This document shows, in pieces, positions 1 through 64,000 of a stretch of DNA of 64,000 bases; the first letter of the stretch is position 1; the number at the start of each line of letters is the position of its first letter. The translations under genes were made by a program, and so were the position numbers. This stretch comes from Candidatus Woesearchaeota archaeon (GTDB lineage: Archaea > Nanobdellota > Nanobdellia > Woesearchaeales > JABIAG01), in contig JABIAG010000002.1 of NCBI GenBank assembly GCA_018653365.1, positions 42,614-106,613 on the forward strand. The letters run 5' to 3'. The notes beneath the pieces are model-generated. The model was not told the DNA's origin, made no database searches, and saw only the letters and a program-made list of their open reading frames with translations.

Positions 1-717
1 GATGTATTAAGAACATACAAGTCTGAATATCACGGAAGAAAAGCATTTGAGAGTTACATGTCTTGGTTTCCGTTAATAGTTTCCCCTTGTCTTGCGGGAA
101 TTGTTGCAGATTTAATGTGTGATGGACATTTACAAGGTAAAAAATGGAGGTTTGATTACACTTCCAATTCTATTGAAGAGTTAGAGAGATTCAACAGAAC
201 GATTCATTCTTTATTCAAAGTTAAAGGTAAAGTAAGAAAGTGTACAACCAATAAATATGAAACTTTTAATCTAGGTGTAAATAACAGTCCTTTAGCAAGA
301 GTGTTGAAACTTCTAGAAGTCCCTGCAGGAGCCAAGGTTTTATCTAGTTTTTCCATTCCTGATTGGATTCTTGCTGATAAGACTCTGTTTGGTAGATTCA
401 TAAATCGTTTAGTTAGTTGTGAAGGGTCTGTTGATGTAAAAAATAAATGTATTGACATTAGAATGTCAAAGTCTGAAGACTTGATTGTTGACGGTTTGTC
501 ATTCTTCAAAGATATTCAAAATTACTTGTGGAATTATTTTGAGATTAAAACAACAAACCCTTTTTTAGATCGAAGTTTCAATTTAAGAAAAGATGGGATA
601 AAAACAAAGACGATCCGACTAAAAATAAAAAGGAAAGAATCTCTTATAACTTTCAACAAATTCATAGGTATTGATGATAAAATTAAGAATAAAAAATTAA
701 AAAGAATAATTGGTTAA
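1..717 (+). CDS. Double-motif LAGLIDADG endonuclease-like protein, probably 5'-truncated by the window edge
   Basis: Motifs LAGIVADLMCDG and FINRLVSCEGSV; frame open from base 1 to TAA 717. Confidence 0.75.
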   Translation, partial: DVLRTYKSEYHGRKAFESYMSWFPLIVSPCLAGIVADLMCDGHLQGKKWRFDYTSNSIEELERFNRTIHSLFKVKGKVRKCTTNKYETFNLGVNNSPLARVLKLLEVPAGAKVLSSFSIPDWILADKTLFGRFINRLVSCEGSVDVKNKCIDIRMSKSEDLIVDGLSFFKDIQNYLWNYFEIKTTNPFLDRSFNLRKDGIKTKTIRLKIKRKESLITFNKFIGIDDKIKNKKLKRIIG

Positions 718-1098
718 TTATTCTACAACTTCTTCTTCAACTGAACTTTCAGGTGTTTCTTCAGCTTCATCAGGTGATTCAGTTGGTGCAGCTTCTGTTG
801 CGGGTGTATCTCCACTTACAACTTCTAACTTACCAAACTTACCTGTGGATAATTGTAATTCGCCTTGCCATTCTCCAACCCAGCCGTTCTCAATATGGAT
901 TTTGTCTCCAACGTTTACTTTGTCTACGTCTTCATTCCATAGTGTGAGTGTTACTGTTCCTGTTGAGTCTTTTACTGTTGCATTACATACTTTGCCTGAT
1001 TTTCCGAACTTTTCGAACTCTCTTGCTTCTGCTTTTTCTGCAACTTCTACTACTACATCTACATTTCCTGTTTTTGCTTTTAGATCTTTTATTTCCAT
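718..1098 (-). CDS. Single OB-fold ssDNA-binding protein with acidic tail
   Basis: KDSTGTVTLTLW...GDKIHIENG...QLSTGKFG, archaeal SSB pattern. Confidence 0.85.
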   Translation of the reverse strand: MEIKDLKAKTGNVDVVVEVAEKAEAREFEKFGKSGKVCNATVKDSTGTVTLTLWNEDVDKVNVGDKIHIENGWVGEWQGELQLSTGKFGKLEVVSGDTPATEAAPTESPDEAEETPESSVEEEVVE

Positions 1099-1137
1099 TT
1101 TAAATACCTCATTGATAAAAAGAAATTAATTAGATCT

Positions 1138-2544
1138 TTATAAAAGTTTTTGTTGTAGATAATTTTTCAGCTCATCTATTTTTACTCTTTCTTGTTCGGT
1201 TGAATCTCGATCACGAACAGTCACACAGCCATCTTCTTCAAAGTCTACAGTTACACAAAAAGGAGTTCCTTCTTCATCTGCTCGTGCGTATCTCCTTCCA
1301 ATTGAACCTGAAGAGTCAAACTTGCATATGAATTCGTTTCGTAATTCTTCAAACACTTCACGAGCTTCTTCTTTTAATTTATTTACTAGTGGGAATATCA
1401 TTACTTTTGTTGGTGCTAGTTTATTATTGAAATGCAATACAATGTTTCCTCTTTTTTTGTCATCTTCATATGCTTCGTACATCAACACCAAAAAGCTTCT
1501 TTCAACTCCTAGTGAGGGTTCTGCTACTACTGCGGGAATCACTTTTTCTTTTTTCTCTTCATCGTATAAGCTAAGATCTTTACCTGATTGTTCTATGTGA
1601 TTTTTTAAATCAAATTGTCCTCTGTCTGCAATTCCTTGTAATTCTTTCCATCCGAAGGGAAATTTGTATTCTAAGTCCCAACAATCTGTTGAATAGTGTG
1701 CTTTTTCATCTTTTTCGTGTTGTCTTATTCTAAAATTAGTGCCATTACATCCTAGTTCTAAGAAGAATCTTAATTCGGTTCCTAGCCAGTATGCGTGCCA
1801 GGGACTTTTTATGATGTTTTTTCCCAATGCGTCTTTTAGTTTCATTGGTTCCATTTTTTCGTTTTTTTCTTGCATTTCTGCTGAGTAAACGTTTATCTTA
1901 ACATCTTCTACCTCTTTTACAAAGGGGCAGTCATTGATTGAATCTGGATGTATGAAATATTCAATTTCCATTTGTTCGAATTCTCTATCTCGGAATATGA
2001 AGTTTCTTGGACTGATTTCATTTCTGAATGCTCTTCCTATTTGTGCTATTCCAAATGGTAACTTCATCCTGGCATTTTCAGCTACTAGTTTGAAATCTAC
2101 AAACATTAGTTGTGCTGTTTCGGGTCGTAGATAGCTTTCTACTCCTTTTCCTGGGCCAACAGCTGTTTTGAACATTAGGTTAAAGTCACCTTCAACAGCA
2201 TAATCTCCCCCACATTCACATTTCACTTTTCCAACTTCTGATTTGTCGAGTTTATTTTCTTTTTTACATTTTTTACAGACTACGTAAACGTCTGTGAAAC
2301 AATCAACATGTCCAGAAGCTTTCCATACTTTTGGGTGTGTAATGATGGAACCATCTATTCCTACAATGTCTTCTCTGGATTGTACGTGGTATTTCCACCA
2401 GGCATCTTTTAAATTCTTCTTCAACTCACTTCCTAATGGTCCGAAGTCAAAGAATCCTGCCATTCCGCCGTAAATTTCAGAGTTTGGATAGACAAAACCT
2501 TTTTTCTTACAAAAGCTTGCCATTTCATCTATTGATAATGTCAT
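1138..2544 (-). CDS. glyS: Glycyl-tRNA synthetase (alpha2 type)
   Basis: YLRPETAQ, FRNEISPR, REFEQMEIEYF, EPSLGVER, SIGRRYARADE. Confidence 0.97.
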   Translation of the reverse strand: MTLSIDEMASFCKKKGFVYPNSEIYGGMAGFFDFGPLGSELKKNLKDAWWKYHVQSREDIVGIDGSIITHPKVWKASGHVDCFTDVYVVCKKCKKENKLDKSEVGKVKCECGGDYAVEGDFNLMFKTAVGPGKGVESYLRPETAQLMFVDFKLVAENARMKLPFGIAQIGRAFRNEISPRNFIFRDREFEQMEIEYFIHPDSINDCPFVKEVEDVKINVYSAEMQEKNEKMEPMKLKDALGKNIIKSPWHAYWLGTELRFFLELGCNGTNFRIRQHEKDEKAHYSTDCWDLEYKFPFGWKELQGIADRGQFDLKNHIEQSGKDLSLYDEEKKEKVIPAVVAEPSLGVERSFLVLMYEAYEDDKKRGNIVLHFNNKLAPTKVMIFPLVNKLKEEAREVFEELRNEFICKFDSSGSIGRRYARADEEGTPFCVTVDFEEDGCVTVRDRDSTEQERVKIDELKNYLQQKLL

Positions 2545-2607
2545 GTTGGTTGAGAAAGATGTTGTGTTTATAAAATTTGTGTAGAAAAAAATAAAAAAAT
2601 AATGGAA

Positions 2608-3249
2608 TTACTTCCATATCCACCCAAATAGTCCTTTAGATTTCTTTTCTTTTGTTGCAACGTTGTTTAGTCTTGTTTGTTCTTGTTCCATCGCTGTTAT
2701 TTGTTCTTCCATGATTGCTTTTTCTTCTTCTGTTGCTTCTTCTGTTAGAACTTTTAGTTGTTCGATTTTCTCTTTGTTTGACTTAACTTTTTCTTCGATT
2801 TCTTTTGCTGCTTCTTCATCGCCACCGGCAAACATTCTTTTGAATTTACTTCTTTTTGCAATTTTTTCTTCTGAGTTTGTTGTGGCTTTAAGTGAGTTGT
2901 TAAAGTCTTTTGCGATTGCACTTACTTGTTTGCCAATTCCGCCCTCTCTGTTTTCCATTGTTAGTAATGATTTTACTGCATCTCTAACTCTATTTTGGCT
3001 TTGTACTTCTGATCGTACTTGTTTTTGTACTTGCTTATTTTCTGTTGAATCTGTTTTATCTTCGTCATCATCCATTAGGTCATCATCTTCGTTATCTAAA
3101 TTATCATCCATTCCCTGTCCACTTCCTGCTGCCTTTAGTTCAGGATTTTCAATTCCGGTTCCTGGTTCATGTACTCCCTCTCCTTGTCTTGCCATTGCTA
3201 CACTTGCTAGCAATAGTGTAATACATAGTATTAATAATATTTTTTTCAT
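2608..3249 (-). CDS. Secreted coiled-coil hypothetical protein
   Basis: Signal peptide MKKILLILCITLLLASVAMA, helical charged body. Confidence 0.75.
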   Translation of the reverse strand: MKKILLILCITLLLASVAMARQGEGVHEPGTGIENPELKAAGSGQGMDDNLDNEDDDLMDDDEDKTDSTENKQVQKQVRSEVQSQNRVRDAVKSLLTMENREGGIGKQVSAIAKDFNNSLKATTNSEEKIAKRSKFKRMFAGGDEEAAKEIEEKVKSNKEKIEQLKVLTEEATEEEKAIMEEQITAMEQEQTRLNNVATKEKKSKGLFGWIWK

Positions 3250-3836
3250 TTTTGTTCCTCCTTTGCAAATATTTTTGTAAAACTATATAGTAATCGTAAA
3301 ACGGTTTCAATAACGATGATCATTATTAAATAATATATTATTGTGCTTGTTAATGAAAAGCTTTGTTTTAACACCGTAATAGAACTTGATATGGTTATTA
3401 GATTGAAGTCAATAATAAAAACACCTAGTAGTGCTAAAGGTAACATTTTTGCCAAATCTTTTGCCAGGTCTTCACTTAGGTAGGCGGTTATTCTTATTGC
3501 TGCTAATATCGCGATTGAGATTAGTAGTATGTGATTTATTGTTTGATTTTGTGTTAATAAGGATAATAGTCCAACTAATATTGCGAACCAGATGAATGCA
3601 AATATTGGGAATAGTATTATGTATTCTACAATGTAAAGAAGGATTCTTACTGTTTTTTCTAGTGTTGGGTGTTGAGCAGTGTTGTATTTTTTTAAGTTTA
3701 ATTCAAATATGTTTTTTGCTGATATTCGTTTATATAAGACAAAAACAAGTACTGCATATATTACAATTCCAATTATAAAATAGAACGTTGGTTGTAGAAC
3801 GGTTATTCCTTCAGCTATGCTTAAGTTTGAAATCAT
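3246..3836 (-). CDS. Multi-pass membrane protein
   Basis: About 5 hydrophobic segments; 4-nt overlap with the next gene. Confidence 0.75.
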   Translation of the reverse strand: MISNLSIAEGITVLQPTFYFIIGIVIYAVLVFVLYKRISAKNIFELNLKKYNTAQHPTLEKTVRILLYIVEYIILFPIFAFIWFAILVGLLSLLTQNQTINHILLISIAILAAIRITAYLSEDLAKDLAKMLPLALLGVFIIDFNLITISSSITVLKQSFSLTSTIIYYLIMIIVIETVLRLLYSFTKIFAKEEQK

Positions 3837-3883
3837 GAATTTAAATTAGAAAACTACTATTTAAATGTTAAGAAAAAGAATTA

Positions 3884-5056
3884 TTATTTTCTAAGCCAGG
3901 TTATTTCTTCTTCTGATAGGTCAAACTCTCTGAATTCTTTTCCCTTTTTTATCATGGTTTGAACATAAGGTAGTACGTCTGAAATAACTCTTTTAGCAGA
4001 AGTATGAGTTTTTTCAGCTATCTTTCTAGCTATTTCTTTTCGCTTTTGATATTTCATGTTTGCCATCCATATTTTAAGGATGCGCGAGGTTGGTTTGTAT
4101 GTTATCATTTCTTTGTATTTTTCTTTTTTCGATAGTGCAACTCCTGCACTCATTAACGTACCTGCATATACTAAGAATCTCCAGTGTTGCCATCTTCTTA
4201 TTCTTCCCATGTAAACACTTGCTTTTGATAAGCAATCAAATGCATTAGCTATATCTTTTCCTTTATATTCTCTTGGAATGTTCTCTTCTAGCCATAACAT
4301 TTGTTTGTCAATGTCTTCATTTACATTCCAAAATGCAGAATTTGCAACGTTGGCATCTGTTGTTTTAAACACTTTTAGTAATGCATTTAGCATGTTTTCT
4401 GTTTTGTCTCTAAATCCAATTAGTTCTAAATTGTCAAGTTTTCCCTCACCGGTTAACATTTGTAAATCGTTTATTGCTGCTCTTAAATCTCCCCCACTTC
4501 TTCTTGCTAAATCAGATAGTAATTCTTCTTTATATTCGATTCCTTCGTTTTCACAAATATGTTTTAGTTTGTTTAAGATTGCTTCATGGTCGAGTGTGTT
4601 GAATTCAAGTAGGGTGCATTTTTTTCTTAATCCTGAGAATTTTTTGTCAAAGGGATCATTTGCTGTGATGATCATTGGGAATGGTGAATCAATGATTAGT
4701 TTTACTAATGCTGTTACTCCTCCGCGATCTTTTTGTCCAGATATGCCATCTACTTCATCTATTAATACTATTTTGCCCTTGTTAAATGAGAATAGGGATT
4801 GTTGTTGGGTTGCACTTCCTACTATGTCTTCTATTTGGCTTTTATTACGTGCATCTGATGCGTTTACCTCGAATACTTCCATTTCGCTTTCTGCAGCTAT
4901 GGCATATATTGCGGATGTTTTTCCACATCCTACTGGTCCGTATACAAATGCTGCTTTTCCTTTTTTGAAGTTGCTAACAAATTCTTTTAACCCTTTCAAA
5001 TCCTGGCCTACTACTTCAGCAGAAGTTTTTGGCAGGTATTTATCTGTGTAGTTCAT
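3884..5056 (-). CDS. rfcL: Replication factor C large subunit
   Basis: Walker A GPVGCGKT, EVNASDAR, LIDEVDG, GDLRAAINDLQ. Confidence 0.95.
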   Translation of the reverse strand: MNYTDKYLPKTSAEVVGQDLKGLKEFVSNFKKGKAAFVYGPVGCGKTSAIYAIAAESEMEVFEVNASDARNKSQIEDIVGSATQQQSLFSFNKGKIVLIDEVDGISGQKDRGGVTALVKLIIDSPFPMIITANDPFDKKFSGLRKKCTLLEFNTLDHEAILNKLKHICENEGIEYKEELLSDLARRSGGDLRAAINDLQMLTGEGKLDNLELIGFRDKTENMLNALLKVFKTTDANVANSAFWNVNEDIDKQMLWLEENIPREYKGKDIANAFDCLSKASVYMGRIRRWQHWRFLVYAGTLMSAGVALSKKEKYKEMITYKPTSRILKIWMANMKYQKRKEIARKIAEKTHTSAKRVISDVLPYVQTMIKKGKEFREFDLSEEEITWLRK

Positions 5057-5089
5057 TAAGAATTATTAACTTTTAATCATATATAACTA

Positions 5090-7249
5090 TTATTGTTTCT
5101 TACTTTGTCTTTCTATGTTTCGACATTTGGGGTATGCATCGCATGCTAGGAAGTGTCCATATACTGATTTTCTTAACACCATTTTTCCTTTTTTACATTT
5201 GGGACATTTTTTGCCCTCGTTTTTTGCCTCTATTTTTTTAGAAGGGCAGTCTGTGTTTATGCAGACTTCTTGTGGTCGTTTTCCTCTTTTTATCATTGTG
5301 ATCATTATTGAGTTGCATTCTTCACATATTTTTTCTGATTTTTTTACCATGCCATTTGAAGGTATGGAAAAAGTTGTCTTACAATCAGGGTATTTGTCAC
5401 ATGCTATGAATTGGCCAAATCTGCCTCTTCTTATTCTTAGTACTCCCTCTTTGCAGTTGGGACATTTTCCCATTGTTTCTATTTGGTCTCGAGTTTCAGT
5501 GAAGGTTTTTCTTAGTTCTCCGCCTACTTTTGCTTCTTTTAGTCCGAAGTCTTTTATTATTTCAATTATGATTTTTTTTGCTTCTGCTAATACTGATTCT
5601 GGTTTTTTCTTTTCTTTTCTTATCTTTTCCATTTCTTCTTCGAAATGTCTTGTCATCTCTTCATCAGTTATTTTTGGTACGTATTTTGCTAGAATTTTAT
5701 CAACTTTAAGTCCTAATTCTGTAACCTCTAATTTTTTCCCATCAAGATAATGTCTTTGGAATAATGTATCGATGATAGAAGCACGGGTAGCTTTGGTTCC
5801 TAAATTTCTTTTTTCTAATTCTTTAATTATTGAGGCTTCTGTAAATCTTTTTGGGGGTTGAGTTTCTTTGTCTAATTTTTTTATTTTCTTGCTTTTTACT
5901 TCTTCACCGGTGGTTGTTTTTGGTAGTTCTTCTTCTTTTTGTTTTCCAAATGTTCCGTAATATTCCAGCCACCCTTTTTCTTTTGTTACTGTTCCTTTTG
6001 TTACGAATATTTCTTCATTACAGTCTATATTGTATGTTACTGTTTCTTTTAGTGCTGGTTCTCCGAATGTTGCTAGGAATCTTCTTACAATTAGTTCGTA
6101 TAATTTTCCTTTTCTACTGTCTAGTTTCTTTGGTGAGTCGCCTGTAGGATATATTGCGGGGTGGGCTTCGTCTTTTTTCTTTCCATTATTGGGTTTTAGA
6201 CTTTTGCCCATTAATTCTGTTGCATGTTTTTCAAATTCTGCTTGATTGGCTAATTTTTTCAAAATTTTCTTGTACCCAATACTTTCGGGTAATTGTTGGG
6301 AAGAAGTTCTTGGATAAGAAATTGCTCCGGAAGTATACAGCTCTTGTGCTATTGATAGGGTTTCTTTTGGTGGAATTTTTATTTTTCCATATGCTTCAAT
6401 TTGTAGTGAGGTTAAGTCAAAGGGGTGTGGGGGTTGTTGTTTAAACTCCCTACTTTTTATGTCTTTGATGTTGGCTTTTTTACCTTTTGTTTTTTCAAGA
6501 ATGTCTAAAACCTCTTTTTCTTTTTCGAACTTTCCATTTTTGTGTGATGCGATTACTTCACCATTTTCTAATTTACCTGTTAGTTCAATTTCCCAGAAGG
6601 GTGTTGGTTTGAATTTTTTTATCTCTCTTTCACGATCTGCTAATAATTTCAAAGCAGGTCCCTGAACTCTTCCTGTAGATAATAATTTGTATGTGCCTGC
6701 ACTTGATATTGCTTTTGTTAGTGCTCTTGATATGTTGATGCCGTAGAACCAATCTAGTTTGTGTCTTGTCTCTCCTGCATTTGCTTGTCCCCAATCGAGA
6801 TGCGATTCTTTTTTCTCGTAAGAACTAACTAGTTCGTCTTTAGTTAAAGTAGAGAACTTCATTCGGTTTGCATCTTTTTTCTTTGCAACATATCTTACAA
6901 TGTTTAGACCTATGACTTCTCCCTCAATATCAAAGTCTGTTGCAACGGTGAATGTGTCACATTGTTTTGCTAATCTTTTCAAAGTATTCAAATATTTTTT
7001 TGAGAAGTCTGCTTGTTTTCTTAGTTCGGATGAGGGTACCCAGTCAATATCAAATAGGGGGAATCCTTTACCTTTTGCTTTTAATCCATATAAGTGACCA
7101 ACTGCACATCCTACAATTATATCGTTATTTTTATATTTTAGTTTGTAAAATGGTACTTTGTTGTCGCTTTCTTTTGTTGCTTTACCGTCGGAAAGAGCGT
7201 CTGCAATTCTTTTGGCTGCATTTGGTTTTTCTGAAATGATTAATTCCAT
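5090..7249 (-). CDS. topA: DNA topoisomerase IA with C-terminal Zn ribbons
   Basis: TOPRIM ISEKP/ATDFDIEGE, GRVQ, catalytic ISYPRT, C4 zinc ribbons. Confidence 0.97.
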   Translation of the reverse strand: MELIISEKPNAAKRIADALSDGKATKESDNKVPFYKLKYKNNDIIVGCAVGHLYGLKAKGKGFPLFDIDWVPSSELRKQADFSKKYLNTLKRLAKQCDTFTVATDFDIEGEVIGLNIVRYVAKKKDANRMKFSTLTKDELVSSYEKKESHLDWGQANAGETRHKLDWFYGINISRALTKAISSAGTYKLLSTGRVQGPALKLLADREREIKKFKPTPFWEIELTGKLENGEVIASHKNGKFEKEKEVLDILEKTKGKKANIKDIKSREFKQQPPHPFDLTSLQIEAYGKIKIPPKETLSIAQELYTSGAISYPRTSSQQLPESIGYKKILKKLANQAEFEKHATELMGKSLKPNNGKKKDEAHPAIYPTGDSPKKLDSRKGKLYELIVRRFLATFGEPALKETVTYNIDCNEEIFVTKGTVTKEKGWLEYYGTFGKQKEEELPKTTTGEEVKSKKIKKLDKETQPPKRFTEASIIKELEKRNLGTKATRASIIDTLFQRHYLDGKKLEVTELGLKVDKILAKYVPKITDEEMTRHFEEEMEKIRKEKKKPESVLAEAKKIIIEIIKDFGLKEAKVGGELRKTFTETRDQIETMGKCPNCKEGVLRIRRGRFGQFIACDKYPDCKTTFSIPSNGMVKKSEKICEECNSIMITMIKRGKRPQEVCINTDCPSKKIEAKNEGKKCPKCKKGKMVLRKSVYGHFLACDAYPKCRNIERQSKKQ

Positions 7250-7291
7250 GAATTTAATGGTAACTAAAGAATCTTATAAAAAAGTATCTAT

Positions 7292-7654
7292 TTAGTGTAA
7301 AAATTCGGTTGTAAATGCATTATTTACATCCATTCCTTCTGAAACTATTCCCTCTTCTACTAGTCGATCATATGTTTCTTTGAACATTTCATAATCCATA
7401 TGTCCGTCAACACTAGTAACTGAATTATCAATAATTAATCTTTTCATTTCTGTTTCTGCATTAAGTTTTGCATTTCTTTTCACTGTTGATTTAACTCCGT
7501 CTTCTGGATTTTCAACAACATAGTTCACTCCTTTTAATGTTGCCCTCACAAATCGTTGTACTGTTTCTGGATGTTCTTTAATCATTTCTTCTGTCGCAAA
7601 TAAGGTAAGTCCGTGTGTATTAATTCCATAATTTGCAGGAGATATGATATTAAG
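7292..7654 (-). pseudogene. C-terminal remnant of an NMT1/THI5-like ABC substrate-binding protein
   Basis: YGINTHGLTLFATEEMIKEHPETVQRFVRATLKG...AFTTEFL; frame open to 7654 then TGA; N-terminal part absent. Confidence 0.65.
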
Positions 7655-7703
7655 TCAAAACAAAATGCTGAACGGTATAGAAAGTTCTTTCACTCGGTTT
7701 GGT

Positions 7704-7976
7704 CTAGGCAATCATCTTAACAAAAACTAGTATTAATGCAAGATTGATTCCTACTGCTGTTAGTCTAAACATCTTTTCTATTTTTTGTATTTTGTGAGCG
7801 TTTAATCTTTTAATGTATGCATCATACTCTTTTACTTTTGCAGAATAGAAATCTTCAGCATCATTGAAGTCATGGTAAACTCCATTTTTTCTTTTATTTT
7901 TTTCTAATTCTAAATGTGCTACATACTTGTAAGTGTGTGCTAGATGTAATCGGTTTTCAATCTCCCCCAGTTTCAT
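7704..7976 (-). CDS. Hypothetical protein with C-terminal TM helix
   Basis: 90-aa ORF, TATA upstream. Confidence 0.6.
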   Translation of the reverse strand: MKLGEIENRLHLAHTYKYVAHLELEKNKRKNGVYHDFNDAEDFYSAKVKEYDAYIKRLNAHKIQKIEKMFRLTAVGINLALILVFVKMIA

Positions 7977-8020
7977 GCTTTTTTATAGAATCTTAACTAT
8001 ATAAATTTTGTGTCATTAGA

Positions 8021-8443
8021 TCAGGGAGCTTCCATTCGTGCTTTAAGATCTCTAAATGTGGTTTTTAGTCCATATGGGAGTCGATCTTGTAAGTTAAGAT
8101 CTTTGCTGTGCCCTTTTGCTCCTCTTTCAATTTCTTTTCTTGCAGAGTCTGGACATCGGTCTTCCAGTTTTGCTATTATTTGTTGGCCGACTTCTCGCGA
8201 TCTTCCTGAAGAACATAGGGGTTGGTAGGGACAGCGTAACGTATTGCAGATGTGGTCTGAAGTTTTAACAATCTCTATTCGGGTCATATCTCGAACTGAG
8301 ACTGAGAATGCCAACAACCTATCATAAAAAGGACCGTATGCATGAATAAATATTGCACGGTTTTTTTCTCGCTGTCTCTGGGTTATGGTCTGAGCAGCAA
8401 TTATGAATGTGATGTGGTGGGGTTTTAACCTTATGTAATCCAT
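8021..8443 (-). CDS. DUF1284-like putative metal-binding protein
   Basis: LKPHH N-terminus and DHIC..CP...C pattern. Confidence 0.55.
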   Translation of the reverse strand: MDYIRLKPHHITFIIAAQTITQRQREKNRAIFIHAYGPFYDRLLAFSVSVRDMTRIEIVKTSDHICNTLRCPYQPLCSSGRSREVGQQIIAKLEDRCPDSARKEIERGAKGHSKDLNLQDRLPYGLKTTFRDLKARMEAP

Positions 8444-8535
8444 GGTCGAGGGAGGGGTTGTGATTATTTAAAGATTGAGGAATTATCGGTTTTAATGTTA
8501 GAAAAAGTTAAAAACATTCCGTTTAGAAGAGGATC

Positions 8536-9480
8536 ATGGATCAAATAATCGATGAACTCTTACAATCTTTGAGTGAGACTATTAACAAACCCAGCACTAA
8601 AGCATTGTTTCAGGGCAAAGACTATCATGAAATTCCTTTTAATCAGTCTAACTTCAATCCAATAACTCCAATAAAGGGTAAGTTGGCATTTGTTGACGGG
8701 GGTAATGCAGAAATACTTTCAGCCGTTAACTTCTCTTTACAATTCTTCAGAATATACTATTGTATTTATGAAAATAACAAACTACTAAAACAAGATAAGA
8801 AAGAGTTCTTTGCTTTAATTAATTCTATTCCAAAAAATAATAAAATCTTTTTTCAAACTAAACTATTTCAATCAGACCTAGAAATCCCCTTAATACAATC
8901 TACTGAAGTTGAATCACTAGCATCAGTTGCAGACCTAATCAGAAGAGCAGCAGAAATAGAAATCACAAAAGAAATAAATTCAGAATATGTTATTCTTGAT
9001 GGTAATCTAAAAGCAGATGCAGAGTTCATTAGGGAATTGCTAAAAAACAAAACATTATACGCGTTATCAAAAACTAACGAATTATACACTGATTCAGGAA
9101 ACTCATTAACCGTTGAACTTTCTACCCTTTCCCCGTTCGATTCTTGGCAGTACACCAACTTAGTTAAGATATCTTCAAAAATGCACAACGCAGATATTGT
9201 AATAACCAAACTTCATCCATTATCAAAATACATTTTCAAACTCGAAACTCCTAAAGATACTGATTTAAACATAATTCCTGTTCTGGCTTCTAATTCAACA
9301 GATCCAGTATTTCTTGGTTATCCGTACGGGCTTGTACAAGCAGATAAACATGCAAGGGTCTCAAATCAAGAAAAAGAATATTTTAAGGTGAAACTTCTCA
9401 CTTCCTCTAAAAATAAGGAGAAATTATCACAATATTTAAATACTATTAACGCGCATAATATTTTAGATAGCATATTATAG
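8536..9480 (+). CDS. nurA: NurA-family nuclease
   Basis: AFVDGG, VILDG, ALSKT, GYPYGLVQADKHARV. Confidence 0.85.
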   Translation: MDQIIDELLQSLSETINKPSTKALFQGKDYHEIPFNQSNFNPITPIKGKLAFVDGGNAEILSAVNFSLQFFRIYYCIYENNKLLKQDKKEFFALINSIPKNNKIFFQTKLFQSDLEIPLIQSTEVESLASVADLIRRAAEIEITKEINSEYVILDGNLKADAEFIRELLKNKTLYALSKTNELYTDSGNSLTVELSTLSPFDSWQYTNLVKISSKMHNADIVITKLHPLSKYIFKLETPKDTDLNIIPVLASNSTDPVFLGYPYGLVQADKHARVSNQEKEYFKVKLLTSSKNKEKLSQYLNTINAHNILDSIL

Positions 9481-9488
9481 AAAGTAAA

Positions 9489-9953
9489 ATGGTTAAAAAA
9501 AGGGGTGTAAAGAAAAGAGGCAGTACTAAGAAGTCTTCTGTTAAGTCTCGTTCTAAAAAAGCACCTAAACGTTCTAAAAAACAGAAAATAATCTTAGATA
9601 TTGGAAAAGGAGGTTTTGTTTTCGGTATTATTCTTGCGATTGTTGTAGGTATTTTGTTAGGCACTTCTAATGTCAAACTTGGTTTAGGCGTGGGTATTAC
9701 ATATTCAATTATTTTTCTATTGGGTTTAATTGTCGGTATTTTGAATATTACGGTTGATGAAATTAATGAGTTTTTAATTGCAGCCATTACTTTTTTAGTT
9801 GCTGCTGGCGTTAACGTTTTTGTTATTAAGATGACCTTGCCTTTATTTGGGGGAGTTATTGAACAAATTTCTGTTGCGATTGGAGTTTTCGTTGCTCCTG
9901 CTGCAACCATTGTTGCGATCAAAGCAATGTATGAATTAGCAAAGAAAAAGTAA
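9489..9953 (+). CDS. Membrane protein with Lys-rich N-terminus
   Basis: 4 TM segments, GLIVGILNIT..E...FL and FVAPAA motifs. Confidence 0.75.
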   Translation: MVKKRGVKKRGSTKKSSVKSRSKKAPKRSKKQKIILDIGKGGFVFGIILAIVVGILLGTSNVKLGLGVGITYSIIFLLGLIVGILNITVDEINEFLIAAITFLVAAGVNVFVIKMTLPLFGGVIEQISVAIGVFVAPAATIVAIKAMYELAKKK

Positions 9954-10046
9954 AGTTTATAAAGGAATTCTCACTACTTTATCATATGGATGCGAAATCA
10001 ATTATAGGAATGCATCATTAACAACCCTTCTCATAGTTTTTACTTT

Positions 10047-10120
10047 GGTGACCATAGTGTAGCCTGGTAGCATTGAAGCCTGTGGAGCTTTAGGGGCGGG
10101 TTCAAATCCCGCTGGCCACC
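10047..10120 (+). tRNA. tRNA-His(GTG), encoded G-1, no CCA
   Basis: Cloverleaf; anticodon arm GAAGC-CTGTGGA-GCTTT; T arm GCGGG-TTCAAAT-CCCGC. Confidence 0.93.
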
Positions 10121-10225
10121 CTCTTTTTAATTTCTTAAATAAGGAGTAGTAGAGTCATATCTATACTTCTTGGAGGACTAAAATGAAACAAAAAACAGAA
10201 CAGATTAGGGAGGCTAAGGCACAGG

Positions 10226-10732
10226 GTGCTGGTTGTATTCACTGTTAGGCCGTATGATTGCAAGGACCTAAATAGTGTGATATCTATTTATCAAGCAGTA
10301 TTTGCTGAACCGCCCTGGAATGAAAGTTGGACAAGAGAGGAAGTAATTGAAGACCTGAGAAGTGCATTAAGACAACCGCAAACAACCCGGCTTGTTGCAG
10401 AATCTGAGAAGCAAGTACTCGGATTTACTTGGGGATATCAATTGCCATCTGAAATGTTTGGTTTGTTGCCAAACTTAACTAAATTTAGTTACATGGATGA
10501 GATGGCTGTTCGCAAGGGAATAAGAAAGAGAGGAATTGGAACACTTCTTGGAGAGGCGTATATAGAAAATGTTAAAAACCAGGGATTGCCTGGAGTTGTG
10601 TTAAGAACCGATCAAAGAAATGATGCATCCATGGCATTGTTTAAACGGTTGGGTTTTTCTTCGGATTTTAATGGAAGAAAAATTTATGACCCAAAATATC
10701 CTGACAGAGTTTATCTGTGGAGGACGACATGA
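10226..10732 (+). CDS. GNAT N-acetyltransferase (start uncertain)
   Basis: FAEPPWNE, acetyl-CoA motif RKRGIG, LFKRLGF. Confidence 0.85.
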   Translation: MLVVFTVRPYDCKDLNSVISIYQAVFAEPPWNESWTREEVIEDLRSALRQPQTTRLVAESEKQVLGFTWGYQLPSEMFGLLPNLTKFSYMDEMAVRKGIRKRGIGTLLGEAYIENVKNQGLPGVVLRTDQRNDASMALFKRLGFSSDFNGRKIYDPKYPDRVYLWRTT

Positions 10733-11685
10733 ACGCAACAGAATTAACAAAGGAATTATTAAAAATTCCTTCCCCTTCTGGGGAGGAAAAAGAAATAGGT
10801 AACTACTTAGTTAATAGATTGAAAACTAATTTTGAGGTAACAACTCAAAAGGTTGATAATAATTTCAATATTTTTGCAATTAAGGGTAACCCAAAACTTG
10901 TTCTACAAACGCACATAGATACTGTTCCCAAACAATTGGAGTTAAAAGAGGATGTAGGATTTGTTTATGGTAGGGGTGCCTGTGATACTAAAGGAATTAT
11001 TGCATGTATGGTTCTTGCTGCTGAAGAAGCTGTCAAGGTAGGGAAAACTAATTTTGGATTGGTTTTTACAGTATGTGAAGAGACTAATTTTGCAGGAATT
11101 AAGCAAGCAGTAACGCAGTTGGATCCTGAATTGGTGATTGTTGGCGAACCAACTGATTTTAAGGTTGTTTATGGACAAAAAGGAATATTTTCTTTTAAGA
11201 TTGAGTGTAAGGGTAAATCTGCTCACAGCGCAATGCCAGAAAAAGGAGACTCTGCAATAATCAAATTGTTGGATGAGTTAGATAGAATAAGAAAAATTAA
11301 ACTTCCAGAGAACGAATTAGGTAAGACTACCTTGAACATTGGGACAATCAAGGGTGGAACAGTAAACAATGTCATTCCTGATTATGCAGAAGCAGATATT
11401 TCAGTTCGAACTACTGTGAGTGCAGAAGAGATAAAAGAATTGTTGGGAATTAAAGAAGCAGTTAGTTTAGATCCCACCATAATAACTGACCAAGAATTAC
11501 TCGACAAGTTTTCATATGATAAAATAACTGTTCCTTATTTTACGGAAATGTATTTTTGGAAGAAAGCAATTGTGTTTGGTCCAGGCAAAATAGAATTTGC
11601 ACACAGTGATGATGAAAAAATCAGTAAGACTGATTTGGAAAGGGGAAAAGAAGAGTATTTGCAAATTATTAATTTATTGTCCTGA
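10729..11685 (+). CDS. M20-family deacylase/peptidase (ArgE/DapE/LysK-like)
   Basis: HIDTV, GRGACDTKG, EE, GEPT, AHS; GGAGG RBS and ATGA overlap with the GNAT stop. Confidence 0.9.
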   Translation: MNATELTKELLKIPSPSGEEKEIGNYLVNRLKTNFEVTTQKVDNNFNIFAIKGNPKLVLQTHIDTVPKQLELKEDVGFVYGRGACDTKGIIACMVLAAEEAVKVGKTNFGLVFTVCEETNFAGIKQAVTQLDPELVIVGEPTDFKVVYGQKGIFSFKIECKGKSAHSAMPEKGDSAIIKLLDELDRIRKIKLPENELGKTTLNIGTIKGGTVNNVIPDYAEADISVRTTVSAEEIKELLGIKEAVSLDPTIITDQELLDKFSYDKITVPYFTEMYFWKKAIVFGPGKIEFAHSDDEKISKTDLERGKEEYLQIINLLS

Positions 11686-13149
11686 ACAAGCCTGGCGTAA
11701 TTTTTCATCAAAAATATTCCCCATTTTTATGTAGTGGTTGCCCTCTTCTTCAGGTAGTGGAATTTCCATAATTAAATAATTAAGGGCATCAATTCCTGAT
11801 CTAATTGCTGCTTGGACATCCCTAGTTCTTCCCTGTCTTTGATAATATGCTGCCTTATCCATTGCTCTTTCTACTGTGGCAGCTAAGAACTCATGTAAAA
11901 AACTCTCTTCTATTTCACCTCCCTCTGTTATCACGTAATCAGCATATCTTTCGGCAGCCTCAACTTTTTCTTCCATTGTTTTGTAGAATGGAACAAACCC
12001 GAGTATGTGAGCTGCTTCTGCAGCATATGTTGCGAGTCCTTTATCGGCAGTATCTAAAAACATAATTCCTCCCTCTTCTAATGCCATTAGGTTGTCTGTG
12101 TGTGGGTCACGACTAACACATCTTCTTCCTTGTTCTATTGTATTGGCTAGTGTATCTGTGTGTTCAACAAGGCGTGCATCAAATTCTGCTGCATGTTTTC
12201 TTGCTTTTGTTAGATAATCATAGGGTGTAAAACTTTCTCTGGGAGTGTGTACGTTGGCTTTTGCTAGCTCTCTTAATGCATTGTCATATGTGTCTTCACT
12301 TAAGGCATTAGCTTTTATTAATTCAGTTAGCACTTCTCCTTCTGCAAATTCCATAACATAATATTGTCTATTTCCTGTTGTTAGTAAAATTATTTCTTGT
12401 GGGACTCTTACTATTCCTTCACTTATTCTTCTTACCTGGAGTTCTCGTTCAAATCCCTCTTCACTCTCTTTAACGGCGAGGGTTCCAACCTCTCCCTGTC
12501 CCACTGTGCTTATTTTTGACATTGCGATTCGGTAGGTTGTGAATTGTCTTAGAAAAACCCCTTTTCTTATCATTTTTTCAACCATTGATTGGAGTAGTGG
12601 TTGAGTGATATCGTTTCCAAGTTCTAATGTTCTGTAAATTCCAAGTAATGCTTGGAATGCCATCCAGTCTTCATTAGTTTCGTCTTCTGTCATAGCAACT
12701 AATCTTTTTATCATGCTTCTATCCTCTCTTAGAAAATAGTTTGTGTAGAGGAGTGCAGCATTTATTTTTCCCTGATTTATGGCCTCGTCTAATGTTCTTT
12801 CAGCTTTTCTGGGATCTGTTTCAAAATAGTGCAGTGCTAGTGCTTGGTATGTTTCTGGCCTGGCTTCGCCCTGTTCTTTTAGTCTTTCTAATACTTCTAG
12901 TGCCATTTCTTTGCTAAAACCTTCATCATCGTCATCGTACATTGTTAGTCGTAATTGTGCAGGAAATTCCATTCCTCTATCTCCCAATAGGATTAGGTGA
13001 TCAAGATCGTGTATTATTTCTTCACGTGTTGCGGAACCTCTTTCGATTTGTTCTTGTAATTCTGTAACTTTTTGTAGGCCTTCTTTATTATGTTGTCGCA
13101 TTCGAGATATTTCTCTTGCTGTTTCAGAATCAATTGGACTTTCATTCAT
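11674..13149 (-). CDS. Helical-repeat N-terminus plus APH/kinase-like phosphotransferase domain
   Basis: AVKE, YYVMEFAEG, RDPHTDNL, FLD kinase-like motifs. Confidence 0.6.
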   Translation of the reverse strand: MNESPIDSETAREISRMRQHNKEGLQKVTELQEQIERGSATREEIIHDLDHLILLGDRGMEFPAQLRLTMYDDDDEGFSKEMALEVLERLKEQGEARPETYQALALHYFETDPRKAERTLDEAINQGKINAALLYTNYFLREDRSMIKRLVAMTEDETNEDWMAFQALLGIYRTLELGNDITQPLLQSMVEKMIRKGVFLRQFTTYRIAMSKISTVGQGEVGTLAVKESEEGFERELQVRRISEGIVRVPQEIILLTTGNRQYYVMEFAEGEVLTELIKANALSEDTYDNALRELAKANVHTPRESFTPYDYLTKARKHAAEFDARLVEHTDTLANTIEQGRRCVSRDPHTDNLMALEEGGIMFLDTADKGLATYAAEAAHILGFVPFYKTMEEKVEAAERYADYVITEGGEIEESFLHEFLAATVERAMDKAAYYQRQGRTRDVQAAIRSGIDALNYLIMEIPLPEEEGNHYIKMGNIFDEKLRQACSGQ

Positions 13150-13269
13150 GCATTTGGTTAATTTCCTGGTTATTATAAAAATTTGTATATACTTTAATGA
13201 ATTTCACCACTCAAAGGTAACACATAACCAAAAACTTTAAATACTAATTATGCTTTACTGGTCTATAAT

Positions 13270-14280
13270 ATGAGACAAATGCTTGCTAAATACAGTGGTG
13301 CACTAAGAGATTCTTTTAATTATGCTAGACGTACTTCTGTTTCTGATGCTGGTAAAGACCTTAGTTCTTATGTTGGTCGTGTTGCAGGTGATGCTAGATC
13401 TTATGTTTCTGATGCACGGGATTCTATTGGTGAATTTTCTAATGGATTTTTTTCTAATGGATTTGTTAGCTCGATGAGACGTTTAAGTGGTAATCCTATG
13501 CAATCTTTGGCTTTTGCTGGTGGTTATGCTCAACGTATGCCTGAAGATAGACAACAAGAACTTGCTGGTCGTGGTTATGATGCTTTAAGAGCTCAACACG
13601 GTAAAGGTGCGGGTAAAGCACTTGAAAAACTTCAATCTCAACATAAAGATTTCACACTTATAGAATTACTTGTAGTAATTGCAATTATAGCAATTCTTGC
13701 AGGTATGTTACTTCCTGCTTTGGCTGGTGCTAGAGAAAAAGCAAGATCTTCACAATGTATTAATAATTTGAAACAGCAAGGACTTGCTGCAACAATGTAT
13801 GCTCAAGATTATGAAGGAATGTTCCCACAAGCTTCTGGAGCAGACCCTTATGTTACGCCTACAATTAGATTGCGAGCGGGTGCTACAGCAATTATGGGGG
13901 CTGGAAGACTTATTGATGGAAATTATGGTGTTGGGCCAGAACAATTTGAATGCCCTTCTAATTCTAATAAGTGGTTTAGGGGAGGAAAAGTGGTAAGTAA
14001 TTGGGGGAGTTTAGCAACTGTTGATAATGCTTACATGTGGACTGGTATGCGAAATATCCGAAGGGATAGATCTCCAACTAGTTCTGTTTTGGCTTTTGAT
14101 GCCAACGTTCTTGGTGGCGGAAGTGCAAGTAATGGTCATCCTGGTGGGGTTAATTTAGTTCGTGCAGATGGTGGAGCACAACGTGAGAACGATACTGCGG
14201 GAATTTCTCGTCCATTGACTAGTTCTAGTACTAATATGGCTGATGCTTCAGATCGTTTACAAACCCAATTTGGTCAATAG
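13270..14280 (+). CDS. Prepilin-type / DUF1559 / H-X9-DG protein with about 128-aa N-terminal extension
   Basis: [30 protein letters not shown]...C.NNLKQ.G.A..MY..DY...P; CPS; [12 protein letters not shown]. Confidence 0.9.
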
Positions 14281-14294
14281 TTGGCTTTCTAAAT

Positions 14295-14369
14295 AAAAAC
14301 ATTTAAATAGTTCTTTTCTGATACGTTAAACATATTAACCTAATTTAACAGGTTAAACTTGTTTAACTA
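14295..14369 (+). promoter_or_regulatory. BRE/TATA followed by five 9-bp tandem repeats (putative operator)
   Basis: TTTAAATA 14302-14309; GTTAAACAT/ATTAACCTA/ATTTAACAG/GTTAAACTT/GTTTAACTA at 14325-14369. Confidence 0.7.
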
Positions 14370-14527
14370 TGAAGTCAAATAAACTAATTAAAAATCTTGA
14401 TGAACAAACCTGGAATAAGTTTGTTGCTTTCTGTAAGCTAAAGAATGTTAAGGTAGCTCCTGAACTCGAAATCATAATAAATACGCATTTAGATAAGAAT
14501 CTAAAACAATTGTTCAATAAAAAATGA
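14369..14527 (+). CDS. Small ribbon-helix-helix protein (52 aa, not in ORF track)
   Basis: MKSNKLIKNLDEQTWNKFVAFCKLKNVKVAPELEIIINTHLDKNLKQLFNKK; ATGA overlap with the next gene. Confidence 0.7.
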   Translation: MKSNKLIKNLDEQTWNKFVAFCKLKNVKVAPELEIIINTHLDKNLKQLFNKK

Positions 14528-17076
14528 AAAATAGAATACTTGCATCACTAACCTTGGTTTTTGCACTTTTCGCAGTGTTTGCATTTTATAATCAGGGGAT
14601 TACGGGGTTTGTTGTTAATGTGGGGGCATGTAATTTTAATGCAGATAGTGTGGGAGAAACATACACTTTATCAGGAAACCTGGGAACTTGCTCTGGGGAA
14701 AATGCAATTAATGTTTTAGCTAATAACATTATTGTTGATTGCAATGGTAATGAGATCATTGGAAATGGGGTGGCGGGGAGCGCAATGGGTATAAATGTGG
14801 GTGCTAGTCTGACGGGAATCACCCTCAAGAATTGCATAATTAAAGATTTTCTTTTTGGTATTTCAACTGCGGGTTCGGGGGTTTCTATTGAAAACGTTCA
14901 GATTTATGATGATGATATGAGCTCTTGTTATACTGGAGGAAATCCCACTGAAGTTGGAGATCTTAATTACTGCGGTGCCGAAGCTGATCTGCCGGTAACA
15001 GACAATGCTCCAACTATAACATCTTTAGATTTTCCTCCTGATGATGAAACTATTATTAATGTTCCTGTTGATTTTAATTTTACTGTTTGGGATGATTTTA
15101 ATGTTTCTACCTGTGACTTGTGGTCGAACTTTAGCGGTACGTGGGAATTAAACTCTTCCATTGCTCCTGAGAATAATCACTCTGAAACGTTTAATTTTAC
15201 CCTATCGCCTTTGGATGGCGAATATATTTGGAATGTTAATTGTACTGATAATGCAACAACTCCTAATTCTGTTTGGTATGCTGCAGGTAATTATTCAGTA
15301 ACTATCAACACAACTGATCCTCCTCCAACCATTACAGAATTAACTCATCCCTCTTCAACGTTTAGTGCGATTGCCGAACCTTTGGATTTTAATTTCACTG
15401 TTCATGATAATTGGAATGTTTCAAATTGTTCTTTGTGGACAAATATTTCAACTGTTTGGGCTGAAACTGCGTTTAGAACTATTGGTACTAATGTTTCTGC
15501 CACATATAATATTTCGTTGGTTGTTGGTGTGGGAGACTATATTTGGAATGTTAATTGTACTGATAATGCTTCTAATTCTTCGTGGTATGTGTCTAATGCT
15601 TCAGTTGTTATTTCTGATCCTGCTCCAACATTAAGCTTATATTCTCCAAGTTCTGCTTCAACAGTTTCTGCAGTTCCTATGAATTTTACGTTTAATGTTT
15701 CTGATAATTATAATGTTTCGAGTTGTTCTTTATTTGCTAATTTTAGTGGAGCTTGGAGTCAGAATGATTCTTTGGAAATTCAAAATAACACTCAAGGTAT
15801 TTACAACTTGACTCTTTCCCCGACTGATGGAATTTATTTGTGGGGTGTTAATTGTTCAGACAATGCATCTCAAACAACTTGGTCTGATAATTATACTGTT
15901 ACTGTCAATGCAGTGGATGATTATCCTACGGTGACTCTGGCTTCGCCAAGTAATGCAGCATCAATTACTGCATCGTCAACTACTTTGCAAATTACAACTT
16001 TGGATGATTATAATGTTACGGCTTGTACTTTGTGGACTAATTTTAATGGTTCTTGGGCAGCTAATGAAACCCTGAATGTTAGTGTTCCTGCTTCCACAAC
16101 AACGTCATTTACTGTCTCTCCAGCATATGGTACTTATACTTGGAATGCTAATTGTACTGATAATGCTTCTCAGTCTTCTTGGGCAGCAGATAATTTCACA
16201 TTTGCTTTACAACAAGCTACAACAACTAGTAATACTGGGGGAAGTAGTGGGGGGGGAAGCGATGACGATGATGAGGAAGAGGTTACTCCTGCTCTTGTCA
16301 TTCCTGCTGTAGTTCCTGTTGAAGAAGAGGAAGAAGAAGTTGAAGAAGTCATTGAGGAAGTTGTTGAAGAAGAATTGTTTGCTCCGCCTGTTGAGGAAGA
16401 GGAAGCAGAAAAACAAGAATCAATATCAAATGCAAAAAGGTCAAAATCAGAGATAGTTGAGGTAGAGTGTGATCCTGCAGAGAGTAATTGTGATGAATGG
16501 TTTGATAACTTAATAACAAAGATGGATCGTACTTTGGATAAGGTTGATTTGACAAAGAATGTGACTTTTGATAACGAAACTAATACTACTAAAGTCGCGA
16601 TTAGTATTGTTCCTGAAGAGGATCTTGAAGATTTCAGGTATTATCAAAGTATTCCGAAGTGTATGGCAATTTATGTTCACTTAGTTAAGTTTAAGAATAC
16701 TGATTTCGAGGTATTAAAAGACGATCCTTTGATTGTTTGGAGTTTTGCAAATGTTCAAAAAGGTGAAGAATTAGATCTTGGTTTTGAGGTTATGGGTGAC
16801 ATTCCAGAGAATTGTTATGAATTCATTTCCGAACTTCTTTATGAAGAACAAGAAAAGTTTTCTGGTAAGCATATGTTTGGGTTGATCACTGGTTTGTCAG
16901 TTCTTGGTTTGGTTGCTTTGGGTATTACGTATTCTTCTAAGTATTCACACCATTTAGTTGCTGCTAAGAATGTTGGAACTAAGTTCTTTAAGAAATCATC
17001 TAAGTCTGAGATAAAAGTACCTGCTAAGGTTGATAAAAAGATCGATATCATCAAAGAAAGGATGAAACAATTATAA
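14524..17076 (+). CDS. Large cell-surface glycoprotein with four ~100-aa beta repeats, acidic linker and C-terminal TM
   Basis: Signal peptide + ITGFVV; repeats ending W(N/G)(V/A)NC(T/S)DNA; many N-x-S/T sequons. Confidence 0.85.
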   Translation: MKNRILASLTLVFALFAVFAFYNQGITGFVVNVGACNFNADSVGETYTLSGNLGTCSGENAINVLANNIIVDCNGNEIIGNGVAGSAMGINVGASLTGITLKNCIIKDFLFGISTAGSGVSIENVQIYDDDMSSCYTGGNPTEVGDLNYCGAEADLPVTDNAPTITSLDFPPDDETIINVPVDFNFTVWDDFNVSTCDLWSNFSGTWELNSSIAPENNHSETFNFTLSPLDGEYIWNVNCTDNATTPNSVWYAAGNYSVTINTTDPPPTITELTHPSSTFSAIAEPLDFNFTVHDNWNVSNCSLWTNISTVWAETAFRTIGTNVSATYNISLVVGVGDYIWNVNCTDNASNSSWYVSNASVVISDPAPTLSLYSPSSASTVSAVPMNFTFNVSDNYNVSSCSLFANFSGAWSQNDSLEIQNNTQGIYNLTLSPTDGIYLWGVNCSDNASQTTWSDNYTVTVNAVDDYPTVTLASPSNAASITASSTTLQITTLDDYNVTACTLWTNFNGSWAANETLNVSVPASTTTSFTVSPAYGTYTWNANCTDNASQSSWAADNFTFALQQATTTSNTGGSSGGGSDDDDEEEVTPALVIPAVVPVEEEEEEVEEVIEEVVEEELFAPPVEEEEAEKQESISNAKRSKSEIVEVECDPAESNCDEWFDNLITKMDRTLDKVDLTKNVTFDNETNTTKVAISIVPEEDLEDFRYYQSIPKCMAIYVHLVKFKNTDFEVLKDDPLIVWSFANVQKGEELDLGFEVMGDIPENCYEFISELLYEEQEKFSGKHMFGLITGLSVLGLVALGITYSSKYSHHLVAAKNVGTKFFKKSSKSEIKVPAKVDKKIDIIKERMKQL

Positions 17077-17148
17077 GCCCTTGAAGAGATTTGAACTCTC
17101 GATCTTCTGCTTACGAGGCAGATGCATTAGCCGCTATGCTACAAGGGC
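17076..17148 (-). tRNA. tRNA-Thr(CGT)
   Basis: GCCCTTG/CAAGGGC acceptor, TCTGC-CTCGTAA-GCAGA anticodon arm. Confidence 0.95.
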
Positions 17149-17201
17149 ACTAACTGTTCTACTTTCATAAACTATAAAAAGATTTCCTCCTAGACTTAAG
17201 T

Positions 17202-17948
17202 ATGGCTTCTATTGGATTGTGGAAAAAGGCGGCAAACATTGAGGGGGTGGGTTTACTTTCAACTACTGGTGTTTATTCCAAGATTAAAGGGATGGGTTTG
17301 AAAACAGTTCAATGGATTAAGTTTTCGCCAAGTTCTAAAAAAGATATTCTAAATATGAAAAAGCGGTGTTCAGAATTCATAACTAAACATACCCCCTGTT
17401 TGTTTATTTGGGAGCCAAGACACACTGGTGAGAAAGGTTATATTATTGATGTGAATGAAATAAGTCAAGTTGTTGAGTCATTAGCTAGTTTGCCTGTTTT
17501 GGCTTATTCTTATTTGATCACTACACAAATATCTAATCCTAAAAAGGGATTCATTGGAAGTGTAATCTCTGATGGTAAAGGGAAGTTGTATTGCGAAACT
17601 TATCATGAACCAGGAATTTGTAGTCATCGTGTGTTAAGTCAGTCAAAAATAGATGAGAATAAATCAAGTTTTTTTGGTAGATTCTCAACAGTAAATTTCG
17701 ACCTATTTAATTTGGAAGGAAGTGTTTTATCTTCTGCTAATGTGAGAACTATATTGAATAATTATTCTGGTATGAAGGGCTATTTTGAGTTTGTTTACGG
17801 TGTCCATCTGGGAAATTGGGAGTTGTGTACAACTGGTTTTGAGAATTTGGGTTTTATCACCTTTCCCGAACACGTTGTAAGCGCAGCTTTAAGTAGTACA
17901 GGAAACCGTTGGCGTGCTGAAACATTAAGACATTATTCTGATTTCTGA
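17202..17948 (+). CDS. Hypothetical protein
   Basis: 248-aa ORF, no motif recognised. Confidence 0.65.
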   Translation: MASIGLWKKAANIEGVGLLSTTGVYSKIKGMGLKTVQWIKFSPSSKKDILNMKKRCSEFITKHTPCLFIWEPRHTGEKGYIIDVNEISQVVESLASLPVLAYSYLITTQISNPKKGFIGSVISDGKGKLYCETYHEPGICSHRVLSQSKIDENKSSFFGRFSTVNFDLFNLEGSVLSSANVRTILNNYSGMKGYFEFVYGVHLGNWELCTTGFENLGFITFPEHVVSAALSSTGNRWRAETLRHYSDF

Positions 17949-18014
17949 CAAGGTGAACGTTAGAGAGCTTTTTCAGAAATCTCTGATTTCTGACAGAGTG
18001 AACAAATAGCTTTT
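17937..18014 (+). repeat. 45-nt-period imperfect tandem repeat containing a type C palindrome
   Basis: TCTGATTTCTGACA at 17937 and 17982; TCAGAAATC-TCT-GATTTCTGA at 17973-17993. Confidence 0.8.
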
Positions 18015-18204
18015 CCTTTAACAATCGTACCTTTGATTTTATTTAAGAATGTTTTTTCTATTTTTTTATTACATTTACTGCATTTCATATTCTGTATAAA
18101 TCTGGTTTGATATATAAAACTTACTCATAACAAAAACAATATTTTTGAACTTATCTGCAATAAGTACCAAAAAATATATAAGGCAATTAATCCATTTTTT
18201 ACTT

Positions 18205-18780
18205 ATGCCCGATCCAGACGTAGTTGCAGATATAAAAGTAGTTTATCAAGATCCTTTTCATTTTAAGAATTTGTACAAGCTTATTTTCCGTTTCTTATTG
18301 GATCATGGTTATTTGGATAAAAAGGTTTCTCCTGACACTAAAATGGAAATTTTGTATTCTGAACAGGTAAGATCTGGCGATGTGAAAGAGTATCATATTT
18401 GGTGGAGAACTAAGAAACAACCTAAAAATAGTTATTTTTTGTATAAGATTGATATTGATTATCTTGGATTGGGTGTTAAGAATACTGAGGTTTTACAAGG
18501 GGATAAAAAGCATAAAATGCAAATTGGCGAGATTACTATTCTGCTTAAGGGCACTTTAATGTTAGAAGCAAATGATTCTAAAGGTAAGTGGGAAACTGGT
18601 TTTTTAAGGTATTTTCGTAATTGGTTTAGAAATAAGTGGTATCATGCTAAGATTGAACAACATGAAGATGAATTGTATGAAGATGTTTACAAATTACAAT
18701 CTTTTATTAAGGAATATCTTGAACTTAAACAGTTTGGTGTTTCTCCTGAGATTTTCTTTAAGAGAAAGGGTTTCGAATAA
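18205..18780 (+). CDS. Hypothetical protein
   Basis: ATG 18205 about 25 nt after a TATA; 191 aa. Confidence 0.75.
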   Translation: MPDPDVVADIKVVYQDPFHFKNLYKLIFRFLLDHGYLDKKVSPDTKMEILYSEQVRSGDVKEYHIWWRTKKQPKNSYFLYKIDIDYLGLGVKNTEVLQGDKKHKMQIGEITILLKGTLMLEANDSKGKWETGFLRYFRNWFRNKWYHAKIEQHEDELYEDVYKLQSFIKEYLELKQFGVSPEIFFKRKGFE

Positions 18781-18817
18781 TAACTTTTATAAAGTAATTA
18801 TCTCTCCCCGTTATTGT

Positions 18818-18903
18818 GCCCCCGTAGCATAGTAGCTATTGCGTTTGACTTGTACGTTTTCAAGGATATCAAAAGGTCGTGAGTGCAACTCTCACCGGGG
18901 GCC
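18818..18903 (+). tRNA. tRNA-Thr(TGT) with 13-nt intron at 37/38 (18855-18867)
   Basis: GCCCCCG/CGGGGGC; TTTGA-CT-TGT-A[intron]A-TCAAA; relaxed BHB (CTTG/CAAG). Confidence 0.88.
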
Positions 18904-18962
18904 TTATTATAACTTGTTTTCAAGTTATGATATTCAAAAATCAGAGATTTTTGTTTTATTAT
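18904..18962. mobile_element. Two-hairpin mini-insert flanked by TTATTAT repeats
   Basis: ATAACTTG-TTTT-CAAGTTAT and CAAAAATC-AGA-GATTTTTG. Confidence 0.55.
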
Positions 18963-18963
18963 C

Positions 18964-19857
18964 ATGAAACCTTTTTGTTTAGCGCCAATGGCGGGAATTA
19001 ATTCAACGGCTTTTAGACTTCTTTGTAAAGAGAACGGTGCAGATATAATCTATACTCAAATGTATGATGTTAACTTATTATGCACTAAGACAAAAGAAGA
19101 AGTTAAAAAATTGCTTAATATTAAAAAGGAAGAACATCCTGTTGTGATCCAATTAATTGGATCTAACCTGAAAAAGTTTCGACAAACAATTCCGTTGGTG
19201 GAAGGTCTTGCAGAAGAGATTAATATTAATGTGGGCTGTATAGAAAAAAGGTATTTAGAACACGATTGTGGTGCAGCTTTGTTAAAAGATCCTGAAGAGT
19301 TGGGATATCTTGTTAAAAGAATTGTTGCATGTACTAAAAAACCAATCAGCGTAAAAATCAGAATTGGGTGGGATGGACAATCTCTTAATGCAGTAAAAGT
19401 TTGTAATATTCTTGAAGATAATGGGGTTAAAAAGATCATTATTCATGGAAGAACGGCAATGCAGAAGTATGCGGGAAAATCTAATTGGACTATTATGAAA
19501 CAGGTTAAAGAAAAATCATCCATTCCAATTATCGCTAATGGTGATGTTAAATCTTACCAGGATGGTCTGGACCTGTTAGAACGTACTGGTTGTGATGAGG
19601 TTATGGTGGGACGAGAAGCTAAATATGCGCCCTGGATTTTTAGTAACAAGCAACTAACAAAAGATGACATTATTAAACAAATCCTGAGATATATTGAACT
19701 TTACGAAACGTATGAAAATAGATGTTCCGTTAGTGAAGTTTACGATCAAGTTTTCAGAATGACGAGAGATATTGAAACTACAATAAATAAAAGGGATGTT
19801 AAAGAATGCGCTTCCATTGCCGAGATCAAACAGTTTATTTCGGGGCTGAATTCTTAG
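18964..19857 (+). CDS. dus: tRNA-dihydrouridine synthase
   Basis: LAPMAG, ININVGC, VKIRIG, IHGRT, IANGDV, VMVGR. Confidence 0.92.
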   Translation: MKPFCLAPMAGINSTAFRLLCKENGADIIYTQMYDVNLLCTKTKEEVKKLLNIKKEEHPVVIQLIGSNLKKFRQTIPLVEGLAEEININVGCIEKRYLEHDCGAALLKDPEELGYLVKRIVACTKKPISVKIRIGWDGQSLNAVKVCNILEDNGVKKIIIHGRTAMQKYAGKSNWTIMKQVKEKSSIPIIANGDVKSYQDGLDLLERTGCDEVMVGREAKYAPWIFSNKQLTKDDIIKQILRYIELYETYENRCSVSEVYDQVFRMTRDIETTINKRDVKECASIAEIKQFISGLNS

Positions 19858-19902
19858 TGAAAAACAGAAAACAATTTAAATGGTTTAGTTATTGTTGGTT
19901 AA

Positions 19903-20457
19903 ATGAACAAACAAGCGATTATGGCATGGGTTGTAGCACTTATCTTTATTTCTAGTGCATTTGGTATGGTTGCTAGTAATATGACTTCCTCAAAAATAAG
20001 ATACAACGATCACGTTATTAATGTTGGAGAAGATCGATATTTCTATGAAGTTGATGATGTAGAAGTTTCTTTTTATTCTTCGCCAGGTTCTGTTGAAAAT
20101 GTGGTTCTTCCTGAAGACTTTGTTGGAGTTTTAAGAAATACTAAGATGATTTATATGACTGCTGAACTTAATGATACTTTGATTGAACCTATCAGTGTTT
20201 TAATTTTTGATGTTAGTAAGTATGTTTTTGATACTGATTCAGTGTATGTTCAACCCGCTTTTACTACAAATGAGACTGAACTTCCTAAAATAACTTGTGA
20301 AGATGCGTCTTCTTCGGTTCCAGTAGTATACCTAAAGAAGGGATTAACGAGATCTGCAAGTTTTGTAGATAATTGTTTGAATATTACGGTTGCATCTGCT
20401 TATGATGTTGCATCATATCGTGATAGATTATTATATGGTTTTTATGGGGTAATTTAA
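19903..20457 (+). CDS. Membrane-anchored hypothetical protein, paralog of the next gene
   Basis: N-terminal TM; ITC..PVVY..NC..DRLLYGFYGVI. Confidence 0.75.
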   Translation: MNKQAIMAWVVALIFISSAFGMVASNMTSSKIRYNDHVINVGEDRYFYEVDDVEVSFYSSPGSVENVVLPEDFVGVLRNTKMIYMTAELNDTLIEPISVLIFDVSKYVFDTDSVYVQPAFTTNETELPKITCEDASSSVPVVYLKKGLTRSASFVDNCLNITVASAYDVASYRDRLLYGFYGVI

Positions 20458-20458
20458 G

Positions 20459-21139
20459 ATGGAAGAACACGAAGTTAAAGATGTGGAAGAGCAAGAACTT
20501 GATAAAAGAAGCCAACGAAATATGATCTTTGTTATTGTTATTATTGCACTAGTGGTTATTGGCTTTATTGCGTTTAAAGCATTTCACGAACCTGCACCTC
20601 AAACGGTTGATGATGTTTTTCAACAAGCTCTTGATGGCAAATTGGATGAGGATGTTGCATATAGTTACAATGGCTATGTTTTTGTTAACATTATGGGTTC
20701 TTGGATGACGCGTATTCAGGTAGGAAATGAGATGATTGAAATTCCTTTACATTTCGGTCCAAGAGATTTAGAAAATAATATTAGTATTATGGGTTCAGTT
20801 GATAACCGGTTTACTAGTAATCCTAACTTGTTTATTACTTTTGATCCTAACTCTACACAAATGAAGTATATTGCGTTGTCTGCTGCTGAACTGAGTTTAA
20901 GTCTGGCTAAAGGTATTAAGGTTAATCCTGTTGCGGCTTGTACCTCCAATGAAACAGCTTGTGAGGGTCGTCCAATTGTTACTTGTGATTCAACTAACGC
21001 GCCAGTAATTTATATCAAGAAGGATAGTGATGCTATGATCGTTCAATCAGGTAATTGTGTTATTCTTTCAGGTAATGAGTGGGACCTGGTTAGAGTTGTT
21101 GATAGATTCTTATTGGCTTGGTATGGGATCATGCCTTAA
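20459..21139 (+). CDS. Membrane-anchored hypothetical protein
   Basis: N-terminal TM; VTC..PVIY..NC..DRFLLAWYGIM. Confidence 0.75.
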   Translation: MEEHEVKDVEEQELDKRSQRNMIFVIVIIALVVIGFIAFKAFHEPAPQTVDDVFQQALDGKLDEDVAYSYNGYVFVNIMGSWMTRIQVGNEMIEIPLHFGPRDLENNISIMGSVDNRFTSNPNLFITFDPNSTQMKYIALSAAELSLSLAKGIKVNPVAACTSNETACEGRPIVTCDSTNAPVIYIKKDSDAMIVQSGNCVILSGNEWDLVRVVDRFLLAWYGIMP

Positions 21140-21483
21140 ACTTCTTTTATTTTATTTTCTTCTGTTGTTACAATTCGCATACCTACTCCTAATTTTAACA
21201 CTGCACTGATTATTGCCATGTGTTCAGTTCCAGTTCCAGAAATTAAATTGACTGCGACCTCTTCAAAGCTTAATTTATTTTTTAAACTAGCGTGGATCTG
21301 ATCTCTCATCTCGTTAACATTGCCTTTCACAACTATTAGCTCTGCTTTTTCATGTGTGAATTTTTCTTTTCCGAAATCATTTGTAATTAAGAATACTTTT
21401 TCCCATGGTTCTGAGTCTATCAGTTTGATTACTTCTGTCCAGGTTCCTTTACCGGTTGATAAGCAGGCGATTAGTTTGGTCAT
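21136..21483 (-). CDS. Small Rossmann-like (possibly CARF-like) protein
   Basis: IACLSTGKGT, KVFLIT, VAVNLISGTG. Confidence 0.6.
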   Translation of the reverse strand: MTKLIACLSTGKGTWTEVIKLIDSEPWEKVFLITNDFGKEKFTHEKAELIVVKGNVNEMRDQIHASLKNKLSFEEVAVNLISGTGTEHMAIISAVLKLGVGMRIVTTEENKIKEV

Positions 21484-21558
21484 TATATAATTAATCTTCT
21501 TTTGTTTTTAACTTTTTTGCTCCAAAAAATTTATATACTCAAAACCTTAGGTATTTTT

Positions 21559-22023
21559 ATGCCTATTCAACAACCTGTTCAACCGGTTCAACAGCCAGTA
21601 CAACAACCTGTTCAGCCTGTTCAACCTCCGGTTCAACCAGGTTATCAAACCGTTCAGGCAATACAACCTGTTCAACAACCTGTTCAACAAGGGGTAGTTC
21701 AACAACCCTTGTTTAAAAGTCCTAAACAAATGGCTATTGAGTTTTTTGTTGGCTTTTTTGCTATGTGGGGAATTATGATTCTTCAGGCCTGGGCTACTCG
21801 TTCTCAGTTTGGGGGCATGATTAGTGATACGCGGACTGCATTGACTGCTTCATTAGGTCTTTCTGTTCTGCTTTTGGTTGTTTATATTGGTTTAGTTATT
21901 TTTCTGATTTTTAAGTTGAAAAAGTCCCTTGTTGTGATCGGGTCTTTGATAGGTTTTCCTATCATTTACTTGTTGAGTGAGGGCGTTCGTGAGGGCTTTC
22001 AGATATTTTTCGCGTTTCTTTAA
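21559..22023 (+). CDS. Pro/Gln-rich repeat protein with 3 TM helices
   Basis: QQPV repeats (CAACAACCTGTT); ATG 21559 downstream of TATA. Confidence 0.75.
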   Translation: MPIQQPVQPVQQPVQQPVQPVQPPVQPGYQTVQAIQPVQQPVQQGVVQQPLFKSPKQMAIEFFVGFFAMWGIMILQAWATRSQFGGMISDTRTALTASLGLSVLLLVVYIGLVIFLIFKLKKSLVVIGSLIGFPIIYLLSEGVREGFQIFFAFL

Positions 22024-22063
22024 AAAGAAAACAATTAAATACTCCCTTCTTTAAAATAAACCT

Positions 22064-23485
22064 ATGGATGGTAAGGTAAGGTTTGCTGAAGTGGTTTTAG
22101 TAATCTTAATTGTCTTAAATATTCTTGATTTTTTTAAATTTCTTCCAGAGGACCTTGATTTTGTTAAGAAGATTATTTCTTGGACAATTCTTGCAGTTTT
22201 ATTTTATAAGATTGGTTTTGTTTGGATCTTTCTTGGTAAAGATAAATGTGAAAAATGTGGGATTTTGCCTACGAGAGCCCTTGATGGATTTATTTTAGTT
22301 TTTTATCTTCTTTTTTTAGTGAAAAACTTGCTTGCTATTACTGTGGGTACAGAGTCTAATTGGTTTCATAGTTTGTTTTTATTATTTGCCACGTATGGTG
22401 CCCAAATTGAACTGGTTTCTTTTTATGTTGGGGGGATAGGTTTGTTGGTGATTTCATTTTATTTAGCATTCTGTAAGATTAACGAACCGAGTTTACTAGG
22501 AAATTTACATCTAACTGACAAACCATGGTTAGTAAAGTTTATTGCTATTTTTCTTGTTCTAACCTCTTTCTTGATCCTTGTTTTCGATCTAGTTTTAGAA
22601 TGGTTGGGAATTGCAGTTGATAGTTTGATTATTATTGTTGCATTAATAATTTATTTTGTTTTTATTGTAAAGAATCATCAAAGGTTCATGCCAGGAAATT
22701 TGTTATATAGAATTGGTAATTTTGGAGAAACTTTTTACGAAAGAGTAATTAGATTTTTCCACGATAAAGAAAAAATATTCTTAGGAGTTACGGGCTTACT
22801 TATACTTCATTTGTTAACTGAAGTGGGTAATTTCTTATTACCTTATGTGTTTAATTTAACAAATTCTTTATACTTTCATAAGTTGGGTCATCAACCAATT
22901 TATTCTTTATTATCCCAAGATGTTGCTAATTTTGGTTTTTATGCTTACTTCTCTTATATCTTCAATGTTTTTGCTATTTTTGCTTTGGTAATTCTTGCAG
23001 GATTTATCTGGTTTGAAATTTACAAGAATCAACGTCGAGGGATTCCTGGTTGGGTATTGGCATTGTTCTTTGCGTCTCTTCCAAGTTTTTTATTGACGCC
23101 TTTATTTAAATTGAAAGCACTAGTTTCTGGAGAATTAGTGGGAGTAAATCTTGTTTCACAAAATATTTTCGGAAACATTCAATTAATAGTCTTAGTGTCC
23201 ATAGCGTTTGGAATTATTATTTTCTTACTTTCGTTTTCTCCATTGATTAAGAAGATGTTATATCACTTAACTATTGCATCTAGTTTAGCATTCTTGTTTT
23301 ATTATTTGTTCTTATTCTATTCTAGTACTGCTGCATATTATAATGGTTCTTTAAAGTTGTTATTGGGGTCAGGAATGTTTTTAGTTTCATTTTATTTCTT
23401 AATCTTCTATCTAATTAAGATATTATTTCTTGTTTTTGCGGTTTTTAAATTGTTAATTCAGATGATAAGGGATCATTTGCTTTAG
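22064..23485 (+). CDS. Polytopic membrane protein (about 12 TM)
   Basis: Hydrophobicity pattern. Confidence 0.75.
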   Translation: MDGKVRFAEVVLVILIVLNILDFFKFLPEDLDFVKKIISWTILAVLFYKIGFVWIFLGKDKCEKCGILPTRALDGFILVFYLLFLVKNLLAITVGTESNWFHSLFLLFATYGAQIELVSFYVGGIGLLVISFYLAFCKINEPSLLGNLHLTDKPWLVKFIAIFLVLTSFLILVFDLVLEWLGIAVDSLIIIVALIIYFVFIVKNHQRFMPGNLLYRIGNFGETFYERVIRFFHDKEKIFLGVTGLLILHLLTEVGNFLLPYVFNLTNSLYFHKLGHQPIYSLLSQDVANFGFYAYFSYIFNVFAIFALVILAGFIWFEIYKNQRRGIPGWVLALFFASLPSFLLTPLFKLKALVSGELVGVNLVSQNIFGNIQLIVLVSIAFGIIIFLLSFSPLIKKMLYHLTIASSLAFLFYYLFLFYSSTAAYYNGSLKLLLGSGMFLVSFYFLIFYLIKILFLVFAVFKLLIQMIRDHLL

Positions 23486-23577
23486 AAAAGTTTATAACCC
23501 GTTTTTATGCTCAGAACTGAATGAAATAATGTTATGCGGTAGAAACCTTTTTATAAGACTTATTTAACATCCTTTTA

Positions 23578-24018
23578 ATGAAGTATTCCAAATTACAAGC
23601 TAAATATTCTCTTCCTGATATTGACATTCTTGACTATGAGTTTGAAATAGAAAAAGACAAGCCGTTTATTCTTAGAGAAATAAGGAGGAGAGTAAGTGAT
23701 AAGTTAAATATTTATTGTGACTTGTTGCATGGCATATTACAACCTGACACCTCTTCTATCGAGCAAATGTATGAAGTTACACACTTTGATGAGAAAGCCA
23801 AAGCAGGTATCTTTAATTTGTACAAAAAATTAATGAGATTACATAGGTATTCTGTAGAGGCTGCTTTGGATGGTGAGGAATTAGAGGCCAAATTCATTAA
23901 TGATGTGTTTAAAGAATGGAAAAGTATAAAAGAAAAGTTAAGAGTTATTGTTAATAAGATGAAGTTGAGTTGGGATAGCGCGGATGCAAAAGAAGAAGAC
24001 TTGAGGTATTTAGGATGA
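23578..24018 (+). CDS. Hypothetical helical protein
   Basis: 146-aa ORF ending YLG. Confidence 0.75.
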   Translation: MKYSKLQAKYSLPDIDILDYEFEIEKDKPFILREIRRRVSDKLNIYCDLLHGILQPDTSSIEQMYEVTHFDEKAKAGIFNLYKKLMRLHRYSVEAALDGEELEAKFINDVFKEWKSIKEKLRVIVNKMKLSWDSADAKEEDLRYLG

Positions 24019-24064
24019 TGATGAAATGTAATGAATTAATCTCAGAAGGGAGTGGAGCGTACTG

Positions 24065-24700
24065 ATGATGAAAACTGTAATTTTTATTGGAGCACCCGGT
24101 GTGGGAAAGGGAACTTACACCTCAAAGATTGTTGATAAGTATGGATGGTTTCATGTTTCACCAGGAGAACTATTAAGAGAGAATGTTCGTGAAAAAACCG
24201 AATTAGGTAACAAAATTGCTGCAGTTATGCAATCTGGAGACCTAATTGATGATGATTTAGTTATTGGTGTTATCAAAAACGCAATTGAGGGAAAAGATAG
24301 TGTGCTTTTTGATGGTTTTCCCAGAACAGTTTACCAAGCTGAAAAACTTGATGATTTTGCTAAGCCTAGTTTGATTATTAACTTTGTTGCGGATGAAGAA
24401 AAAATTGTTGAAAGACTTTCTGGTAGAAGAGTCTGTCCTGAATGTGAAGCAATATTTCATGTTAAAAACATTCCGTCCAAAGTTGAGGGAGTTTGTGATA
24501 AGTGTAGTGGAGCACTAGTTCAAAGAAAGGATGATCTTCCAGAGGCAATTAAAGAACGATTAAGAGTTTTTCATGAGTTAACACAGCCAGTTGTTGAGTT
24601 TTATCGTGAACGTGAAGAATTTAAAGTGGTTGATGCTAATTCTGATGATGTGGATAGTATTGTTGAAAATACTATGAACATTATAAACGTTGATCAATAA
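24065..24700 (+). CDS. adk: Adenylate kinase (Zn-LID type)
   Basis: GAPGVGKGT, DGFPRT, CxxC...CxxC lid, QRKDD. Confidence 0.95.
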   Translation: MMKTVIFIGAPGVGKGTYTSKIVDKYGWFHVSPGELLRENVREKTELGNKIAAVMQSGDLIDDDLVIGVIKNAIEGKDSVLFDGFPRTVYQAEKLDDFAKPSLIINFVADEEKIVERLSGRRVCPECEAIFHVKNIPSKVEGVCDKCSGALVQRKDDLPEAIKERLRVFHELTQPVVEFYREREEFKVVDANSDDVDSIVENTMNIINVDQ

Positions 24701-24732
24701 AATATTTAAACTCCGACCAATTATTTAAGCAC

Positions 24733-25698
24733 ATGATTCCTGAAAAGCTTAAACAAGGTGATGAAATTAGAATTATTGCTCCTTCTAGAAGTTTAGCTTT
24801 GCTTTCACAAGAAAATAAGGATTTGGCAACTAAAAAACTTGAAGAGCTTGGTTTTAAGGTTACTTTTGGTTTTAATGTTGATGAAAAAGATGAGTTTATT
24901 TCTTCTTCTATTGAATCGAGAGTTAAAGACATTCATGATGCTTTTAGTGATAAGAACGTTAAAGCAATACTCACTGTTATTGGTGGTTTTAATTGCAATC
25001 AATTACTGTCTTACCTAGATTATGATTTAATAAAAAATAATCCAAAAATATTTTGTGGGTATTCAGATATTACTGCTTTGCAGAATACTTTTTTGAAAAA
25101 ATCTGATCTTGTTACTTATTCCGGACCTCATTTTTCAACTTTCGCGATGAAGAACGGGTTTGAGTTTACTTTGGATTCTTTTAAAAAATGTTTGATGAGT
25201 TCAGAACCTGTTGAAATAATTGCTTCTGAGAACTGGAGTGATGATTCTTGGTGGGAAAATCAAGAAGATCGAAATTTCATTCAGAATAACGGTTTTCTTA
25301 ATATTAACTCTGGTGAGGCTGAAGGAACTCTTGTGGGGGGTAACATTTGTACTTTGAATTTGTTACAAGGAACTGAGTTCATGCCTTCATTAGAAAACTC
25401 CATCTTATTTATTGAGGATGATGAAGAGTCAAAGGCAGTTAATTTTGATAGGGATTTACAATCTTTGATACATCTTCCTGAGTTCAAGGGTGTTAAAGGA
25501 ATAGTTATTGGTAGGTTTCAGAAAGCATCTAAAGTAACTGATGATTTGTTAATTAAAATCATTAAGACAAAGAAAGAGTTATCTAACATTCCAGTAATTG
25601 CAAATGTTGATTTTGGTCATACTATGCCCCTTATTACTTTCCCTATTGGTGGAAAGGTTAGAATCTCGGATGGTAAGTTGCTGCTTTTGGAGCATTAA
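24733..25698 (+). CDS. S66 peptidase (MccF / LD-carboxypeptidase family)
   Basis: GYSDIT (Ser), FIED (Glu), DFGHT (His). Confidence 0.92.
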   Translation: MIPEKLKQGDEIRIIAPSRSLALLSQENKDLATKKLEELGFKVTFGFNVDEKDEFISSSIESRVKDIHDAFSDKNVKAILTVIGGFNCNQLLSYLDYDLIKNNPKIFCGYSDITALQNTFLKKSDLVTYSGPHFSTFAMKNGFEFTLDSFKKCLMSSEPVEIIASENWSDDSWWENQEDRNFIQNNGFLNINSGEAEGTLVGGNICTLNLLQGTEFMPSLENSILFIEDDEESKAVNFDRDLQSLIHLPEFKGVKGIVIGRFQKASKVTDDLLIKIIKTKKELSNIPVIANVDFGHTMPLITFPIGGKVRISDGKLLLLEH

Positions 25699-26551
25699 TT
25701 AATTGATCAATAAATACTGTTGCATAACTTCCTTTTGGTAAGAAAAATTTGAGTTTAATTCCTTCTTTTACTTTTTCTATCTCTAAATCTTTTACTTCAC
25801 ACCATACTTTTCTTATATCTCCTTCTGAACTGATTTCTGGGATTTGTCTAATTATGAAATCTCTTGGTTTTATCTCTTCACTTTTTGTTATTTGGTTTTG
25901 AAAATGGTTCCCAAACCCAATTAGTTCTACTTCCTCTTTGCTATTGTCCAGGTTTATGCTTTCATTCCATATCCAGGACTGATACGCGTGTATGTAAAGT
26001 GTTAACACTTTTTTATTTAAACCTCTTAATGATAGTACTGCATTAGAATCGTCTAGTTCTAGTAGGTTACATGCTTTTTTGAAGTCTTTTTTTACTATTG
26101 CTCTTCCAACTTCTGCATTGTTGCCCCCAAATCTTTGGGGACCGTAATAATTTACAAACTTAGTTATCTTTTCTGGAACTTCTTCAACGTCATATATGAT
26201 TATTTCAAAGTTGTTTCCATCGAGGTCTCCAAGTGATACTGGTTTGTCGCCTTTGCCAAGATATGTTAATTTGATTCCTTCTAATTTGGTTCTTTCTAGT
26301 TTATCCTTTCCGATGAATTTTACTGAACATACCTGGGATGTGATTGCTTTTTTGTCTTTGTTTCCTGCAAATCCTATGTTGCGAAATTGTGTATGTAGTG
26401 CTTTTGCTACTGCTTCTAGTGCTCTTACTGTATTGTAATTTTCTTTTTCCATTAAGAAATAGGTGTAGTCTCCTTTTTCTCCAATTACCACATTACTTTT
26501 CTCTTTTACAATAAAGTCTGATGGTGTTTGTTTTAGTTTCATATTAAACAA
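25658..26551 (-). CDS. truD: tRNA pseudouridine-13 synthase
   Basis: AGNKDKKAITSQ, GNNF, NYYGPQRFG, LPKGSYAT. Confidence 0.93.
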   Translation of the reverse strand: MFNMKLKQTPSDFIVKEKSNVVIGEKGDYTYFLMEKENYNTVRALEAVAKALHTQFRNIGFAGNKDKKAITSQVCSVKFIGKDKLERTKLEGIKLTYLGKGDKPVSLGDLDGNNFEIIIYDVEEVPEKITKFVNYYGPQRFGGNNAEVGRAIVKKDFKKACNLLELDDSNAVLSLRGLNKKVLTLYIHAYQSWIWNESINLDNSKEEVELIGFGNHFQNQITKSEEIKPRDFIIRQIPEISSEGDIRKVWCEVKDLEIEKVKEGIKLKFFLPKGSYATVFIDQLINAPKAATYHPRF

Positions 26552-26670
26552 TAAATAAGAATTAGTTAAAAAGGTTGTCCTCTGTTTGTTTTACACTGTT
26601 GGAGATTTCGCCCTGTCTCTGCCCAGAAGATTAGAAAGCATTATAAAATAATTCTTATTCGTTAATTCAT

Positions 26671-26789
26671 GCGCCTGTAGCTCAGCCTGGATACCGGAAA
26701 ATCTTGATTTTACTGGATTGACCCGGTAGGGTAAATAGAGTGGCACCCTCCTAAGGTGAAGGTCCGGGGTTCAAATCCTCGCAGGCGCG
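26671..26789 (+). tRNA. tRNA-Arg(CCT) with 44-nt D-loop intron (26691-26734)
   Basis: GCGCCTG/CAGGCGC; BHB with GCCT/GGGT helix and GGA/AAA bulges; splicing restores AGCCTGGATA. Confidence 0.88.
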
Positions 26790-26852
26790 TAACGGAGTGA
26801 AGCAACTGCGTAGGTGTTGGGAACGTAAGTGACCACATCTCGCAGGCGCGTA
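26778..26852 (+). mobile_element. 47-nt structured insert between 14-bp duplications of the tRNA-Arg 3' end
   Basis: CTCGCAGGCGCGTA at 26778 and 26839; hairpin GTGT-T-GG-GA-AC-GTAA-GT-GA-CC-ACAT. Confidence 0.75.
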
Positions 26853-26859
26853 TTTTAAA

Positions 26860-27798
26860 ATGAATGTTTTAGTAACTGGCGGGGCAGGCTTTATTGGTAG
26901 TGCCTGTGTAAGAGAATTAGTAAAGAGTCATAGTGTAATAGTAGTTGACAATCTTTCCAAAGGAAGAAAAGAATTAGTGGATTCTAAAGCTAAACTTTAT
27001 GAAGTTGATTTAACAAATCAATCTGCACTAGAATCCGTTTTTGCTGAAAACAAAATTGATGCAATAATCCACTTTGCAGCTTACAAAGCTGTTGATGAAT
27101 CAATGGAAGATGCAGTTAAGTATTCTGATAATGTTAATGGAACTATTAATTTACTAAACGCAATGGTAAAACATAATGTAAAACAAATAATCTTTTCTTC
27201 TACTGCTGCCGTTTATGGCATGCCTGATAAGGACGTTATTGATGAAGACACTGAAACTAAACCAATGAGTTTTTATGGCTTTACTAAACTTAATATTGAA
27301 CAACTTCTCAAATGGTATCACGAGATACATAACATCAACTACATTGCTTTAAGATACTTTAATGTTGCAGGGGATGCGGGTTTACATTATGTTGATCCTG
27401 CTGCTAAAAACATTTTCCCAATCATTATGGAAGTTATTGAGGGCAAAAGAGATAAACTTACAGTTTTTGGTACTGATTATCCTACTCGAGATGGGACTGC
27501 AATAAGGGATTATATTGATGTTAACGATTTAGTTGATGCTCACATTCTTGCTCTCACTACAAAGTATGTGGGAATTATTAATTTGGGTACTGGTGAAGGG
27601 TATTCTGTTAAAGAGTTAGTTGTAGCTTTCAAAGAGGTAACTGGAAAAGAGTTTATTGTTGAATATGGTGATCGTAGGCCAGGGGATCCTGCTACTGTTC
27701 TTGCTTCTAACACGCGTGCTAAAGAAATTCTAAACTGGGCCCCTAAGCGTGATGTTAAAGAGATGATTAAGTCAACTTATGAAGCCTATAACAGTTAG
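26860..27798 (+). CDS. galE: UDP-glucose 4-epimerase
   Basis: GGAGFIG, FSSTAAVYG, YGFTK, LRYFNVAG. Confidence 0.95.
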   Translation: MNVLVTGGAGFIGSACVRELVKSHSVIVVDNLSKGRKELVDSKAKLYEVDLTNQSALESVFAENKIDAIIHFAAYKAVDESMEDAVKYSDNVNGTINLLNAMVKHNVKQIIFSSTAAVYGMPDKDVIDEDTETKPMSFYGFTKLNIEQLLKWYHEIHNINYIALRYFNVAGDAGLHYVDPAAKNIFPIIMEVIEGKRDKLTVFGTDYPTRDGTAIRDYIDVNDLVDAHILALTTKYVGIINLGTGEGYSVKELVVAFKEVTGKEFIVEYGDRRPGDPATVLASNTRAKEILNWAPKRDVKEMIKSTYEAYNS

Positions 27799-27829
27799 TT
27801 TTTTAAATGGATGTTAAGTTCTCGTAATT

Positions 27830-28288
27830 ATGTCAGCAGGAAGATTTAATCAAAGATGCGCTACATGTAATCCACGAAATGGTACTGCACGCTATAGACC
27901 TACTGAAGAAACTTTGAGAGGATTAATAGCAGGCAGATCTGCTGTTGATCCAACACCCACATTCTATGCGGGGTGTTCAGCTCATATGCGAGAACGTGGA
28001 TGGACTGTGGGAAAGGCGGCTAAAGAATTAGCACCGGGTTTTGATTTGGCAAAAAACACTTCTGAGTATCTTGTTGAACGAGCTAGGAATGGTAAAATTT
28101 TTGTTCCTTGTATTTTAGAATCACGTTTTGATCCTGAAATTCCTTATATTAGTTTTGTTTCAGCTTTTTTCAGGTTATGTGAGGCAACTCCTGATCTTTT
28201 ACATGAGTGGGGAAAAATCTTGCCTGCTTCTTCAGGGGAAGGGTATGTACAACCTGTTACTTTTAAGGAAGTTTTGAGAGAATTATAA
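27830..28288 (+). CDS. Hypothetical protein
   Basis: 152-aa ORF with N-terminal CxxC. Confidence 0.6.
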   Translation: MSAGRFNQRCATCNPRNGTARYRPTEETLRGLIAGRSAVDPTPTFYAGCSAHMRERGWTVGKAAKELAPGFDLAKNTSEYLVERARNGKIFVPCILESRFDPEIPYISFVSAFFRLCEATPDLLHEWGKILPASSGEGYVQPVTFKEVLREL

Positions 28289-29701
28289 TAATTTCTTTAG
28301 AATTTCCATTGCTTTTTTCCCGTCTACTTGTCCTTTGAATTTTGCCATTACCAACCCCATATAAGCTCCCGGATTCAAGCCAGGTTTTTCTTTTATGATT
28401 TCTGAAATTCCTTTTTCAAGATCTGCACTATCTGCTTTTTTAAATTTAGAATAGTCTACTTTTTTTCCTTCGCATTTCATTACTAGAACATCTTCTATTG
28501 CATCTTTTGATATTTCGTCTTTATCCAACTTTTCAAGTACTTCCATGAAGTCAGTTTCGTTTAGTTTTGAACTATCAATTCCTAATCTGGATTTGATATC
28601 TTTTGGAACATTGATTATGATATTTGCTATAACGTCTGCTTTTAGTTTGAATTTTTTAACATACTTGCTTAAGTCAATTTTTTGTTTTAATACTTCTTTA
28701 GCCATAACATCTGAAATTCCAAATTCTTTTTCTAATTTCAAACTTTTTTCTGTTAGTAATTCAGGTAGTTTAATTTTTTCAATGTCATCTTTAGTAATTC
28801 GTATGGGTAATATGTCTGTTTCTGGGTATAGTCTTGCCCCGCCCGGCATGGGCCTCATGAATGTTGTACTAAAGTCAGGATTTGCTTTTCTTACCTCTTT
28901 TTTAACCTCTTTATCTTCAGAAACTAGCTTTTGTTGTCGTTCTATTTCTTTTGCTATTACTTTGGGTATGCTTTTTAGATCTTGAAATCCTTTTACTTCT
29001 ACTCTATCTCCCTTTTTTATTGATACGTTAACGTCTTGTCTGATTGTTCCTATTCCTCTTTTTACTCTTTCTGTACTTCTTAGGATCATTCCTATTGCTG
29101 TTGCGGTTTCTTTTACGTGTTCTGGATCTTTTAGTGATGCATCCGTTGTTATTTCAAGTAAAGCAATTCCCAACCTATCTAATTTGTATTTTACTGTGGC
29201 ATCTGGACTCTTGAGTTTTTGGGCAGCCTCTTCTTCTAAAAATATTGTTGGTATGCCCACTTTTCCTTTTGATGTTTCAATCCATCCATTTTTTCCAATC
29301 AGCATTGTTCGTTGAAATCCTCCCACGTTTGAACCATCAACTACTGTTTTTCGCATTACCTGCAGTTCATCTACTACGTCTGCGTTTAATAGTTTACACA
29401 CCATTATTGCGGTATGTAGGTGATGTTCATTTGCATTGCGAGGGGGTTCTTCATCATAGTCTATTGCACAAGTATCTTCAGAATTTGAAACATAAACAAA
29501 TCTTTTTTCTTTTGCCATTTCGTGTGCTGCTGCGACATCTACCTCGCCAGTTTCTCCGACTACTGCTCTTAGTTGCCGTTCTGCTTTTAGGTCTGGTTTT
29601 TTGTCAGAATTGATTGCTGGACAGTTGCAGAATAGTTTTAATCCCTCTAATTGTTGATGAATTTCAATTCCTGCTTTGAATCCTATCTTGTTATAATCCA
29701 T
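28283..29701 (-). CDS. gatE: Glu-tRNA(Gln) amidotransferase subunit E, short form
   Basis: GIEIHQQL, RKTVVDGSN..GFQRT, GIGTIRQDVNVSI, RPMPGGARLYPETD. Confidence 0.93.
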   Translation of the reverse strand: MDYNKIGFKAGIEIHQQLEGLKLFCNCPAINSDKKPDLKAERQLRAVVGETGEVDVAAAHEMAKEKRFVYVSNSEDTCAIDYDEEPPRNANEHHLHTAIMVCKLLNADVVDELQVMRKTVVDGSNVGGFQRTMLIGKNGWIETSKGKVGIPTIFLEEEAAQKLKSPDATVKYKLDRLGIALLEITTDASLKDPEHVKETATAIGMILRSTERVKRGIGTIRQDVNVSIKKGDRVEVKGFQDLKSIPKVIAKEIERQQKLVSEDKEVKKEVRKANPDFSTTFMRPMPGGARLYPETDILPIRITKDDIEKIKLPELLTEKSLKLEKEFGISDVMAKEVLKQKIDLSKYVKKFKLKADVIANIIINVPKDIKSRLGIDSSKLNETDFMEVLEKLDKDEISKDAIEDVLVMKCEGKKVDYSKFKKADSADLEKGISEIIKEKPGLNPGAYMGLVMAKFKGQVDGKKAMEILKKLL

Positions 29702-29758
29702 GTTAATTATTAACTTTGTTTGTTTAATAAATGTTTTTAAAAAAAGAAAAATAAAAAA

Positions 29759-30547
29759 TTATTCAGAATTTTCAGTTGCTTCTTCTTCCTTGATTTCTTC
29801 TTCTACTTCTTCAAGGATTTCTTCAGCTTTCTCAAGATCATTGTCTTGAGCTGGTTCTTCACTTGCTTCTTCTGTTGGTGATTCTTCAACTGCTACTTCT
29901 TCTGCAACAGGTTCTTCAGCTACCTCTTCTGTTGGTGATTCTTCAATTGCTACTTCTTCTGCAACAGGTTCTTCAGTTGTTTCTTCTACTGGTGATTCTT
30001 CAACTGTAACTTCTTCAGGAGTAGGTACTTCTGGTTCTTCAGTTGCCCCTTCTTCTGTCACTTCTACCACCGCATCTCCTGTTGGGAATTCATCTTCAAC
30101 GGCTTCAGCGGTTTCTATTGGGTCGGTTACTTCTTTTGTAATTTCTTCAGCAGGAGCTTCTGCAACAGGTTCTTCTTCAGTTTGTTCTTTTACTTCTTCT
30201 GTAACTTCTTCAGCAGGTTCTTCTTCAGTTTGTTCTTTTACTTCTTCTGCAACCTCTTCAGCTGCTTCTTCGGCCTCAGTTACTTCTTCACTTGCGTCTT
30301 CAGCAGCTTCTTCATCTCCGCTTGGTATTTCTACTGCATCTGCAGCTTTTTCTTCTTCAGGAGCTTTATCTGGTGCATTTTCCATGTCTTGGATAGTTTG
30401 ATCTCTTTGTTTTTTTAGATCTTCTAATTGTGCTAGTTTGCTGGGGTTGATCTGATCTCTCATCTTATCCCATTCTAGTACTACAATTTTTTTGTCTAAT
30501 TCTTCTAATTGGGTTTTTAATTCTTGTTTTGTTTCCATGATTATCAC
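29759..30547 (-). CDS. Highly acidic low-complexity protein with internal repeats
   Basis: Coiled-coil N-terminus then 16-aa and 19-aa Glu-rich repeats. Confidence 0.8.
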   Translation of the reverse strand: MIIMETKQELKTQLEELDKKIVVLEWDKMRDQINPSKLAQLEDLKKQRDQTIQDMENAPDKAPEEEKAADAVEIPSGDEEAAEDASEEVTEAEEAAEEVAEEVKEQTEEEPAEEVTEEVKEQTEEEPVAEAPAEEITKEVTDPIETAEAVEDEFPTGDAVVEVTEEGATEEPEVPTPEEVTVEESPVEETTEEPVAEEVAIEESPTEEVAEEPVAEEVAVEESPTEEASEEPAQDNDLEKAEEILEEVEEEIKEEEATENSE

Positions 30548-30592
30548 CTGTATTTATTATAAAAAACGTCTGTGCGTATTTAAAGTTTAAGG

Positions 30593-31255
30593 TTATTCGG
30601 CATCTGCTTTGGTGCTTAGTAGTGCAAATATTGTAAACAGTACTGCAAACTCACAGTATACTGATGCAAATAATATGTTTAAAGAAGGGAGTATTACTAA
30701 AAACACAAGTGCTGGAACTAAACCAACTATTATGCCCGTTAGCAAATATTTTTCTATTTTTTTCTTTTTCTTATTTTTTTCTTTTGGGAGTCTCTGGATA
30801 AGTAAAAAAATAGTATACGCAATAAATGCAAAGTACTGAGCAAAATAGATTCCCACTAACCAGGTTTGGTTTGAAAGTATTGTGCTAATTTTGACAAACA
30901 TTCTTGTGCAGGTAGCAAACACTACAAATCCTGGATTTAACAGGGCATACAAAGAAAATAGGACGGGGGGAGTATACACTAATATTTGGCTGTGTCGTTT
31001 ACGCAAGTAACGTAAAACAAAATGTAATCCTATTGCAGGTAGAAAAGTATATGTGATAAATCCTGCTCTTGCCCATATGTGGGGAGTTCCAGTAGTGCAT
31101 ATAAGAAATTCAAATAATTGATACAAACCTAGTACGTATAGTAGTATTCCAAATCCAAGATTAGCCACACTTTTTTTTCTGAAGAATATAAGATAAGAAG
31201 CAACAACAAATTCGATTATGAATGTGGTTAATGAAATTATTGGTGTAAAACACAT
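30593..31255 (-). CDS. Membrane protein (about 7 TM)
   Basis: MCFTP..S N-terminus, hydrophobic segments. Confidence 0.75.
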   Translation of the reverse strand: MCFTPIISLTTFIIEFVVASYLIFFRKKSVANLGFGILLYVLGLYQLFEFLICTTGTPHIWARAGFITYTFLPAIGLHFVLRYLRKRHSQILVYTPPVLFSLYALLNPGFVVFATCTRMFVKISTILSNQTWLVGIYFAQYFAFIAYTIFLLIQRLPKEKNKKKKKIEKYLLTGIIVGLVPALVFLVILPSLNILFASVYCEFAVLFTIFALLSTKADAE

Positions 31256-31259
31256 GTTA

Positions 31260-32267
31260 TCAGCCTATTCGGTTTACGCATTTTTTTCCTGCAAAACATT
31301 TTAAGTTATTAATTGTGGTATCTAATATTCTTATTATTGCTTCTTTGGAATTGAATGCGTTGTGTGGTGTTATTATTACATTTTTTTGTTCGGTTAAAAT
31401 ATGTTCTTCTAGTATTAACTTAATATCTTTTTCTTGTGTTTCTAGGTATTTTTGTGAAAGTAATACTGATTCTTCGGGAATAAAGGTTTCATTTTCTAAT
31501 ACATCTAGTGCTACGCCTGATAAAATATTCTTTTTCAAACCGGATAATAATGCGGATGTTTCGATCACTTTTCCTCTGGATGTGTTAATAATGTAGCTTC
31601 CCTTCTTCATATATTTAATATTACTGATATTAATTAAGTGATGGGTGTGTTCGTTTAGAGGAACATGAAATGTTAGTATGTCTGCATTTCGTAAGATGTG
31701 ATCAAAGCTTTTGTAAGTTACTCCAAACTTTTTTGCAAATTTCTTATCTTGATGCAAATCAAATGCGATTATGTTCATCTCAAACCCGTATGCGATTCGT
31801 GCTACGTGTTTTCCAATGTTTCCCAACCCAATTATTCCTATGGTTTTGTCTTTTAGGTCAAATCCTCTTATTCCTTCTAGGTCAAAGTGTCCCATTCTAA
31901 CCTTATTAACTGATTTGGGTATTTTACGAGAAAGTGCCAAAAGTAAAGCAAACGTGTGTTCTGCTACCGTGTTCTCACCATATGTTGGAACGTTTAGTAC
32001 AGGAATGTTTCTTTTTTTACATTCTGCTACATCAATATGGTCATAGCCTGTTGATCGTGTTGAAATAACTTTTAGTTTTGGTAACAGGTCTAGTAGTTCT
32101 TTTCGTACTTTTGAATATACAAATACGCTTAGGCCTTCATAATTTTTTATTTTCTTTGCTGCGTTAGTGGTTAAATGTCCTGAAAAGAACTTTAAAGTGT
32201 GTTTTTTCATTTCTTTTTTCAAATACTCTTTTTCCCAGGGTTCCACATCAAAGAATGCTATTTTCAT
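31260..32267 (-). CDS. D-2-hydroxyacid (D-lactate) dehydrogenase
   Basis: RSTGYDHID, VAEH, GLGNIG, INTSRG, LDVLE, TPHNAF. Confidence 0.92.
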   Translation of the reverse strand: MKIAFFDVEPWEKEYLKKEMKKHTLKFFSGHLTTNAAKKIKNYEGLSVFVYSKVRKELLDLLPKLKVISTRSTGYDHIDVAECKKRNIPVLNVPTYGENTVAEHTFALLLALSRKIPKSVNKVRMGHFDLEGIRGFDLKDKTIGIIGLGNIGKHVARIAYGFEMNIIAFDLHQDKKFAKKFGVTYKSFDHILRNADILTFHVPLNEHTHHLINISNIKYMKKGSYIINTSRGKVIETSALLSGLKKNILSGVALDVLENETFIPEESVLLSQKYLETQEKDIKLILEEHILTEQKNVIITPHNAFNSKEAIIRILDTTINNLKCFAGKKCVNRIG

Positions 32268-32325
32268 CTTAATATGCTTTAACAAAAAACTAGTATTTAT
32301 ATATTTCCTTTTTATTCATGAAACT

Positions 32326-32856
32326 ATGAAGATTACTATTGCTGGAACTCCTGGAAGTGGTAAGTCTACCGTGGGCAAACTACTCGCTAAACAACTTAAT
32401 TATAGTTATTATGATGTTGGCGGGTTAAGAAGGGAGATTGCTAGGAAAAGAGGAATTACTATTGAACAACTGAATGTTATTGGTGAAACTGAGTCCTGGA
32501 CTGATACTGAGGTTGATAATTCTATCAAAGAAATGGGCAAGAAACAGGATGATATTGTTGTGGTGGGTAGGACTGCGTTTCATTTTATTCCTGATTCATT
32601 AAAAGTTTTTTTAGAGTGTGATTTAGAGGCTGGTGCAAAAAGAATTTTCAAAGGAAAGAAACGTGCTACTGAGAATTATTACTCATTACAATCAGCAATT
32701 AAAAAGTTGAAAGAAAGAATAGATTCTGATAAGGCACGTTATAAAAAATATTACAATTTAGATCCTTATAATAAAACAAATTTTGATCTCATGATTGATT
32801 CTACTAATCTAACTATTAAAGAAGTGATGAATAAGATTCTTGATTTCATTGAGTAA
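32326..32856 (+). CDS. cmk: Cytidylate kinase (archaeal type)
   Basis: MKITIAGTPGSGKST, RYKKYY, IDST. Confidence 0.88.
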   Translation: MKITIAGTPGSGKSTVGKLLAKQLNYSYYDVGGLRREIARKRGITIEQLNVIGETESWTDTEVDNSIKEMGKKQDDIVVVGRTAFHFIPDSLKVFLECDLEAGAKRIFKGKKRATENYYSLQSAIKKLKERIDSDKARYKKYYNLDPYNKTNFDLMIDSTNLTIKEVMNKILDFIE

Positions 32857-32880
32857 AAAAAGAAAAAAATAATGTTTTTT

Positions 32881-33501
32881 TTATTTTGCGTGGAATAGAT
32901 AAGATTGAGCGGTCTCATGTTCTCGAGGCAAGATTTCCGTTGTAACCCTTTTAATCTCACGAGCCATTGCAGCATGTATTGCTTCTACTGCTTCTACTTC
33001 TTCATCGCCTAACGAGTCCTTATTCGTTCTTGCATATTTAAGTGTCTGATCACTTACTGTTTGCAGCATTCTCCAACCTGCCGCTTCTGCTCGAAGGGTA
33101 TCTTCTATTTCTTTAACGCCGTCTTTTATTCCGTCTTTCGAAATAGTTTTTCTCATAATTTTTGTAAGTAATCGCATTTTTAAGCTATTTCTTCTGGTTT
33201 TTAAGTCTTCTATTGTTTCATAAACTTTACTTAGCCAGTGTCTGATATTTTTGTATTCTTCAGCTTTTGCCGCTGCACTTTTTTTAATTTCAAGAGGTTC
33301 ACTTTGGACTGGGACTTCTTTTCTGGTTCCATTCATTACTGGTTTATAGTCTTTAGCAGTTGCTTTTGCTCCCCCTAATACACTTAATAACAGTGCAGCA
33401 ATTCCAATTTGTAATGCACGATTGTGAGATTTAGAAACACGTTTAAGTTCATCTTTTACTTTTCTTGCAATTCTTTTAAAATTCATTTGATTTTCCTCCA
33501 A
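32881..33501 (-). CDS. Hypothetical membrane-anchored or secreted protein
   Basis: Hydrophobic segment near the N-terminus. Confidence 0.65.
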   Translation of the reverse strand: MEENQMNFKRIARKVKDELKRVSKSHNRALQIGIAALLLSVLGGAKATAKDYKPVMNGTRKEVPVQSEPLEIKKSAAAKAEEYKNIRHWLSKVYETIEDLKTRRNSLKMRLLTKIMRKTISKDGIKDGVKEIEDTLRAEAAGWRMLQTVSDQTLKYARTNKDSLGDEEVEAVEAIHAAMAREIKRVTTEILPREHETAQSYLFHAK

Positions 33502-33574
33502 GTAATGTATGTTTGTTTTTTGGTGTTAACATATTTAAATACTTCGTTTTTAAAAATTGTATTTCTGGATTAGT

Positions 33575-33632
33575 AAACTTTATACAACGTCACTCTGTTC
33601 CGAGCATAAAGTTTTCTTTGAAAAACTTTATA
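33575..33632 (-). mobile_element. Type B mini-insert between duplicated AAACTTTATA
   Basis: Reverse complement of 33583-33607 matches 62866-62890 at 20/25; 10-bp repeats at 33575 and 33623. Confidence 0.7.
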
Positions 33633-33656
33633 AAAGACCCTATTTCTACAATTATC

Positions 33657-34283
33657 ATGACACATAAATTTATTGAAGTGGAATATACGGGTAAACTTAC
33701 TGATGGTACGGTGTTTGACACTACTGATGAAAAGACGGCTAAAGAGAATAATCTTCATGATCCTAAACTTTCTTATGGTCCTCTAACTATTTGCATGGGT
33801 GAGGGACATCTTATCAAGGGTTTAGAAGAACAAATCAGGGATAAGGGAACTGGATCTTACACAATAGAACTTGAATCAGAAAAAGCTTTTGGAAAACGTG
33901 ATGCTAAACTTATTCAACTTGTTCCGTTAAAGAAGTTTACAGAACAAAATATTAAACCCTTTCCTGGATTACAATTAAACGTGGATAATGCTATGGCAAC
34001 TGTTAAGACTGTTTCTGGTGGACGGTGTATGGTTGATTTTAATCATCCTTTGGCAGGTAAAGACATCGTTTATGACATAAAGATAAACAAAGAAGTGACT
34101 GATGATCTCGAAAAAGTTAAAGGCTTATTAGAAGTTGAGATGAGAGCAAAGCCTAAAGTGGATCTTAAAGAGGACACAATAACAATCAAAGGCATAAAGA
34201 AAGAGGCTCAAGAACTTGTTAAAAAGAGGCTTTCTGAATTTGTAGACAAGAAAATAGTGTTTGAAGAAGATAAAAGTTCTTAA
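33657..34283 (+). CDS. Long archaeal FKBP-type PPIase
   Basis: VEYTG...FDTT, LIKGLE, VDFNHPLAGK. Confidence 0.92.
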   Translation: MTHKFIEVEYTGKLTDGTVFDTTDEKTAKENNLHDPKLSYGPLTICMGEGHLIKGLEEQIRDKGTGSYTIELESEKAFGKRDAKLIQLVPLKKFTEQNIKPFPGLQLNVDNAMATVKTVSGGRCMVDFNHPLAGKDIVYDIKINKEVTDDLEKVKGLLEVEMRAKPKVDLKEDTITIKGIKKEAQELVKKRLSEFVDKKIVFEEDKSS

Positions 34284-34319
34284 ATAAACTATCCGAGTAT
34301 TTACTAGGAGAGAAATTAA

Positions 34320-35468
34320 ATGGATCAAGAAGAACCGGTTATTCAATCAGAACAAGAACAACCTGAGCAGCAGCCCGAGGAGGGTGTTGAAAATTTTGCT
34401 GAAGTAGCAGAACAGTATTCTTCTAATAGATTAGATGAAGAACTAGAAAAAGTTTTAGCTACTCATAAAGCTACCATTAAAGTTATTGGTTCTGGTGGTG
34501 GTGGAAACAACACTATTAATAGACTTACAGAAGTAGGTATTACTGGTTGTGAAACTATTGCTATTAACACTGATGCTCAAGATTTACTTTATACTAGTGC
34601 TGATAAGAAAATTCTTATTGGACGTGAAACCACTAAAGGTCTTGGTGCAGGTTCTATGCCTAAATTAGGTGAAGAAGCTGCAAAAGAATCTGAACATGAA
34701 ATAAGAAAAGCATTAGATGGTGCAGATCTTGTTTTTGTTACTTGCGGAATGGGTGGTGGAACAGGTACTGGGTCCGTTCCTGTTGTTGCAGACATCGCTA
34801 AAAAGATGAAAGCATTAACCGTTGCAATTGTTACCATGCCTTTCACAATGGAAGGTCAAAAAAGGTATGAAAACGCAATTCAGGGATTAGAACGTCTTGA
34901 GGGTATTGTCGATACTCTTATTGTAATTCCGAATGATAAACTTATTGAATTAGCTCCTGATCTTCCTTTACATACTGCTTTCAAAGTTTCTGATGAAATT
35001 TTAACCAATTCAGTTAAGGGAATTGCAGAGCTTGTTACGAGAGCAGGATTAGTAAACTTAGATTTTGCTGATATTCGTACTGTTATGGGTGATGGTGGAG
35101 TTGCTTTAATTGGGGTTGGTGAGGCGGATTCTGATAATCGTGCTCAGGAAGCTGTTGAGAAAGCTATTAATAATCCTTTGTTAGATGTTGATGTTTCTGG
35201 TGCAACTGGTGCATTAATTAATGTTTCTGGGGGTCAATCTATGACTTTGGAAGAAGCACGTCAAGTTATTGCTACTGTTTCTGATCGTTTGGATCAGGAT
35301 GCAAGAGTTATTTGGGGCGCGCAAATTTCTGAAGATCTTAAGAACACACTTAGAGTTTTATTAATCATTACTGGAGTTAAGTCTTCGCAAATATTTGGTT
35401 CTGAAAGAACTCGTACGCAGGTAAATCAGGATGAAATAGAGGGCGATTTAGGCATCGATTTTATTTAA
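34320..35468 (+). CDS. ftsZ: Cell division protein FtsZ
   Basis: [23 protein letters not shown]. Confidence 0.98.
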
Positions 35469-35512
35469 AAAACCGCAACCTTTTTAAGTTAACTCTTTCT
35501 TTTTATTTAAAT

Positions 35513-35707
35513 ATGGATCATCAATATAAGCGTAGTTTATGGACTAAAATCAAAAGCTTTTTAATTGAAAGTAAAAGAGTCCTTAAAATTACAAAGAAGC
35601 CTTCCCAAGAAGAGTTTAAAACCATTGTTAAAATGTCTGGTTTAGGGATTTTAATTATTGGGGTGATTGGTTTCGTTATTCAAATCATTGCGACGTTAAT
35701 AAAATGA
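35513..35707 (+). CDS. secE: Translocase subunit SecE / Sec61-gamma
   Basis: RVLKITKKPSQEEF plus TM; ftsZ-secE-spt5 synteny. Confidence 0.92.
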   Translation: MDHQYKRSLWTKIKSFLIESKRVLKITKKPSQEEFKTIVKMSGLGILIIGVIGFVIQIIATLIK

Positions 35708-36171
35708 AAAAAATAAACACTAAAATATTTGCTTTAAGAACTACTGCAAGTAGAGAGGATCAGGTACTAGATTTTGTTTCTGCTAAAGCTGAAAAGGAAA
35801 AGTTAGCAGTTTATTCAGTTATTAGACCGCATGGTATGAAAGGTTATATTTTTATGGAAGCTGAAGATAGACAAGCTGCTGAACATGCTGCTTTTAATGT
35901 TAGTTATGCTAAGGGAATTCTTCCTAACGAAGTTGATTATAACGAAATTGAACACATGCTTGCCCAAGTTAAAAGAGAGTATAATATCAAACAAGGGGAT
36001 GTTTGTGAGATTGTTTCTGGTCCGTTTAAGAGAGAACAGGCTAAAATTACTAGAGTTGATGCTGTTAAAGAAGAGGTTGTTGTAGAATTATTAGAGTCTG
36101 CAGTTCCAATTCCAATAACTGTAAAGATGGATGCAGTTAAGGTTGTTCGTAGAGATAAGGATGATGAATAA
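35704..36171 (+). CDS. spt5: Transcription elongation factor Spt5
   Basis: NGN domain and KOW motif SGPFK. Confidence 0.95.
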   Translation: MKKINTKIFALRTTASREDQVLDFVSAKAEKEKLAVYSVIRPHGMKGYIFMEAEDRQAAEHAAFNVSYAKGILPNEVDYNEIEHMLAQVKREYNIKQGDVCEIVSGPFKREQAKITRVDAVKEEVVVELLESAVPIPITVKMDAVKVVRRDKDDE

Positions 36172-36261
36172 TAACATCTATTGGAAATCAGTTTGTTTTC
36201 TTTATTCTGAGCATAAATTTTCTTAGAAAACTTTATAAACGCTCTATAAATTCTTATAATT

Positions 36262-37023
36262 ATGGGAACTGAAACTATAGAACAACTTGTACAGGGTGGT
36301 AAAGCTACTGCTGCACCGCCGCTAGGTCCTGCTTTAGGTCCAATGGGTGTTAATATAGGTGAAGTTATAGCTAAAATAAATGAGAAAACTGCTTCCTTCA
36401 ATGGTATGCAAGTTCCTGTTTCTATTATTGTTGATACTGATACTAAAGCTTTTGAGATTGAGGTGGGAACACCGCCTGCGTCTGCATTAATTAAATCTGA
36501 AGCTAAAATTAGTAAGGGTTCTAGTAGTTCTGCTTCTGATAAGGTTGCTGATTTAAAGATTGAACAGACGATTAAAATTGCTAAAATGAAAGAGTCGGGT
36601 CTTTTAGGTAAAACTTTGAAAGAGAAAGTTAAAGAGATTATTGGTACGTGTGTTTCTATGGGTGTTATGGTTGAGGGTGTTGATGCAAAGGATGCTATTG
36701 CCCTAGTTAATGAGGGTAAATTTGATCAAGAAATCAAAGATGAAAAAACTGAATTGTCTGCTGAAGAGTTAAAAGAGCAAGAAGCGGAAAGACAAAAATT
36801 ACAAGCCGAAATTAAAGAAAGACATGCTGAGTTTGAAGCAAGAGTTAAAGCGATTGTTGCAGAAATGCCAGGTCAAACCGCTTCTGAGATCAAGAAAAGA
36901 ATGCAGGAAGAAGAGATTCCTGAAGAAATCTTCAAAGAATTCTTACCTAAAGAGGAAGCTGCTGCAGAAGGCGCTGAGGGTGCTAAAGAAGGAGAAGCAC
37001 CTAAAGAAGAAGAGAAGAAATAG
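36262..37023 (+). CDS. rpl11: Ribosomal protein uL11 with long acidic C-terminal extension
   Basis: GGKATAAPPLGPALG, GTCVSMGV. Confidence 0.95.
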   Translation: MGTETIEQLVQGGKATAAPPLGPALGPMGVNIGEVIAKINEKTASFNGMQVPVSIIVDTDTKAFEIEVGTPPASALIKSEAKISKGSSSSASDKVADLKIEQTIKIAKMKESGLLGKTLKEKVKEIIGTCVSMGVMVEGVDAKDAIALVNEGKFDQEIKDEKTELSAEELKEQEAERQKLQAEIKERHAEFEARVKAIVAEMPGQTASEIKKRMQEEEIPEEIFKEFLPKEEAAAEGAEGAKEGEAPKEEEKK

Positions 37024-37026
37024 TAA

Positions 37027-37782
37027 CTACCACATACTTTTTGATTTTTTATATTTTATATTCATTTCATCTAATAAATTAACAATGCGTTCTTTTTCTT
37101 GTCCTAACCCTTTCCAGTCTAGTGCCACTAGTGATGGTTTTGGAATTGTTTTTTCTATTGCCTGAGTAATCATTTCTGAATCCAGATTTGCTAGAGCATA
37201 TTTTGGACAGATGTGTCCAACTGCATATTCTGTTCTTTCCATTATTTTATTTGCTGCACTATTATAATGTCCACCACCCAACAACACACAACTCTTTCCG
37301 GATAATTTTTTTACAAATACTTTTTTAATGCAGTCTGCGATTATTTTTCCGTATCGTTTATCTGTCCACTCTTTTTCGCTGCTTCCTATTTCTACAAACA
37401 TGCAGGCATTTCCAACGCTTGGTCCGTGATGTGTTACTTCTAAGGTTACATCACCCTCAAACTCTTCTGAATATTTTTTTAACTCTAAATAGAACTCTTT
37501 CAAGTATAATGCGGGTGCAATTCCCAACTCTCCTTCTTTCCCCCCTAATTCTGCTCTTCCCCAGTTTCCTTGGGTGTGGCAGGTTAACGAGGCCTGTCTA
37601 GACTCACTTTGGTGACGCGTAGCAAACACAATCAAATCTGCTTCTACCTCTTCATCAATATTTTCACACTCTATGCTATCTTTATCTACTTCATGTAAGA
37701 ACATATTTGAAGGTAATTCTGTAAGAAACTCTTTAATATTCTGTGATGCTTTCTTATTAGTTATTATTATTGCTACTTTCAT
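37027..37782 (-). CDS. dtdA: D-aminoacyl-tRNA deacylase (DTD2)
   Basis: TRH, HTQGNW, EVTHHGP, EIGS, GGGHY. Confidence 0.92.
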   Translation of the reverse strand: MKVAIIITNKKASQNIKEFLTELPSNMFLHEVDKDSIECENIDEEVEADLIVFATRHQSESRQASLTCHTQGNWGRAELGGKEGELGIAPALYLKEFYLELKKYSEEFEGDVTLEVTHHGPSVGNACMFVEIGSSEKEWTDKRYGKIIADCIKKVFVKKLSGKSCVLLGGGHYNSAANKIMERTEYAVGHICPKYALANLDSEMITQAIEKTIPKPSLVALDWKGLGQEKERIVNLLDEMNIKYKKSKSMW

Positions 37783-37882
37783 TTTGTTTATTTAATTTGG
37801 TTGTGTTTAAATAACTTTTCTGTTTCTGTTGTATGTCTCACTACTACACACTTTCTTATACTTGCTTAATCAGTTTAGTTTT

Positions 37883-38794
37883 ATGAAACATGTTATTGAA
37901 TCTCAACAGTTTGACAAAGAGACTCTTATTGAAATATTCAACAAAGCCGAAGAATTAAGAACTGCTTCTTCTAATATTTTAACTGGAAAAGTTTTAGCAA
38001 CTCTTTTTTACGAACCCAGTACGCGGACTAGACTTAGTTTTGAGTCTGCAATGTTGAAATTAGGGGGTGATGTTATTGGAACAGAGAACGCAAGTGAGTT
38101 TTCTTCTGCTGTCAAAGGAGAGTCATTACAGGACACAATTCGAATTGTTTCTTCTTATGTTGATGTGATTGTTTTAAGACATTTTGAGACAGGTTCGGCC
38201 AAGGTTGCTTCTGAAGTTAGTTCAGTTCCAGTTATTAATGCGGGGGATGGTTCTGGGCAACATCCCACTCAAGCAATATTGGATTTGTACACTATTTGGA
38301 GAGAGCAAGGTGGATTGGATAATTTAACTATATTAATGGTTGGAGACTTGAAGTATGGCAGAACAGTTAGCTCTCTTTGCTATTTATTAGGTAAATTCAA
38401 AGATAACAAGATCATTTTTATCTCCCCTTCAAACTTAAAAATAAAGTCTGGAATAAAAGAGTACTTGGAAAAACACGATACTAATTTTGAAGAAAGTTCT
38501 GAATTAAACCCTCATTTACAAATTGCAGATGTTATTTACTTGACAAGAATTCAAAAAGAAAGAATGTCTGAAGAAGAATACAATAATGCAAAAGGATTGT
38601 ATGGTATTAACCAAGACAATTTCCATTTATTGAAAGAGAGCGCGAGATTAATGCACCCTCTTCCTCATATTGAAGAAATATGTCTTCCATTGGCTGTTGA
38701 GGGTTCTGATAAGCGAGTAGCGTATTTTAGGCAAGCAGAGAATGGTTTGTATGTACGAATGGCTTTGTTGTTGCGTTTGTTAAGTTCTAGTTGA
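37883..38794 (+). CDS. pyrB: Aspartate carbamoyltransferase catalytic subunit
   Basis: FYEPSTRTRLSFE, HPTQ, TRIQKER, HPLP. Confidence 0.96.
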   Translation: MKHVIESQQFDKETLIEIFNKAEELRTASSNILTGKVLATLFYEPSTRTRLSFESAMLKLGGDVIGTENASEFSSAVKGESLQDTIRIVSSYVDVIVLRHFETGSAKVASEVSSVPVINAGDGSGQHPTQAILDLYTIWREQGGLDNLTILMVGDLKYGRTVSSLCYLLGKFKDNKIIFISPSNLKIKSGIKEYLEKHDTNFEESSELNPHLQIADVIYLTRIQKERMSEEEYNNAKGLYGINQDNFHLLKESARLMHPLPHIEEICLPLAVEGSDKRVAYFRQAENGLYVRMALLLRLLSSS

Positions 38795-38795
38795 A

Positions 38796-39113
38796 CTATT
38801 TACAGAAATATCTTATGCCTGCGTAAGTTAAAACCGCTGTCGTTCCTAAGAGGACAGTTATGCCTAATGTATGATCTGAAATAAAGTTCTGTACTGTTTC
38901 AACCAAAGTGGGTTCTTGAAAGGGTATGGTTGACGTTCTTCGAGTATTCAAGGTTGTTGTTGGTCTGTCCTCAGCTATATCCTTGCTGTTCTCTCTTTCG
39001 TCATCATCTTCAAATACTGGGTCACAGGGCGCACTTGGAACGTATCCTGTTGGGCCTCCTCCTCCTGGTGATGCGTAGGGTTCTCCTTTGTCTGTATATT
39101 TTAAGTGTGCCAT
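38796..39113 (-). CDS. Hypothetical protein with C-terminal TM
   Basis: 105-aa ORF with TATA upstream. Confidence 0.6.
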   Translation of the reverse strand: MAHLKYTDKGEPYASPGGGGPTGYVPSAPCDPVFEDDDERENSKDIAEDRPTTTLNTRRTSTIPFQEPTLVETVQNFISDHTLGITVLLGTTAVLTYAGIRYFCK

Positions 39114-39296
39114 TTTGTTAAAGTTTGTTTTTATGATTATAAACCCTTGTTGCTGAACTCACTACAACACGTTTTTATAAAATGCCCCGTCCCTTCTAAA
39201 TATAAGTATTTTTATAAGCATTTTAACTAATAAATAAACCAATCAAAACATTTATATACAACGTAGTATTTAAGTAATTAAAAAGGTAAGTATAAT

Positions 39297-39461
39297 ATGA
39301 CGACAACAATTAAACGAAAACTATATCGGCGTGGTAGCTCATTTGAGACCACTATTCCCATGCCACTTCTATTTGCTCTAGATAAAAAAAAGAAACACGA
39401 TGTAATCTTCACTTTTGATCCTAAGAATAATCGGTGGTACATAGACTTCAAGAAATCATAG
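39297..39461 (+). CDS. Small AbrB/SpoVT-like DNA-binding protein (54 aa, not in ORF track)
   Basis: MTTTIKRKLYRRGSSFETTIPMPLL...WYIDFKKS; RK....G.S...TIP pattern. Confidence 0.75.
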   Translation: MTTTIKRKLYRRGSSFETTIPMPLLFALDKKKKHDVIFTFDPKNNRWYIDFKKS

Positions 39462-39487
39462 TTTTTGGCGAAACTCGGTGTTTGGAA

Positions 39488-39621
39488 GGGGGAAAGGTCT
39501 TCGGATCTTCCCTTCCAACTTTTAATCAAGATGTAGGCTCGACTGAAAGGAGACCTACTTCGCTTGGCATTGGCGAAAGAATGCGGGGGAAAGGTCTTCG
39601 GATCTTCCCTTCCAACTTTTA
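39488..39621 (+). mobile_element. Type A 60-nt insert between perfect 37-bp direct repeats
   Basis: GGGGGAAAGGTCTTCGGATCTTCCCTTCCAACTTTTA at 39488 and 39585. Confidence 0.85.
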
Positions 39622-39674
39622 CATTCATAAAATTTATATATGAAAAAATAAAAAGTTTGGTGAGGTACATTAAA

Positions 39675-40373
39675 ATGGCATTAGGAAGATTTAAACCAAT
39701 TATTTATGCAACAATAATTATTTCTGCAATGGGTGTTGCGGGATTAAGAGTTGCCGATTTTAAAGCGATTAAAAAAGCATATGGACGAACTAGTGAAATA
39801 GGTCAGGTTGCGGATGCATTCTTTAGATCTAAAGACCTAACTAAGGTAAACTTCAGCAGTTCTGTTAAACAAGCTGTTGAGAGTAGAAGTTTGGGTGTTA
39901 GATTGGTTAGAAAATTGGCTCTTGTTGATAGGGGTGTGAGAAAAGACTTACTGCATTATTCTAATAACATGTTTAAAGCGCAAGAACAATTAATCAAAAT
40001 TAAGATTAAATTAATGAATGGCCAACCAGTTACTACACAAGAATTGATTGATGCATTAAAACAGTATAGGAAGTATCGTACACGTGCAGATGATGATCTG
40101 GGCGATGCAGCAGATGGACTGCCAGGTAATGTATTGACAGCACCTTTAGCAAACACAATCCGTGATGCTGAAACTGCAGCCTTTCACACGATTCATGATG
40201 TGCGAACCGTTGCTGGACAAATGACGCAGATGAAGCCTGCAGCGTTAGAAGCACACATTGATAGCTTGTTATGTAATGAAGCAAGATTTAGACCTGTTGA
40301 AACTTTGAAAAAAGGGGGCAGGGGACTATATGCTCTTACAATTGGTAATGTGGTTAAGTTAGTTACAAAATAA
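39675..40373 (+). CDS. Hypothetical N-anchored helical protein
   Basis: GGTGAGG RBS before ATG 39675; N-terminal TM. Confidence 0.7.
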   Translation: MALGRFKPIIYATIIISAMGVAGLRVADFKAIKKAYGRTSEIGQVADAFFRSKDLTKVNFSSSVKQAVESRSLGVRLVRKLALVDRGVRKDLLHYSNNMFKAQEQLIKIKIKLMNGQPVTTQELIDALKQYRKYRTRADDDLGDAADGLPGNVLTAPLANTIRDAETAAFHTIHDVRTVAGQMTQMKPAALEAHIDSLLCNEARFRPVETLKKGGRGLYALTIGNVVKLVTK

Positions 40374-40415
40374 TTTTTTTTATTTTTTTTAAATATTTTT
40401 TAGGATGGTGAAGAA

Positions 40416-40610
40416 ATGGACAGTAAACTTAAAGGAGTTTGGATAAATGCAGTTTGTAAAAAGTGCGGTAATAATGAACAAAAGAAGTATTATGTTAAGA
40501 CTCTAAGTTGTTTTAATAAATTCTTTGATGTTAGTTGTTCTTGTGGCAACTCTGAAACCGAACACTTTGGTATTCAGGATATTGCTTTCTCTGAGGGTAA
40601 ACGTCTTTAA
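40416..40610 (+). CDS. Small zinc-finger protein
   Basis: CKKC...CSC; GGTGA RBS. Confidence 0.6.
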   Translation: MDSKLKGVWINAVCKKCGNNEQKKYYVKTLSCFNKFFDVSCSCGNSETEHFGIQDIAFSEGKRL

Positions 40611-40663
40611 ACTATATTCTATTAAAAACAAAAGTTTTTAAACGAGCAGTTCAACCCAATTTC

Positions 40664-41416
40664 ATGAGAAAAATTTGTATTATTAACCAAAAAGGCGGTG
40701 TTGGTAAGACTACCACTACCATAAATCTTGGTGCGGGCCTTTCCCGAAAAAATAAAAAGGTATTAATTATTGATTTGGATGCGCAAGGAAATATTGATTC
40801 TTCTTTGAATTTAGAAAGTTACAAAGATGTTTATGATTTTCTATTTGAGAATGCAGAACTTAATGAGTGTATTGCTCACGTGGGAAAGAATTTAGATATT
40901 ATGAGAAGTAAGGAAACTCTTACTAAATCTGAAATCTTTCTTGCAGCAGAAGAAGAGGAACGTGAATTTCTTTTAAAGCGTAAGTTGGAAGAGTTAGATT
41001 CTTATGATTATGTTTTGGTTGATTGTCCACCCTCATTAGGATTGTTAAATCAGAATGCTATGTTATTTGCTGATGAAGCAATCATTCCGGTTTCTACAGA
41101 TTTTCTTGGTATGGATGCATTGAGAAAGATGGCTATTGCTATAAAAGATTTGAATCAACATTTCGACCATACGCTCAAAATTTCAAAGGTGGTTCCAACA
41201 ATGTTTGATAAACGAACTAAACTTTCTCACAAGATCATGTCTGAGATTCAAAATGAGTTTTATAATATTGTGACTGATCCAATTAGGGTTGATTCCAAAT
41301 TAAAAGAGTGTCCTTTAGAAAAAAAATCTATTTTTGCACATGCAAAGAGTTCTAAGGCAGCAAAGGATTATATGAAGTTAGTTACCTCTCTTTTAAGAGA
41401 TGAAAAGAAGAAGTAA
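40664..41416 (+). CDS. ParA/Soj family ATPase
   Basis: KGGVGKTT, DLDAQGN, DCPPSLG. Confidence 0.93.
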   Translation: MRKICIINQKGGVGKTTTTINLGAGLSRKNKKVLIIDLDAQGNIDSSLNLESYKDVYDFLFENAELNECIAHVGKNLDIMRSKETLTKSEIFLAAEEEEREFLLKRKLEELDSYDYVLVDCPPSLGLLNQNAMLFADEAIIPVSTDFLGMDALRKMAIAIKDLNQHFDHTLKISKVVPTMFDKRTKLSHKIMSEIQNEFYNIVTDPIRVDSKLKECPLEKKSIFAHAKSSKAAKDYMKLVTSLLRDEKKK

Positions 41417-42016
41417 TTAGTTGCCCCATTCTGTTAGTAAATTTGGATGATTTTTTTGCATATATTCTCTTCCTGTTTGTAAACAAGTTCTATAACGAAA
41501 CTTTTTTTCTTTCCATAATGTTGTTTGCACCCTATCAACATCCTCAAAGTCAACATACATTCTTCCCTCTCTAACTAATCTGTTCTCATAATCTGATTTT
41601 GCTGATGCCTCAATTAGGTCAAACACCAGTTCCGAAAGTTGGAGTCCTTCTTGTGTAACAGGAAGCAATTCAGCAACATATCCTGCAAACGGGTTCACAT
41701 ATTGGAAGGTGAGTTCGCGACAGTGCATTATTTGCTCTCTTAGTGTTTCAACCTCCTCTTCCTCAACCCCTCCTGTTTTCTGTCGCATTTCTGCTCGATA
41801 TGCTAATAATTCTTTTGACACGTTAGTTTCAAATACTCTCCCTGAACCATAACTAATGTCTGGAAGTAATCGTTGGAACACTTTTGTAAATCCTATTCTG
41901 TCATTAACACTAAAGCCCCTTCTTCCAATAACGTGAAGTGTTGTCAATATAACTAAATCAGATTCTTTCCAAATCCCTGATTCTTCATAATAACTAATTA
42001 CTTCGTCAAAATCCAT
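41417..42016 (-). CDS. Hypothetical protein, possibly a degenerate AAA+ lid
   Basis: 199-aa ORF; VNPFA...LIEASA...NR...ED pattern. Confidence 0.55.
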   Translation of the reverse strand: MDFDEVISYYEESGIWKESDLVILTTLHVIGRRGFSVNDRIGFTKVFQRLLPDISYGSGRVFETNVSKELLAYRAEMRQKTGGVEEEEVETLREQIMHCRELTFQYVNPFAGYVAELLPVTQEGLQLSELVFDLIEASAKSDYENRLVREGRMYVDFEDVDRVQTTLWKEKKFRYRTCLQTGREYMQKNHPNLLTEWGN

Positions 42017-42199
42017 ATCTAATTTAAGGTAGCATTTTTAATAAGTTTTAAGAAGTAAAGTTTGAACAATTTTCAATTAATAAACGACTATTTCCATCTT
42101 TCATGAATAAGTTTCAATAATTTGTTTATTTTTTGAAACTTTTTCGGGTTTTCTAAATTCAACCTAACCTTTATATACTCTAATCTATCTATTTAATTT

Positions 42200-43885
42200 A
42201 TGGAAAAAATTGTAAAAGAAATCATTCGAGAAATTAAGAAAAACAAAATCACAACCCAAATTCAGTTGAGTAAGTTGAAATTAAAGATTGCTCGAAAGTA
42301 TCATTTGAAGAAGGTTCCAAATAATGTTGAGCTCTCTAATCATGCTTCTGATTCAGATAGAGAAAAATTAAAACATCTATTAACAATAAAGCCTATTCGA
42401 ACTCTTGCAGGAGTTGCGCCTGTTGCTTTAATGACTCCACCTCATGAATGTCCTCATGGTAAGTGTGATTACTGTCCGGGTGGGCCTAATTCGGAGTTTG
42501 GTTCTGTTCCACAATCTTATACTGGAAAGGAGCCTGCTACTAGGCGAGCAATAAGAAACAAATATGATCCTTACTTGCAGGTGTTTAATCGTTTAGAGCA
42601 ATATGTTGTAATGAATAAAGTTCCGGATAAGGCTGAAGTTATTGTTATGGGAGGTACTTTCCCCTCTTTGCCAGTTCGAACCCAGGATCATTTTATTAAG
42701 TTTATTTTCAAAGCCCTAAATGACTTTTCAAAAATCTTTTATAAGAATAAAAAACTTAACATAAAAAAGTTTAATACTTTTTTTGAGATTAAAAAAGACA
42801 TAAATGACCTTGCTAGGATTGATAGAATTCAGGCAAGAATATTAAAAGAAAAAAAGAAAAACAAAGTAACGCTTAAAGGAGAGCAACTAAAGAATGAGTC
42901 TTCTAAAATAAGGTGTGTCGCGTTAACAATTGAAACGCGTCCAGATTATTGTAATCAACAACATGTTAATCAACTTCTTAAGTTGGGTTGTACTAAGGTT
43001 GAATTGGGAGTTCAAACTACTAAAAATTCTGTTCTTAAGTCAATTAAACGAGGCCATACTGTTGAGGATGCGATTACCGCAACTAAACTTCTTAAGGATG
43101 CTTGTTTTAAAGTTACATATCATATCATGCCCGGTCTTCCAGGTGTAAATGCTAAACAAGATTTAAACAATTTCAAGGAACTGTTTTTAAACCCGGATTT
43201 TAAACCAGACATGCTAAAGATCTATCCTTGTATGGTTTTGAAAGGCACTAATTTGTTTAAGTTATACAAGCAGCATAAGTTCAAGCCATTAACTACAAAA
43301 AAAGCAACTAGTTTAATTTCAGAAATGAAGTCATTCATTCCCCGGTATGTTCGTGTTATGCGTGTTCAAAGAGATATTCCTTCTTACATGGTTGAGGCAG
43401 GTGTTGATAGAACTAATTTAAGACAGTATATTGATACTTTTATGAAGAAAAAGAATTGGAGTTGTAATTGTATTAGATGTAATGAAATTGGTAGAAAACC
43501 TGCAAAGGGCAAGGTAAGTTTTGATTATATTACGTATTCTGCTTCTGACGGAATTGAATTTTTTATCTATGCAGAAATTAAGGATTCTTTAGTTGGTTTT
43601 GCGCGCCTTAGGTTTCCTTCTGATTCTTTTAGAAAAGAAATAACGCAGAATGCTGCACTTTTAAGAGAGTTACATGTTTATGGTATGCCTGTTCCAATTG
43701 GAGAAAAGTCTAGTGAAACTCAACACAAGGGTGTTGGTAAAAATCTTTTGCACATTGCAGAAAAAATTGCAAAAACTTATTATAAAGATAAAATGGTGGT
43801 TATTTCAGGTATTGGTGTTAGACCTTATTATAAAAACAAGTTGGGTTATAAACAACAAGGCCCATATGTGGTGAAACAATTATGA
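42200..43885 (+). CDS. elp3: Elp3 radical SAM / KAT tRNA U34 modification enzyme
   Basis: CPHGKCDYCPGG, ETRPD, RVQRDIP, RELHVYG, QHKG.G. Confidence 0.96.
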   Translation: MEKIVKEIIREIKKNKITTQIQLSKLKLKIARKYHLKKVPNNVELSNHASDSDREKLKHLLTIKPIRTLAGVAPVALMTPPHECPHGKCDYCPGGPNSEFGSVPQSYTGKEPATRRAIRNKYDPYLQVFNRLEQYVVMNKVPDKAEVIVMGGTFPSLPVRTQDHFIKFIFKALNDFSKIFYKNKKLNIKKFNTFFEIKKDINDLARIDRIQARILKEKKKNKVTLKGEQLKNESSKIRCVALTIETRPDYCNQQHVNQLLKLGCTKVELGVQTTKNSVLKSIKRGHTVEDAITATKLLKDACFKVTYHIMPGLPGVNAKQDLNNFKELFLNPDFKPDMLKIYPCMVLKGTNLFKLYKQHKFKPLTTKKATSLISEMKSFIPRYVRVMRVQRDIPSYMVEAGVDRTNLRQYIDTFMKKKNWSCNCIRCNEIGRKPAKGKVSFDYITYSASDGIEFFIYAEIKDSLVGFARLRFPSDSFRKEITQNAALLRELHVYGMPVPIGEKSSETQHKGVGKNLLHIAEKIAKTYYKDKMVVISGIGVRPYYKNKLGYKQQGPYVVKQL

Positions 43886-44850
43886 AGCATAAACTTGTAC
43901 CTTTCAAAAACAAGGATGATATAGAGTTCAAACCTGCTTTTATTGAACATTACTCAAAACTTACTGATTGGAATACGTTTAGCACTTACTGTCTTTCTTT
44001 TCTAAGAAGATCACTTAGGGTTAACACTCTTAAGATCACTATTCCAAAATTAAAAAAGCGGTTAGAAGCGCAGGGTTGGATTCTTGAACCCGTGCCCTGG
44101 TGTAAAGAGGGCTTTTTCCTTACGCATGAAACTGGTAGAAGGGATGCAGGGAATACTCTGGAACACCAACTTGGTTATTTTTATATTCAGGAAGCAGCTT
44201 CCATGATCCCGCCTTTAGCACTTGATCCAAAACCTGGAGATTTGGTATTGGATGTTGCAGCCTCTCCCGGTTCTAAAACAACTCAGATGGCTCAGATGAT
44301 GAAAAATAAGGGAACAATAATTGCTAATGATGTTGTTGGTATTAGGATGATGCCGTTATGTGTTAATTTAACAAGATTGGGGGTTACTAATACTGTAACA
44401 ACTCTTATGAATGGACAACAATTTACTAAATTCACAAATTATTTTGATAAAGTTCTTGTTGACGCTCCCTGTTCAGGTACAGGAACTATAAGAAAATCTG
44501 TAAAAACTATTCGTATGTGGAATCCTAAAGTTCTTAAGTCAATTTCAAATGTTCAGAAACAATTATTACAAGCAGCATTTAATGCTACAAAACCCGGCGG
44601 AACTGTTGTTTACTCTACTTGTTCTTTAGAACCTGAAGAAAATGAGGGTGTTGTTTCCGAGTTTCTTAATAATAACAAGAATGCTAAGTTGGAAAAGATC
44701 GCTCTTCCTGGTTTGATTTCTTCCAAACCAGTTACAGAATTTAATAATATTAAGTATAATCCAGAGGTTAAGAAAACCTCCCGGTTATGGCCTCAAGATA
44801 ATGATACTGAAGGATTCTTTATAACAAAAATTATAAAGGATAAAGAGTAG
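43882..44850 (+). CDS. NOL1/NOP2/RsmB family RNA m5C methyltransferase
   Basis: QEAASM, AASPGSKT, DAPCSG, YSTCS. Confidence 0.95.
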   Translation: MKHKLVPFKNKDDIEFKPAFIEHYSKLTDWNTFSTYCLSFLRRSLRVNTLKITIPKLKKRLEAQGWILEPVPWCKEGFFLTHETGRRDAGNTLEHQLGYFYIQEAASMIPPLALDPKPGDLVLDVAASPGSKTTQMAQMMKNKGTIIANDVVGIRMMPLCVNLTRLGVTNTVTTLMNGQQFTKFTNYFDKVLVDAPCSGTGTIRKSVKTIRMWNPKVLKSISNVQKQLLQAAFNATKPGGTVVYSTCSLEPEENEGVVSEFLNNNKNAKLEKIALPGLISSKPVTEFNNIKYNPEVKKTSRLWPQDNDTEGFFITKIIKDKE

Positions 44851-44859
44851 AATAAAAAA

Positions 44860-45198
44860 ATGAACGAAGAAAGATGTCTGCTAAACACTGATAAAGGGGA
44901 TATGACTCTTATTATGAGACAGAAGCACTGGGGAAGTCGTAAGGTTTGGTCTTTGGTTATTGATAAAACAGAAGTTTTGGTAGATGCGGTTTTCACACCT
45001 AGAAGAATGATTTTTGCATCTAGTATAAAACGCGCTTCTCAGTTTAAAGCTAATGATGTTTTTTATGGTAAAGGTCCAGATAAATTCAAAAAAGAGTATA
45101 ATAAAGCAAACTCGGTTGCTCTAAAATCAATATTTCTTAGACCCATTTCAAAAGTAGCTGTTAAATCAGTAAGTAGTGCGGTTAAATCTAAAGTCTAA
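44860..45198 (+). CDS. Hypothetical protein
   Basis: 112-aa ORF following the operon. Confidence 0.55.
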   Translation: MNEERCLLNTDKGDMTLIMRQKHWGSRKVWSLVIDKTEVLVDAVFTPRRMIFASSIKRASQFKANDVFYGKGPDKFKKEYNKANSVALKSIFLRPISKVAVKSVSSAVKSKV

Positions 45199-45800
45199 CG
45201 CCCATAATGTCTATCAAAATCTGATTGTGAGGGTACTCTTGAGACCATTCTTCGCACTCCTCCTTTTTTCTTTATGAGATAATACCCAAATGCTAGTCCT
45301 ACTGCTAGTCCAACTAGGTGTGCATAGTGTGCTATTCCTGTGTTAACTGGGACTAATAATCCGAATACTTCTATTGCTGCAAATATTATTCCCGCAGTTC
45401 TCATTGACATTGGGATGGCAAAGAAGAATAATATTCGCAAATCAGGGAATAACATTATTACTATTCCAAGGATTCCCATTATTGCTCCGCTAGCTCCAAG
45501 TGCTGCAGAGTATTGGGGCAGTAGTGCAGCTAATATTCCTGCAAGGAAATAAACTGCTAAGAACTTTTTAGTTCCAATGCTTCGTTCAACTAATGTTCCA
45601 AATAAGTATAATGCGTACATGTTAAAAAATAAGTGTGCAAGTCCACCATGTAAAAACATGGATGTTATGATTATCCAAGGTCTTGTCCAGATATCTGCAG
45701 AAACTAACATAAAACTTTCAGTAAATCCTCTGAATGATATTTGCACAATAAATAGAATTACGTTAATTAGTACTAATGTTGTTACTGCGTTTCTTCTCAT
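45195..45800 (-). CDS. Rhomboid intramembrane protease
   Basis: HLFFNM, GASG, AHLVG. Confidence 0.93.
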   Translation of the reverse strand: MRRNAVTTLVLINVILFIVQISFRGFTESFMLVSADIWTRPWIIITSMFLHGGLAHLFFNMYALYLFGTLVERSIGTKKFLAVYFLAGILAALLPQYSAALGASGAIMGILGIVIMLFPDLRILFFFAIPMSMRTAGIIFAAIEVFGLLVPVNTGIAHYAHLVGLAVGLAFGYYLIKKKGGVRRMVSRVPSQSDFDRHYGR

Positions 45801-45887
45801 CTTTCGAACTTATCTTTATTTGTTTATAAACCTTATTTTTTTATTGGCCAAACTTTTATAAATTAGAGGTTAACTCTGTTTACTGGA

Positions 45888-46313
45888 ATGAACGACTTAG
45901 ATGATGAATTACCTGGACGACCTGTTTTTTCGCAGTATAACATTCTTACGCCAGTTCATGTTTTTGAGGGCAGAGTACAAAAGCCAGATTATGGTTTTCA
46001 TCTTTCTATTTATTATGCTACTTGTTATTGTACTTTTGCTAATGTTATCCCTTTGATGGTCTGTCTCGATGAGGTTGCAGGCCAAACAAAGTTTCTTGAT
46101 TGGTACTCTTTTTGTGATAATGGCGAACTAATTGCTCATAGGGGGGGCGAGGCAGAGGTTAATAAACAAGTTATGTTAGGGAACGCTGACACTGATCTTT
46201 CTTCTTTAGTGGCGCGTTTAAAAACAGTGCAAGAGTTGTTAGAACTAGGGGGAGTAAATTCTTATTTGAGAACGCATGAAGCAATTAAACGAATCAGAAC
46301 CGGGTCTTTCTAA
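45888..46313 (+). CDS. Hypothetical protein
   Basis: 141-aa ORF after TATA. Confidence 0.6.
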   Translation: MNDLDDELPGRPVFSQYNILTPVHVFEGRVQKPDYGFHLSIYYATCYCTFANVIPLMVCLDEVAGQTKFLDWYSFCDNGELIAHRGGEAEVNKQVMLGNADTDLSSLVARLKTVQELLELGGVNSYLRTHEAIKRIRTGSF

Positions 46314-46362
46314 ATGCATAACCTTTAAATAAACACAGGGAATTTTTGGTAATGGTGATAAC

Positions 46363-46806
46363 ATGTCAGTTAAAGAAGGAGATGTAGTAAAAGTTCATTA
46401 TACAGGAAAAACAGAGGGAGAAGTATTTGATTCTTCAGAAGGTAAAGAGCCGTTAATATTTAAAGTTGGAGATCATAAGGTTATTAAGGGTTTTGAAGAT
46501 GCAGTTATGGGAATGAAAGCTGGTGATAAAAAAACAGTTACTCTTCCTTCTGATGAAGCTTATGGAAATAGAGATGAAAAACTAGTTTCTGAAGTTCCTA
46601 AAGACCAATTGGGAAAACTTCCAGACAATGTTACTTTAGAAAAAGGGATGTCATTTCAACTTAAAGATCAAACAGGTAATGGTTGTATTGCAACTATTTC
46701 TGAAGTTAAAGAAACTTCTGTAATGCTTGATTTAAATCATCCGCTTGCAGGTAAAGAACTAACTTTTGATGTGGAACTTGTTGAAATTATGAAACCTAAA
46801 GAATAA
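46363..46806 (+). CDS. slyD: Short FKBP-type PPIase (SlyD-like)
   Basis: VHYTG...FDSS, VIKGFE, DLNHPLAGKEL. Confidence 0.9.
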   Translation: MSVKEGDVVKVHYTGKTEGEVFDSSEGKEPLIFKVGDHKVIKGFEDAVMGMKAGDKKTVTLPSDEAYGNRDEKLVSEVPKDQLGKLPDNVTLEKGMSFQLKDQTGNGCIATISEVKETSVMLDLNHPLAGKELTFDVELVEIMKPKE

Positions 46807-46815
46807 TTTTTATTT

Positions 46816-46855
46816 TTCGACTTTAGTCGTGCCAGAAATCTTGTATTTCTGAGCA
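46816..46855. mobile_element. Type C two-hairpin mini-insert
   Basis: CGAC-TTTA-GTCG then TGC-CAGAAAT...ATTTCTG-A-GCA; relatives at 49528 and 62378. Confidence 0.65.
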
Positions 46856-46938
46856 TTTCTTAATTTTTTTCTAACAATAAACTTTAAAAAACCCCACTTT
46901 CATGTTAAGTTCATAACTGATGGTTGTGGAGGGATAAA

Positions 46939-49527
46939 ATGGAAAAATTTGTTTACGCTTTTGAAGAAGGAAATAAAGATATGGTGGAAGTTCTTGGTGG
47001 TAAGGGTGCTAATCTTGCAGAAATGACTGTTTTAGGTGTGCCGGTTCCGCCTGGGTTTACGATTACTACTGCTGCTTGTGATGTTTTTTACAAGGATGGT
47101 AAAAAGTTAAATGATTCTATTTTGGCCGAAATTGATGAACGCTTAGTGAAGTTAGAGTCTGTTATGGGTCAAAAGTTAGGTGATGATTCTGATCCGCTTT
47201 TGGTTTCTGTGAGATCTGGTGCGGCCGCATCTATGCCAGGTATGATGGATACTGTTTTGAATTTGGGTCTTAATGATATTTCCGTAGAGGGATTGGCTAA
47301 AAAAACAGGTAATGAAAGATTTGCTTGGGATTCTTATCGAAGATTTATTCAAATGTTTGGTGATGTTGTTATGGGTGTTCCTCATCATGATTTCGAAGAG
47401 GCACTAGAATCTGTTAAGAACACAAAAGGTGTTGAGTTTGATACTGATCTTGATGTGAATGATTTGAAGGAAGTAGTTTCTAAGTATAAAGATGCGATTC
47501 AGTCTGCTAAGGGAACCTCTTTTCCGCAAAATCCAAAAGAACAATTAATCATGTCTGTTGAGGCAGTGTTTGGTAGTTGGAATAATGATCGTGCAATAAT
47601 TTATAGGCGAATAAATAATATTTCTAGTTTGGTTGGTACTGCAGTTAATATTCAAACAATGGTTTTTGGTAATATGGGCGAAACTTCAGGAACGGGTGTT
47701 TGTTTTTCCAGAAATCCATCTACTGGTGAGAATAAGTTTTATGGTGAGTACTTAATGAATGCTCAGGGTGAAGATGTTGTTGCGGGTATTAGAACTCCTA
47801 AGTCTATTGAGACTTTAGAAGAACAGAATGCTGAAGTTTACAAACAAATTGTTGAAATTAAAGATAACTTAGAAAAACATTACAAAGATATGCAGGACAT
47901 GGAATTCACAATTCAAGAAGGTAAACTGTATTTCTTACAAACTCGGGCAGGTAAACGAACAGGCCCGGCAGCGGTTAAGATGGCTGTTGATATGGTTGAT
48001 GAAACCCTTATCTCAAAAGAAGAAGCAGTTTTAAGAGTGGATCCTGAAGCTCTGAATCAACTTCTTCATAAACAGTTAGACCCTGTTGCTAAGACTGAGC
48101 ATGATGCTTTAACTAAAGGTCTTCCTGCCTCTCCCGGTGCAGCAGTTGGTGAAATTGTTTTTAATGCAATTGAGGCTAGAGACCAAGTTCAAGAAGGTAA
48201 AACCGTTATTCTAGTTCGTACTGAAACCTCTCCAGAGGATATTGAGGGAATGAATGCCGCAGTAGGTATTTTGACTAGTCGAGGGGGTATGACCTCTCAT
48301 GCAGCTGTTGTTGCTCGTGGTATGGGTAAGTGTTGTGTTGCTGGATGTGGTGATGCTAAAATTAATGAGAAAGAAAAGTCTTTAGTTATTGGGGATAATT
48401 CTTTTACAGAGGGTGATTTTATAACTCTTGATGGAGCAACAGGTGAAGTTTTTGAGGGTAAAATTCCTGTTGTTGAACCTACATTATCTGGTGATTTTGG
48501 TAGGTTGATGGAGTGGGCTGATGAGTTTAGAACAATGAAGATACGAACTAATGCTGACACCCCGCATGATGCAGAAACTGCAATTAAATTTGGTGCTGAA
48601 GGTATTGGTCTTTGTAGAACAGAACACATGTTTTTTGAAGGTGAAAGAATTAAAGCAATTAGAGAGATGATTTTGTCTAAGAATGTTGAAGAAAGAAAAC
48701 TTGCTCTAAACAAATTATTGCCTTTTCAAAAAGCTGATTTTGTTGGCTTGTTCAACGTAATGAAAGGGAAACCGGTAACCATAAGGTTGTTAGATCCTCC
48801 TTTACATGAATTTTTACCTAAAGAAGAAGAGGAGATAAAGGAAATTTCCACCACCTTAAATGTTTCAGTTGAAGAGTTAAATAAAAAGATTGAAGATTTA
48901 CATGAGGTAAATCCTATGCTTGGTCATCGAGGGTGTAGGCTGGGCTTAACCTATCCTGAAATTACTGAGATGCAATCTCGGGCCATCTTTGAAGCAGCTA
49001 AAGAAACTGGAGCAGTTCCAGAAATAATGGTTCCTTTAGTGGGCGATGTTGAGGAGTTCAAAAACCAAAAGGCGATTATTGTGGGTGTTGCTAAAGAGTT
49101 GGGTGTTGAGGCATATAAAATTGGAACCATGATTGAAGTTCCACGTGGCGCTTTGACTGCTGACACAATTGCTAAAGAAGCAGAATTCTTTAGTTTTGGT
49201 ACTAATGATCTTACCCAAATGACTCTTGGATTTAGTCGGGATGATGTTGGTAAATTCATTCCTGAATATGTTGAGAAGGGAGTTTATGAACGAGATCCTT
49301 TTCAGGCTTTAGATCAGGAAGGTGTTGGTCAGCTTATTTTTATTGCGGTAGAAAAAGGCAGACAGACTCGGCCTGATATTAAGTTGGGTATTTGTGGTGA
49401 GCATGGTGGTGAACCCTCCTCTGTTGAGTTTTGTAATAAGGTTGGTTTGAATTATGTGAGTTGTTCTCCATTTAGAGTTCCGATTGCAAAACTTGCTGCG
49501 GCACAGGCAGCTCTTAAACAGAAATAA
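46939..49527 (+). CDS. ppdK: Pyruvate, phosphate dikinase
   Basis: [52 protein letters not shown]. Confidence 0.98.
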
Positions 49528-49578
49528 TTCGGCTTTAGTCGTACCAAAAATGCTTGTTTGCATTTTTTTTATTTTCTT

Positions 49579-50457
49579 TTAATATATTTCTTCCATATTC
49601 ATTGTTAGATAGGGTCCACAAATATTGTAGATTGCAACCACTAAATTAAGTGAGTGATGTGCTAGTTTGCCCTCTAACCGTTTGCCGGTTTGAATTAACT
49701 TTTTTCTTTGATTATAAAACTCTTTGAATCTTTCTTTATCGTATTTGTAAAATAATTCATAAAACATAACAAAGAAATCATTTACCAAAGAAAAGTATTC
49801 TTTTTCTTCTGTGCTAATTTTGTATCCTTCTAAGACCTCATCTATGACATATTTGTAAATATCACATATTGCTTCTATCTCTCTAGTTATGACATATAGG
49901 AAGGTTGTCTTGTGGGCAGGGGTGTAACCATTTTTATTAAGTAGTCTTAAGCAAAATCCCGATAATTTGTTATTTTCTAATTCTAACTTTCTTATTTCAG
50001 CTAACTCTACTTTTTCACCGTTAAAATAATCGACAAGGGACTTTGACATTTCTTTTGTTAACAAAAAGCACTTTCTTAACATATTGTCAAACTCACTTTC
50101 TAATCCAACTGAAACGCTTTTGATTATGCAAAAATCTTTTTCTTCTTCTACAATTTCATACTCTCTAAGTTGTTCTTTTTTTATTTCCTTAAGAACATCC
50201 GCGTCTTTGAAGTTAATTCGTACTTCGTCATAGCCTCTTATGTACAAATCTCCTAAATATCTTTTATCAAATATTCTGCCTTTTGTATCTAAGATTATCT
50301 TATTTTGAGGTTTTTCTCCACTACGCACAATTAGCTTATCCCCTTTATTTATTACTTCTACTTCACTTCCTTTAGAAATATTGTTTTTCTCAACCCATTC
50401 AGAAGGTAAAGAAACTACAAGCGTACTTACAGAAAGTTGTATGACTTTTCTTTTCAT
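49579..50457 (-). CDS. AbrB-PhoU fusion regulator
   Basis: MKRKVIQL...LVVSLP.EW N-terminus, PhoU-like helical C-terminus. Confidence 0.85.
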   Translation of the reverse strand: MKRKVIQLSVSTLVVSLPSEWVEKNNISKGSEVEVINKGDKLIVRSGEKPQNKIILDTKGRIFDKRYLGDLYIRGYDEVRINFKDADVLKEIKKEQLREYEIVEEEKDFCIIKSVSVGLESEFDNMLRKCFLLTKEMSKSLVDYFNGEKVELAEIRKLELENNKLSGFCLRLLNKNGYTPAHKTTFLYVITREIEAICDIYKYVIDEVLEGYKISTEEKEYFSLVNDFFVMFYELFYKYDKERFKEFYNQRKKLIQTGKRLEGKLAHHSLNLVVAIYNICGPYLTMNMEEIY

Positions 50458-50563
50458 TAGAGAAACGAACGTATTTGTAGATATAAATATTGCCTAAATA
50501 TAAGCTAATTGAAAAAGTATAAGCTAGGTTTGAAATACTTTCAAGATAGTTATAATATTTACA

Positions 50564-51025
50564 ATGAACTCGAAAAAAGAATTGGTTTTATTAAGTAAGT
50601 TGCGTAATAACTCCCGACAGAGACTCACCACTTTAAGTAAAGAAACCCGTATTCCGGTCTCAACAATTTTTGAAATGTTGAAACGAACGAATAAAATAGT
50701 TAAGAATACTTGTTTGTTGAATTTTACTGAGTTGGGGTATTCTATCCGTGCAACCATTACCTTGAAAGTAGATGCTCAACAGAAGAACCAGGTGTCTGAG
50801 TTTTTACTCAAGATTCCAAATCTTAATTCATTATATAAAATAAATAATGGTTATGATTTTATGTTGGAGGTGGTGCATAAAGAAATGAGGGATCTAGAAT
50901 TGTTTCTTGAACTATTAGATTCAAAATTCATCATTAAAGAGAAGAACGTTTATTATGTGATTGACGAACTTCTGCGGGAGTCTTTTTTAGTTGAGGAATC
51001 AAATATTGATCTGTTTAAGCTTTGA
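50564..51025 (+). CDS. Lrp/AsnC transcriptional regulator
   Basis: HTH NSRQRLTTLS...STI, LNFTELG, GYDF. Confidence 0.88.
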   Translation: MNSKKELVLLSKLRNNSRQRLTTLSKETRIPVSTIFEMLKRTNKIVKNTCLLNFTELGYSIRATITLKVDAQQKNQVSEFLLKIPNLNSLYKINNGYDFMLEVVHKEMRDLELFLELLDSKFIIKEKNVYYVIDELLRESFLVEESNIDLFKL

Positions 51026-51074
51026 TAAAAGTTTGAATACTCAGAACGAAGTGAGGTTGTGTTTAAACTTTGAT
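51012..51074 (+). mobile_element. Type B mini-insert between 15-bp (14/15) direct repeats
   Basis: TGTTTAA(G/A)CTTTGAT at 51012 and 51060; core 51037-51061 matches 62866-62890 at 23/25. Confidence 0.75.
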
Positions 51075-51755
51075 TGTTTTATGCACAAATAATGCTTTTA
51101 GTTTGTCTTTGAATAAGAAAATTGATAAGATTACACTTCCAGCAAATGCGAATACAATTAGTGCTAGGTTAAATACTGGGTTAGTGAATGAATCACCTAA
51201 TGCCGCTGCAATGAATACTGTTGGCAAGGCCCCAATTAGCATGATGAGGAAGAATTCCTTTAATTTTAGTTTTGCTAGTGCTGCAGAGATTACTATTAGT
51301 TCATTAGGAAAGATGGGGATTAACCGTGCTACATATATTGCATACACTGCATCTTTTTTCATCAGTTTGTTGAGGTATTTCAAATCATTAAGTTTGCCTT
51401 TTTCTTTTACAAATTTGTTATTGAACTTTTTTACTATCATAAATAGCAGTAGTGAACCTATTAGCAATCCGGTCAAACTATAAAATGCCCCTTTTAGCGT
51501 TCCAAATAAAAATCCTGAAAGTATCATTAATAAAAATGTTGGAATAAATTCAAAAAAGGTAAATAATAAAAATATGCCTAAAAAGAGTAATATTGCATAT
51601 GCTCCTGTTGATCCAATTAGATCTCGTAACGCATCAATAGAAATTATTCTTTCTATATCATTTTTTATTATGATGAATATTATGAATATTAGTAGTGCTG
51701 CGTATAACGGTGCAGACATTTGTTTAATTATTTTTATTAATTTTTTCTTATGCAT
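51063..51755 (-). CDS. TVP38/DedA (VTT) family membrane protein
   Basis: SGFLFG..G, RLIPIFP motif. Confidence 0.85.
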   Translation of the reverse strand: MHKKKLIKIIKQMSAPLYAALLIFIIFIIIKNDIERIISIDALRDLIGSTGAYAILLFLGIFLLFTFFEFIPTFLLMILSGFLFGTLKGAFYSLTGLLIGSLLLFMIVKKFNNKFVKEKGKLNDLKYLNKLMKKDAVYAIYVARLIPIFPNELIVISAALAKLKLKEFFLIMLIGALPTVFIAAALGDSFTNPVFNLALIVFAFAGSVILSIFLFKDKLKALFVHKTIKV

Positions 51756-51816
51756 ACTCCAAAATATAGATTATGCGTATTTAAACTTTGCGATTTATTA
51801 ATTCTAAGACTGGGGG

Positions 51817-52533
51817 CTAATTGACTGAACTTGTAAGTTCTATGCTTATTGCGTCTTCTTTTATTTTTATTTTCATGGGGCATTTCTTATATTCTAATTG
51901 ATTGTCTTCACAATACTTAATTATTTTTTCTTCATCACCTTTTACTAGAATGTTCAATCCGTCTCCTTGTAGGATGTCAAATTCTTTCAAATCTTTACTT
52001 ACTTGTGTTTTTAGTTTTTTTAGCTTTTCTAGTCTTTTATCTATCTCTTTTACTTTTTCTTCTAACTCTTTTGCATCTCCCTTAAAATCACTTTCATAAT
52101 TCATTTCTATGTTGGTTGCAATCATTCCTCCCTGCCCTAATTCTATCACTTTGTGGTTTCCAAAACTGCATACTACTATGTCTGCTTTACATTTTCTTGT
52201 TCCTATACTGCCGGTTACATCTCCAATATAAAACACGTTTTTATTTCTTTCAGTATTTTGTAAAAATGCATATGCTGGCATATCGTTAAAGATTACACAT
52301 CCGTTTTTGATTGGATCAAAATCAATTATTCCTCTTTCAGTTTTTATTTCAATTATCTCAAATCCTAATTTTTTCCCGTATTGCGCATATGTGTACCATC
52401 CTCCCTGGTCGGGTACGTATAGTTTTTTGCAGCCTTTTTTCTTTGCTGTTTGTAATGCGAGAAATATTGCTTTATTTCCTCTTGATACTAACAAAATGTT
52501 TTTCTTTCCTGTTAGTTTTTTTAGGTTTTCCAT
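51817..52533 (-). CDS. Truncated DegT-like PLP-fold protein
   Basis: SRGNKAI, PDQGGW, CSFGNHKVIELGQGGMI. Confidence 0.65.
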   Translation of the reverse strand: MENLKKLTGKKNILLVSRGNKAIFLALQTAKKKGCKKLYVPDQGGWYTYAQYGKKLGFEIIEIKTERGIIDFDPIKNGCVIFNDMPAYAFLQNTERNKNVFYIGDVTGSIGTRKCKADIVVCSFGNHKVIELGQGGMIATNIEMNYESDFKGDAKELEEKVKEIDKRLEKLKKLKTQVSKDLKEFDILQGDGLNILVKGDEEKIIKYCEDNQLEYKKCPMKIKIKEDAISIELTSSVN

Positions 52534-52606
52534 CTTTTTGTTTATTGTTTAGTTCTTATAAACTTTTTCTAAATCTTTTTAAATCACATTAAATTCATTT
52601 ATTGTT

Positions 52607-53188
52607 ATGACCGATTATGATGCAAATTCTGAAGGAGAGCTTCCGTATTTAGATTCGTTTAAAGTGGGAGATTTTGGTGCGATCCTGAGTTCTGCAGCAT
52701 TAGCTAGATTAGAATCACAAATGCCTGGTGCTGTTTACATACATCTTGATACTGTTATGGATTATCTTGGAGCGGAGTTTATTGCTGATCCTAACCGCGC
52801 AGCTGAAACAATTCGTGCTTATTGTGGGCGTTTACCTCCTGGTGAAGGGGTAGATGTTGGAGCGGGATTGGTGGAAGCGTTAAGAACTCGTCCTGCGGAA
52901 GTTATTAATCAACTTGTTGAACTTGTTTTAAACTCAGGTTTGGTGGATGACGAATTTAGAGAACGCAGAGAACCTGGTGATGATCTTCCTTGGGGTGAAG
53001 AGATAGCTCTTGCAGATCCTGATTCTGGTTTGACTCTTAATTATTTTGGTGAAGGTGTTGCATCTAGTGGTATGGAAGGAACCTGTTGGGAGGATCGTTT
53101 TTATGATACTGAACACACACGTAGGGTGCATGAAAGAGTGTGTGGTGATAATTCTGGCGATTGTGTCCCTGATGATCTTCCTTTCTAA
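52607..53188 (+). CDS. Hypothetical acidic protein
   Basis: 193-aa ORF ending DDLPF. Confidence 0.6.
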   Translation: MTDYDANSEGELPYLDSFKVGDFGAILSSAALARLESQMPGAVYIHLDTVMDYLGAEFIADPNRAAETIRAYCGRLPPGEGVDVGAGLVEALRTRPAEVINQLVELVLNSGLVDDEFRERREPGDDLPWGEEIALADPDSGLTLNYFGEGVASSGMEGTCWEDRFYDTEHTRRVHERVCGDNSGDCVPDDLPF

Positions 53189-53225
53189 AAAACTTTATAT
53201 AAAATTCTAATAAATCTTTTTTTGC

Positions 53226-53357
53226 GCGGGAGTGGCAGAGTGGTCAAATGCGCTAGGTTGAGGTAGACGAAAATCAAGATTTTCGAAGTTCGTAAGTCTT
53301 CGACTTCAAACGCCTAGTTCCTTAGTGGATGCGCGGGTTCGATTCCCGTCTCCCGCA
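53226..53357 (+). tRNA. tRNA-Leu(GAG) with 48-nt intron at 37/38 (53264-53311)
   Basis: GCGGGAG/CTCCCGC; long variable arm; BHB TTGA/TCAA with GGT and ACG bulges. Confidence 0.92.
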
Positions 53358-53442
53358 TTTCTTTTTTTTTGTCTGAGCGAAGTGAAGTGATGTTGCGCGA
53401 GAACATTTTCTCGCCGTAGGTGCAATTCCCGTCTCCCGCATT
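53342..53442 (+). mobile_element. Structured insert between duplicated tRNA-Leu 3' ends
   Basis: ATTCCCGTCTCCCGCATT at 53342 and 53425; CT-GA-GC-GAA-GT-GA-AG hairpin. Confidence 0.75.
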
Positions 53443-53526
53443 AGTCCTTTTGTGTTTTTTGTGTTATACTCTTTATCACCAAAACCTTTATAAATATCCC
53501 ATCTCTTTTTAGATTCGGTGATAATC

Positions 53527-53934
53527 ATGCCAATAATTGGAACAAATTTTACAAAAATAAATGTTGAACGAACTGGTGTTGCAAGAAATGTTAAGATTAA
53601 TAGCAATCTTGGGATTAAAGACATTAGTGATCTAGATCTTTCACTTGGTAAGTCTAAACAAGTGGGTGTTAAGTTTGAATTTGAATTCACAGTTAAGTAT
53701 GACCCTGGTGCTTCAATGTTATTTGAAGGTGAAGTGTTATATCTTGGAGAGGAAAAAGACATAGCTGAGATCAAGAAACAATGGGCGGATAAAAAACCTG
53801 TTGAAGAAAAGTTGATGGCAGACGTTATGAATTCTGCTCTTCAAAAATCCACTATAAAAGCATTAGAACTATCTAGTGATTTGGGTTTACCTGCTCCAAT
53901 TAAGCTTCCTAAGGTTACTCAAAAAGAAAAGTAG
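53527..53934 (+). CDS. Archaeal hypothetical protein (possibly SecB-like fold)
   Basis: IIG.NF.KI..ER N-terminus and LP.PI.LPKV C-terminus. Confidence 0.7.
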   Translation: MPIIGTNFTKINVERTGVARNVKINSNLGIKDISDLDLSLGKSKQVGVKFEFEFTVKYDPGASMLFEGEVLYLGEEKDIAEIKKQWADKKPVEEKLMADVMNSALQKSTIKALELSSDLGLPAPIKLPKVTQKEK

Positions 53935-53973
53935 AAATCTTTTTAAATTATTTTTTACTTGTTTCTATTCAAA

Positions 53974-56238
53974 ATGAAAAAAGATGTTTCGTTAAAGGTT
54001 GCTGAGGCAATCCAGGATGATGTTAATAAAGGAATCGTTAGGTTAGATTCATCTTTTATGAAAGATTTAAGTATTAATCCGGGCGATGTTATTGAGATTG
54101 AAGGGGAAAAAAAGACTGTTGCTATTGTTGATCGTTCTTATCCAGGGGATATTGGGTTAGGTATTATTCGTATGGATGGACTTATACGTCGTAATGCCAA
54201 GACTGGTTTGGGTGAGTCTGTTAAAATAAGAAAAGCTGAAGTTAAAGAGGCTAAGAAGGTTACTATTGCTCCTGCAAAAAAAGGAATTGTTGTAAGAGCT
54301 TCTCCAAATACGTTTAAGCGAGGTCTTTTGGGCAGAGCGGTTTTGAAGGGAGATATTATTTCTTTAGGTGGGGTAAAAAGAAGAAAGACTACTACTAGTG
54401 ATAATCCTTTTTTTAATGAAATCTTTTCTCAAGATGACCGGTTTGCATCTTTTTTTGCTGATCTAAAATTTATTGTTGTTAATACTGATTCTAAAGAACC
54501 TGTTATCATTAGTGAGAATACTGAAATTAGTTTGAATCCTGAAGCTGTTGAGCTTCAAGAAGAGACCGTTCCGGATGTTACTTATGAGGATATTGGGGGC
54601 TTGGATGATGAGTTGAAAAAAGTTAGGGAAATGGTCGAGCTTCCTTTAAAACATCCTGAAATTTTTGAAAGGTTGGGAATTGAACCGCCAAAAGGGGTTT
54701 TAATGCATGGTCCTCCTGGTACGGGTAAAACTTTATTGGCTAAAGCAGTTGCAAATGAAACTAATGCTCATTTTATTTTAATAAACGGTCCTGAGATTAT
54801 GTCTAAATTTTATGGTGAGTCTGAGGCTAATTTAAGAAAGAAATTTGAAGATGCTGAAAAGAACGCCCCATCTATTATTTTTATTGACGAAATTGATGCA
54901 ATTGCTTCTAAACGAGAAGAGACTCATGGTGAAGTAGAAAAAAGAGTTGTTGCTCAGTTACTTGGACTTATGGATGGTTTGCAAAGTCGTGGTAAAGTTA
55001 TCGTTATTGCTGCTTCTAATATTCCTAATGTTCTTGATCCTGCTCTAAGAAGACCGGGCAGGTTTGATAGGGAGATGGAAATTGGTGTGCCTGGTAAGGA
55101 CGCACGTTTAGAAATTTTAAAAATTCATACAAGAAACATGCCTCTAGAAAAAGATGTTAAATTAAAAGATTTAGCAGAGATAACTCATGGTTTTGTTGGT
55201 GCTGATTTAAGTGCTTTAGCTAAAGAGGCGGCTATGACGGTTTTAAGAAGAATTTTCCCAGATATTCAAAATAAGGAAGAATCCGAACCGATTCAAAAAG
55301 CGGTTTTAGAAAAATTGATTATTCATCAAGCAGATTTTATCGAAGCACTTAAAGTTGTTAGACCTTCTGCTCTTAGAGAGGTATTTGTTGAAAGGCCTAA
55401 TGTTACTTGGGAAGAGGTTGGTGGTTTAGAAGAGACCAGGCAAGAGCTTACTGAGGCTGTTGAGTGGCCCCTGAAGAATCCCCAAGCTTTCAAACGTTTA
55501 GGTATTAAACCCCCAAAAGGAATTTTATTGTATGGTCCTCCTGGTACGGGTAAAACTTTGCTTGCAAAAGCTATTGCTACTGAAACTAAAGCTAATTTTA
55601 TCTCAATTAAAGGTCCTGAACTATTGTCTAAGTGGGTTGGAGAAAGTGAAAAGGCAGTTCGCGAAATTTTCAAGAAAGCTAGACAAACGAGTCCAACTAT
55701 TGTTTTCTTTGATGAGATTGATTCTATTGCACCTAGTCGTAATGCCTCTTCTGATAATAAGGTTACTGAACAAGTAGTTAACCAATTACTTACTGAAATG
55801 GATGGTTTGGAAGATTTACAAAATGTGGTTGTAATTGCTGCAACGAATAGACCTGATATTTTGGATTCGGCGTTGCTAAGACCAGGTAGGTTTGATAGAT
55901 TGTTGTTAACTCCTGTTCCTGATTCAAAAGCGAGAGAGAAAATTTTCCAGGTACATACTGCAAGCATGCCCTTGAAAGAGGTTAATGTTAAGAATTTGGC
56001 TGGCCTGTCTGATGGTTATGTTGGGGCAGATATAGAAGCTATTTGTAGAGAGGCGGCTATGCTTGCTCTACGAGAGGATATTAAGGCTAAAGAAGTTACT
56101 GAAAAACATTTTGAAGATGCATTAAAGAAGGTTCATCCCTCTGTTAATAATGATATCAAGGAAGCTTATGATAATTTAGAAAAACAATTTAGGATGCAGA
56201 AGGCCAAAGAGATGGATACTGTTAATTATATGGGCTAG
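53974..56238 (+). CDS. cdc48: CDC48/p97 AAA+ ATPase
   Basis: N domain plus two GPPGTGKT / DEID / RPGRFD modules. Confidence 0.97.
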
Positions 56239-56247
56239 TTTTTTTGA

Positions 56248-56299
56248 GTATGCTCGACTGAAAGGAGACATACGTCGCTTCCCATTGGCGAAAGAATGG
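56248..56299 (+). mobile_element. Type A mini-insert
   Basis: GTATG-CTCGACTGAAAGGAGA-CATAC...CCATT-GGCGAAAG-AATGG; compensatory changes versus 39533-39584. Confidence 0.85.
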
Positions 56300-56312
56300 T
56301 GGGGTAAATGAA

Positions 56313-56624
56313 ATGAAATTATCAACAAATGAAAATATGGGTAAAAATTATGAAGTTTTAGGTATGGTTAGAGGTAATACTGTACAAGCTAAACATCTTG
56401 GCCGAGATTTTATGGCTGGGTTAAAAACAATTGTTGGCGGAGAAATTAAGGGGTATACTGAAATGTTGACTGAGGCTAGAGATCGGGCTACTAATCGAAT
56501 GGTTGAGGAAGCTAAAAAGTTAGGCGCTGATGCAATTGTTTCTATTCGTTATACAACTTCTGCTATCATGCAGGGTGCTTCTGAAGTTTTAGCTTATGGT
56601 ACTGCTGTTAAGTTTAAGAAGTGA
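56313..56624 (+). CDS. YbjQ / UPF0145 family protein
   Basis: GLKTIVGGEIKGY, LGADAI, AYGTAV. Confidence 0.92.
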   Translation: MKLSTNENMGKNYEVLGMVRGNTVQAKHLGRDFMAGLKTIVGGEIKGYTEMLTEARDRATNRMVEEAKKLGADAIVSIRYTTSAIMQGASEVLAYGTAVKFKK

Positions 56625-56731
56625 TGGGCTTGAGCTGAAAGCGAAACCCATTTCGGGTGCTACTAACGAAAACGTAGTGCGTGGCGCTTCTGAAGTTTTA
56701 GCTTATGGTACTGCTGTTAAGTTTAAGAAGT
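56577..56731 (+). mobile_element. Type A 63-nt insert between perfect 46-bp direct repeats
   Basis: Repeats 56577-56622 and 56686-56731; ATGGG-C-TT-GA-GCT-GAA-AGC-GA-AA-CCCAT. Confidence 0.85.
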
Positions 56732-57148
56732 AGTATTTTCTTTTTTTACAATTTCTGATGAGCTTCGTACTTTTCCACCCTCTCCAATATTAAATTCCAT
56801 TTTTATTCCTACTTCTTCGCATAGTTTGTATTCTGGGATGTTATCTGATTTTCGATCTCCCCCATTTGCAAATATGTCTGGATGTATTTCTTTCAAACTC
56901 TCACATACTGATACGTCTTCACTTTCAGGTTCGTGTTTTGTTAGTACTACCTCATCAACATATCTTATGCTTTCTAGAATTTCTTTTCTATCCTTTTCAT
57001 CCATTACTACAAATCCTTTTTTCTTCATTAACCAGTTATCATTGTTTAGAATTACTATTAATTTTGTTCCTAACTCTTTTGCTGATTTGAATAGTCTTAC
57101 ATGTCCAATGTGAATTGGATCAAACCCGCCTGAAACACAAACTCTCAT
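56723..57148 (-). CDS. Cytidylyltransferase family nucleotidyltransferase (RibL/TagD-like)
   Basis: SGGFDPIHIGH, NGGDR, SSS. Confidence 0.88.
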   Translation of the reverse strand: MRVCVSGGFDPIHIGHVRLFKSAKELGTKLIVILNNDNWLMKKKGFVVMDEKDRKEILESIRYVDEVVLTKHEPESEDVSVCESLKEIHPDIFANGGDRKSDNIPEYKLCEEVGIKMEFNIGEGGKVRSSSEIVKKENTTS

Positions 57149-57417
57149 TTTTCTTTACTTTTCTTTACACTCTTTATTTTTTTGTTTACTTTACGTCTTA
57201 CTCTTTGATGTTTCTGGAATGCTGCTAAGTATATTATTTCTAAAATTCCTACGGTTTGAAATATTACTAAGATTACGAACCAGGCGGTTTGTCCGCGTCT
57301 TGCACTTTTCCATAATGCGATTGCTTTTATTATTATTGACCATACCATTAAAGCCCAGATTATTAACATGATCCATATTGCGATTTCAGTTCCAGTTATT
57401 GGGCAGGTGTATGTCAT
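57145..57417 (-). CDS. DUF5652-like small membrane protein
   Basis: WS..IK.IALWKSAR..Q..WF......T.GILEIIY. Confidence 0.8.
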   Translation of the reverse strand: MTYTCPITGTEIAIWIMLIIWALMVWSIIIKAIALWKSARRGQTAWFVILVIFQTVGILEIIYLAAFQKHQRVRRKVNKKIKSVKKSKEK

Positions 57418-57470
57418 TTTATTAAGTAACTCTTATTATTATTTAAATCTATCTTTTCTTATTAAAGTGA

Positions 57471-57548
57471 TGGCGCCCTCGCCGAGATTCGAACTCGAGT
57501 CACCGCCTCGAGAGGGCAGTATGATTGACCGGACTACACCACAAGGGC
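57471..57548 (-). tRNA. tRNA-Glu(CTC), CCA encoded
   Basis: GCCCTTG/CGAGGGC-G-CCA; CTGCC-CTCTCGA-GGCGG. Confidence 0.95.
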
Positions 57549-57585
57549 ATTAGAAAAAGAAGTTTTATCTAATTTTTAAACGTTT

Positions 57586-59244
57586 CTAATTAATGCCTCT
57601 TTCATAATGGCCTTTTGTATGTCCTTTTCCTATTTTTTTGGTGTTTATCTTCTCTCCTTCAAGGATTCGAGAATAAATATCTAACCATTTTTTCACATTA
57701 GAAGTTAGGTCAAAATAGAATTGTGTTATGCCGCTTTTTTTTAATTCTAATACTTCATCTAATAGTGCAATTTGTTTTGAGTTTAGTATTTTATAGTAAT
57801 CCTTTTCTTTTTCAACAATGAATTTATATCCTTTGTCGTCTTTTATCATTCCAGGCAATTTGTTTTTTGTTGTCATTACGGTAATGTTTCCATGTACTAA
57901 AACCAAGAAATCCTTATTTTTAAAATGAGTTAATTCATCAAAGTTAAGTTCTGGGCTAATTATGCTTTTACCATAAAAGTTTAAATCATAATCGTTGAAT
58001 ACGTTCATTCCATAATCTGTGATGCAGTTATCAAACTTGTTTTTAAATCCAAAACTGTTGATAAGTACTCCGTCAGGGTTTATCTCTTTCACTTTTTTAA
58101 TATAATCCTCTATCTCTTTATCATTAACTATTGTTGGCAGGGTTAGGTAAAACTTTTTGTTGTTATCTTTACAAATTTGTTTTGCTTCAAGAACGTCTTT
58201 GTTGTCAGCATAGTAAAAGATTGTTTTCACTCTTGAAAATTCACACCCTTCACGCACTCCTTTAAGCGTATTTACTTTAACGTAAAATCCTGGCTCGCTT
58301 GCAATTTTTTCTTTTATTTTCGTGATTACTAATTTTTTTCTTTCTCTTTCTACTTTTATTTCCTGTTTGTTATTTACATATTTATAATTAAAGTCTATTT
58401 CTTCAAATTTTAGGTTGTGTGGGCTAGTTTTTTTCTCACAGTTCGAATAAAAGCCCTCTGTTAGTTCACGATTAAAAACCCCTTTTAAACAGGCAAGATC
58501 TTTTTCGTTAAATCCTTCATCTAATGCTTTTCGATAAAGTTTTGTCACAGTTTCAACATATTTTTTATTTCGTAATCTTCCCTCAACTTTCAGGGAAGCA
58601 ACATTCAGTTCTTTTATTTTACTAATTAAACTTAAATCTTTCATGCTCATTAAGTATTCATCATTGTATTTTTTTCTGCAGGGTTGTGCACACATTCCTC
58701 TATTGCCACTTCTGCCTCCAATAAATGAACTCATTAAACATAGACCTGAAACACAAAAGCATAGTGCACCCTGTACAAATATCTCAATGGGCATTCCGAT
58801 TTTGGATATTTCTTCTATTTCTTTTTTATTTAATTCACGAGGCAAAATAACACGATCAACATTTTTTAACTCTTTCAAATTATGTATTCTTGCTTGTGTT
58901 GAAGCATGTACCTCTAAATCAGGAAATGTTTTTTTAATTTGTGAGGCAAAACTTAATTCTTGTATTATTATTGCATCTGCTCCAGAAATGTATGCTTGTT
59001 CTATTGTTTGAAAGAACTCTTCAATTTCATTATTTTTAATTAATGTATTTAGAGTTACATAAACTTTGACGCCATTTTTGTGGCAGTACTCAATTGCCTT
59101 TTTTAATTCTTCAAATGAAAAATTTCCTGCTTTTGCTCTAGCATTAAACTTGTTCATTCCTAAATATATTGCATCTGCACCATTCTCAACTGCTGCCTGT
59201 AAGTTGGTTGCGTTTCCTGCAGGAATTAGTAATTCTGGCTTCAT
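57586..59244 (-). CDS. U32 family protein (RlhA/TrhP-like RNA hydroxylase)
   Basis: PELLIPAG, GADAIY.G, HASTQ, C...SG.C...SGNRG.CAQPCR, KVEGR. Confidence 0.9.
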   Translation of the reverse strand: MKPELLIPAGNATNLQAAVENGADAIYLGMNKFNARAKAGNFSFEELKKAIEYCHKNGVKVYVTLNTLIKNNEIEEFFQTIEQAYISGADAIIIQELSFASQIKKTFPDLEVHASTQARIHNLKELKNVDRVILPRELNKKEIEEISKIGMPIEIFVQGALCFCVSGLCLMSSFIGGRSGNRGMCAQPCRKKYNDEYLMSMKDLSLISKIKELNVASLKVEGRLRNKKYVETVTKLYRKALDEGFNEKDLACLKGVFNRELTEGFYSNCEKKTSPHNLKFEEIDFNYKYVNNKQEIKVERERKKLVITKIKEKIASEPGFYVKVNTLKGVREGCEFSRVKTIFYYADNKDVLEAKQICKDNNKKFYLTLPTIVNDKEIEDYIKKVKEINPDGVLINSFGFKNKFDNCITDYGMNVFNDYDLNFYGKSIISPELNFDELTHFKNKDFLVLVHGNITVMTTKNKLPGMIKDDKGYKFIVEKEKDYYKILNSKQIALLDEVLELKKSGITQFYFDLTSNVKKWLDIYSRILEGEKINTKKIGKGHTKGHYERGIN

Positions 59245-59311
59245 GAGACTATTACTTTTTTGTCGTTTATATACTTTTGGGGAAGTTTTTTAAGTATTAT
59301 CTTGTTTTCTT

Positions 59312-60145
59312 ATGGCAATGATTGCTTGGAGAGAGACTTTAATGGCAGGAGCATTGCTTGTACCTCTTGCTACTGCAACTCGAACCCCTATTGATTACAA
59401 GCCCAAGAGAATGGCATTTAGTTCTAAGCCCCTTCCAAAACCACCTTCTCGACCTGATGTTTTAACACAGGATGAAGCCTCCTTGTTTAGTCAGGTTAGT
59501 GCGGCAGTTGCCGAAAGACACAGGGTAAGTTTTGGTTTAACTATTATTGATGAGTCCATGTTTCCACCAGGAGTTAGGGGACAAACTATTGCAGATCTTT
59601 GTGCACGAGGTAGATTGCCACGAAGAATTCCTGCAAGATATTTTCCTGCAATCCAAGATATTGTGCAACGCAAGGGTGCACGTTATTTCTTGCGTCGTTT
59701 ATCTTACTTTCAAGAGGAAGTTCAAAAGAAGGATAGTTTGTGGCATAGTGTTTATTTAAGTAATCCCTCTGCCGATGATTTGTATAAGCGTTCAGCATTT
59801 CATGAGATCGGTATGGGTATTTTTGATGTTCTGATGAATGATCATCAAGATCTAATTTTAAACTTTGCTGATATTGATGTTGCTTCTGAGTGTTGGAAGA
59901 CAACTTCTGGAGAGGCACATCCTGCGCATCCATCTTTTTTTAGTTTTTTTTATGCCTCTTGTCCTAAAGCAGATTATGTTTGTAAATTAGTTGGTGCTCG
60001 TCGTACATTTGCAGATATTTATGCATTGAGAATGATGGACTGTATTCCTGATGAATCCGGGGATGTTCTTTTAGATAAAAAGGTTCGGGCTGTTGAACAG
60101 GTGTTGGCTCCGTATAGATTAATGCCTGAATCCGAAAAACAATAA
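59312..60145 (+). CDS. Hypothetical secreted protein with a degenerate zincin-like motif
   Basis: N-terminal hydrophobic stretch; HEIGM...TFADIYA. Confidence 0.6.
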   Translation: MAMIAWRETLMAGALLVPLATATRTPIDYKPKRMAFSSKPLPKPPSRPDVLTQDEASLFSQVSAAVAERHRVSFGLTIIDESMFPPGVRGQTIADLCARGRLPRRIPARYFPAIQDIVQRKGARYFLRRLSYFQEEVQKKDSLWHSVYLSNPSADDLYKRSAFHEIGMGIFDVLMNDHQDLILNFADIDVASECWKTTSGEAHPAHPSFFSFFYASCPKADYVCKLVGARRTFADIYALRMMDCIPDESGDVLLDKKVRAVEQVLAPYRLMPESEKQ

Positions 60146-60180
60146 CGTTTATAAATCTTTTATCTTCTCTTTCATCATAT

Positions 60181-60299
60181 GCCACGGTGGCACAACCTGG
60201 TACTGCGCAAGCCTGGAAACTTACTTCAGTAAGTTCTGAACGTAAGTGAAGATAGCTTGTTTCCGCAAGGATATCCCAGTTCAAATCTGGGTCGTGGCG
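60181..60299 (+). tRNA. tRNA-Ser(GGA) with 35-nt intron at 37/38 (60219-60253)
   Basis: GCCACGG/TCGTGGC; CAAGC-CT-GGA-A[intron]A-GCTTG; long variable arm. Confidence 0.88.
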
Positions 60300-60312
60300 T
60301 ATTTTTTTCAAA

Positions 60313-60975
60313 ATGATCACTAAACCATTTTTAGGATTGGTAAATAAGTTTAAGCCATATTCTTGTAATGCTTCGCATGTTATCAAATTATTTGATCATA
60401 AATCTGATAGTCGGTTTGAAAGTTTTTTAACAGATTCAAGAGTTAGACCGTTGATCATCATGCATTTATTGTTTAATTTTCTTAAAACAGATTTTGTTAT
60501 TGGTCATGAAACTAGGACTTTTTATTATAAGTATGCTGATGAAACTCCAAATCCGCCAAAAGAGATTGTTTTAAAAGAGTCTGTTGTTAATAAACAATTT
60601 TCTGGTGAAGACCTATTTAATCTGTTATTAAGCCGAATTGGTTTAATGCAACTTAATATTCCGTTTGTTGCTTTTGAGGGTGAAGAAAAGTTATCTGAGG
60701 ATGTTGTTCCCTCAAAAGTAGATGAAACTTGGTATGAAGAAGTTGGTGAAGAGGTTTTTTTTAGTTTAGATGGTAGTTTGATTATTTATCCAGATAAGAT
60801 TCTTGTTTCAGATGATTGGAAAGAAAAGGTTGAAACAATCATTTCTTGTTATTATGATACTTTTAATGAGTTTCTTGAATCATCTAAGTCTTTACCTTCT
60901 ATTGATCACAAGTTGTATGTTGAATGGCTGGTTAAGTGGTTTCCTGGAATGATTCATTTTAAGAGTTTAGAATAG
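60313..60975 (+). CDS. Hypothetical protein
   Basis: 220-aa ORF. Confidence 0.6.
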   Translation: MITKPFLGLVNKFKPYSCNASHVIKLFDHKSDSRFESFLTDSRVRPLIIMHLLFNFLKTDFVIGHETRTFYYKYADETPNPPKEIVLKESVVNKQFSGEDLFNLLLSRIGLMQLNIPFVAFEGEEKLSEDVVPSKVDETWYEEVGEEVFFSLDGSLIIYPDKILVSDDWKEKVETIISCYYDTFNEFLESSKSLPSIDHKLYVEWLVKWFPGMIHFKSLE

Positions 60976-61021
60976 TACATTTTACTAAATCTTTTTAAAT
61001 TATGTTCAATTTGTTAAGTGT

Positions 61022-62002
61022 ATGCCTTATATTATGTCTGAAATTGATACGCCGACCTTTCATGCAGGTATTTTTATGAGTGATTGTGATATGATTGCTC
61101 CGGTGATTGTACCTGGTCCGCAAGGTATGCAGACTACTGGTGATTTCTTTCGTGCACACCAACAGGCTCGAGATGTTTTTTTTCCTTGGGCTGCTACTGC
61201 CGGCATTGGCCAGTATTCTTTGAGAGGGGCGTCTGCTAGTTTGTTAACGAAAATTATTGATGATGTTAGATTGCCTACTGGGGCAGAATTGGTTCACAGT
61301 AGAGATTATGATGGGGAGCAACTTGGGGGAGATCGTAAGCTTGTTAGAACAATTATGCTTTCACGAGTTGTTAAAGGAGATCGTCCTAAAGATTTGTATG
61401 GGTTGGTGGAAGATCTTGATCTGGCTACTGTATCTGGAACTGAGTTAGTGCCTCAACACTATGAATTTTTTCATGCAACTAATGAGGGGGATGTTTATCA
61501 GCATCCGTTAATGCGTGATTTAAACACATATTCTCCGGAAGAGATGGTTTTGTTGGGTAAGATTTCATATGGAGAATCTCCTGAGGTTATGGGGTTCTGG
61601 CCAGATGGCGGTAAGGAACGTATTGATTATGCTCCTGCAATTAGTGCGGAGTTTAGGCATGCTTGGGCGCTTGATCATGCAATGAAGCGAACTGAAAATT
61701 ATGATCATATTTTGACGCAAGTTGAGAGGGTTATGGCTGCAAGATTGTTTAAGCTACCTGAAAGTCAAGAAATTCGTGCTTTAATGTTAGAGGACCCAAT
61801 GGTTGGTTGTAGTGCGGGTGTTTGTTCTAATTGTTATCATCCTGTTGCTTTTTGTAATAATGCTTGTCCTTCTGAAACAGGGGGTTGCGGTTATGATTTT
61901 GGTTCTCTGGTTGGTCCTTCAATTGATGTGTGGGAAACTCTCTCTAAGCCAGATAAAGAAAAGTGGGGGTATTCCCATTGCAGAGAAGCGCGTGATTGGT
62001 AG
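61022..62002 (+). CDS. Hypothetical protein with Cys-rich C-terminus
   Basis: CSNC...CP.....CG zinc-ribbon-like. Confidence 0.6.
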   Translation: MPYIMSEIDTPTFHAGIFMSDCDMIAPVIVPGPQGMQTTGDFFRAHQQARDVFFPWAATAGIGQYSLRGASASLLTKIIDDVRLPTGAELVHSRDYDGEQLGGDRKLVRTIMLSRVVKGDRPKDLYGLVEDLDLATVSGTELVPQHYEFFHATNEGDVYQHPLMRDLNTYSPEEMVLLGKISYGESPEVMGFWPDGGKERIDYAPAISAEFRHAWALDHAMKRTENYDHILTQVERVMAARLFKLPESQEIRALMLEDPMVGCSAGVCSNCYHPVAFCNNACPSETGGCGYDFGSLVGPSIDVWETLSKPDKEKWGYSHCREARDW

Positions 62003-62113
62003 TTCTCCTCTTTAGAATAGACGACAACATCGAAAAGTTTATATATTAGTTTATGCAGGATAAACACTAGACGTTTATAATAACGTAAAAAAAATATTTG
62101 GGGGTAAATAAAA

Positions 62114-62350
62114 ATGGCACAAAAAGTTACTAAAGTTGGAGTTAAAAAAGAAAAAGGTTACCTATATTTCGTTGACAAAGCAGGTGATGTTTCTAGAGCA
62201 GTTATGGCAAGAGGCGGTCGAAAGAAAGGACAGAAAGGTAAAAAGGAAAAAGTCGCTAAAGCTGGTGTTAAGAAAGAATCTGGATACTTGTACTTTGTTG
62301 ATAAGCAAGGTGATGTTTCTAGAGCTAAAATGGCTCGTGGAAGGAAATAG
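62114..62350 (+). CDS. Small basic protein with a tandem internal duplication
   Basis: KV.K.GVKKE.GYLYFVDK.GDVSRA.MARG twice; GGGGT RBS. Confidence 0.85.
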   Translation: MAQKVTKVGVKKEKGYLYFVDKAGDVSRAVMARGGRKKGQKGKKEKVAKAGVKKESGYLYFVDKQGDVSRAKMARGRK

Positions 62351-62377
62351 ATTCCTTCATTTTTTATTTTTTTATTT

Positions 62378-62415
62378 CCAACGTGTTGGTGCCAAAAATC
62401 TTGGATTTTTGAGCA
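62378..62415. mobile_element. Type C two-hairpin mini-insert
   Basis: CCAAC-GT-GTTGG then TGC-CAAAAATC-TTG-GATTTTTG-A-GCA. Confidence 0.65.
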
Positions 62416-62456
62416 TTTTAGATAAGTTTTTAAACTAGTTCTGCTTACCCATAAGT

Positions 62457-62855
62457 ATGAAATACTTTAAAGCGTTCGTAGCAGGTATGATTTTGCCAGC
62501 GGTTATAATGCCATTTCTTATTGCATATTTTGTTTTACAGGGTGAAGCAAGTGCTATTGGAAAACTTCCTTTGTTGTACTTTGGTGCATTGTTATGGGGA
62601 GTTTGGAATGTAGTATTTGTAATTACAAGAAAACATGTTCCTATTGTTGATCGTAATGTTAAGTTGGGGGCTTATGGTGTTGTTTACGGACTTATTTCTG
62701 CTTTAGTTAATTCTTTATTGTTTGAGTTTACTTCTGTGATTCCCTCTTTTTCAGATGCTTTCATTATTTGGGCGATTATTGGTTATCCTATTTTACTTTA
62801 CTTTGCTTGGAAGTATGTAGTTAATGCATTTAATCTTATTTTTGAAGTATACTAA
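62457..62855 (+). CDS. Four-TM membrane protein
   Basis: Hydrophobic pattern, WG.WN motif. Confidence 0.75.
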   Translation: MKYFKAFVAGMILPAVIMPFLIAYFVLQGEASAIGKLPLLYFGALLWGVWNVVFVITRKHVPIVDRNVKLGAYGVVYGLISALVNSLLFEFTSVIPSFSDAFIIWAIIGYPILLYFAWKYVVNAFNLIFEVY

Positions 62856-62899
62856 CTTTGTTAGTATGCTCAGAACGAAGTGATGTTGTGTATTAGCTT
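62847..62899 (+). mobile_element. Type B mini-insert between convergent stops
   Basis: ATACTAAC-TTT-GTTAGTAT overlapping ATGCTCAGAACGAAGTGATGTTGTG. Confidence 0.7.
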
Positions 62900-63722
62900 A
62901 ATCAAGAGGATTTTTTATATTCGAAATATCTTTGTTTGATACTTGTGTGTAAATTTCTGTAGTGCTTATGTCACTATGCCCTAATAATTTTTGAATGTAT
63001 CTTATGTCTACTCCTTGTTCAAGTAAATGGGTTGCAAATGAGTGTCTTAACATATGTGGATGGGTTTTTATTCCTATTTTATTTCCTAACGCTTCAAGCA
63101 CTTTTTGTACAGATTTTTGTGAATATTTGCCTTTTCTACCTTCTAAAATATATTTTGTTTTAAAGTTTGTATTACTATAATACTTTAAAATATCTAATTG
63201 TAATGATTTAGCAAGTATTGTTATTCTATCTCTTTTCCCTTTCCCCCCTTTGATAAAAACCGTATTCCTATCAAAATCAATATCTGTTCTTTTTAAGTTG
63301 AGCAACTCACTTAATCGTATTCCAGTAGAATAAAGTAGTTTAATTATTATTTTGTGTTTTAAATTATTTGTTGAGTTAATCAACTGTTGAATATTTTCTT
63401 TACTCAAAACTTTTGGCAATTGCTTTTCTTTCTTTTTAATGGGGATGGCTTTTGTAGAAAATGGGTTTTTTAGCACATTTTTAAAAAAGAAATTTAATGA
63501 TGCATAATGAAGTCGGCTTGAATTAATACTTAAATTAAGAGAAAGTAAATAATACCTAACTCCTTTATCGTCCATATTAAACCTACTTTTATCTAAAAAC
63601 ATTAAAAATTTATTAACACATGAAGAGTAACTATCAAATGTTTTCTTGCTATACCCTCTTAGTTCACACTCCTCTTTTAATTTTATTAAATAGTTCTCTA
63701 AATCGTTAGCGCAACCCATCAA
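62898..63722 (-). CDS. xerA: Xer-family tyrosine recombinase
   Basis: TGIRLSE, GKGKRDR, HMLRHSFATH, LLGH, TTEIY. Confidence 0.9.
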   Translation of the reverse strand: MMGCANDLENYLIKLKEECELRGYSKKTFDSYSSCVNKFLMFLDKSRFNMDDKGVRYYLLSLNLSINSSRLHYASLNFFFKNVLKNPFSTKAIPIKKKEKQLPKVLSKENIQQLINSTNNLKHKIIIKLLYSTGIRLSELLNLKRTDIDFDRNTVFIKGGKGKRDRITILAKSLQLDILKYYSNTNFKTKYILEGRKGKYSQKSVQKVLEALGNKIGIKTHPHMLRHSFATHLLEQGVDIRYIQKLLGHSDISTTEIYTQVSNKDISNIKNPLD

Positions 63723-63844
63723 AATAGGTTAAAAACATTATTAATAAATTTTGCCAAGAAAAATTCGGAAAGGTTTCAAAAAGTTTGGAAAACTTACGAA
63801 AACAAGGTCAACCACTTTCTGCGGTTGTATTATGCCTACAAAAA

Positions 63845-63872
63845 AGTAGGCATAATGCATGTTATGTCTAAT
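63845..63872 (+). other. dif-like 11-6-11 recombination site
   Basis: AGTAGGCATAA-TGCATG-TTATGTCTAAT; 21/28 match to E. coli dif as recalled. Confidence 0.75.
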
Positions 63873-63931
63873 TTCTAAATCTCTAAAATATAAAACGCCC
63901 CCCTTTCTTTAAAATTGAAATAAAAAAATAG

Positions 63932-64000
63932 CTATCTAAATCTATCAACAAAATCTTTAAATTCTTCTTTTACTATTTGATTTTGTTCTATATCATATAA
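63932..64000 (-). CDS. Possible 3' end of a CDS entering from outside the window
   Basis: Open frame LYDIEQNQIVKEEFKDFVDRFR-stop. Confidence 0.35.
   Translation of the reverse strand, partial: LYDIEQNQIVKEEFKDFVDRFR

Follow-up and report, generated by a model that had tools for sequence, protein, structure and literature searches.

The 64,000-nt window analysed here raises the question of how short, folded segments of DNA come to lie at many places in one archaeal genome. DPANN archaea with small genomes are thought to be poor in mobile elements. Here, across a whole order, inserts of 25-65 nt have repeatedly reshaped tRNA loci and the ends of genes. The family fails the defining tests of every transposon class checked. 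The reading that we prefer, and to which we give about even chances, is that of fold-defined, non-coding, non-autonomous DNA inserts which lack terminal inverted repeats and would have been copied in during replication or repair. Coordinates are positions in the window unless a contig is named; the window's own genome is referred to as G000.

Anatomy and fold of the inserts

Three copies of an element of 53-55 nt, composed of a bulged hairpin and an H-type pseudoknot, are present on the plus strand. They lie at 39532-39584 (covariance model R1, 83 bits), at 56247-56299 in the spacer between an upstream gene and a ybjQ-like gene (79 bits), and at 56623-56677 (model R2, G000:C3:99236-99290, and alignment). 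The last one is divergent and keeps the same fold with other stem sequences. The full form (about 53-62 nt) is made of a 5-bp stem, a single bulged C, 2-3 more pairs, a G.A mismatch and a variable apex, followed in its 3' part by the H-type pseudoknot with two 5-bp stems. The second hairpin of the long type is one half of this pseudoknot. At least five shorter relatives (26814, 33582 on the minus strand, 51037, 53372 and 62866) consist of a lone hairpin with a GA/GNA mini-hairpin cap, whose apex reads GA / NCG-N(N)-AGN' / GA. In the minus-strand copy at 33582-33607, a CG/CG pair replaces CA/TG. Hybrid copies indicate that the modules of the element are interchangeable. Related sequence is present at each of the nine main positions that the earlier note had assigned to its types A and B. 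As for the copies it described as decayed, the one at 23507-23536 (plus strand) is a probable short-type copy, sharing the 5' part and bearing a degraded cap, and the matches at 24041 and 36205 are not strong enough for a call.

The cap motif GAACG-N(1-2)-AGTGA occurs five times in the window, always on the plus strand, with 0.07 occurrences expected; one of the five (38086) lies within coding sequence and looks like a chance match. The core CG-N(N)-AG is found in 14 of the 18 genome-wide cap matches, with five different covarying flanking pairs. The cap thus combines this core with a Watson-Crick closing pair, as in mini-hairpin DNA. Nearest-neighbour folding of the short form showed no significant stability.

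Covariation of the stems, proposed from the copies in the window, proved far stronger once the copies of other genomes were included. In the alignment, 96.7% of the paired cells form pairs, and 15 of the 19 base pairs have changed on both sides. None of 500 shuffles matched the observed level of pairing, and slid controls reached about 40%. The pseudoknot stem, which is absent from the model, is paired in 92% of cases and changes, for example, from TTCG/CGAA to CTCG/CGAG and TCCG/CGGA. The fold is kept by compensatory changes on one strand, and U.G pairs fix which strand folds. The view that the inserts are non-coding and non-autonomous, with a fold under selection, is supported. The G.U pairs and GNRA apex loops would equally suit an RNA intermediate.

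The tandem GA/GA attributed to the long type is not supported. Columns 9 and 43 covary (12 C-G, 8 U-A), and since C/T changes in column 9 go with G/A changes in column 43, the arrangement reads as a Watson-Crick pair beside the single bulged C rather than as a k-turn. In the G060 subtype, column 10 forms a G-C pair. A kink-turn with a 3-nt bulge and tandem sheared G.A / A.G pairs was thus rejected for the long type. The short type shares with L7Ae-bound kink-turns and K-loops the tandem G.A near a short loop and D'-like and C'-like boxes, but has no 3-nt bulge; a K-loop is a possible reading of it.

Unpaired bases and the exact 3' end are strictly conserved across many families of the order. 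This conservation suggests recognition by a specific protein, i.e., a dedicated factor. The Pfam searches reported below covered a few families, and such a factor could escape them.

Empty sites, target duplications and distribution

In sister genomes, the element is absent at five loci, and the repeat sequence is visibly single-copy at four of these. The element at 39532 lies between two identical copies (100%) of a 37-nt target, 39488-39524 and 39585-39621, which is the terminator hairpin downstream of an AbrB-like gene. It is missing at the orthologous site in G001, G003 and G004, and the 37-nt target is single-copy in G001:C10. The element at 56623 lies between the copies of a 46-nt duplication of the ybjQ-like 3' end (56577-56622 and 56686-56731; 46 nt exact, 54 nt at 94%), of which the right copy retains the original TAG stop and T-run of the gene. 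In G001, G003 and G004, this 3' end is present once, without an element. The element at 56247 has a degenerate 8-nt repeat (56231-56238 and 56300-56307), and its two flanking genes abut in G003. The short-type element at 51026-51059 (plus strand) lies between 14-nt repeats (51012-51025 and 51060-51073) of a gene's last codons and stop, and is absent from the orthologous spacer in G001:C4. Because the sister genomes have empty sites, the elements are insertions with target duplication, as the earlier note had proposed. These genomes are just 65-87% identical, and the empty sites are accordingly orthologous sites rather than alleles.

Two further inserts follow tRNA genes. After tRNA-Arg(CCT) (about 26671-26789), a short-type insert with two GA-capped hairpins (26792-26838, plus strand) is flanked by 14-nt repeats of the tRNA 3' end (26778-26791 and 26839-26852). 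After tRNA-Leu(GAG) (53226-53357), the insert at 53358-53424 (plus strand) comprises a T-run, a GA cap and a further hairpin module (53372-53414), and is flanked by 16-22-nt repeats of the tRNA 3' end (53342-53357 and 53425-53440). The hairpin module of 53372-53414 recurs at G000:C2:12403, between 30-nt repeats. Short-range direct repeats are real at six loci of the window, the one at 17937 described below included.

Across the genomes, 7-62 nt of target are duplicated per insertion. Direct repeats of 11-62 nt flank more than half of the copies and about 1% of random sites. A repeat score of at least 14 was reached by 22 of 40 copies in other genomes and by 0.9% of 1500 random sites; about 15 of the 40 copies have no flanking repeat. 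The junctions show polarity: the element's 3' end meets the target within 0-5 nt (median right gap 1 nt), and on the 5' side there are 0-70 nt of T-rich filler (median 11 nt). In short forms, the 5' side may bear an inverted copy of the target start. Such inverted arms were seen at tRNA-Phe, G000:C1:528180, 62866 and G002:C4. A cap-less event of the same geometry lies at 17937-18003 (plus strand), where 22-nt direct repeats of a gene end (17937-17958 and 17982-18003) enclose an inverted 9-nt copy of the target (17973-17981).

The palindromes grouped as type C in the earlier note do not belong with types A and B. They are a heterogeneous set, in which 26698 and 53268 are hairpins within tRNA introns, 46818-46856 and 62378-62416 form a separate double-hairpin family without flanking repeats, and the remainder consists of the cap-less snap-back duplication at 17937-18003 and lone palindromes.

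The covariance model retrieved 10-12 copies in G000 and 14 in G060. Copies are present in 9 of 61 related genomes and in 30 of 151 sampled genomes of the order. Assembly artefacts or chance similarity in AT-rich spacers can practically be dismissed as an explanation. Tandem arrays in G002 do coincide with assembly gaps, as an artefact would predict; against it, the same fold and repeat geometry recur in 30 independently assembled genomes, and chance is excluded by the covariation statistics and the random-site control.

The targets are not arbitrary; they are mainly tRNA genes, of which the initial or terminal 11-27 nt are hit, and the ends of other genes. At least 17 of 40 copies lie beside or within tRNA genes, and the tRNA body is on the 5' side of the element in 12 cases versus 1-2 on the opposite side. 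Selection for a terminator or promoter, and not the mechanism of insertion, could be the cause of both this polarity and the T-rich filler. Copies also reside in introns of tRNA-Gly(CCC), of tRNA-Ser(GGA) and of a second tRNA in G091, the last one identified by eye only. These copies are passengers of canonical introns. The GA cap at 60235-60252 (plus strand), for instance, was rejected as a free insert, as it lies in the canonical intron (about 60216-60250) of tRNA-Ser(GGA) at 60181-60299.

Location at transcript ends, often with a T-run ahead, would also be expected of non-mobile cis modules, such as terminators, insulators, protectors of RNA 3' ends or protein-binding sites. These would spread by gene-end replacement, through recombination with foreign alleles bearing the module, and the displaced gene end would become the second repeat. 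In G002:C3, the gene-linked repeat indeed differs synonymously from the distal copy, which resembles the G000 allele. Allele replacement, however, cannot reach unrelated loci, and near-identical elements occur in at least 12 contexts of one genome. Moreover, the elements may point either way with respect to a tRNA gene and occur in the antisense direction within tRNA introns, and the inverted target arms require new synthesis. This explanation is therefore held to be very improbable.

Machinery and known element families

No match to a known RNA family was obtained. The gathering scan of the window against Rfam 15 matched tRNAs only, and when four element regions were scanned by E-value, no hit fell below E = 0.18 and all were far under the cut-offs. 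Searches for mobilising enzymes gave the following picture. RVT_1 was not found in G000, G003, G023, G038 and G060, two of which are rated 100% complete; among the six carriers tested, only G091 has it. In G000, neither Cas1, nor Y1_Tnp and the TnpB zinc-ribbon domain, nor DDE_Tnp_1 and rve, the transposase families searched for as a MITE parent, were found. No ORF recurs near the copies, and no true copy was detected in the viral contigs scanned. G000 has three tyrosine recombinases, one of which abuts a short-type copy: the element at 62866-62893 (plus strand) lies directly past the stop of the Xer-like recombinase gene (62898-63722, minus strand). Close relatives of this gene occur in 14 of the 151 genomes, five of them with the element, and most carriers are without the gene. 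Co-occurrence with enzyme genes, which the earlier note had proposed to check, was seen only as the adjacency of the Xer-like gene to one copy; there is no co-occurrence at family level, and HUH/Y1, reverse transcriptase and LAGLIDADG genes do not track the element.

Several known classes resemble the inserts in part. MITEs are likewise miniature, non-coding, multi-copy and intergenic. They differ from the inserts by their terminal inverted repeats, a duplication of fixed, short length and the existence of a parent IS. The ends of the element are unrelated to each other (hairpin and pseudoknot), and with repeats of 7-62 nt and neither DDE_Tnp_1 nor rve in G000, a MITE was rejected. REP/BIME sequences (RAYT, Y1 HUH) and the palindromes of IS200/IS605 are also small, intergenic, structured, free of ORFs and located at gene 3' ends; a folded single strand is recognised and the orientation is linked to replication. 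They yield no target duplication and need a Y1 transposase, whereas the inserts duplicate 7-62 nt of target and are pseudoknotted. As Y1_Tnp and TnpB are lacking in G000 and duplications are present, derivation from these families was rejected as well. Casposon or Cas1-type integration was discarded because of the missing Cas1 in G000 and the variable length of the duplication, and an integron attC or Xer-exploiting site because the adjacent Xer-like gene does not co-occur with the element.

SINEs, LINE/SINE pairs and R2, which use target-primed reverse transcription, share non-autonomy, a structured 3' end, an affinity for tRNA genes, an exact 3' and a ragged 5' junction, and variable duplications. 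The inserts are ten times smaller and have no 3' A-tail on the folded strand. Nothing like SINEs or R2 is known from prokaryotes. In RNA-mediated retroposition of the SINE or R2 3'-UTR kind, the element would be a structured RNA whose 3' end is defined; its reverse transcription would be primed by a nick in the target, and a second, staggered nick would produce the variable duplication. The varying lengths of the duplication, the exact 3' junction combined with a ragged 5' side that at times holds extra or inverted sequence, the association with tRNA genes reminiscent of tRNA-linked retroposons, and the G.U pairs and GNRA loops speak for this route. It is nonetheless judged improbable, given that five of the six carriers tested lack RVT_1, on which ground a SINE-like retroposon was rejected, that the A/T-rich run is at the 5' and not the 3' end of the folded strand, and that the cap motif is much more stable as DNA (PMC13037366).

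Another, unlikely, explanation is a dedicated but unrecognised trans enzyme that would act on the element as a folded single strand and insert this strand at staggered cuts. A structure-specific nuclease or a tyrosine recombinase acting in attC or Xer style would be candidates. Like attC-type sites, the elements conserve a bulged base and mismatches; their 3' end is exact, their distribution is patchy and parasite-like, and there is the recombinase abutting a short-type copy. However, the relatives of this recombinase are found in only five carriers, tyrosine-recombinase and HUH reactions do not yield variable duplications, and neither a recurrent ORF near the copies nor a true copy in the viral contigs scanned came to light.

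Proposed copying during replication or repair

The pseudoknotted fold, the lack of inverted repeats, the duplications of 7-62 nt, the polar junctions, and the absence of reverse transcriptase and known transposases point either to an unrecognised enzyme or to mobility driven by replication or repair. The nick-primed or strand-invasion-primed mechanism put forward earlier is consistent with the exact 3' and ragged 5' junctions, although unproven. In the preferred reading, insertion by copying would take place at the DNA level, without reverse transcriptase. While DNA is replicated or a break is repaired, in many cases next to strongly transcribed tRNA genes, a DNA 3' end would copy the element and run off at the element's exact 3' end. 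Synthesis would then restart on the target upstream of the point of departure, so that the target is duplicated. The very stable mini-hairpin may favour snap-back copying and thereby produce the inverted arm. Host proteins of replication or repair, or else an unrecognised trans factor, would supply the activity.

A more specific version is tentatively considered, with a modest probability. The elements may be transposase-free ssDNA folds on the lagging-strand template which act as priming or template-switch signals and are copied in by the replisome with variable duplication. DNA ends that stall near heavily transcribed tRNA genes would use, as stray templates, short nascent strands whose start coincides exactly with the foot of the fold. 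Two observations hint at a DNA-level process, as in the preferred reading. The G-rich strand carries 20 of 23 copies compared to 64% of long ORFs, a modest bias among clustered copies. Mini-hairpin DNA motifs (GCGNAGC / GCGNNAGC), far more stable as DNA than as RNA, are found at primase start sites of ssDNA phages, namely the origins of G4, St-1 and alpha3, and at ssiA, which the primase RepB' binds (PMC13037366). The short-type cap shares the CG-N(N)-AG core and the sheared G.A pair of these motifs and likewise lies on the expected lagging-strand template. In phages and plasmids the motifs serve as origin signals at fixed places, whereas the elements are dispersed and mobile.

If the replisome version is true, the inserts would represent a mobile element of prokaryotes that the replisome itself drives. 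They would also offer a concrete route for the arrival of archaeal tRNA introns, as landing at a spliceable site in a tRNA gene would give rise to an intron or lengthen an existing one. Transposition of archaeal tRNA introns was proposed for Thermoproteales (reviewed in PMC4090602), disruption of tRNA genes driven by mobile elements has been described (PMC3293823), and a 2026 preprint still calls the arrival of tRNA introns open (10.64898/2026.10.13.758758). As in intron transposition, several tRNA genes carry related short sequences, some of them within introns; in contrast, most copies lie outside the mature tRNA between target duplications, and no recombinase-bearing parent was found. The clustering at tRNA genes and the intron copies provide a testable handle on the origin of archaeal tRNA introns and gene fragments. 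Annotation is also misled, since the inserts duplicate gene ends, introduce new stop codons and hide tRNA genes from standard finders. ARAGORN, for instance, calls the tRNA-Ser(GGA) gene once 60216-60250 is deleted.

Structure and distribution of the elements

The genome under study (G000) comprises 1.09 Mb in three contigs with a G+C content of about 34%. In the window, which spans C3:42614-106613, genes are tightly packed, and the coordinates singled out in the earlier note fall in short spacers or tRNA genes. A long-type unit of 53-55 nt lies at 39532, 56247 and 56623, and simple motif searches found about ten further units genome-wide. Its hairpin begins with a 5-bp stem and a single, invariant bulged C, continues with two or three pairs and a G.A mismatch, and ends in a variable apex; an H-type pseudoknot of two 5-bp stems lies 3' of it. 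The covariation proposed earlier for the stems is borne out. In an alignment of 33 copies, 96.7% of the proposed structure is paired, and 15 of 19 pairs change on both sides. None of 500 shuffles attained any of these measures, and slid controls reached about 40% pairing. Only the two nested helices guided the alignment, and the crossing stem was left out of the model; this pseudoknot stem is still 92% paired, with compensatory variants. U.G pairs occur at three positions (10, 9 and 4 sequences), and the listed strand is therefore the folded one. As for the tandem GA pairs previously described, they do not hold for the long type: the base in question covaries in Watson-Crick fashion. A k-turn reading of the long type was also ruled out by covariation.

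Short-type copies, at 26814, 33582 (minus), 51037, 53372 and 62866, consist of the hairpin alone. The apex is formed by a cap comprising two pairs, tandem G.A and an NCG-N(N)-AGN' mini-hairpin. Five matches to the cap core, all of them on the plus strand, lie in the window, where 0.07 would be expected; one of these, at 38086, falls within a coding sequence and looks fortuitous. Genome-wide, pairing flanks surround 14 of the 18 cap matches, in five different pair combinations. By nearest-neighbour folding, the short type does no better than shuffles; its support comes from motif recurrence and the covarying flanking pairs. The cap matches the "mini-hairpin DNA" motif, whose stability is much greater in the DNA than in the RNA form; SSB binds this motif poorly, and it is present at ssDNA-phage primase start sites and at ssiA (PMC13037366). 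Several hybrids (G000:C2:11324, G002:C3, G023 and G060:C65, the last three in related genomes) carry the short-type cap as a long-type apex. Therefore, the two types are modular relatives, in agreement with the shared fold noted earlier for types A and B. A third hairpin module is found 3' of the cap at 53372 and G000:C2:12403.

The family was then delimited with covariance models, as the earlier note had proposed. A model trained on eight G000 copies recovered 10 copies in this genome and was positive in 9 of 61 relatives. With a training set of 27 copies, 12 copies were found in G000, and 30 of the 151 sampled genomes of the order were positive, with 1-14 copies each. In an exact-pattern scan of species genomes, nine matches were confirmed by the covariance model, eight of them from Woesearchaeota or "archaeon" MAGs and the ninth from a MAG bearing the label Methanosarcinales; the model rejected a further six, all bacterial. 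In viral contigs, one exact pattern gave no match and a looser one gave 20, none of which was accepted by the model. The comparison with Rfam, also suggested earlier, returned no match to the elements at gathering or E-value thresholds.

Insertion sites and junctions

The copies in the window are flanked by short-range repeats. In other genomes, a flanking repeat score of at least 14 was reached by 22 of 40 copies, compared with 0.9% of 1500 random sites. Empty sites with a single repeat copy, for which the earlier note had suggested a search, were found in three related genomes (G001, G003 and G004). There, the locus of the ybjQ-like gene (56313-56624) has no element on either side and the gene's 3' end is single-copy, as is the terminator hairpin duplicated around 39532. 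Moreover, two insertions in the relative G002 correspond to empty sites in G000, and in one case the alignments of the two flanks share the 29 nt of the repeat. The G001 spacer orthologous to 51037 lacks the short-type element and is too diverged to reveal a repeat. Allele replacement is an improbable explanation. Tandem arrays of repeat and element occur in G002, G060 and at G000:C1:592200.

Transfer RNA genes are frequent targets. At least 17 of 40 copies adjoin or sit in one, with additional cases seen by eye. The tRNA-derived repeats comprise either the 3' end from the T loop on or the initial 11-27 nt of the gene. Relative to the element, the tRNA body is 5' in 12 cases, which include both tRNA orientations, and 3' in one or two. 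Antisense copies within the canonical intron of tRNA-Gly(CCC) are present in two genomes; a third intron case, in a G091 tRNA read as tRNA-Ser, was identified by eye only. Within G000, the long type is located 3' of protein-gene stops, and the short type 3' of tRNA-Arg, tRNA-Leu and tRNA-Phe. Two tRNA genes of the window were missed by default ARAGORN and Rfam: tRNA-Arg(CCT) at 26671-26789, whose D loop holds an intron of about 44 nt, and tRNA-Ser(GGA) at 60181-60299, whose 35-nt canonical intron contains the cap at 60235. Blind ARAGORN deletion scanning was too permissive to delimit an intron by itself.

The two junctions differ. The right repeat begins 0-5 nt past the last pseudoknot base (median 1 nt), whereas on the left an unrelated filler, mostly T-rich, extends over 0-70 nt (median 11 nt). 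Repeat boundaries show no target-site motif apart from A/T richness on the intergenic side, and microhomology at the return junction does not exceed about 1 nt. In short-type copies, an inverted copy of the target start often stands directly 5' of the cap, giving the order target, short loop, inverted target, cap, target. Examples are the tRNA-Phe gene just outside the window, G000:C1:528180, 62866 and G002:C4. The arms at tRNA-Phe and G000:C1:528180 are clearly target-specific; some others resemble a local promoter palindrome and may be the element's own. The order target, loop, inverted target also occurs without a cap at 17937-18003, where a gene end is duplicated both directly and inverted but encloses no element. 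Such an event points to template switching of the same geometry taking place spontaneously in G000.

Mode of insertion and candidate machinery

There is an even chance, in our estimation, that the element is a fold-defined DNA insert copied in from its 3' end. Such copying would take place, 3' end first, in the course of replication or repair. The duplication would result from fill-in or resumed synthesis, and the inverted arm from snap-back at the hairpin. In regions of clear GC skew (|skew| >0.05), the G-rich strand holds 20 of 23 G000 copies of both types, compared with 64% of long ORFs. On contig C1, the skew reverses near 500 kb, a likely origin or terminus.

The co-occurrence with reverse transcriptase, LAGLIDADG or Xer genes envisaged earlier was not observed, as none of them tracks the element family. 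RVT_1, Cas1, Y1_Tnp, TnpB, DDE_Tnp_1 and rve are all absent from G000 in a candidate-gene search of its own genome. RVT_1 was not found in five of six carrier genomes (G000 and five others), G091 being the sole positive. An RNA route for insertion is unlikely. The three G091 reverse-transcriptase ORFs (about 520-575 aa) are at C44:19047, C52:51215 and C51:345. Because tRNAs in G000 have free-standing LAGLIDADG genes beside them, co-occurrence with this domain was examined. It is present in 100 of 151 genomes, carriers show the background rate, and G060, the richest carrier, has none. Furthermore, a survey of 55 loci found no protein family recurring within 1.5 kb. A dedicated enzyme hidden from these searches is doubtful, somewhat less so than an RNA route.

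The Xer-like recombinase gene adjoining 62866 has no association with the element family. This gene (62898-63722, minus) encodes a second XerA-like tyrosine recombinase, with 40% identity to G000:C1:543819. Its orthologues (48-66% identity) occur in just 14 of 151 genomes of the order; therefore, it may be part of a mobile element.

Double-hairpin units and other features of the window

The AAAATC-n-GATTTT palindromes (type C), formerly placed in the same family, turned out to be a mixed set. Those at 46818-46856 and 62378-62416 belong to a double-hairpin family between T-runs, distinct from the elements; the others comprise hairpins of tRNA introns, isolated palindromes and the snap-back event at 17937-18003. 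The double-hairpin family has at least 6-8 units, including those at G000:C1:668655, 640756, 532865 and 222262 (minus strand). Each unit is composed of a T-run, a 4-5-bp hairpin, TGCC, an A-rich/T-rich 6-7-bp hairpin, GAGCAT and a T-run. Both hairpins covary, and the units have neither flanking repeats nor an Rfam match. They are invariably 3' of a gene stop and thus may be a small RNA or terminator module.

Two further stretches were noted. A conserved non-coding stretch 3' of an AbrB-like gene (39461-39524) starts with a U-rich/GGCGAAAC leader, followed by a GC-rich hairpin and then a T-run. G001, G003 and G004 retain this stretch, its hairpin showing compensatory changes, and it has a 9-mer in common with the element pseudoknot. 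Finally, an 88-nt internal repeat (76% identity) lies inside a small ORF at 62121-62334, which would give the encoded protein two similar halves.

What the first reader, a model, noticed from the sequence alone, without database searches (positions are those of the whole stretch)
26671..26789. Non-canonical D-loop intron in tRNA-Arg carrying a type C palindrome
A strict BHB defines a 44-nt D-loop intron. Its core AAAATCTTGATTTT (26698-26711) is the exact reverse complement of the core in the tRNA-Leu intron (53270-53283). Opposite orientations argue for DNA-level insertion, with introns acting as safe havens or being generated by the element.
Basis: partly seen in the sequence, partly recalled or inferred. 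Interest (0 to 1): 0.7.

Follow-up and report, generated by a model that had tools for sequence, protein, structure and literature searches.

The report
Old D-loop intron in tRNA-Arg
The arginine tRNA gene of this tiny marine archaeon really is split in its D-loop by a 44-base protein-spliced intron, but that intron site is old and common in its relatives, and the short palindrome it shares with a leucine-tRNA intron is an ordinary intron hairpin, not a jumping DNA element.

Summary
Window 26671-26789 is a tRNA-Arg(CCU) gene that ARAGORN and Rfam miss. A 44-nt bulge-helix-bulge intron (26691-26734) sits between G19 and A20 of the D-loop. Removing it gives a normal 75-nt tRNA. A same-genus genome without the intron has exactly the predicted D-loop, and another has a 20-nt intron at the same site. 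The site is old: 64 further DPANN (mostly Woesearchaeota) stretches carry an intron there, with strong covariation in the inner helix.

The 14-mer is indeed the exact reverse complement of one in the tRNA-Leu(GAG) intron. But it is itself a palindrome apart from its two central bases, and it starts at intron base 8 in Arg and 7 in Leu. It has three copies in the genome and is not multiplied or tRNA-linked in relatives. A third of the related D-loop introns carry some perfect palindrome at that spot. The Leu intron is also old, and a distant homologue has an A-rich/U-rich hairpin at the same place.

So the intron is confirmed and the mobile-palindrome reading is not supported. The scan had already found other odd introns and a tRNA-Lys tail in this genome. 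Both tRNAs here carry similar unexplained 3' tails.

The parts
26671..26690 (+). tRNA-Arg(CCU) exon 1: acceptor 5' strand, D-stem 5' strand and D-loop up to G19
   Evidence: The spliced product is called tRNA-Arg(cct), 75 nt, by ARAGORN. Exons are 100% identical in G002.
26691..26734 (+). 44-nt bulge-helix-bulge intron in the D-loop (19/20). The junction can be written at four adjacent positions because ATA is repeated at both ends.
   Evidence: RNAfold minimum and pair probabilities. The intron-less G001 orthologue has D-loop AGCTTGGATA, and G002 has a 20-nt intron at the same site. 64 homologous-site introns occur in other genomes.
26735..26789 (+). tRNA-Arg(CCU) exon 2: end of the D-loop to discriminator G73, with no encoded CCA
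26685..26688 (+). Central BHB helix, 5' strand GCCU. It pairs with GGGU at 26729-26732. The bulges are 26689-26691 and 26733-26735.
   Evidence: In 59 distinct introns these four pairs are mostly G-C, C-G, U-A or U-G, and U-G or U-A.
26692..26697 (+). Inner helix h', 5' strand UACCGG. It pairs with CCGGUA at 26723-26728.
   Evidence: Across 59 introns the first five h' pairs are paired in 262 of 295 cells, with 5-6 pair types each, against 113-133 of 295 when the partner is slid by 1 or 2.
26698..26711 (+). Near-palindrome AAAATCTTGATTTT, directly 3' of the h' 5' strand (intron bases 8-21)
   Evidence: It is not stable alone as RNA (0 kcal/mol), and its arms pair with about 6% probability in the pre-tRNA.
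26792..26852 (+). 3' tail: a 47-nt insert (26792-26838) followed by a second copy (26839-26852) of CTCGCAGGCGCGTA, the last 12 bases of the tRNA plus 2 trailer bases (first copy 26778-26791)
   Evidence: It is absent from the syntenic G002 and G001 loci. It shares the block ACG-GAGTGAAG with the other tails.
53226..53357 (+). tRNA-Leu(GAG): exon 1 53226-53263, canonical 37/38 intron 53264-53311 (48 nt), exon 2 53312-53357
   Evidence: Rfam 48.5 bits. The spliced form is called tRNA-Leu(gag), 84 nt. Intron-less orthologues in G001, G003 and G004 have the loop TTGAGGG. Homologous introns occur in G017 and G126.
53270..53283 (+). Near-palindrome AAAATCAAGATTTT (intron bases 7-20). With the flanking C and G it forms a 7-bp hairpin.
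   Evidence: -3.2 kcal/mol with flanks; it is the first hairpin of the isolated intron fold.
53360..53442 (+). 3' tail of tRNA-Leu: an insert (53360-53424) followed by a second copy (53425-53442) of ATTCCCGTCTCCCGCATT (first copy 53342-53359). Bases 53388-53414 are identical to G000 C2:12419-12445.
   Evidence: It is absent from G001, G003 and G004.

Best explanation
This is the gene for tRNA-Arg(CCU), interrupted between G19 and A20 of the D-loop by an old, vertically inherited bulge-helix-bulge intron. In the precursor, D-loop bases G15-U17a pair with the intron's last-but-two bases (GGGU) to form the 4-bp central helix. Two 3-nt bulges (GG|A and AA|A) present the two cut sites. A 6-bp inner helix closes the intron. 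The cell's single 177-aa alpha-type splicing endonuclease cuts, and RtcB joins the exons (inferred; both genes are present). Everything inside the inner helix is free to drift. The 14-nt near-palindrome is this lineage's version of the small hairpin that such introns often carry right after the inner-helix 5' strand. Its identity to the first hairpin of the old canonical tRNA-Leu(GAG) intron most likely reflects convergence or chance on A-run/U-run arms in a 34% G+C genome. It is not the insertion of a mobile element.
For: Gene and splice sites. Removing 26691-26734 turns an unrecognised 119-mer into a 75-nt tRNA-Arg(cct). G001 (same genus) has no intron there and carries the predicted D-loop. 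G002 and a metagenome contig have identical exons and a 20-nt intron at the same site.

Age of the intron. A scan of species-representative genomes gave 80 stretches, 64 of them with at least 3 of 4 central pairs. Most are Woesearchaeota or Nanoarchaeota. After removal of the intron, 28 are called tRNA-Arg (CCT or TCT). Lengths are 18-48 nt. The inner helix covaries: 262 of 295 cells are paired, against 113-133 in slid controls.

Generic hairpin. 19 of 58 distinct introns at this site hold a perfect palindrome with 6-bp arms and a loop of at most 4 nt, for example GAAAACTTGTTTTC. None has AAATC..GATTT.

The Leu intron is old too. Its alignment to the G017 and G126 introns is reached by 0 of 500 shuffles. 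G017 folds with UGAAAAU...GUUUUCA at the same place.

Not a repeat family. The genome has 3 copies. Genomes of the order have 0-4 each, and none of 30 sampled lies near a tRNA. The loose class is not enriched.

Machinery. EndA and RtcB are present. L3-loop alpha4-type EndAs in DPANN are linked to disrupted tRNA genes in PMC5829648.
Against: The 15-nt identity is the single strongest interior match among all 25 intron-bearing pre-tRNAs of the genome (E 2e-4; the next best are 9-11 nt). Two of the three genomic copies lie in tRNA introns. The interior of the Arg intron has no detectable homologue elsewhere, so its history cannot be polarised. Both tRNAs also carry lineage-specific 3' tails (2 of about 6 tailed tRNAs), so the two loci may share a history. 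No RNA data exist, so splicing itself is inferred.
Confidence: 0.7

Rival explanations
1. Short-patch DNA copying between the two introns. Each already had an A-rich/U-rich hairpin, and a gene-conversion-like or intron-to-intron transfer event made the arms identical. This would be a miniature version of the intron transposition described in Thermoproteales.
For: It is the only significant interior match among 25 intron-bearing pre-tRNAs. Pairwise chance is about 9e-5. The motif has the same offset from the 5' splice site in both introns. Both loci also gained tails in this lineage.
Against: Similarity stops at 15 nt, with no flanking identity in either orientation. No other intron pair in the genome shows copying. 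Corrected for all pairs and for AT-richness, my estimate of the coincidence is only about 0.01-0.05. The G017 homologue shows that A4-U/A-U4 arms arise in this intron without any Arg partner.
Confidence: 0.17
2. One reading: a miniature palindromic mobile DNA element inserted in opposite orientations into two tRNA introns, which serve as safe havens or were created by it.
For: Two of three genome copies are intronic. G002's intron lacks the motif. The Leu intron is missing from G001, G003 and G004.
Against: Orientation is defined by only 2 of 14 bases. There are no terminal repeats, no target duplication and no shared flanks. The genome has 3 copies, other genomes of the order have 0-4, and none of 30 sampled is tRNA-linked. 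Both introns are older than the motif. The whole interior differs between G000 and G002, not just a 14-nt block. The AAATC-n-GATTT class is not enriched.
Confidence: 0.05
3. The motif is a shared functional site. It could be an RNA hairpin stacked on the inner helix that helps the endonuclease or another protein, or a DNA operator.
For: The position next to h' is the same in both introns. GAAAA-type/UUUUC-type hairpins recur in unrelated introns of the order: GAAAACTTGTTTTC in three Arg D-loop introns and UGAAAAU..GUUUUCA in the G017 Leu intron.
Against: As RNA, the Arg copy is predicted unfolded alone, and its arms pair with about 6% probability in context. Most introns at the same site lack it and are as short as 18 nt. 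The third genomic copy is in plain AT-rich intergenic DNA.
Confidence: 0.08

Closest known systems
Non-canonical BHB tRNA introns of Archaea (Thermoproteales, Nanoarchaeum, ARMAN). Reviewed in PMC4090602 and PMC4033280; ARMAN-2 enzyme in PMC3239211; DPANN survey in PMC5829648.
   Same: Protein-spliced intron outside position 37/38. It is defined by two 3-nt bulges around a 4-bp helix with a relaxed outer helix. The host has a splicing endonuclease plus RtcB. Standard tRNA finders miss the gene, as PMC5829648 predicts for DPANN.
   Different: The site is D-loop 19/20 in tRNA-Arg, conserved here across many Woesearchaeota and Nanoarchaeota species. The enzyme is a single 177-aa alpha-type protein, not the (alpha-beta)2 or epsilon2 types first linked to broad specificity. 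I could not check the published list of insertion points, because the figure is not held.
[quoted passage not shown] 2010, as summarised in PMC4033280 and PMC4090602)
   Same: Similar sequence in introns of unrelated tRNAs at different positions, read as DNA-level spread.
   Different: In Thermoproteales the similarity covers most of the intron and involves many genes. Here it is 15 nt in one pair, and both introns have older homologues without the shared sequence.
tRNA gene disruption by an integrating mobile element in Caldiarchaeum (Sugahara et al. 2012, PMC3293823)
   Same: Relevant to the tails: a partial tRNA copy stranded beside an intact, intron-bearing tRNA gene, with intron state and fragment changing together between close relatives.
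   Different: There, a 1.8-kb recombinase-coding element lies between the pieces. Here only 47-65 nt do, with no gene, and the same insert core also sits behind a protein-coding gene.

Membership tests
Archaeal BHB (protein-spliced) tRNA intron | Two 3-nt bulges on opposite strands separated by a 4-bp helix, flanked by helices | tested here: met
   RNAfold minimum and pair probabilities. The outer helix is relaxed and the central helix has two G-U pairs.
Archaeal BHB (protein-spliced) tRNA intron | Excision restores a canonical cloverleaf tRNA | tested here: met
   ARAGORN calls the spliced sequence tRNA-Arg(cct), 75 nt. The precursor is not recognised, and Rfam gives it only 18.7 bits.
Archaeal BHB (protein-spliced) tRNA intron | Orthologues without the intron, or with a different one, confirm the junction; helices covary | tested here: met
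   G001, G002 and L091. 59 distinct introns with h' paired in 262 of 295 cells, against 113-133 in slid controls.
Archaeal BHB (protein-spliced) tRNA intron | Host encodes the splicing endonuclease and an RNA ligase | tested here: met
   EndA with PF02778 and PF01974, 177 aa. RtcB.
Archaeal BHB (protein-spliced) tRNA intron | Spliced RNA and excised intron observed | not testable with these tools
   No RNA run is listed for this DNA.
Transposed tRNA introns (Thermoproteales type) | High similarity over most of the intron between different tRNA species | tested here: not met
   Only 15 contiguous nt are shared, with no flanking similarity.
Miniature inverted-repeat or palindromic mobile element | Many dispersed copies with conserved ends | tested here: not met
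   3 copies in 1.09 Mb. 0-4 copies per genome in 401 genomes of the order, with unrelated flanks.
Miniature inverted-repeat or palindromic mobile element | Filled and empty sites that differ only by the element, with a target-site duplication | tested here: not met
   G002's intron differs in its whole interior (11 nt against 35 nt). Nothing better than a 6-nt CTGGAT repeat flanks the motif.
Intron-borne box C/D guide RNA (tRNA-Trp type) | Box C (RUGAUGA) and box D (CUGA) inside the intron | tested here: not met
   Neither box is in 26691-26734 (read directly).

The most novel reading that the evidence does not exclude
The Arg and Leu loci were both remodelled in this lineage by one DNA-level process. 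A tiny element with a conserved purine-rich core (CAGAACG...GTGATG) inserts at the very 3' end of tRNA and protein genes and duplicates 9-64 bp of the target. It can also seed or extend BHB introns, and the shared 15-mer is a trace of that traffic. This would give a concrete mechanism for how non-canonical archaeal tRNA introns and stranded tRNA ends arise.
Probability: 0.12. Interest if true: 0.65.

Novelty: new member of a known kind. Interest (0 to 1): 0.3.

Why it matters
It adds a correctly delimited tRNA-Arg(CCU) gene to a genome whose tRNA set standard tools leave incomplete. It also shows that one D-loop intron site has been kept across a large part of the Woesearchaeota and Nanoarchaeota, with clear covariation. 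That is a clean comparative set for studying how a small alpha-type endonuclease recognises relaxed motifs. It removes a tempting but unsupported claim that palindromic elements colonise or create tRNA introns. The open and more interesting question lies next door. Short inserts with a conserved purine-rich core, each followed by a duplicate of the gene's 3' end, appear and disappear between sister genomes together with changes in intron state.

Tried and rejected
RNA evidence: no RNA holder is listed for this stretch.

Population variants: contigs of four marine DNA runs show the locus without any variant or indel, so there is no filled/empty polymorphism. Some of these runs may be the source of this genome.

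Metagenome scan for alleles with identical exons: it returned only the 20-nt G002-type intron.

Matches to the Arg intron interior in 60 relatives: seven candidate places were fetched. None is in a tRNA and they look like chance hits.

BLAST of both introns against the genome: only 14-15-nt AT-rich hits.

Tails:
- I tried to read them as box C'/D' K-loops. The register that gives tandem G-A pairs is not continued by the flanking stem, so a K-turn is not established.
- I looked by hand for a BHB that would splice out the first copy plus the insert and found none.
- Rfam at E up to 1 finds nothing in six core-bearing loci except the tRNAs.
- The exact core pattern in 120 other genomes of the order gave only three hits, in what look like coding sequences.
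In G002 the tRNA-Lys(CUU) has neither intron nor tail.

An apparent CTGGAT direct repeat around the palindrome was considered as a target duplication. I rejected it because a 6-nt repeat within 44 nt is expected about one time in six.

Full report
THE GENE. ARAGORN finds three tRNAs in the window, and Rfam adds the intron-bearing tRNA-Leu. Neither reports anything at 26671-26789. In the whole-genome Rfam search the site scores only 18.7 bits. Read by hand, the stretch has a 7-bp acceptor stem, a D stem (GCTC/GAGT), an anticodon arm with CCT, and a normal T arm. An extra 44 nt sits inside the D-loop. Removing 26691-26734 gives a 75-nt sequence that ARAGORN calls tRNA-Arg(cct); the 119-nt precursor is not recognised. 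The genome is 1.09 Mb, 34% G+C, in three contigs. Earlier notes of this scan call it a marine Woesearchaeota (DPANN) organism. That fits the record titles of the genomes sharing this intron.

THE SPLICING MOTIF. The unconstrained RNAfold minimum of the precursor already shows the motif:
- the D stem, then one unpaired base;
- a 4-bp helix GCCU/GGGU;
- a 3-nt bulge GGA;
- a 6-bp inner helix UACCGG/CCGGUA.

On the 3' side five bases stay unpaired, where a strict motif would have a 3-nt bulge plus an outer helix. Pair probabilities are about 0.58 for the central helix, 0.68 for the inner helix and 0.07 for the one possible outer A-U pair. So this is a relaxed hBHBh' motif, not a strict one. Because ATA stands at both junctions, four adjacent cut pairs give the same product. 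The BHB geometry chooses G19|A20.

The genome encodes one splicing endonuclease of 177 aa with both Pfam domains, and RtcB. A published survey links alpha4-type enzymes carrying an extra loop in DPANN lineages to heavily disrupted tRNA genes. The same survey notes that incomplete tRNA sets there point to unrecognised split genes (PMC5829648).

COMPARATIVE PROOF. The locus is syntenic in two genomes of the same genus: the tRNA is followed by an NAD-dependent epimerase gene.
- G002 has 100% identical exons and a 20-nt intron at the same place.
- G001 has no D-loop intron. Its D-loop reads AGCTTGGATA, the predicted spliced form apart from one C/T difference. It carries instead an intron of about 80 nt in the anticodon loop.
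- A metagenome contig repeats the G002 allele.

A scan of one genome per prokaryote species used the exon flanks with a 16-46-nt gap. It returned 83 stretches, of which 80 could be parsed. Of these, 64 have at least three of the four central pairs. Nearly all of those are Woesearchaeota, Nanoarchaeota or unnamed archaeal MAGs. After in-silico removal of this intron, ARAGORN of them tRNA-Arg (CCT or TCT). Many others carry further introns. The introns are 18-48 nt long, with a median of 30.

In 59 distinct introns, including this one, the first five inner-helix pairs are standard pairs in 262 of 295 cells, with five or six pair types at each position. When the 3' partner is slid by one or two bases, only 133 and 113 cells pair. 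The set was selected on the central helix, not on the inner one, so this is an independent test. The intron is therefore old and inherited, and only its two ends are constrained.

THE PALINDROME. Four points change its meaning.

First, AAAATC-TT-GATTTT differs from its own reverse complement only in the two central bases. 'Opposite orientation' is a statement about two bases that would lie in a loop. In the same orientation the motif begins at intron base 8 in Arg and base 7 in Leu. In both it directly follows the 5' strand of the inner helix.

Second, it is not a repeat family. The genome has three copies, the third in plain AT-rich intergenic DNA. Across 401 genomes of the order the four W-W variants occur 0-4 times per genome. 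In 30 sampled loci, none lies near a tRNA that ARAGORN can detect. The loose class AAATC-N0-12-GATTT is found 7 times in the window against 4.3 +/- 2.1 in shuffles. The intergenic 'members' named in another first-stage note are ordinary short hairpins behind genes.

Third, palindromes at this spot are normal for this intron. 19 of 58 distinct D-loop introns in other species hold a perfect palindrome with 6-bp arms and a loop of at most 4 nt, usually just inside or forming the inner helix. One of them is GAAAACTTGTTTTC. None has AAATC..GATTT.

Fourth, the Leu intron is old too. It is missing from G001, G003 and G004 (G004 is an unpublished genome), whose anticodon loops read TTGAGGG, exactly the predicted junction. 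But 8 of 130 other genomes of the order have an intron at that site with the same exon flanks. The G017 and G126 introns align to this one better than any of 500 shuffles. G017 folds into the same two-hairpin shape, with UGAAAAU...GUUUUCA where this genome has CGAAAAUC..GAUUUUCG.

So each palindrome is the local form of an older hairpin, and neither intron was created by it.

HOW UNLIKELY IS THE IDENTITY? From the genome's own 14-mer collision rate, two segments of 44 and 48 nt share a 14-mer with probability about 9e-5. AT-matched random 44-mers have on average 1.56 other 14-mer matches somewhere in the genome. Among the interiors of 25 intron-bearing pre-tRNAs this is the only match longer than 11 nt (E 2e-4). 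Over roughly 300 intron pairs, and allowing for the A-run/U-run bias of intron hairpins, I put the chance of one such coincidence in this genome at about 0.01-0.05 or somewhat higher. That estimate is my own reasoning. The result is suggestive but far from proof of a shared origin. A short-patch copying event between two already similar hairpins cannot be excluded. As RNA, the Arg hairpin is predicted not to form on its own, and its arms pair with about 6% probability in context. This argues against a structural role.

THE SURROUNDINGS. Directly behind the tRNA-Arg lie 47 nt and then a second copy of its last 12 bases plus two trailer bases (26839-26852). The tRNA-Leu has the same arrangement with an 18-nt repeat. 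Four other tRNAs of the genome (Lys-CUU, Phe-GAA, Ser-CGA, Ile-GAU) also have such tails.
- The Lys, Phe and Ser inserts share a purine-rich core, GTCCAGAACG...GAAGTGATGACA. It is preceded by a segment complementary to the start of the duplicated tRNA end.
- About 18 loci in the genome carry the core. It also occurs in G002, in G004 (unpublished) and, behind its tRNA-Arg, in G001.
- The Leu tail shares 27 identical bases with an insert behind a protein-coding gene, which is itself flanked by a 64-nt duplicate of that gene's 3' end.
- The tails at Arg, Leu and Lys are absent from the sister genomes. At the same three loci the intron is also absent or shorter there.

An earlier report of this scan read the Lys tail as a fossil intron with a stranded exon. 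I could neither confirm nor refute that. The identical insert at two unrelated targets, each with its own duplication, suggests a small mobile sequence. No Rfam family matches. I could not establish a K-turn or a BHB in the tails.

VERDICT. The kind of intron is known, and this site is widespread in the group. The claim that made the finding interesting is not supported: a palindromic element colonising or generating introns, inserted at the DNA level in two orientations. The scan had already reported other non-canonical introns (8/9, 4/5, a four-intron tRNA-Asn) and the Lys tail in this genome. Claims that rest partly on the unpublished genome G004 are the absence of the Leu intron in that genome and two of the core-copy examples.

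Noticed in passing
window 26792-26852 and 53360-53442; also G000 C1:350207-350286, C3:42121-42197, C1:230047-230125, C1:748400-748551: Six tRNA genes are followed by a 47-90-nt insert and then a duplicate of the tRNA's last 12-18 bases, including 1-2 trailer bases. The inserts share a purine-rich core (CAGAACG...GTGATG). In the Lys, Phe and Ser tails a segment complementary to the duplicated T-loop/T-stem precedes the core and covaries with it.
   Followed up: partly
window 53388-53414 and G000 C2:12320-12510: 27 bases of the tRNA-Leu tail are identical to an insert behind a protein-coding gene. The last ~64 nt of that gene, stop codon included, are duplicated with a few mismatches after the insert. 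The same insert sits at two unrelated targets, each with its own long target duplication.
   Followed up: partly
window 51042-51063 and 62871-62892; G000 C1:592198-592285, C1:528178, C3:16049 and others: Stand-alone and tandem copies of the same core (GCTCAGAACGAAGTGATGTTG) lie in intergenic DNA. Most are flanked by complementary arms, and some by direct repeats that look like promoter TATA regions. There are about 18 loci in this genome, and further copies in G002 and G004 (unpublished). No Rfam family matches.
   Followed up: partly
G000 against G002/G001 at tRNA-Arg(CCU), tRNA-Lys(CUU) and tRNA-Leu(GAG): At all three loci the genome with the tail also has the extra or longer intron. Lys: 15-nt intron plus tail, against neither in G002. 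Arg: 44 nt plus tail, against 20 nt without a tail. Leu: 48-nt intron plus tail, against neither in G001, G003 and G004. Tail and intron state seem to change together.
   Followed up: partly
L005 (G001 C10:3949-4104): The same-genus tRNA-Arg(CCU) has no D-loop intron but carries an intron of about 80 nt in the anticodon loop. A CTGA-N11-GTGATG core lies between it and the epimerase gene. Three congeneric genomes therefore show three different intron states for one tRNA.
   Followed up: partly
window 60181-60299: The canonical intron of tRNA-Ser(GGA) contains CTGAACGTAAGTGAAGAT. This resembles the tail core and shares 12 nt (GAACGTAAGTGA) with the tRNA-Arg tail, a hint that the core is intron-derived.
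   Followed up: no
G000 C1:14503-15036 (EndA; L059 1474-2007, minus strand) and the adjacent 356-aa ORF (L059 391-1461, minus strand): The only detectable splicing endonuclease is a 177-aa alpha-type protein, although the genome is full of non-canonical introns. It is followed 12 nt downstream by a 356-aa ORF with no Pfam match.
   Followed up: partly
window 17973-17993, 18935-18953, 46833-46851: The intergenic 'AAATC-n-GATTT' palindromes named in another first-stage note are short AT-rich hairpins just behind genes. One follows tRNA-Thr(UGU) and is itself followed by a T run. They look like terminator-type hairpins rather than a repeat family.
   Followed up: partly
L165, L097, L105 and other loci: Several public MAG records titled 'uncultured Methanosarcinales archaeon' carry Woesearchaeota-type tRNA-Arg genes with this D-loop intron. 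One of them has the intron sequence of the G002 allele. The organism names of those records look wrong.
   Followed up: no
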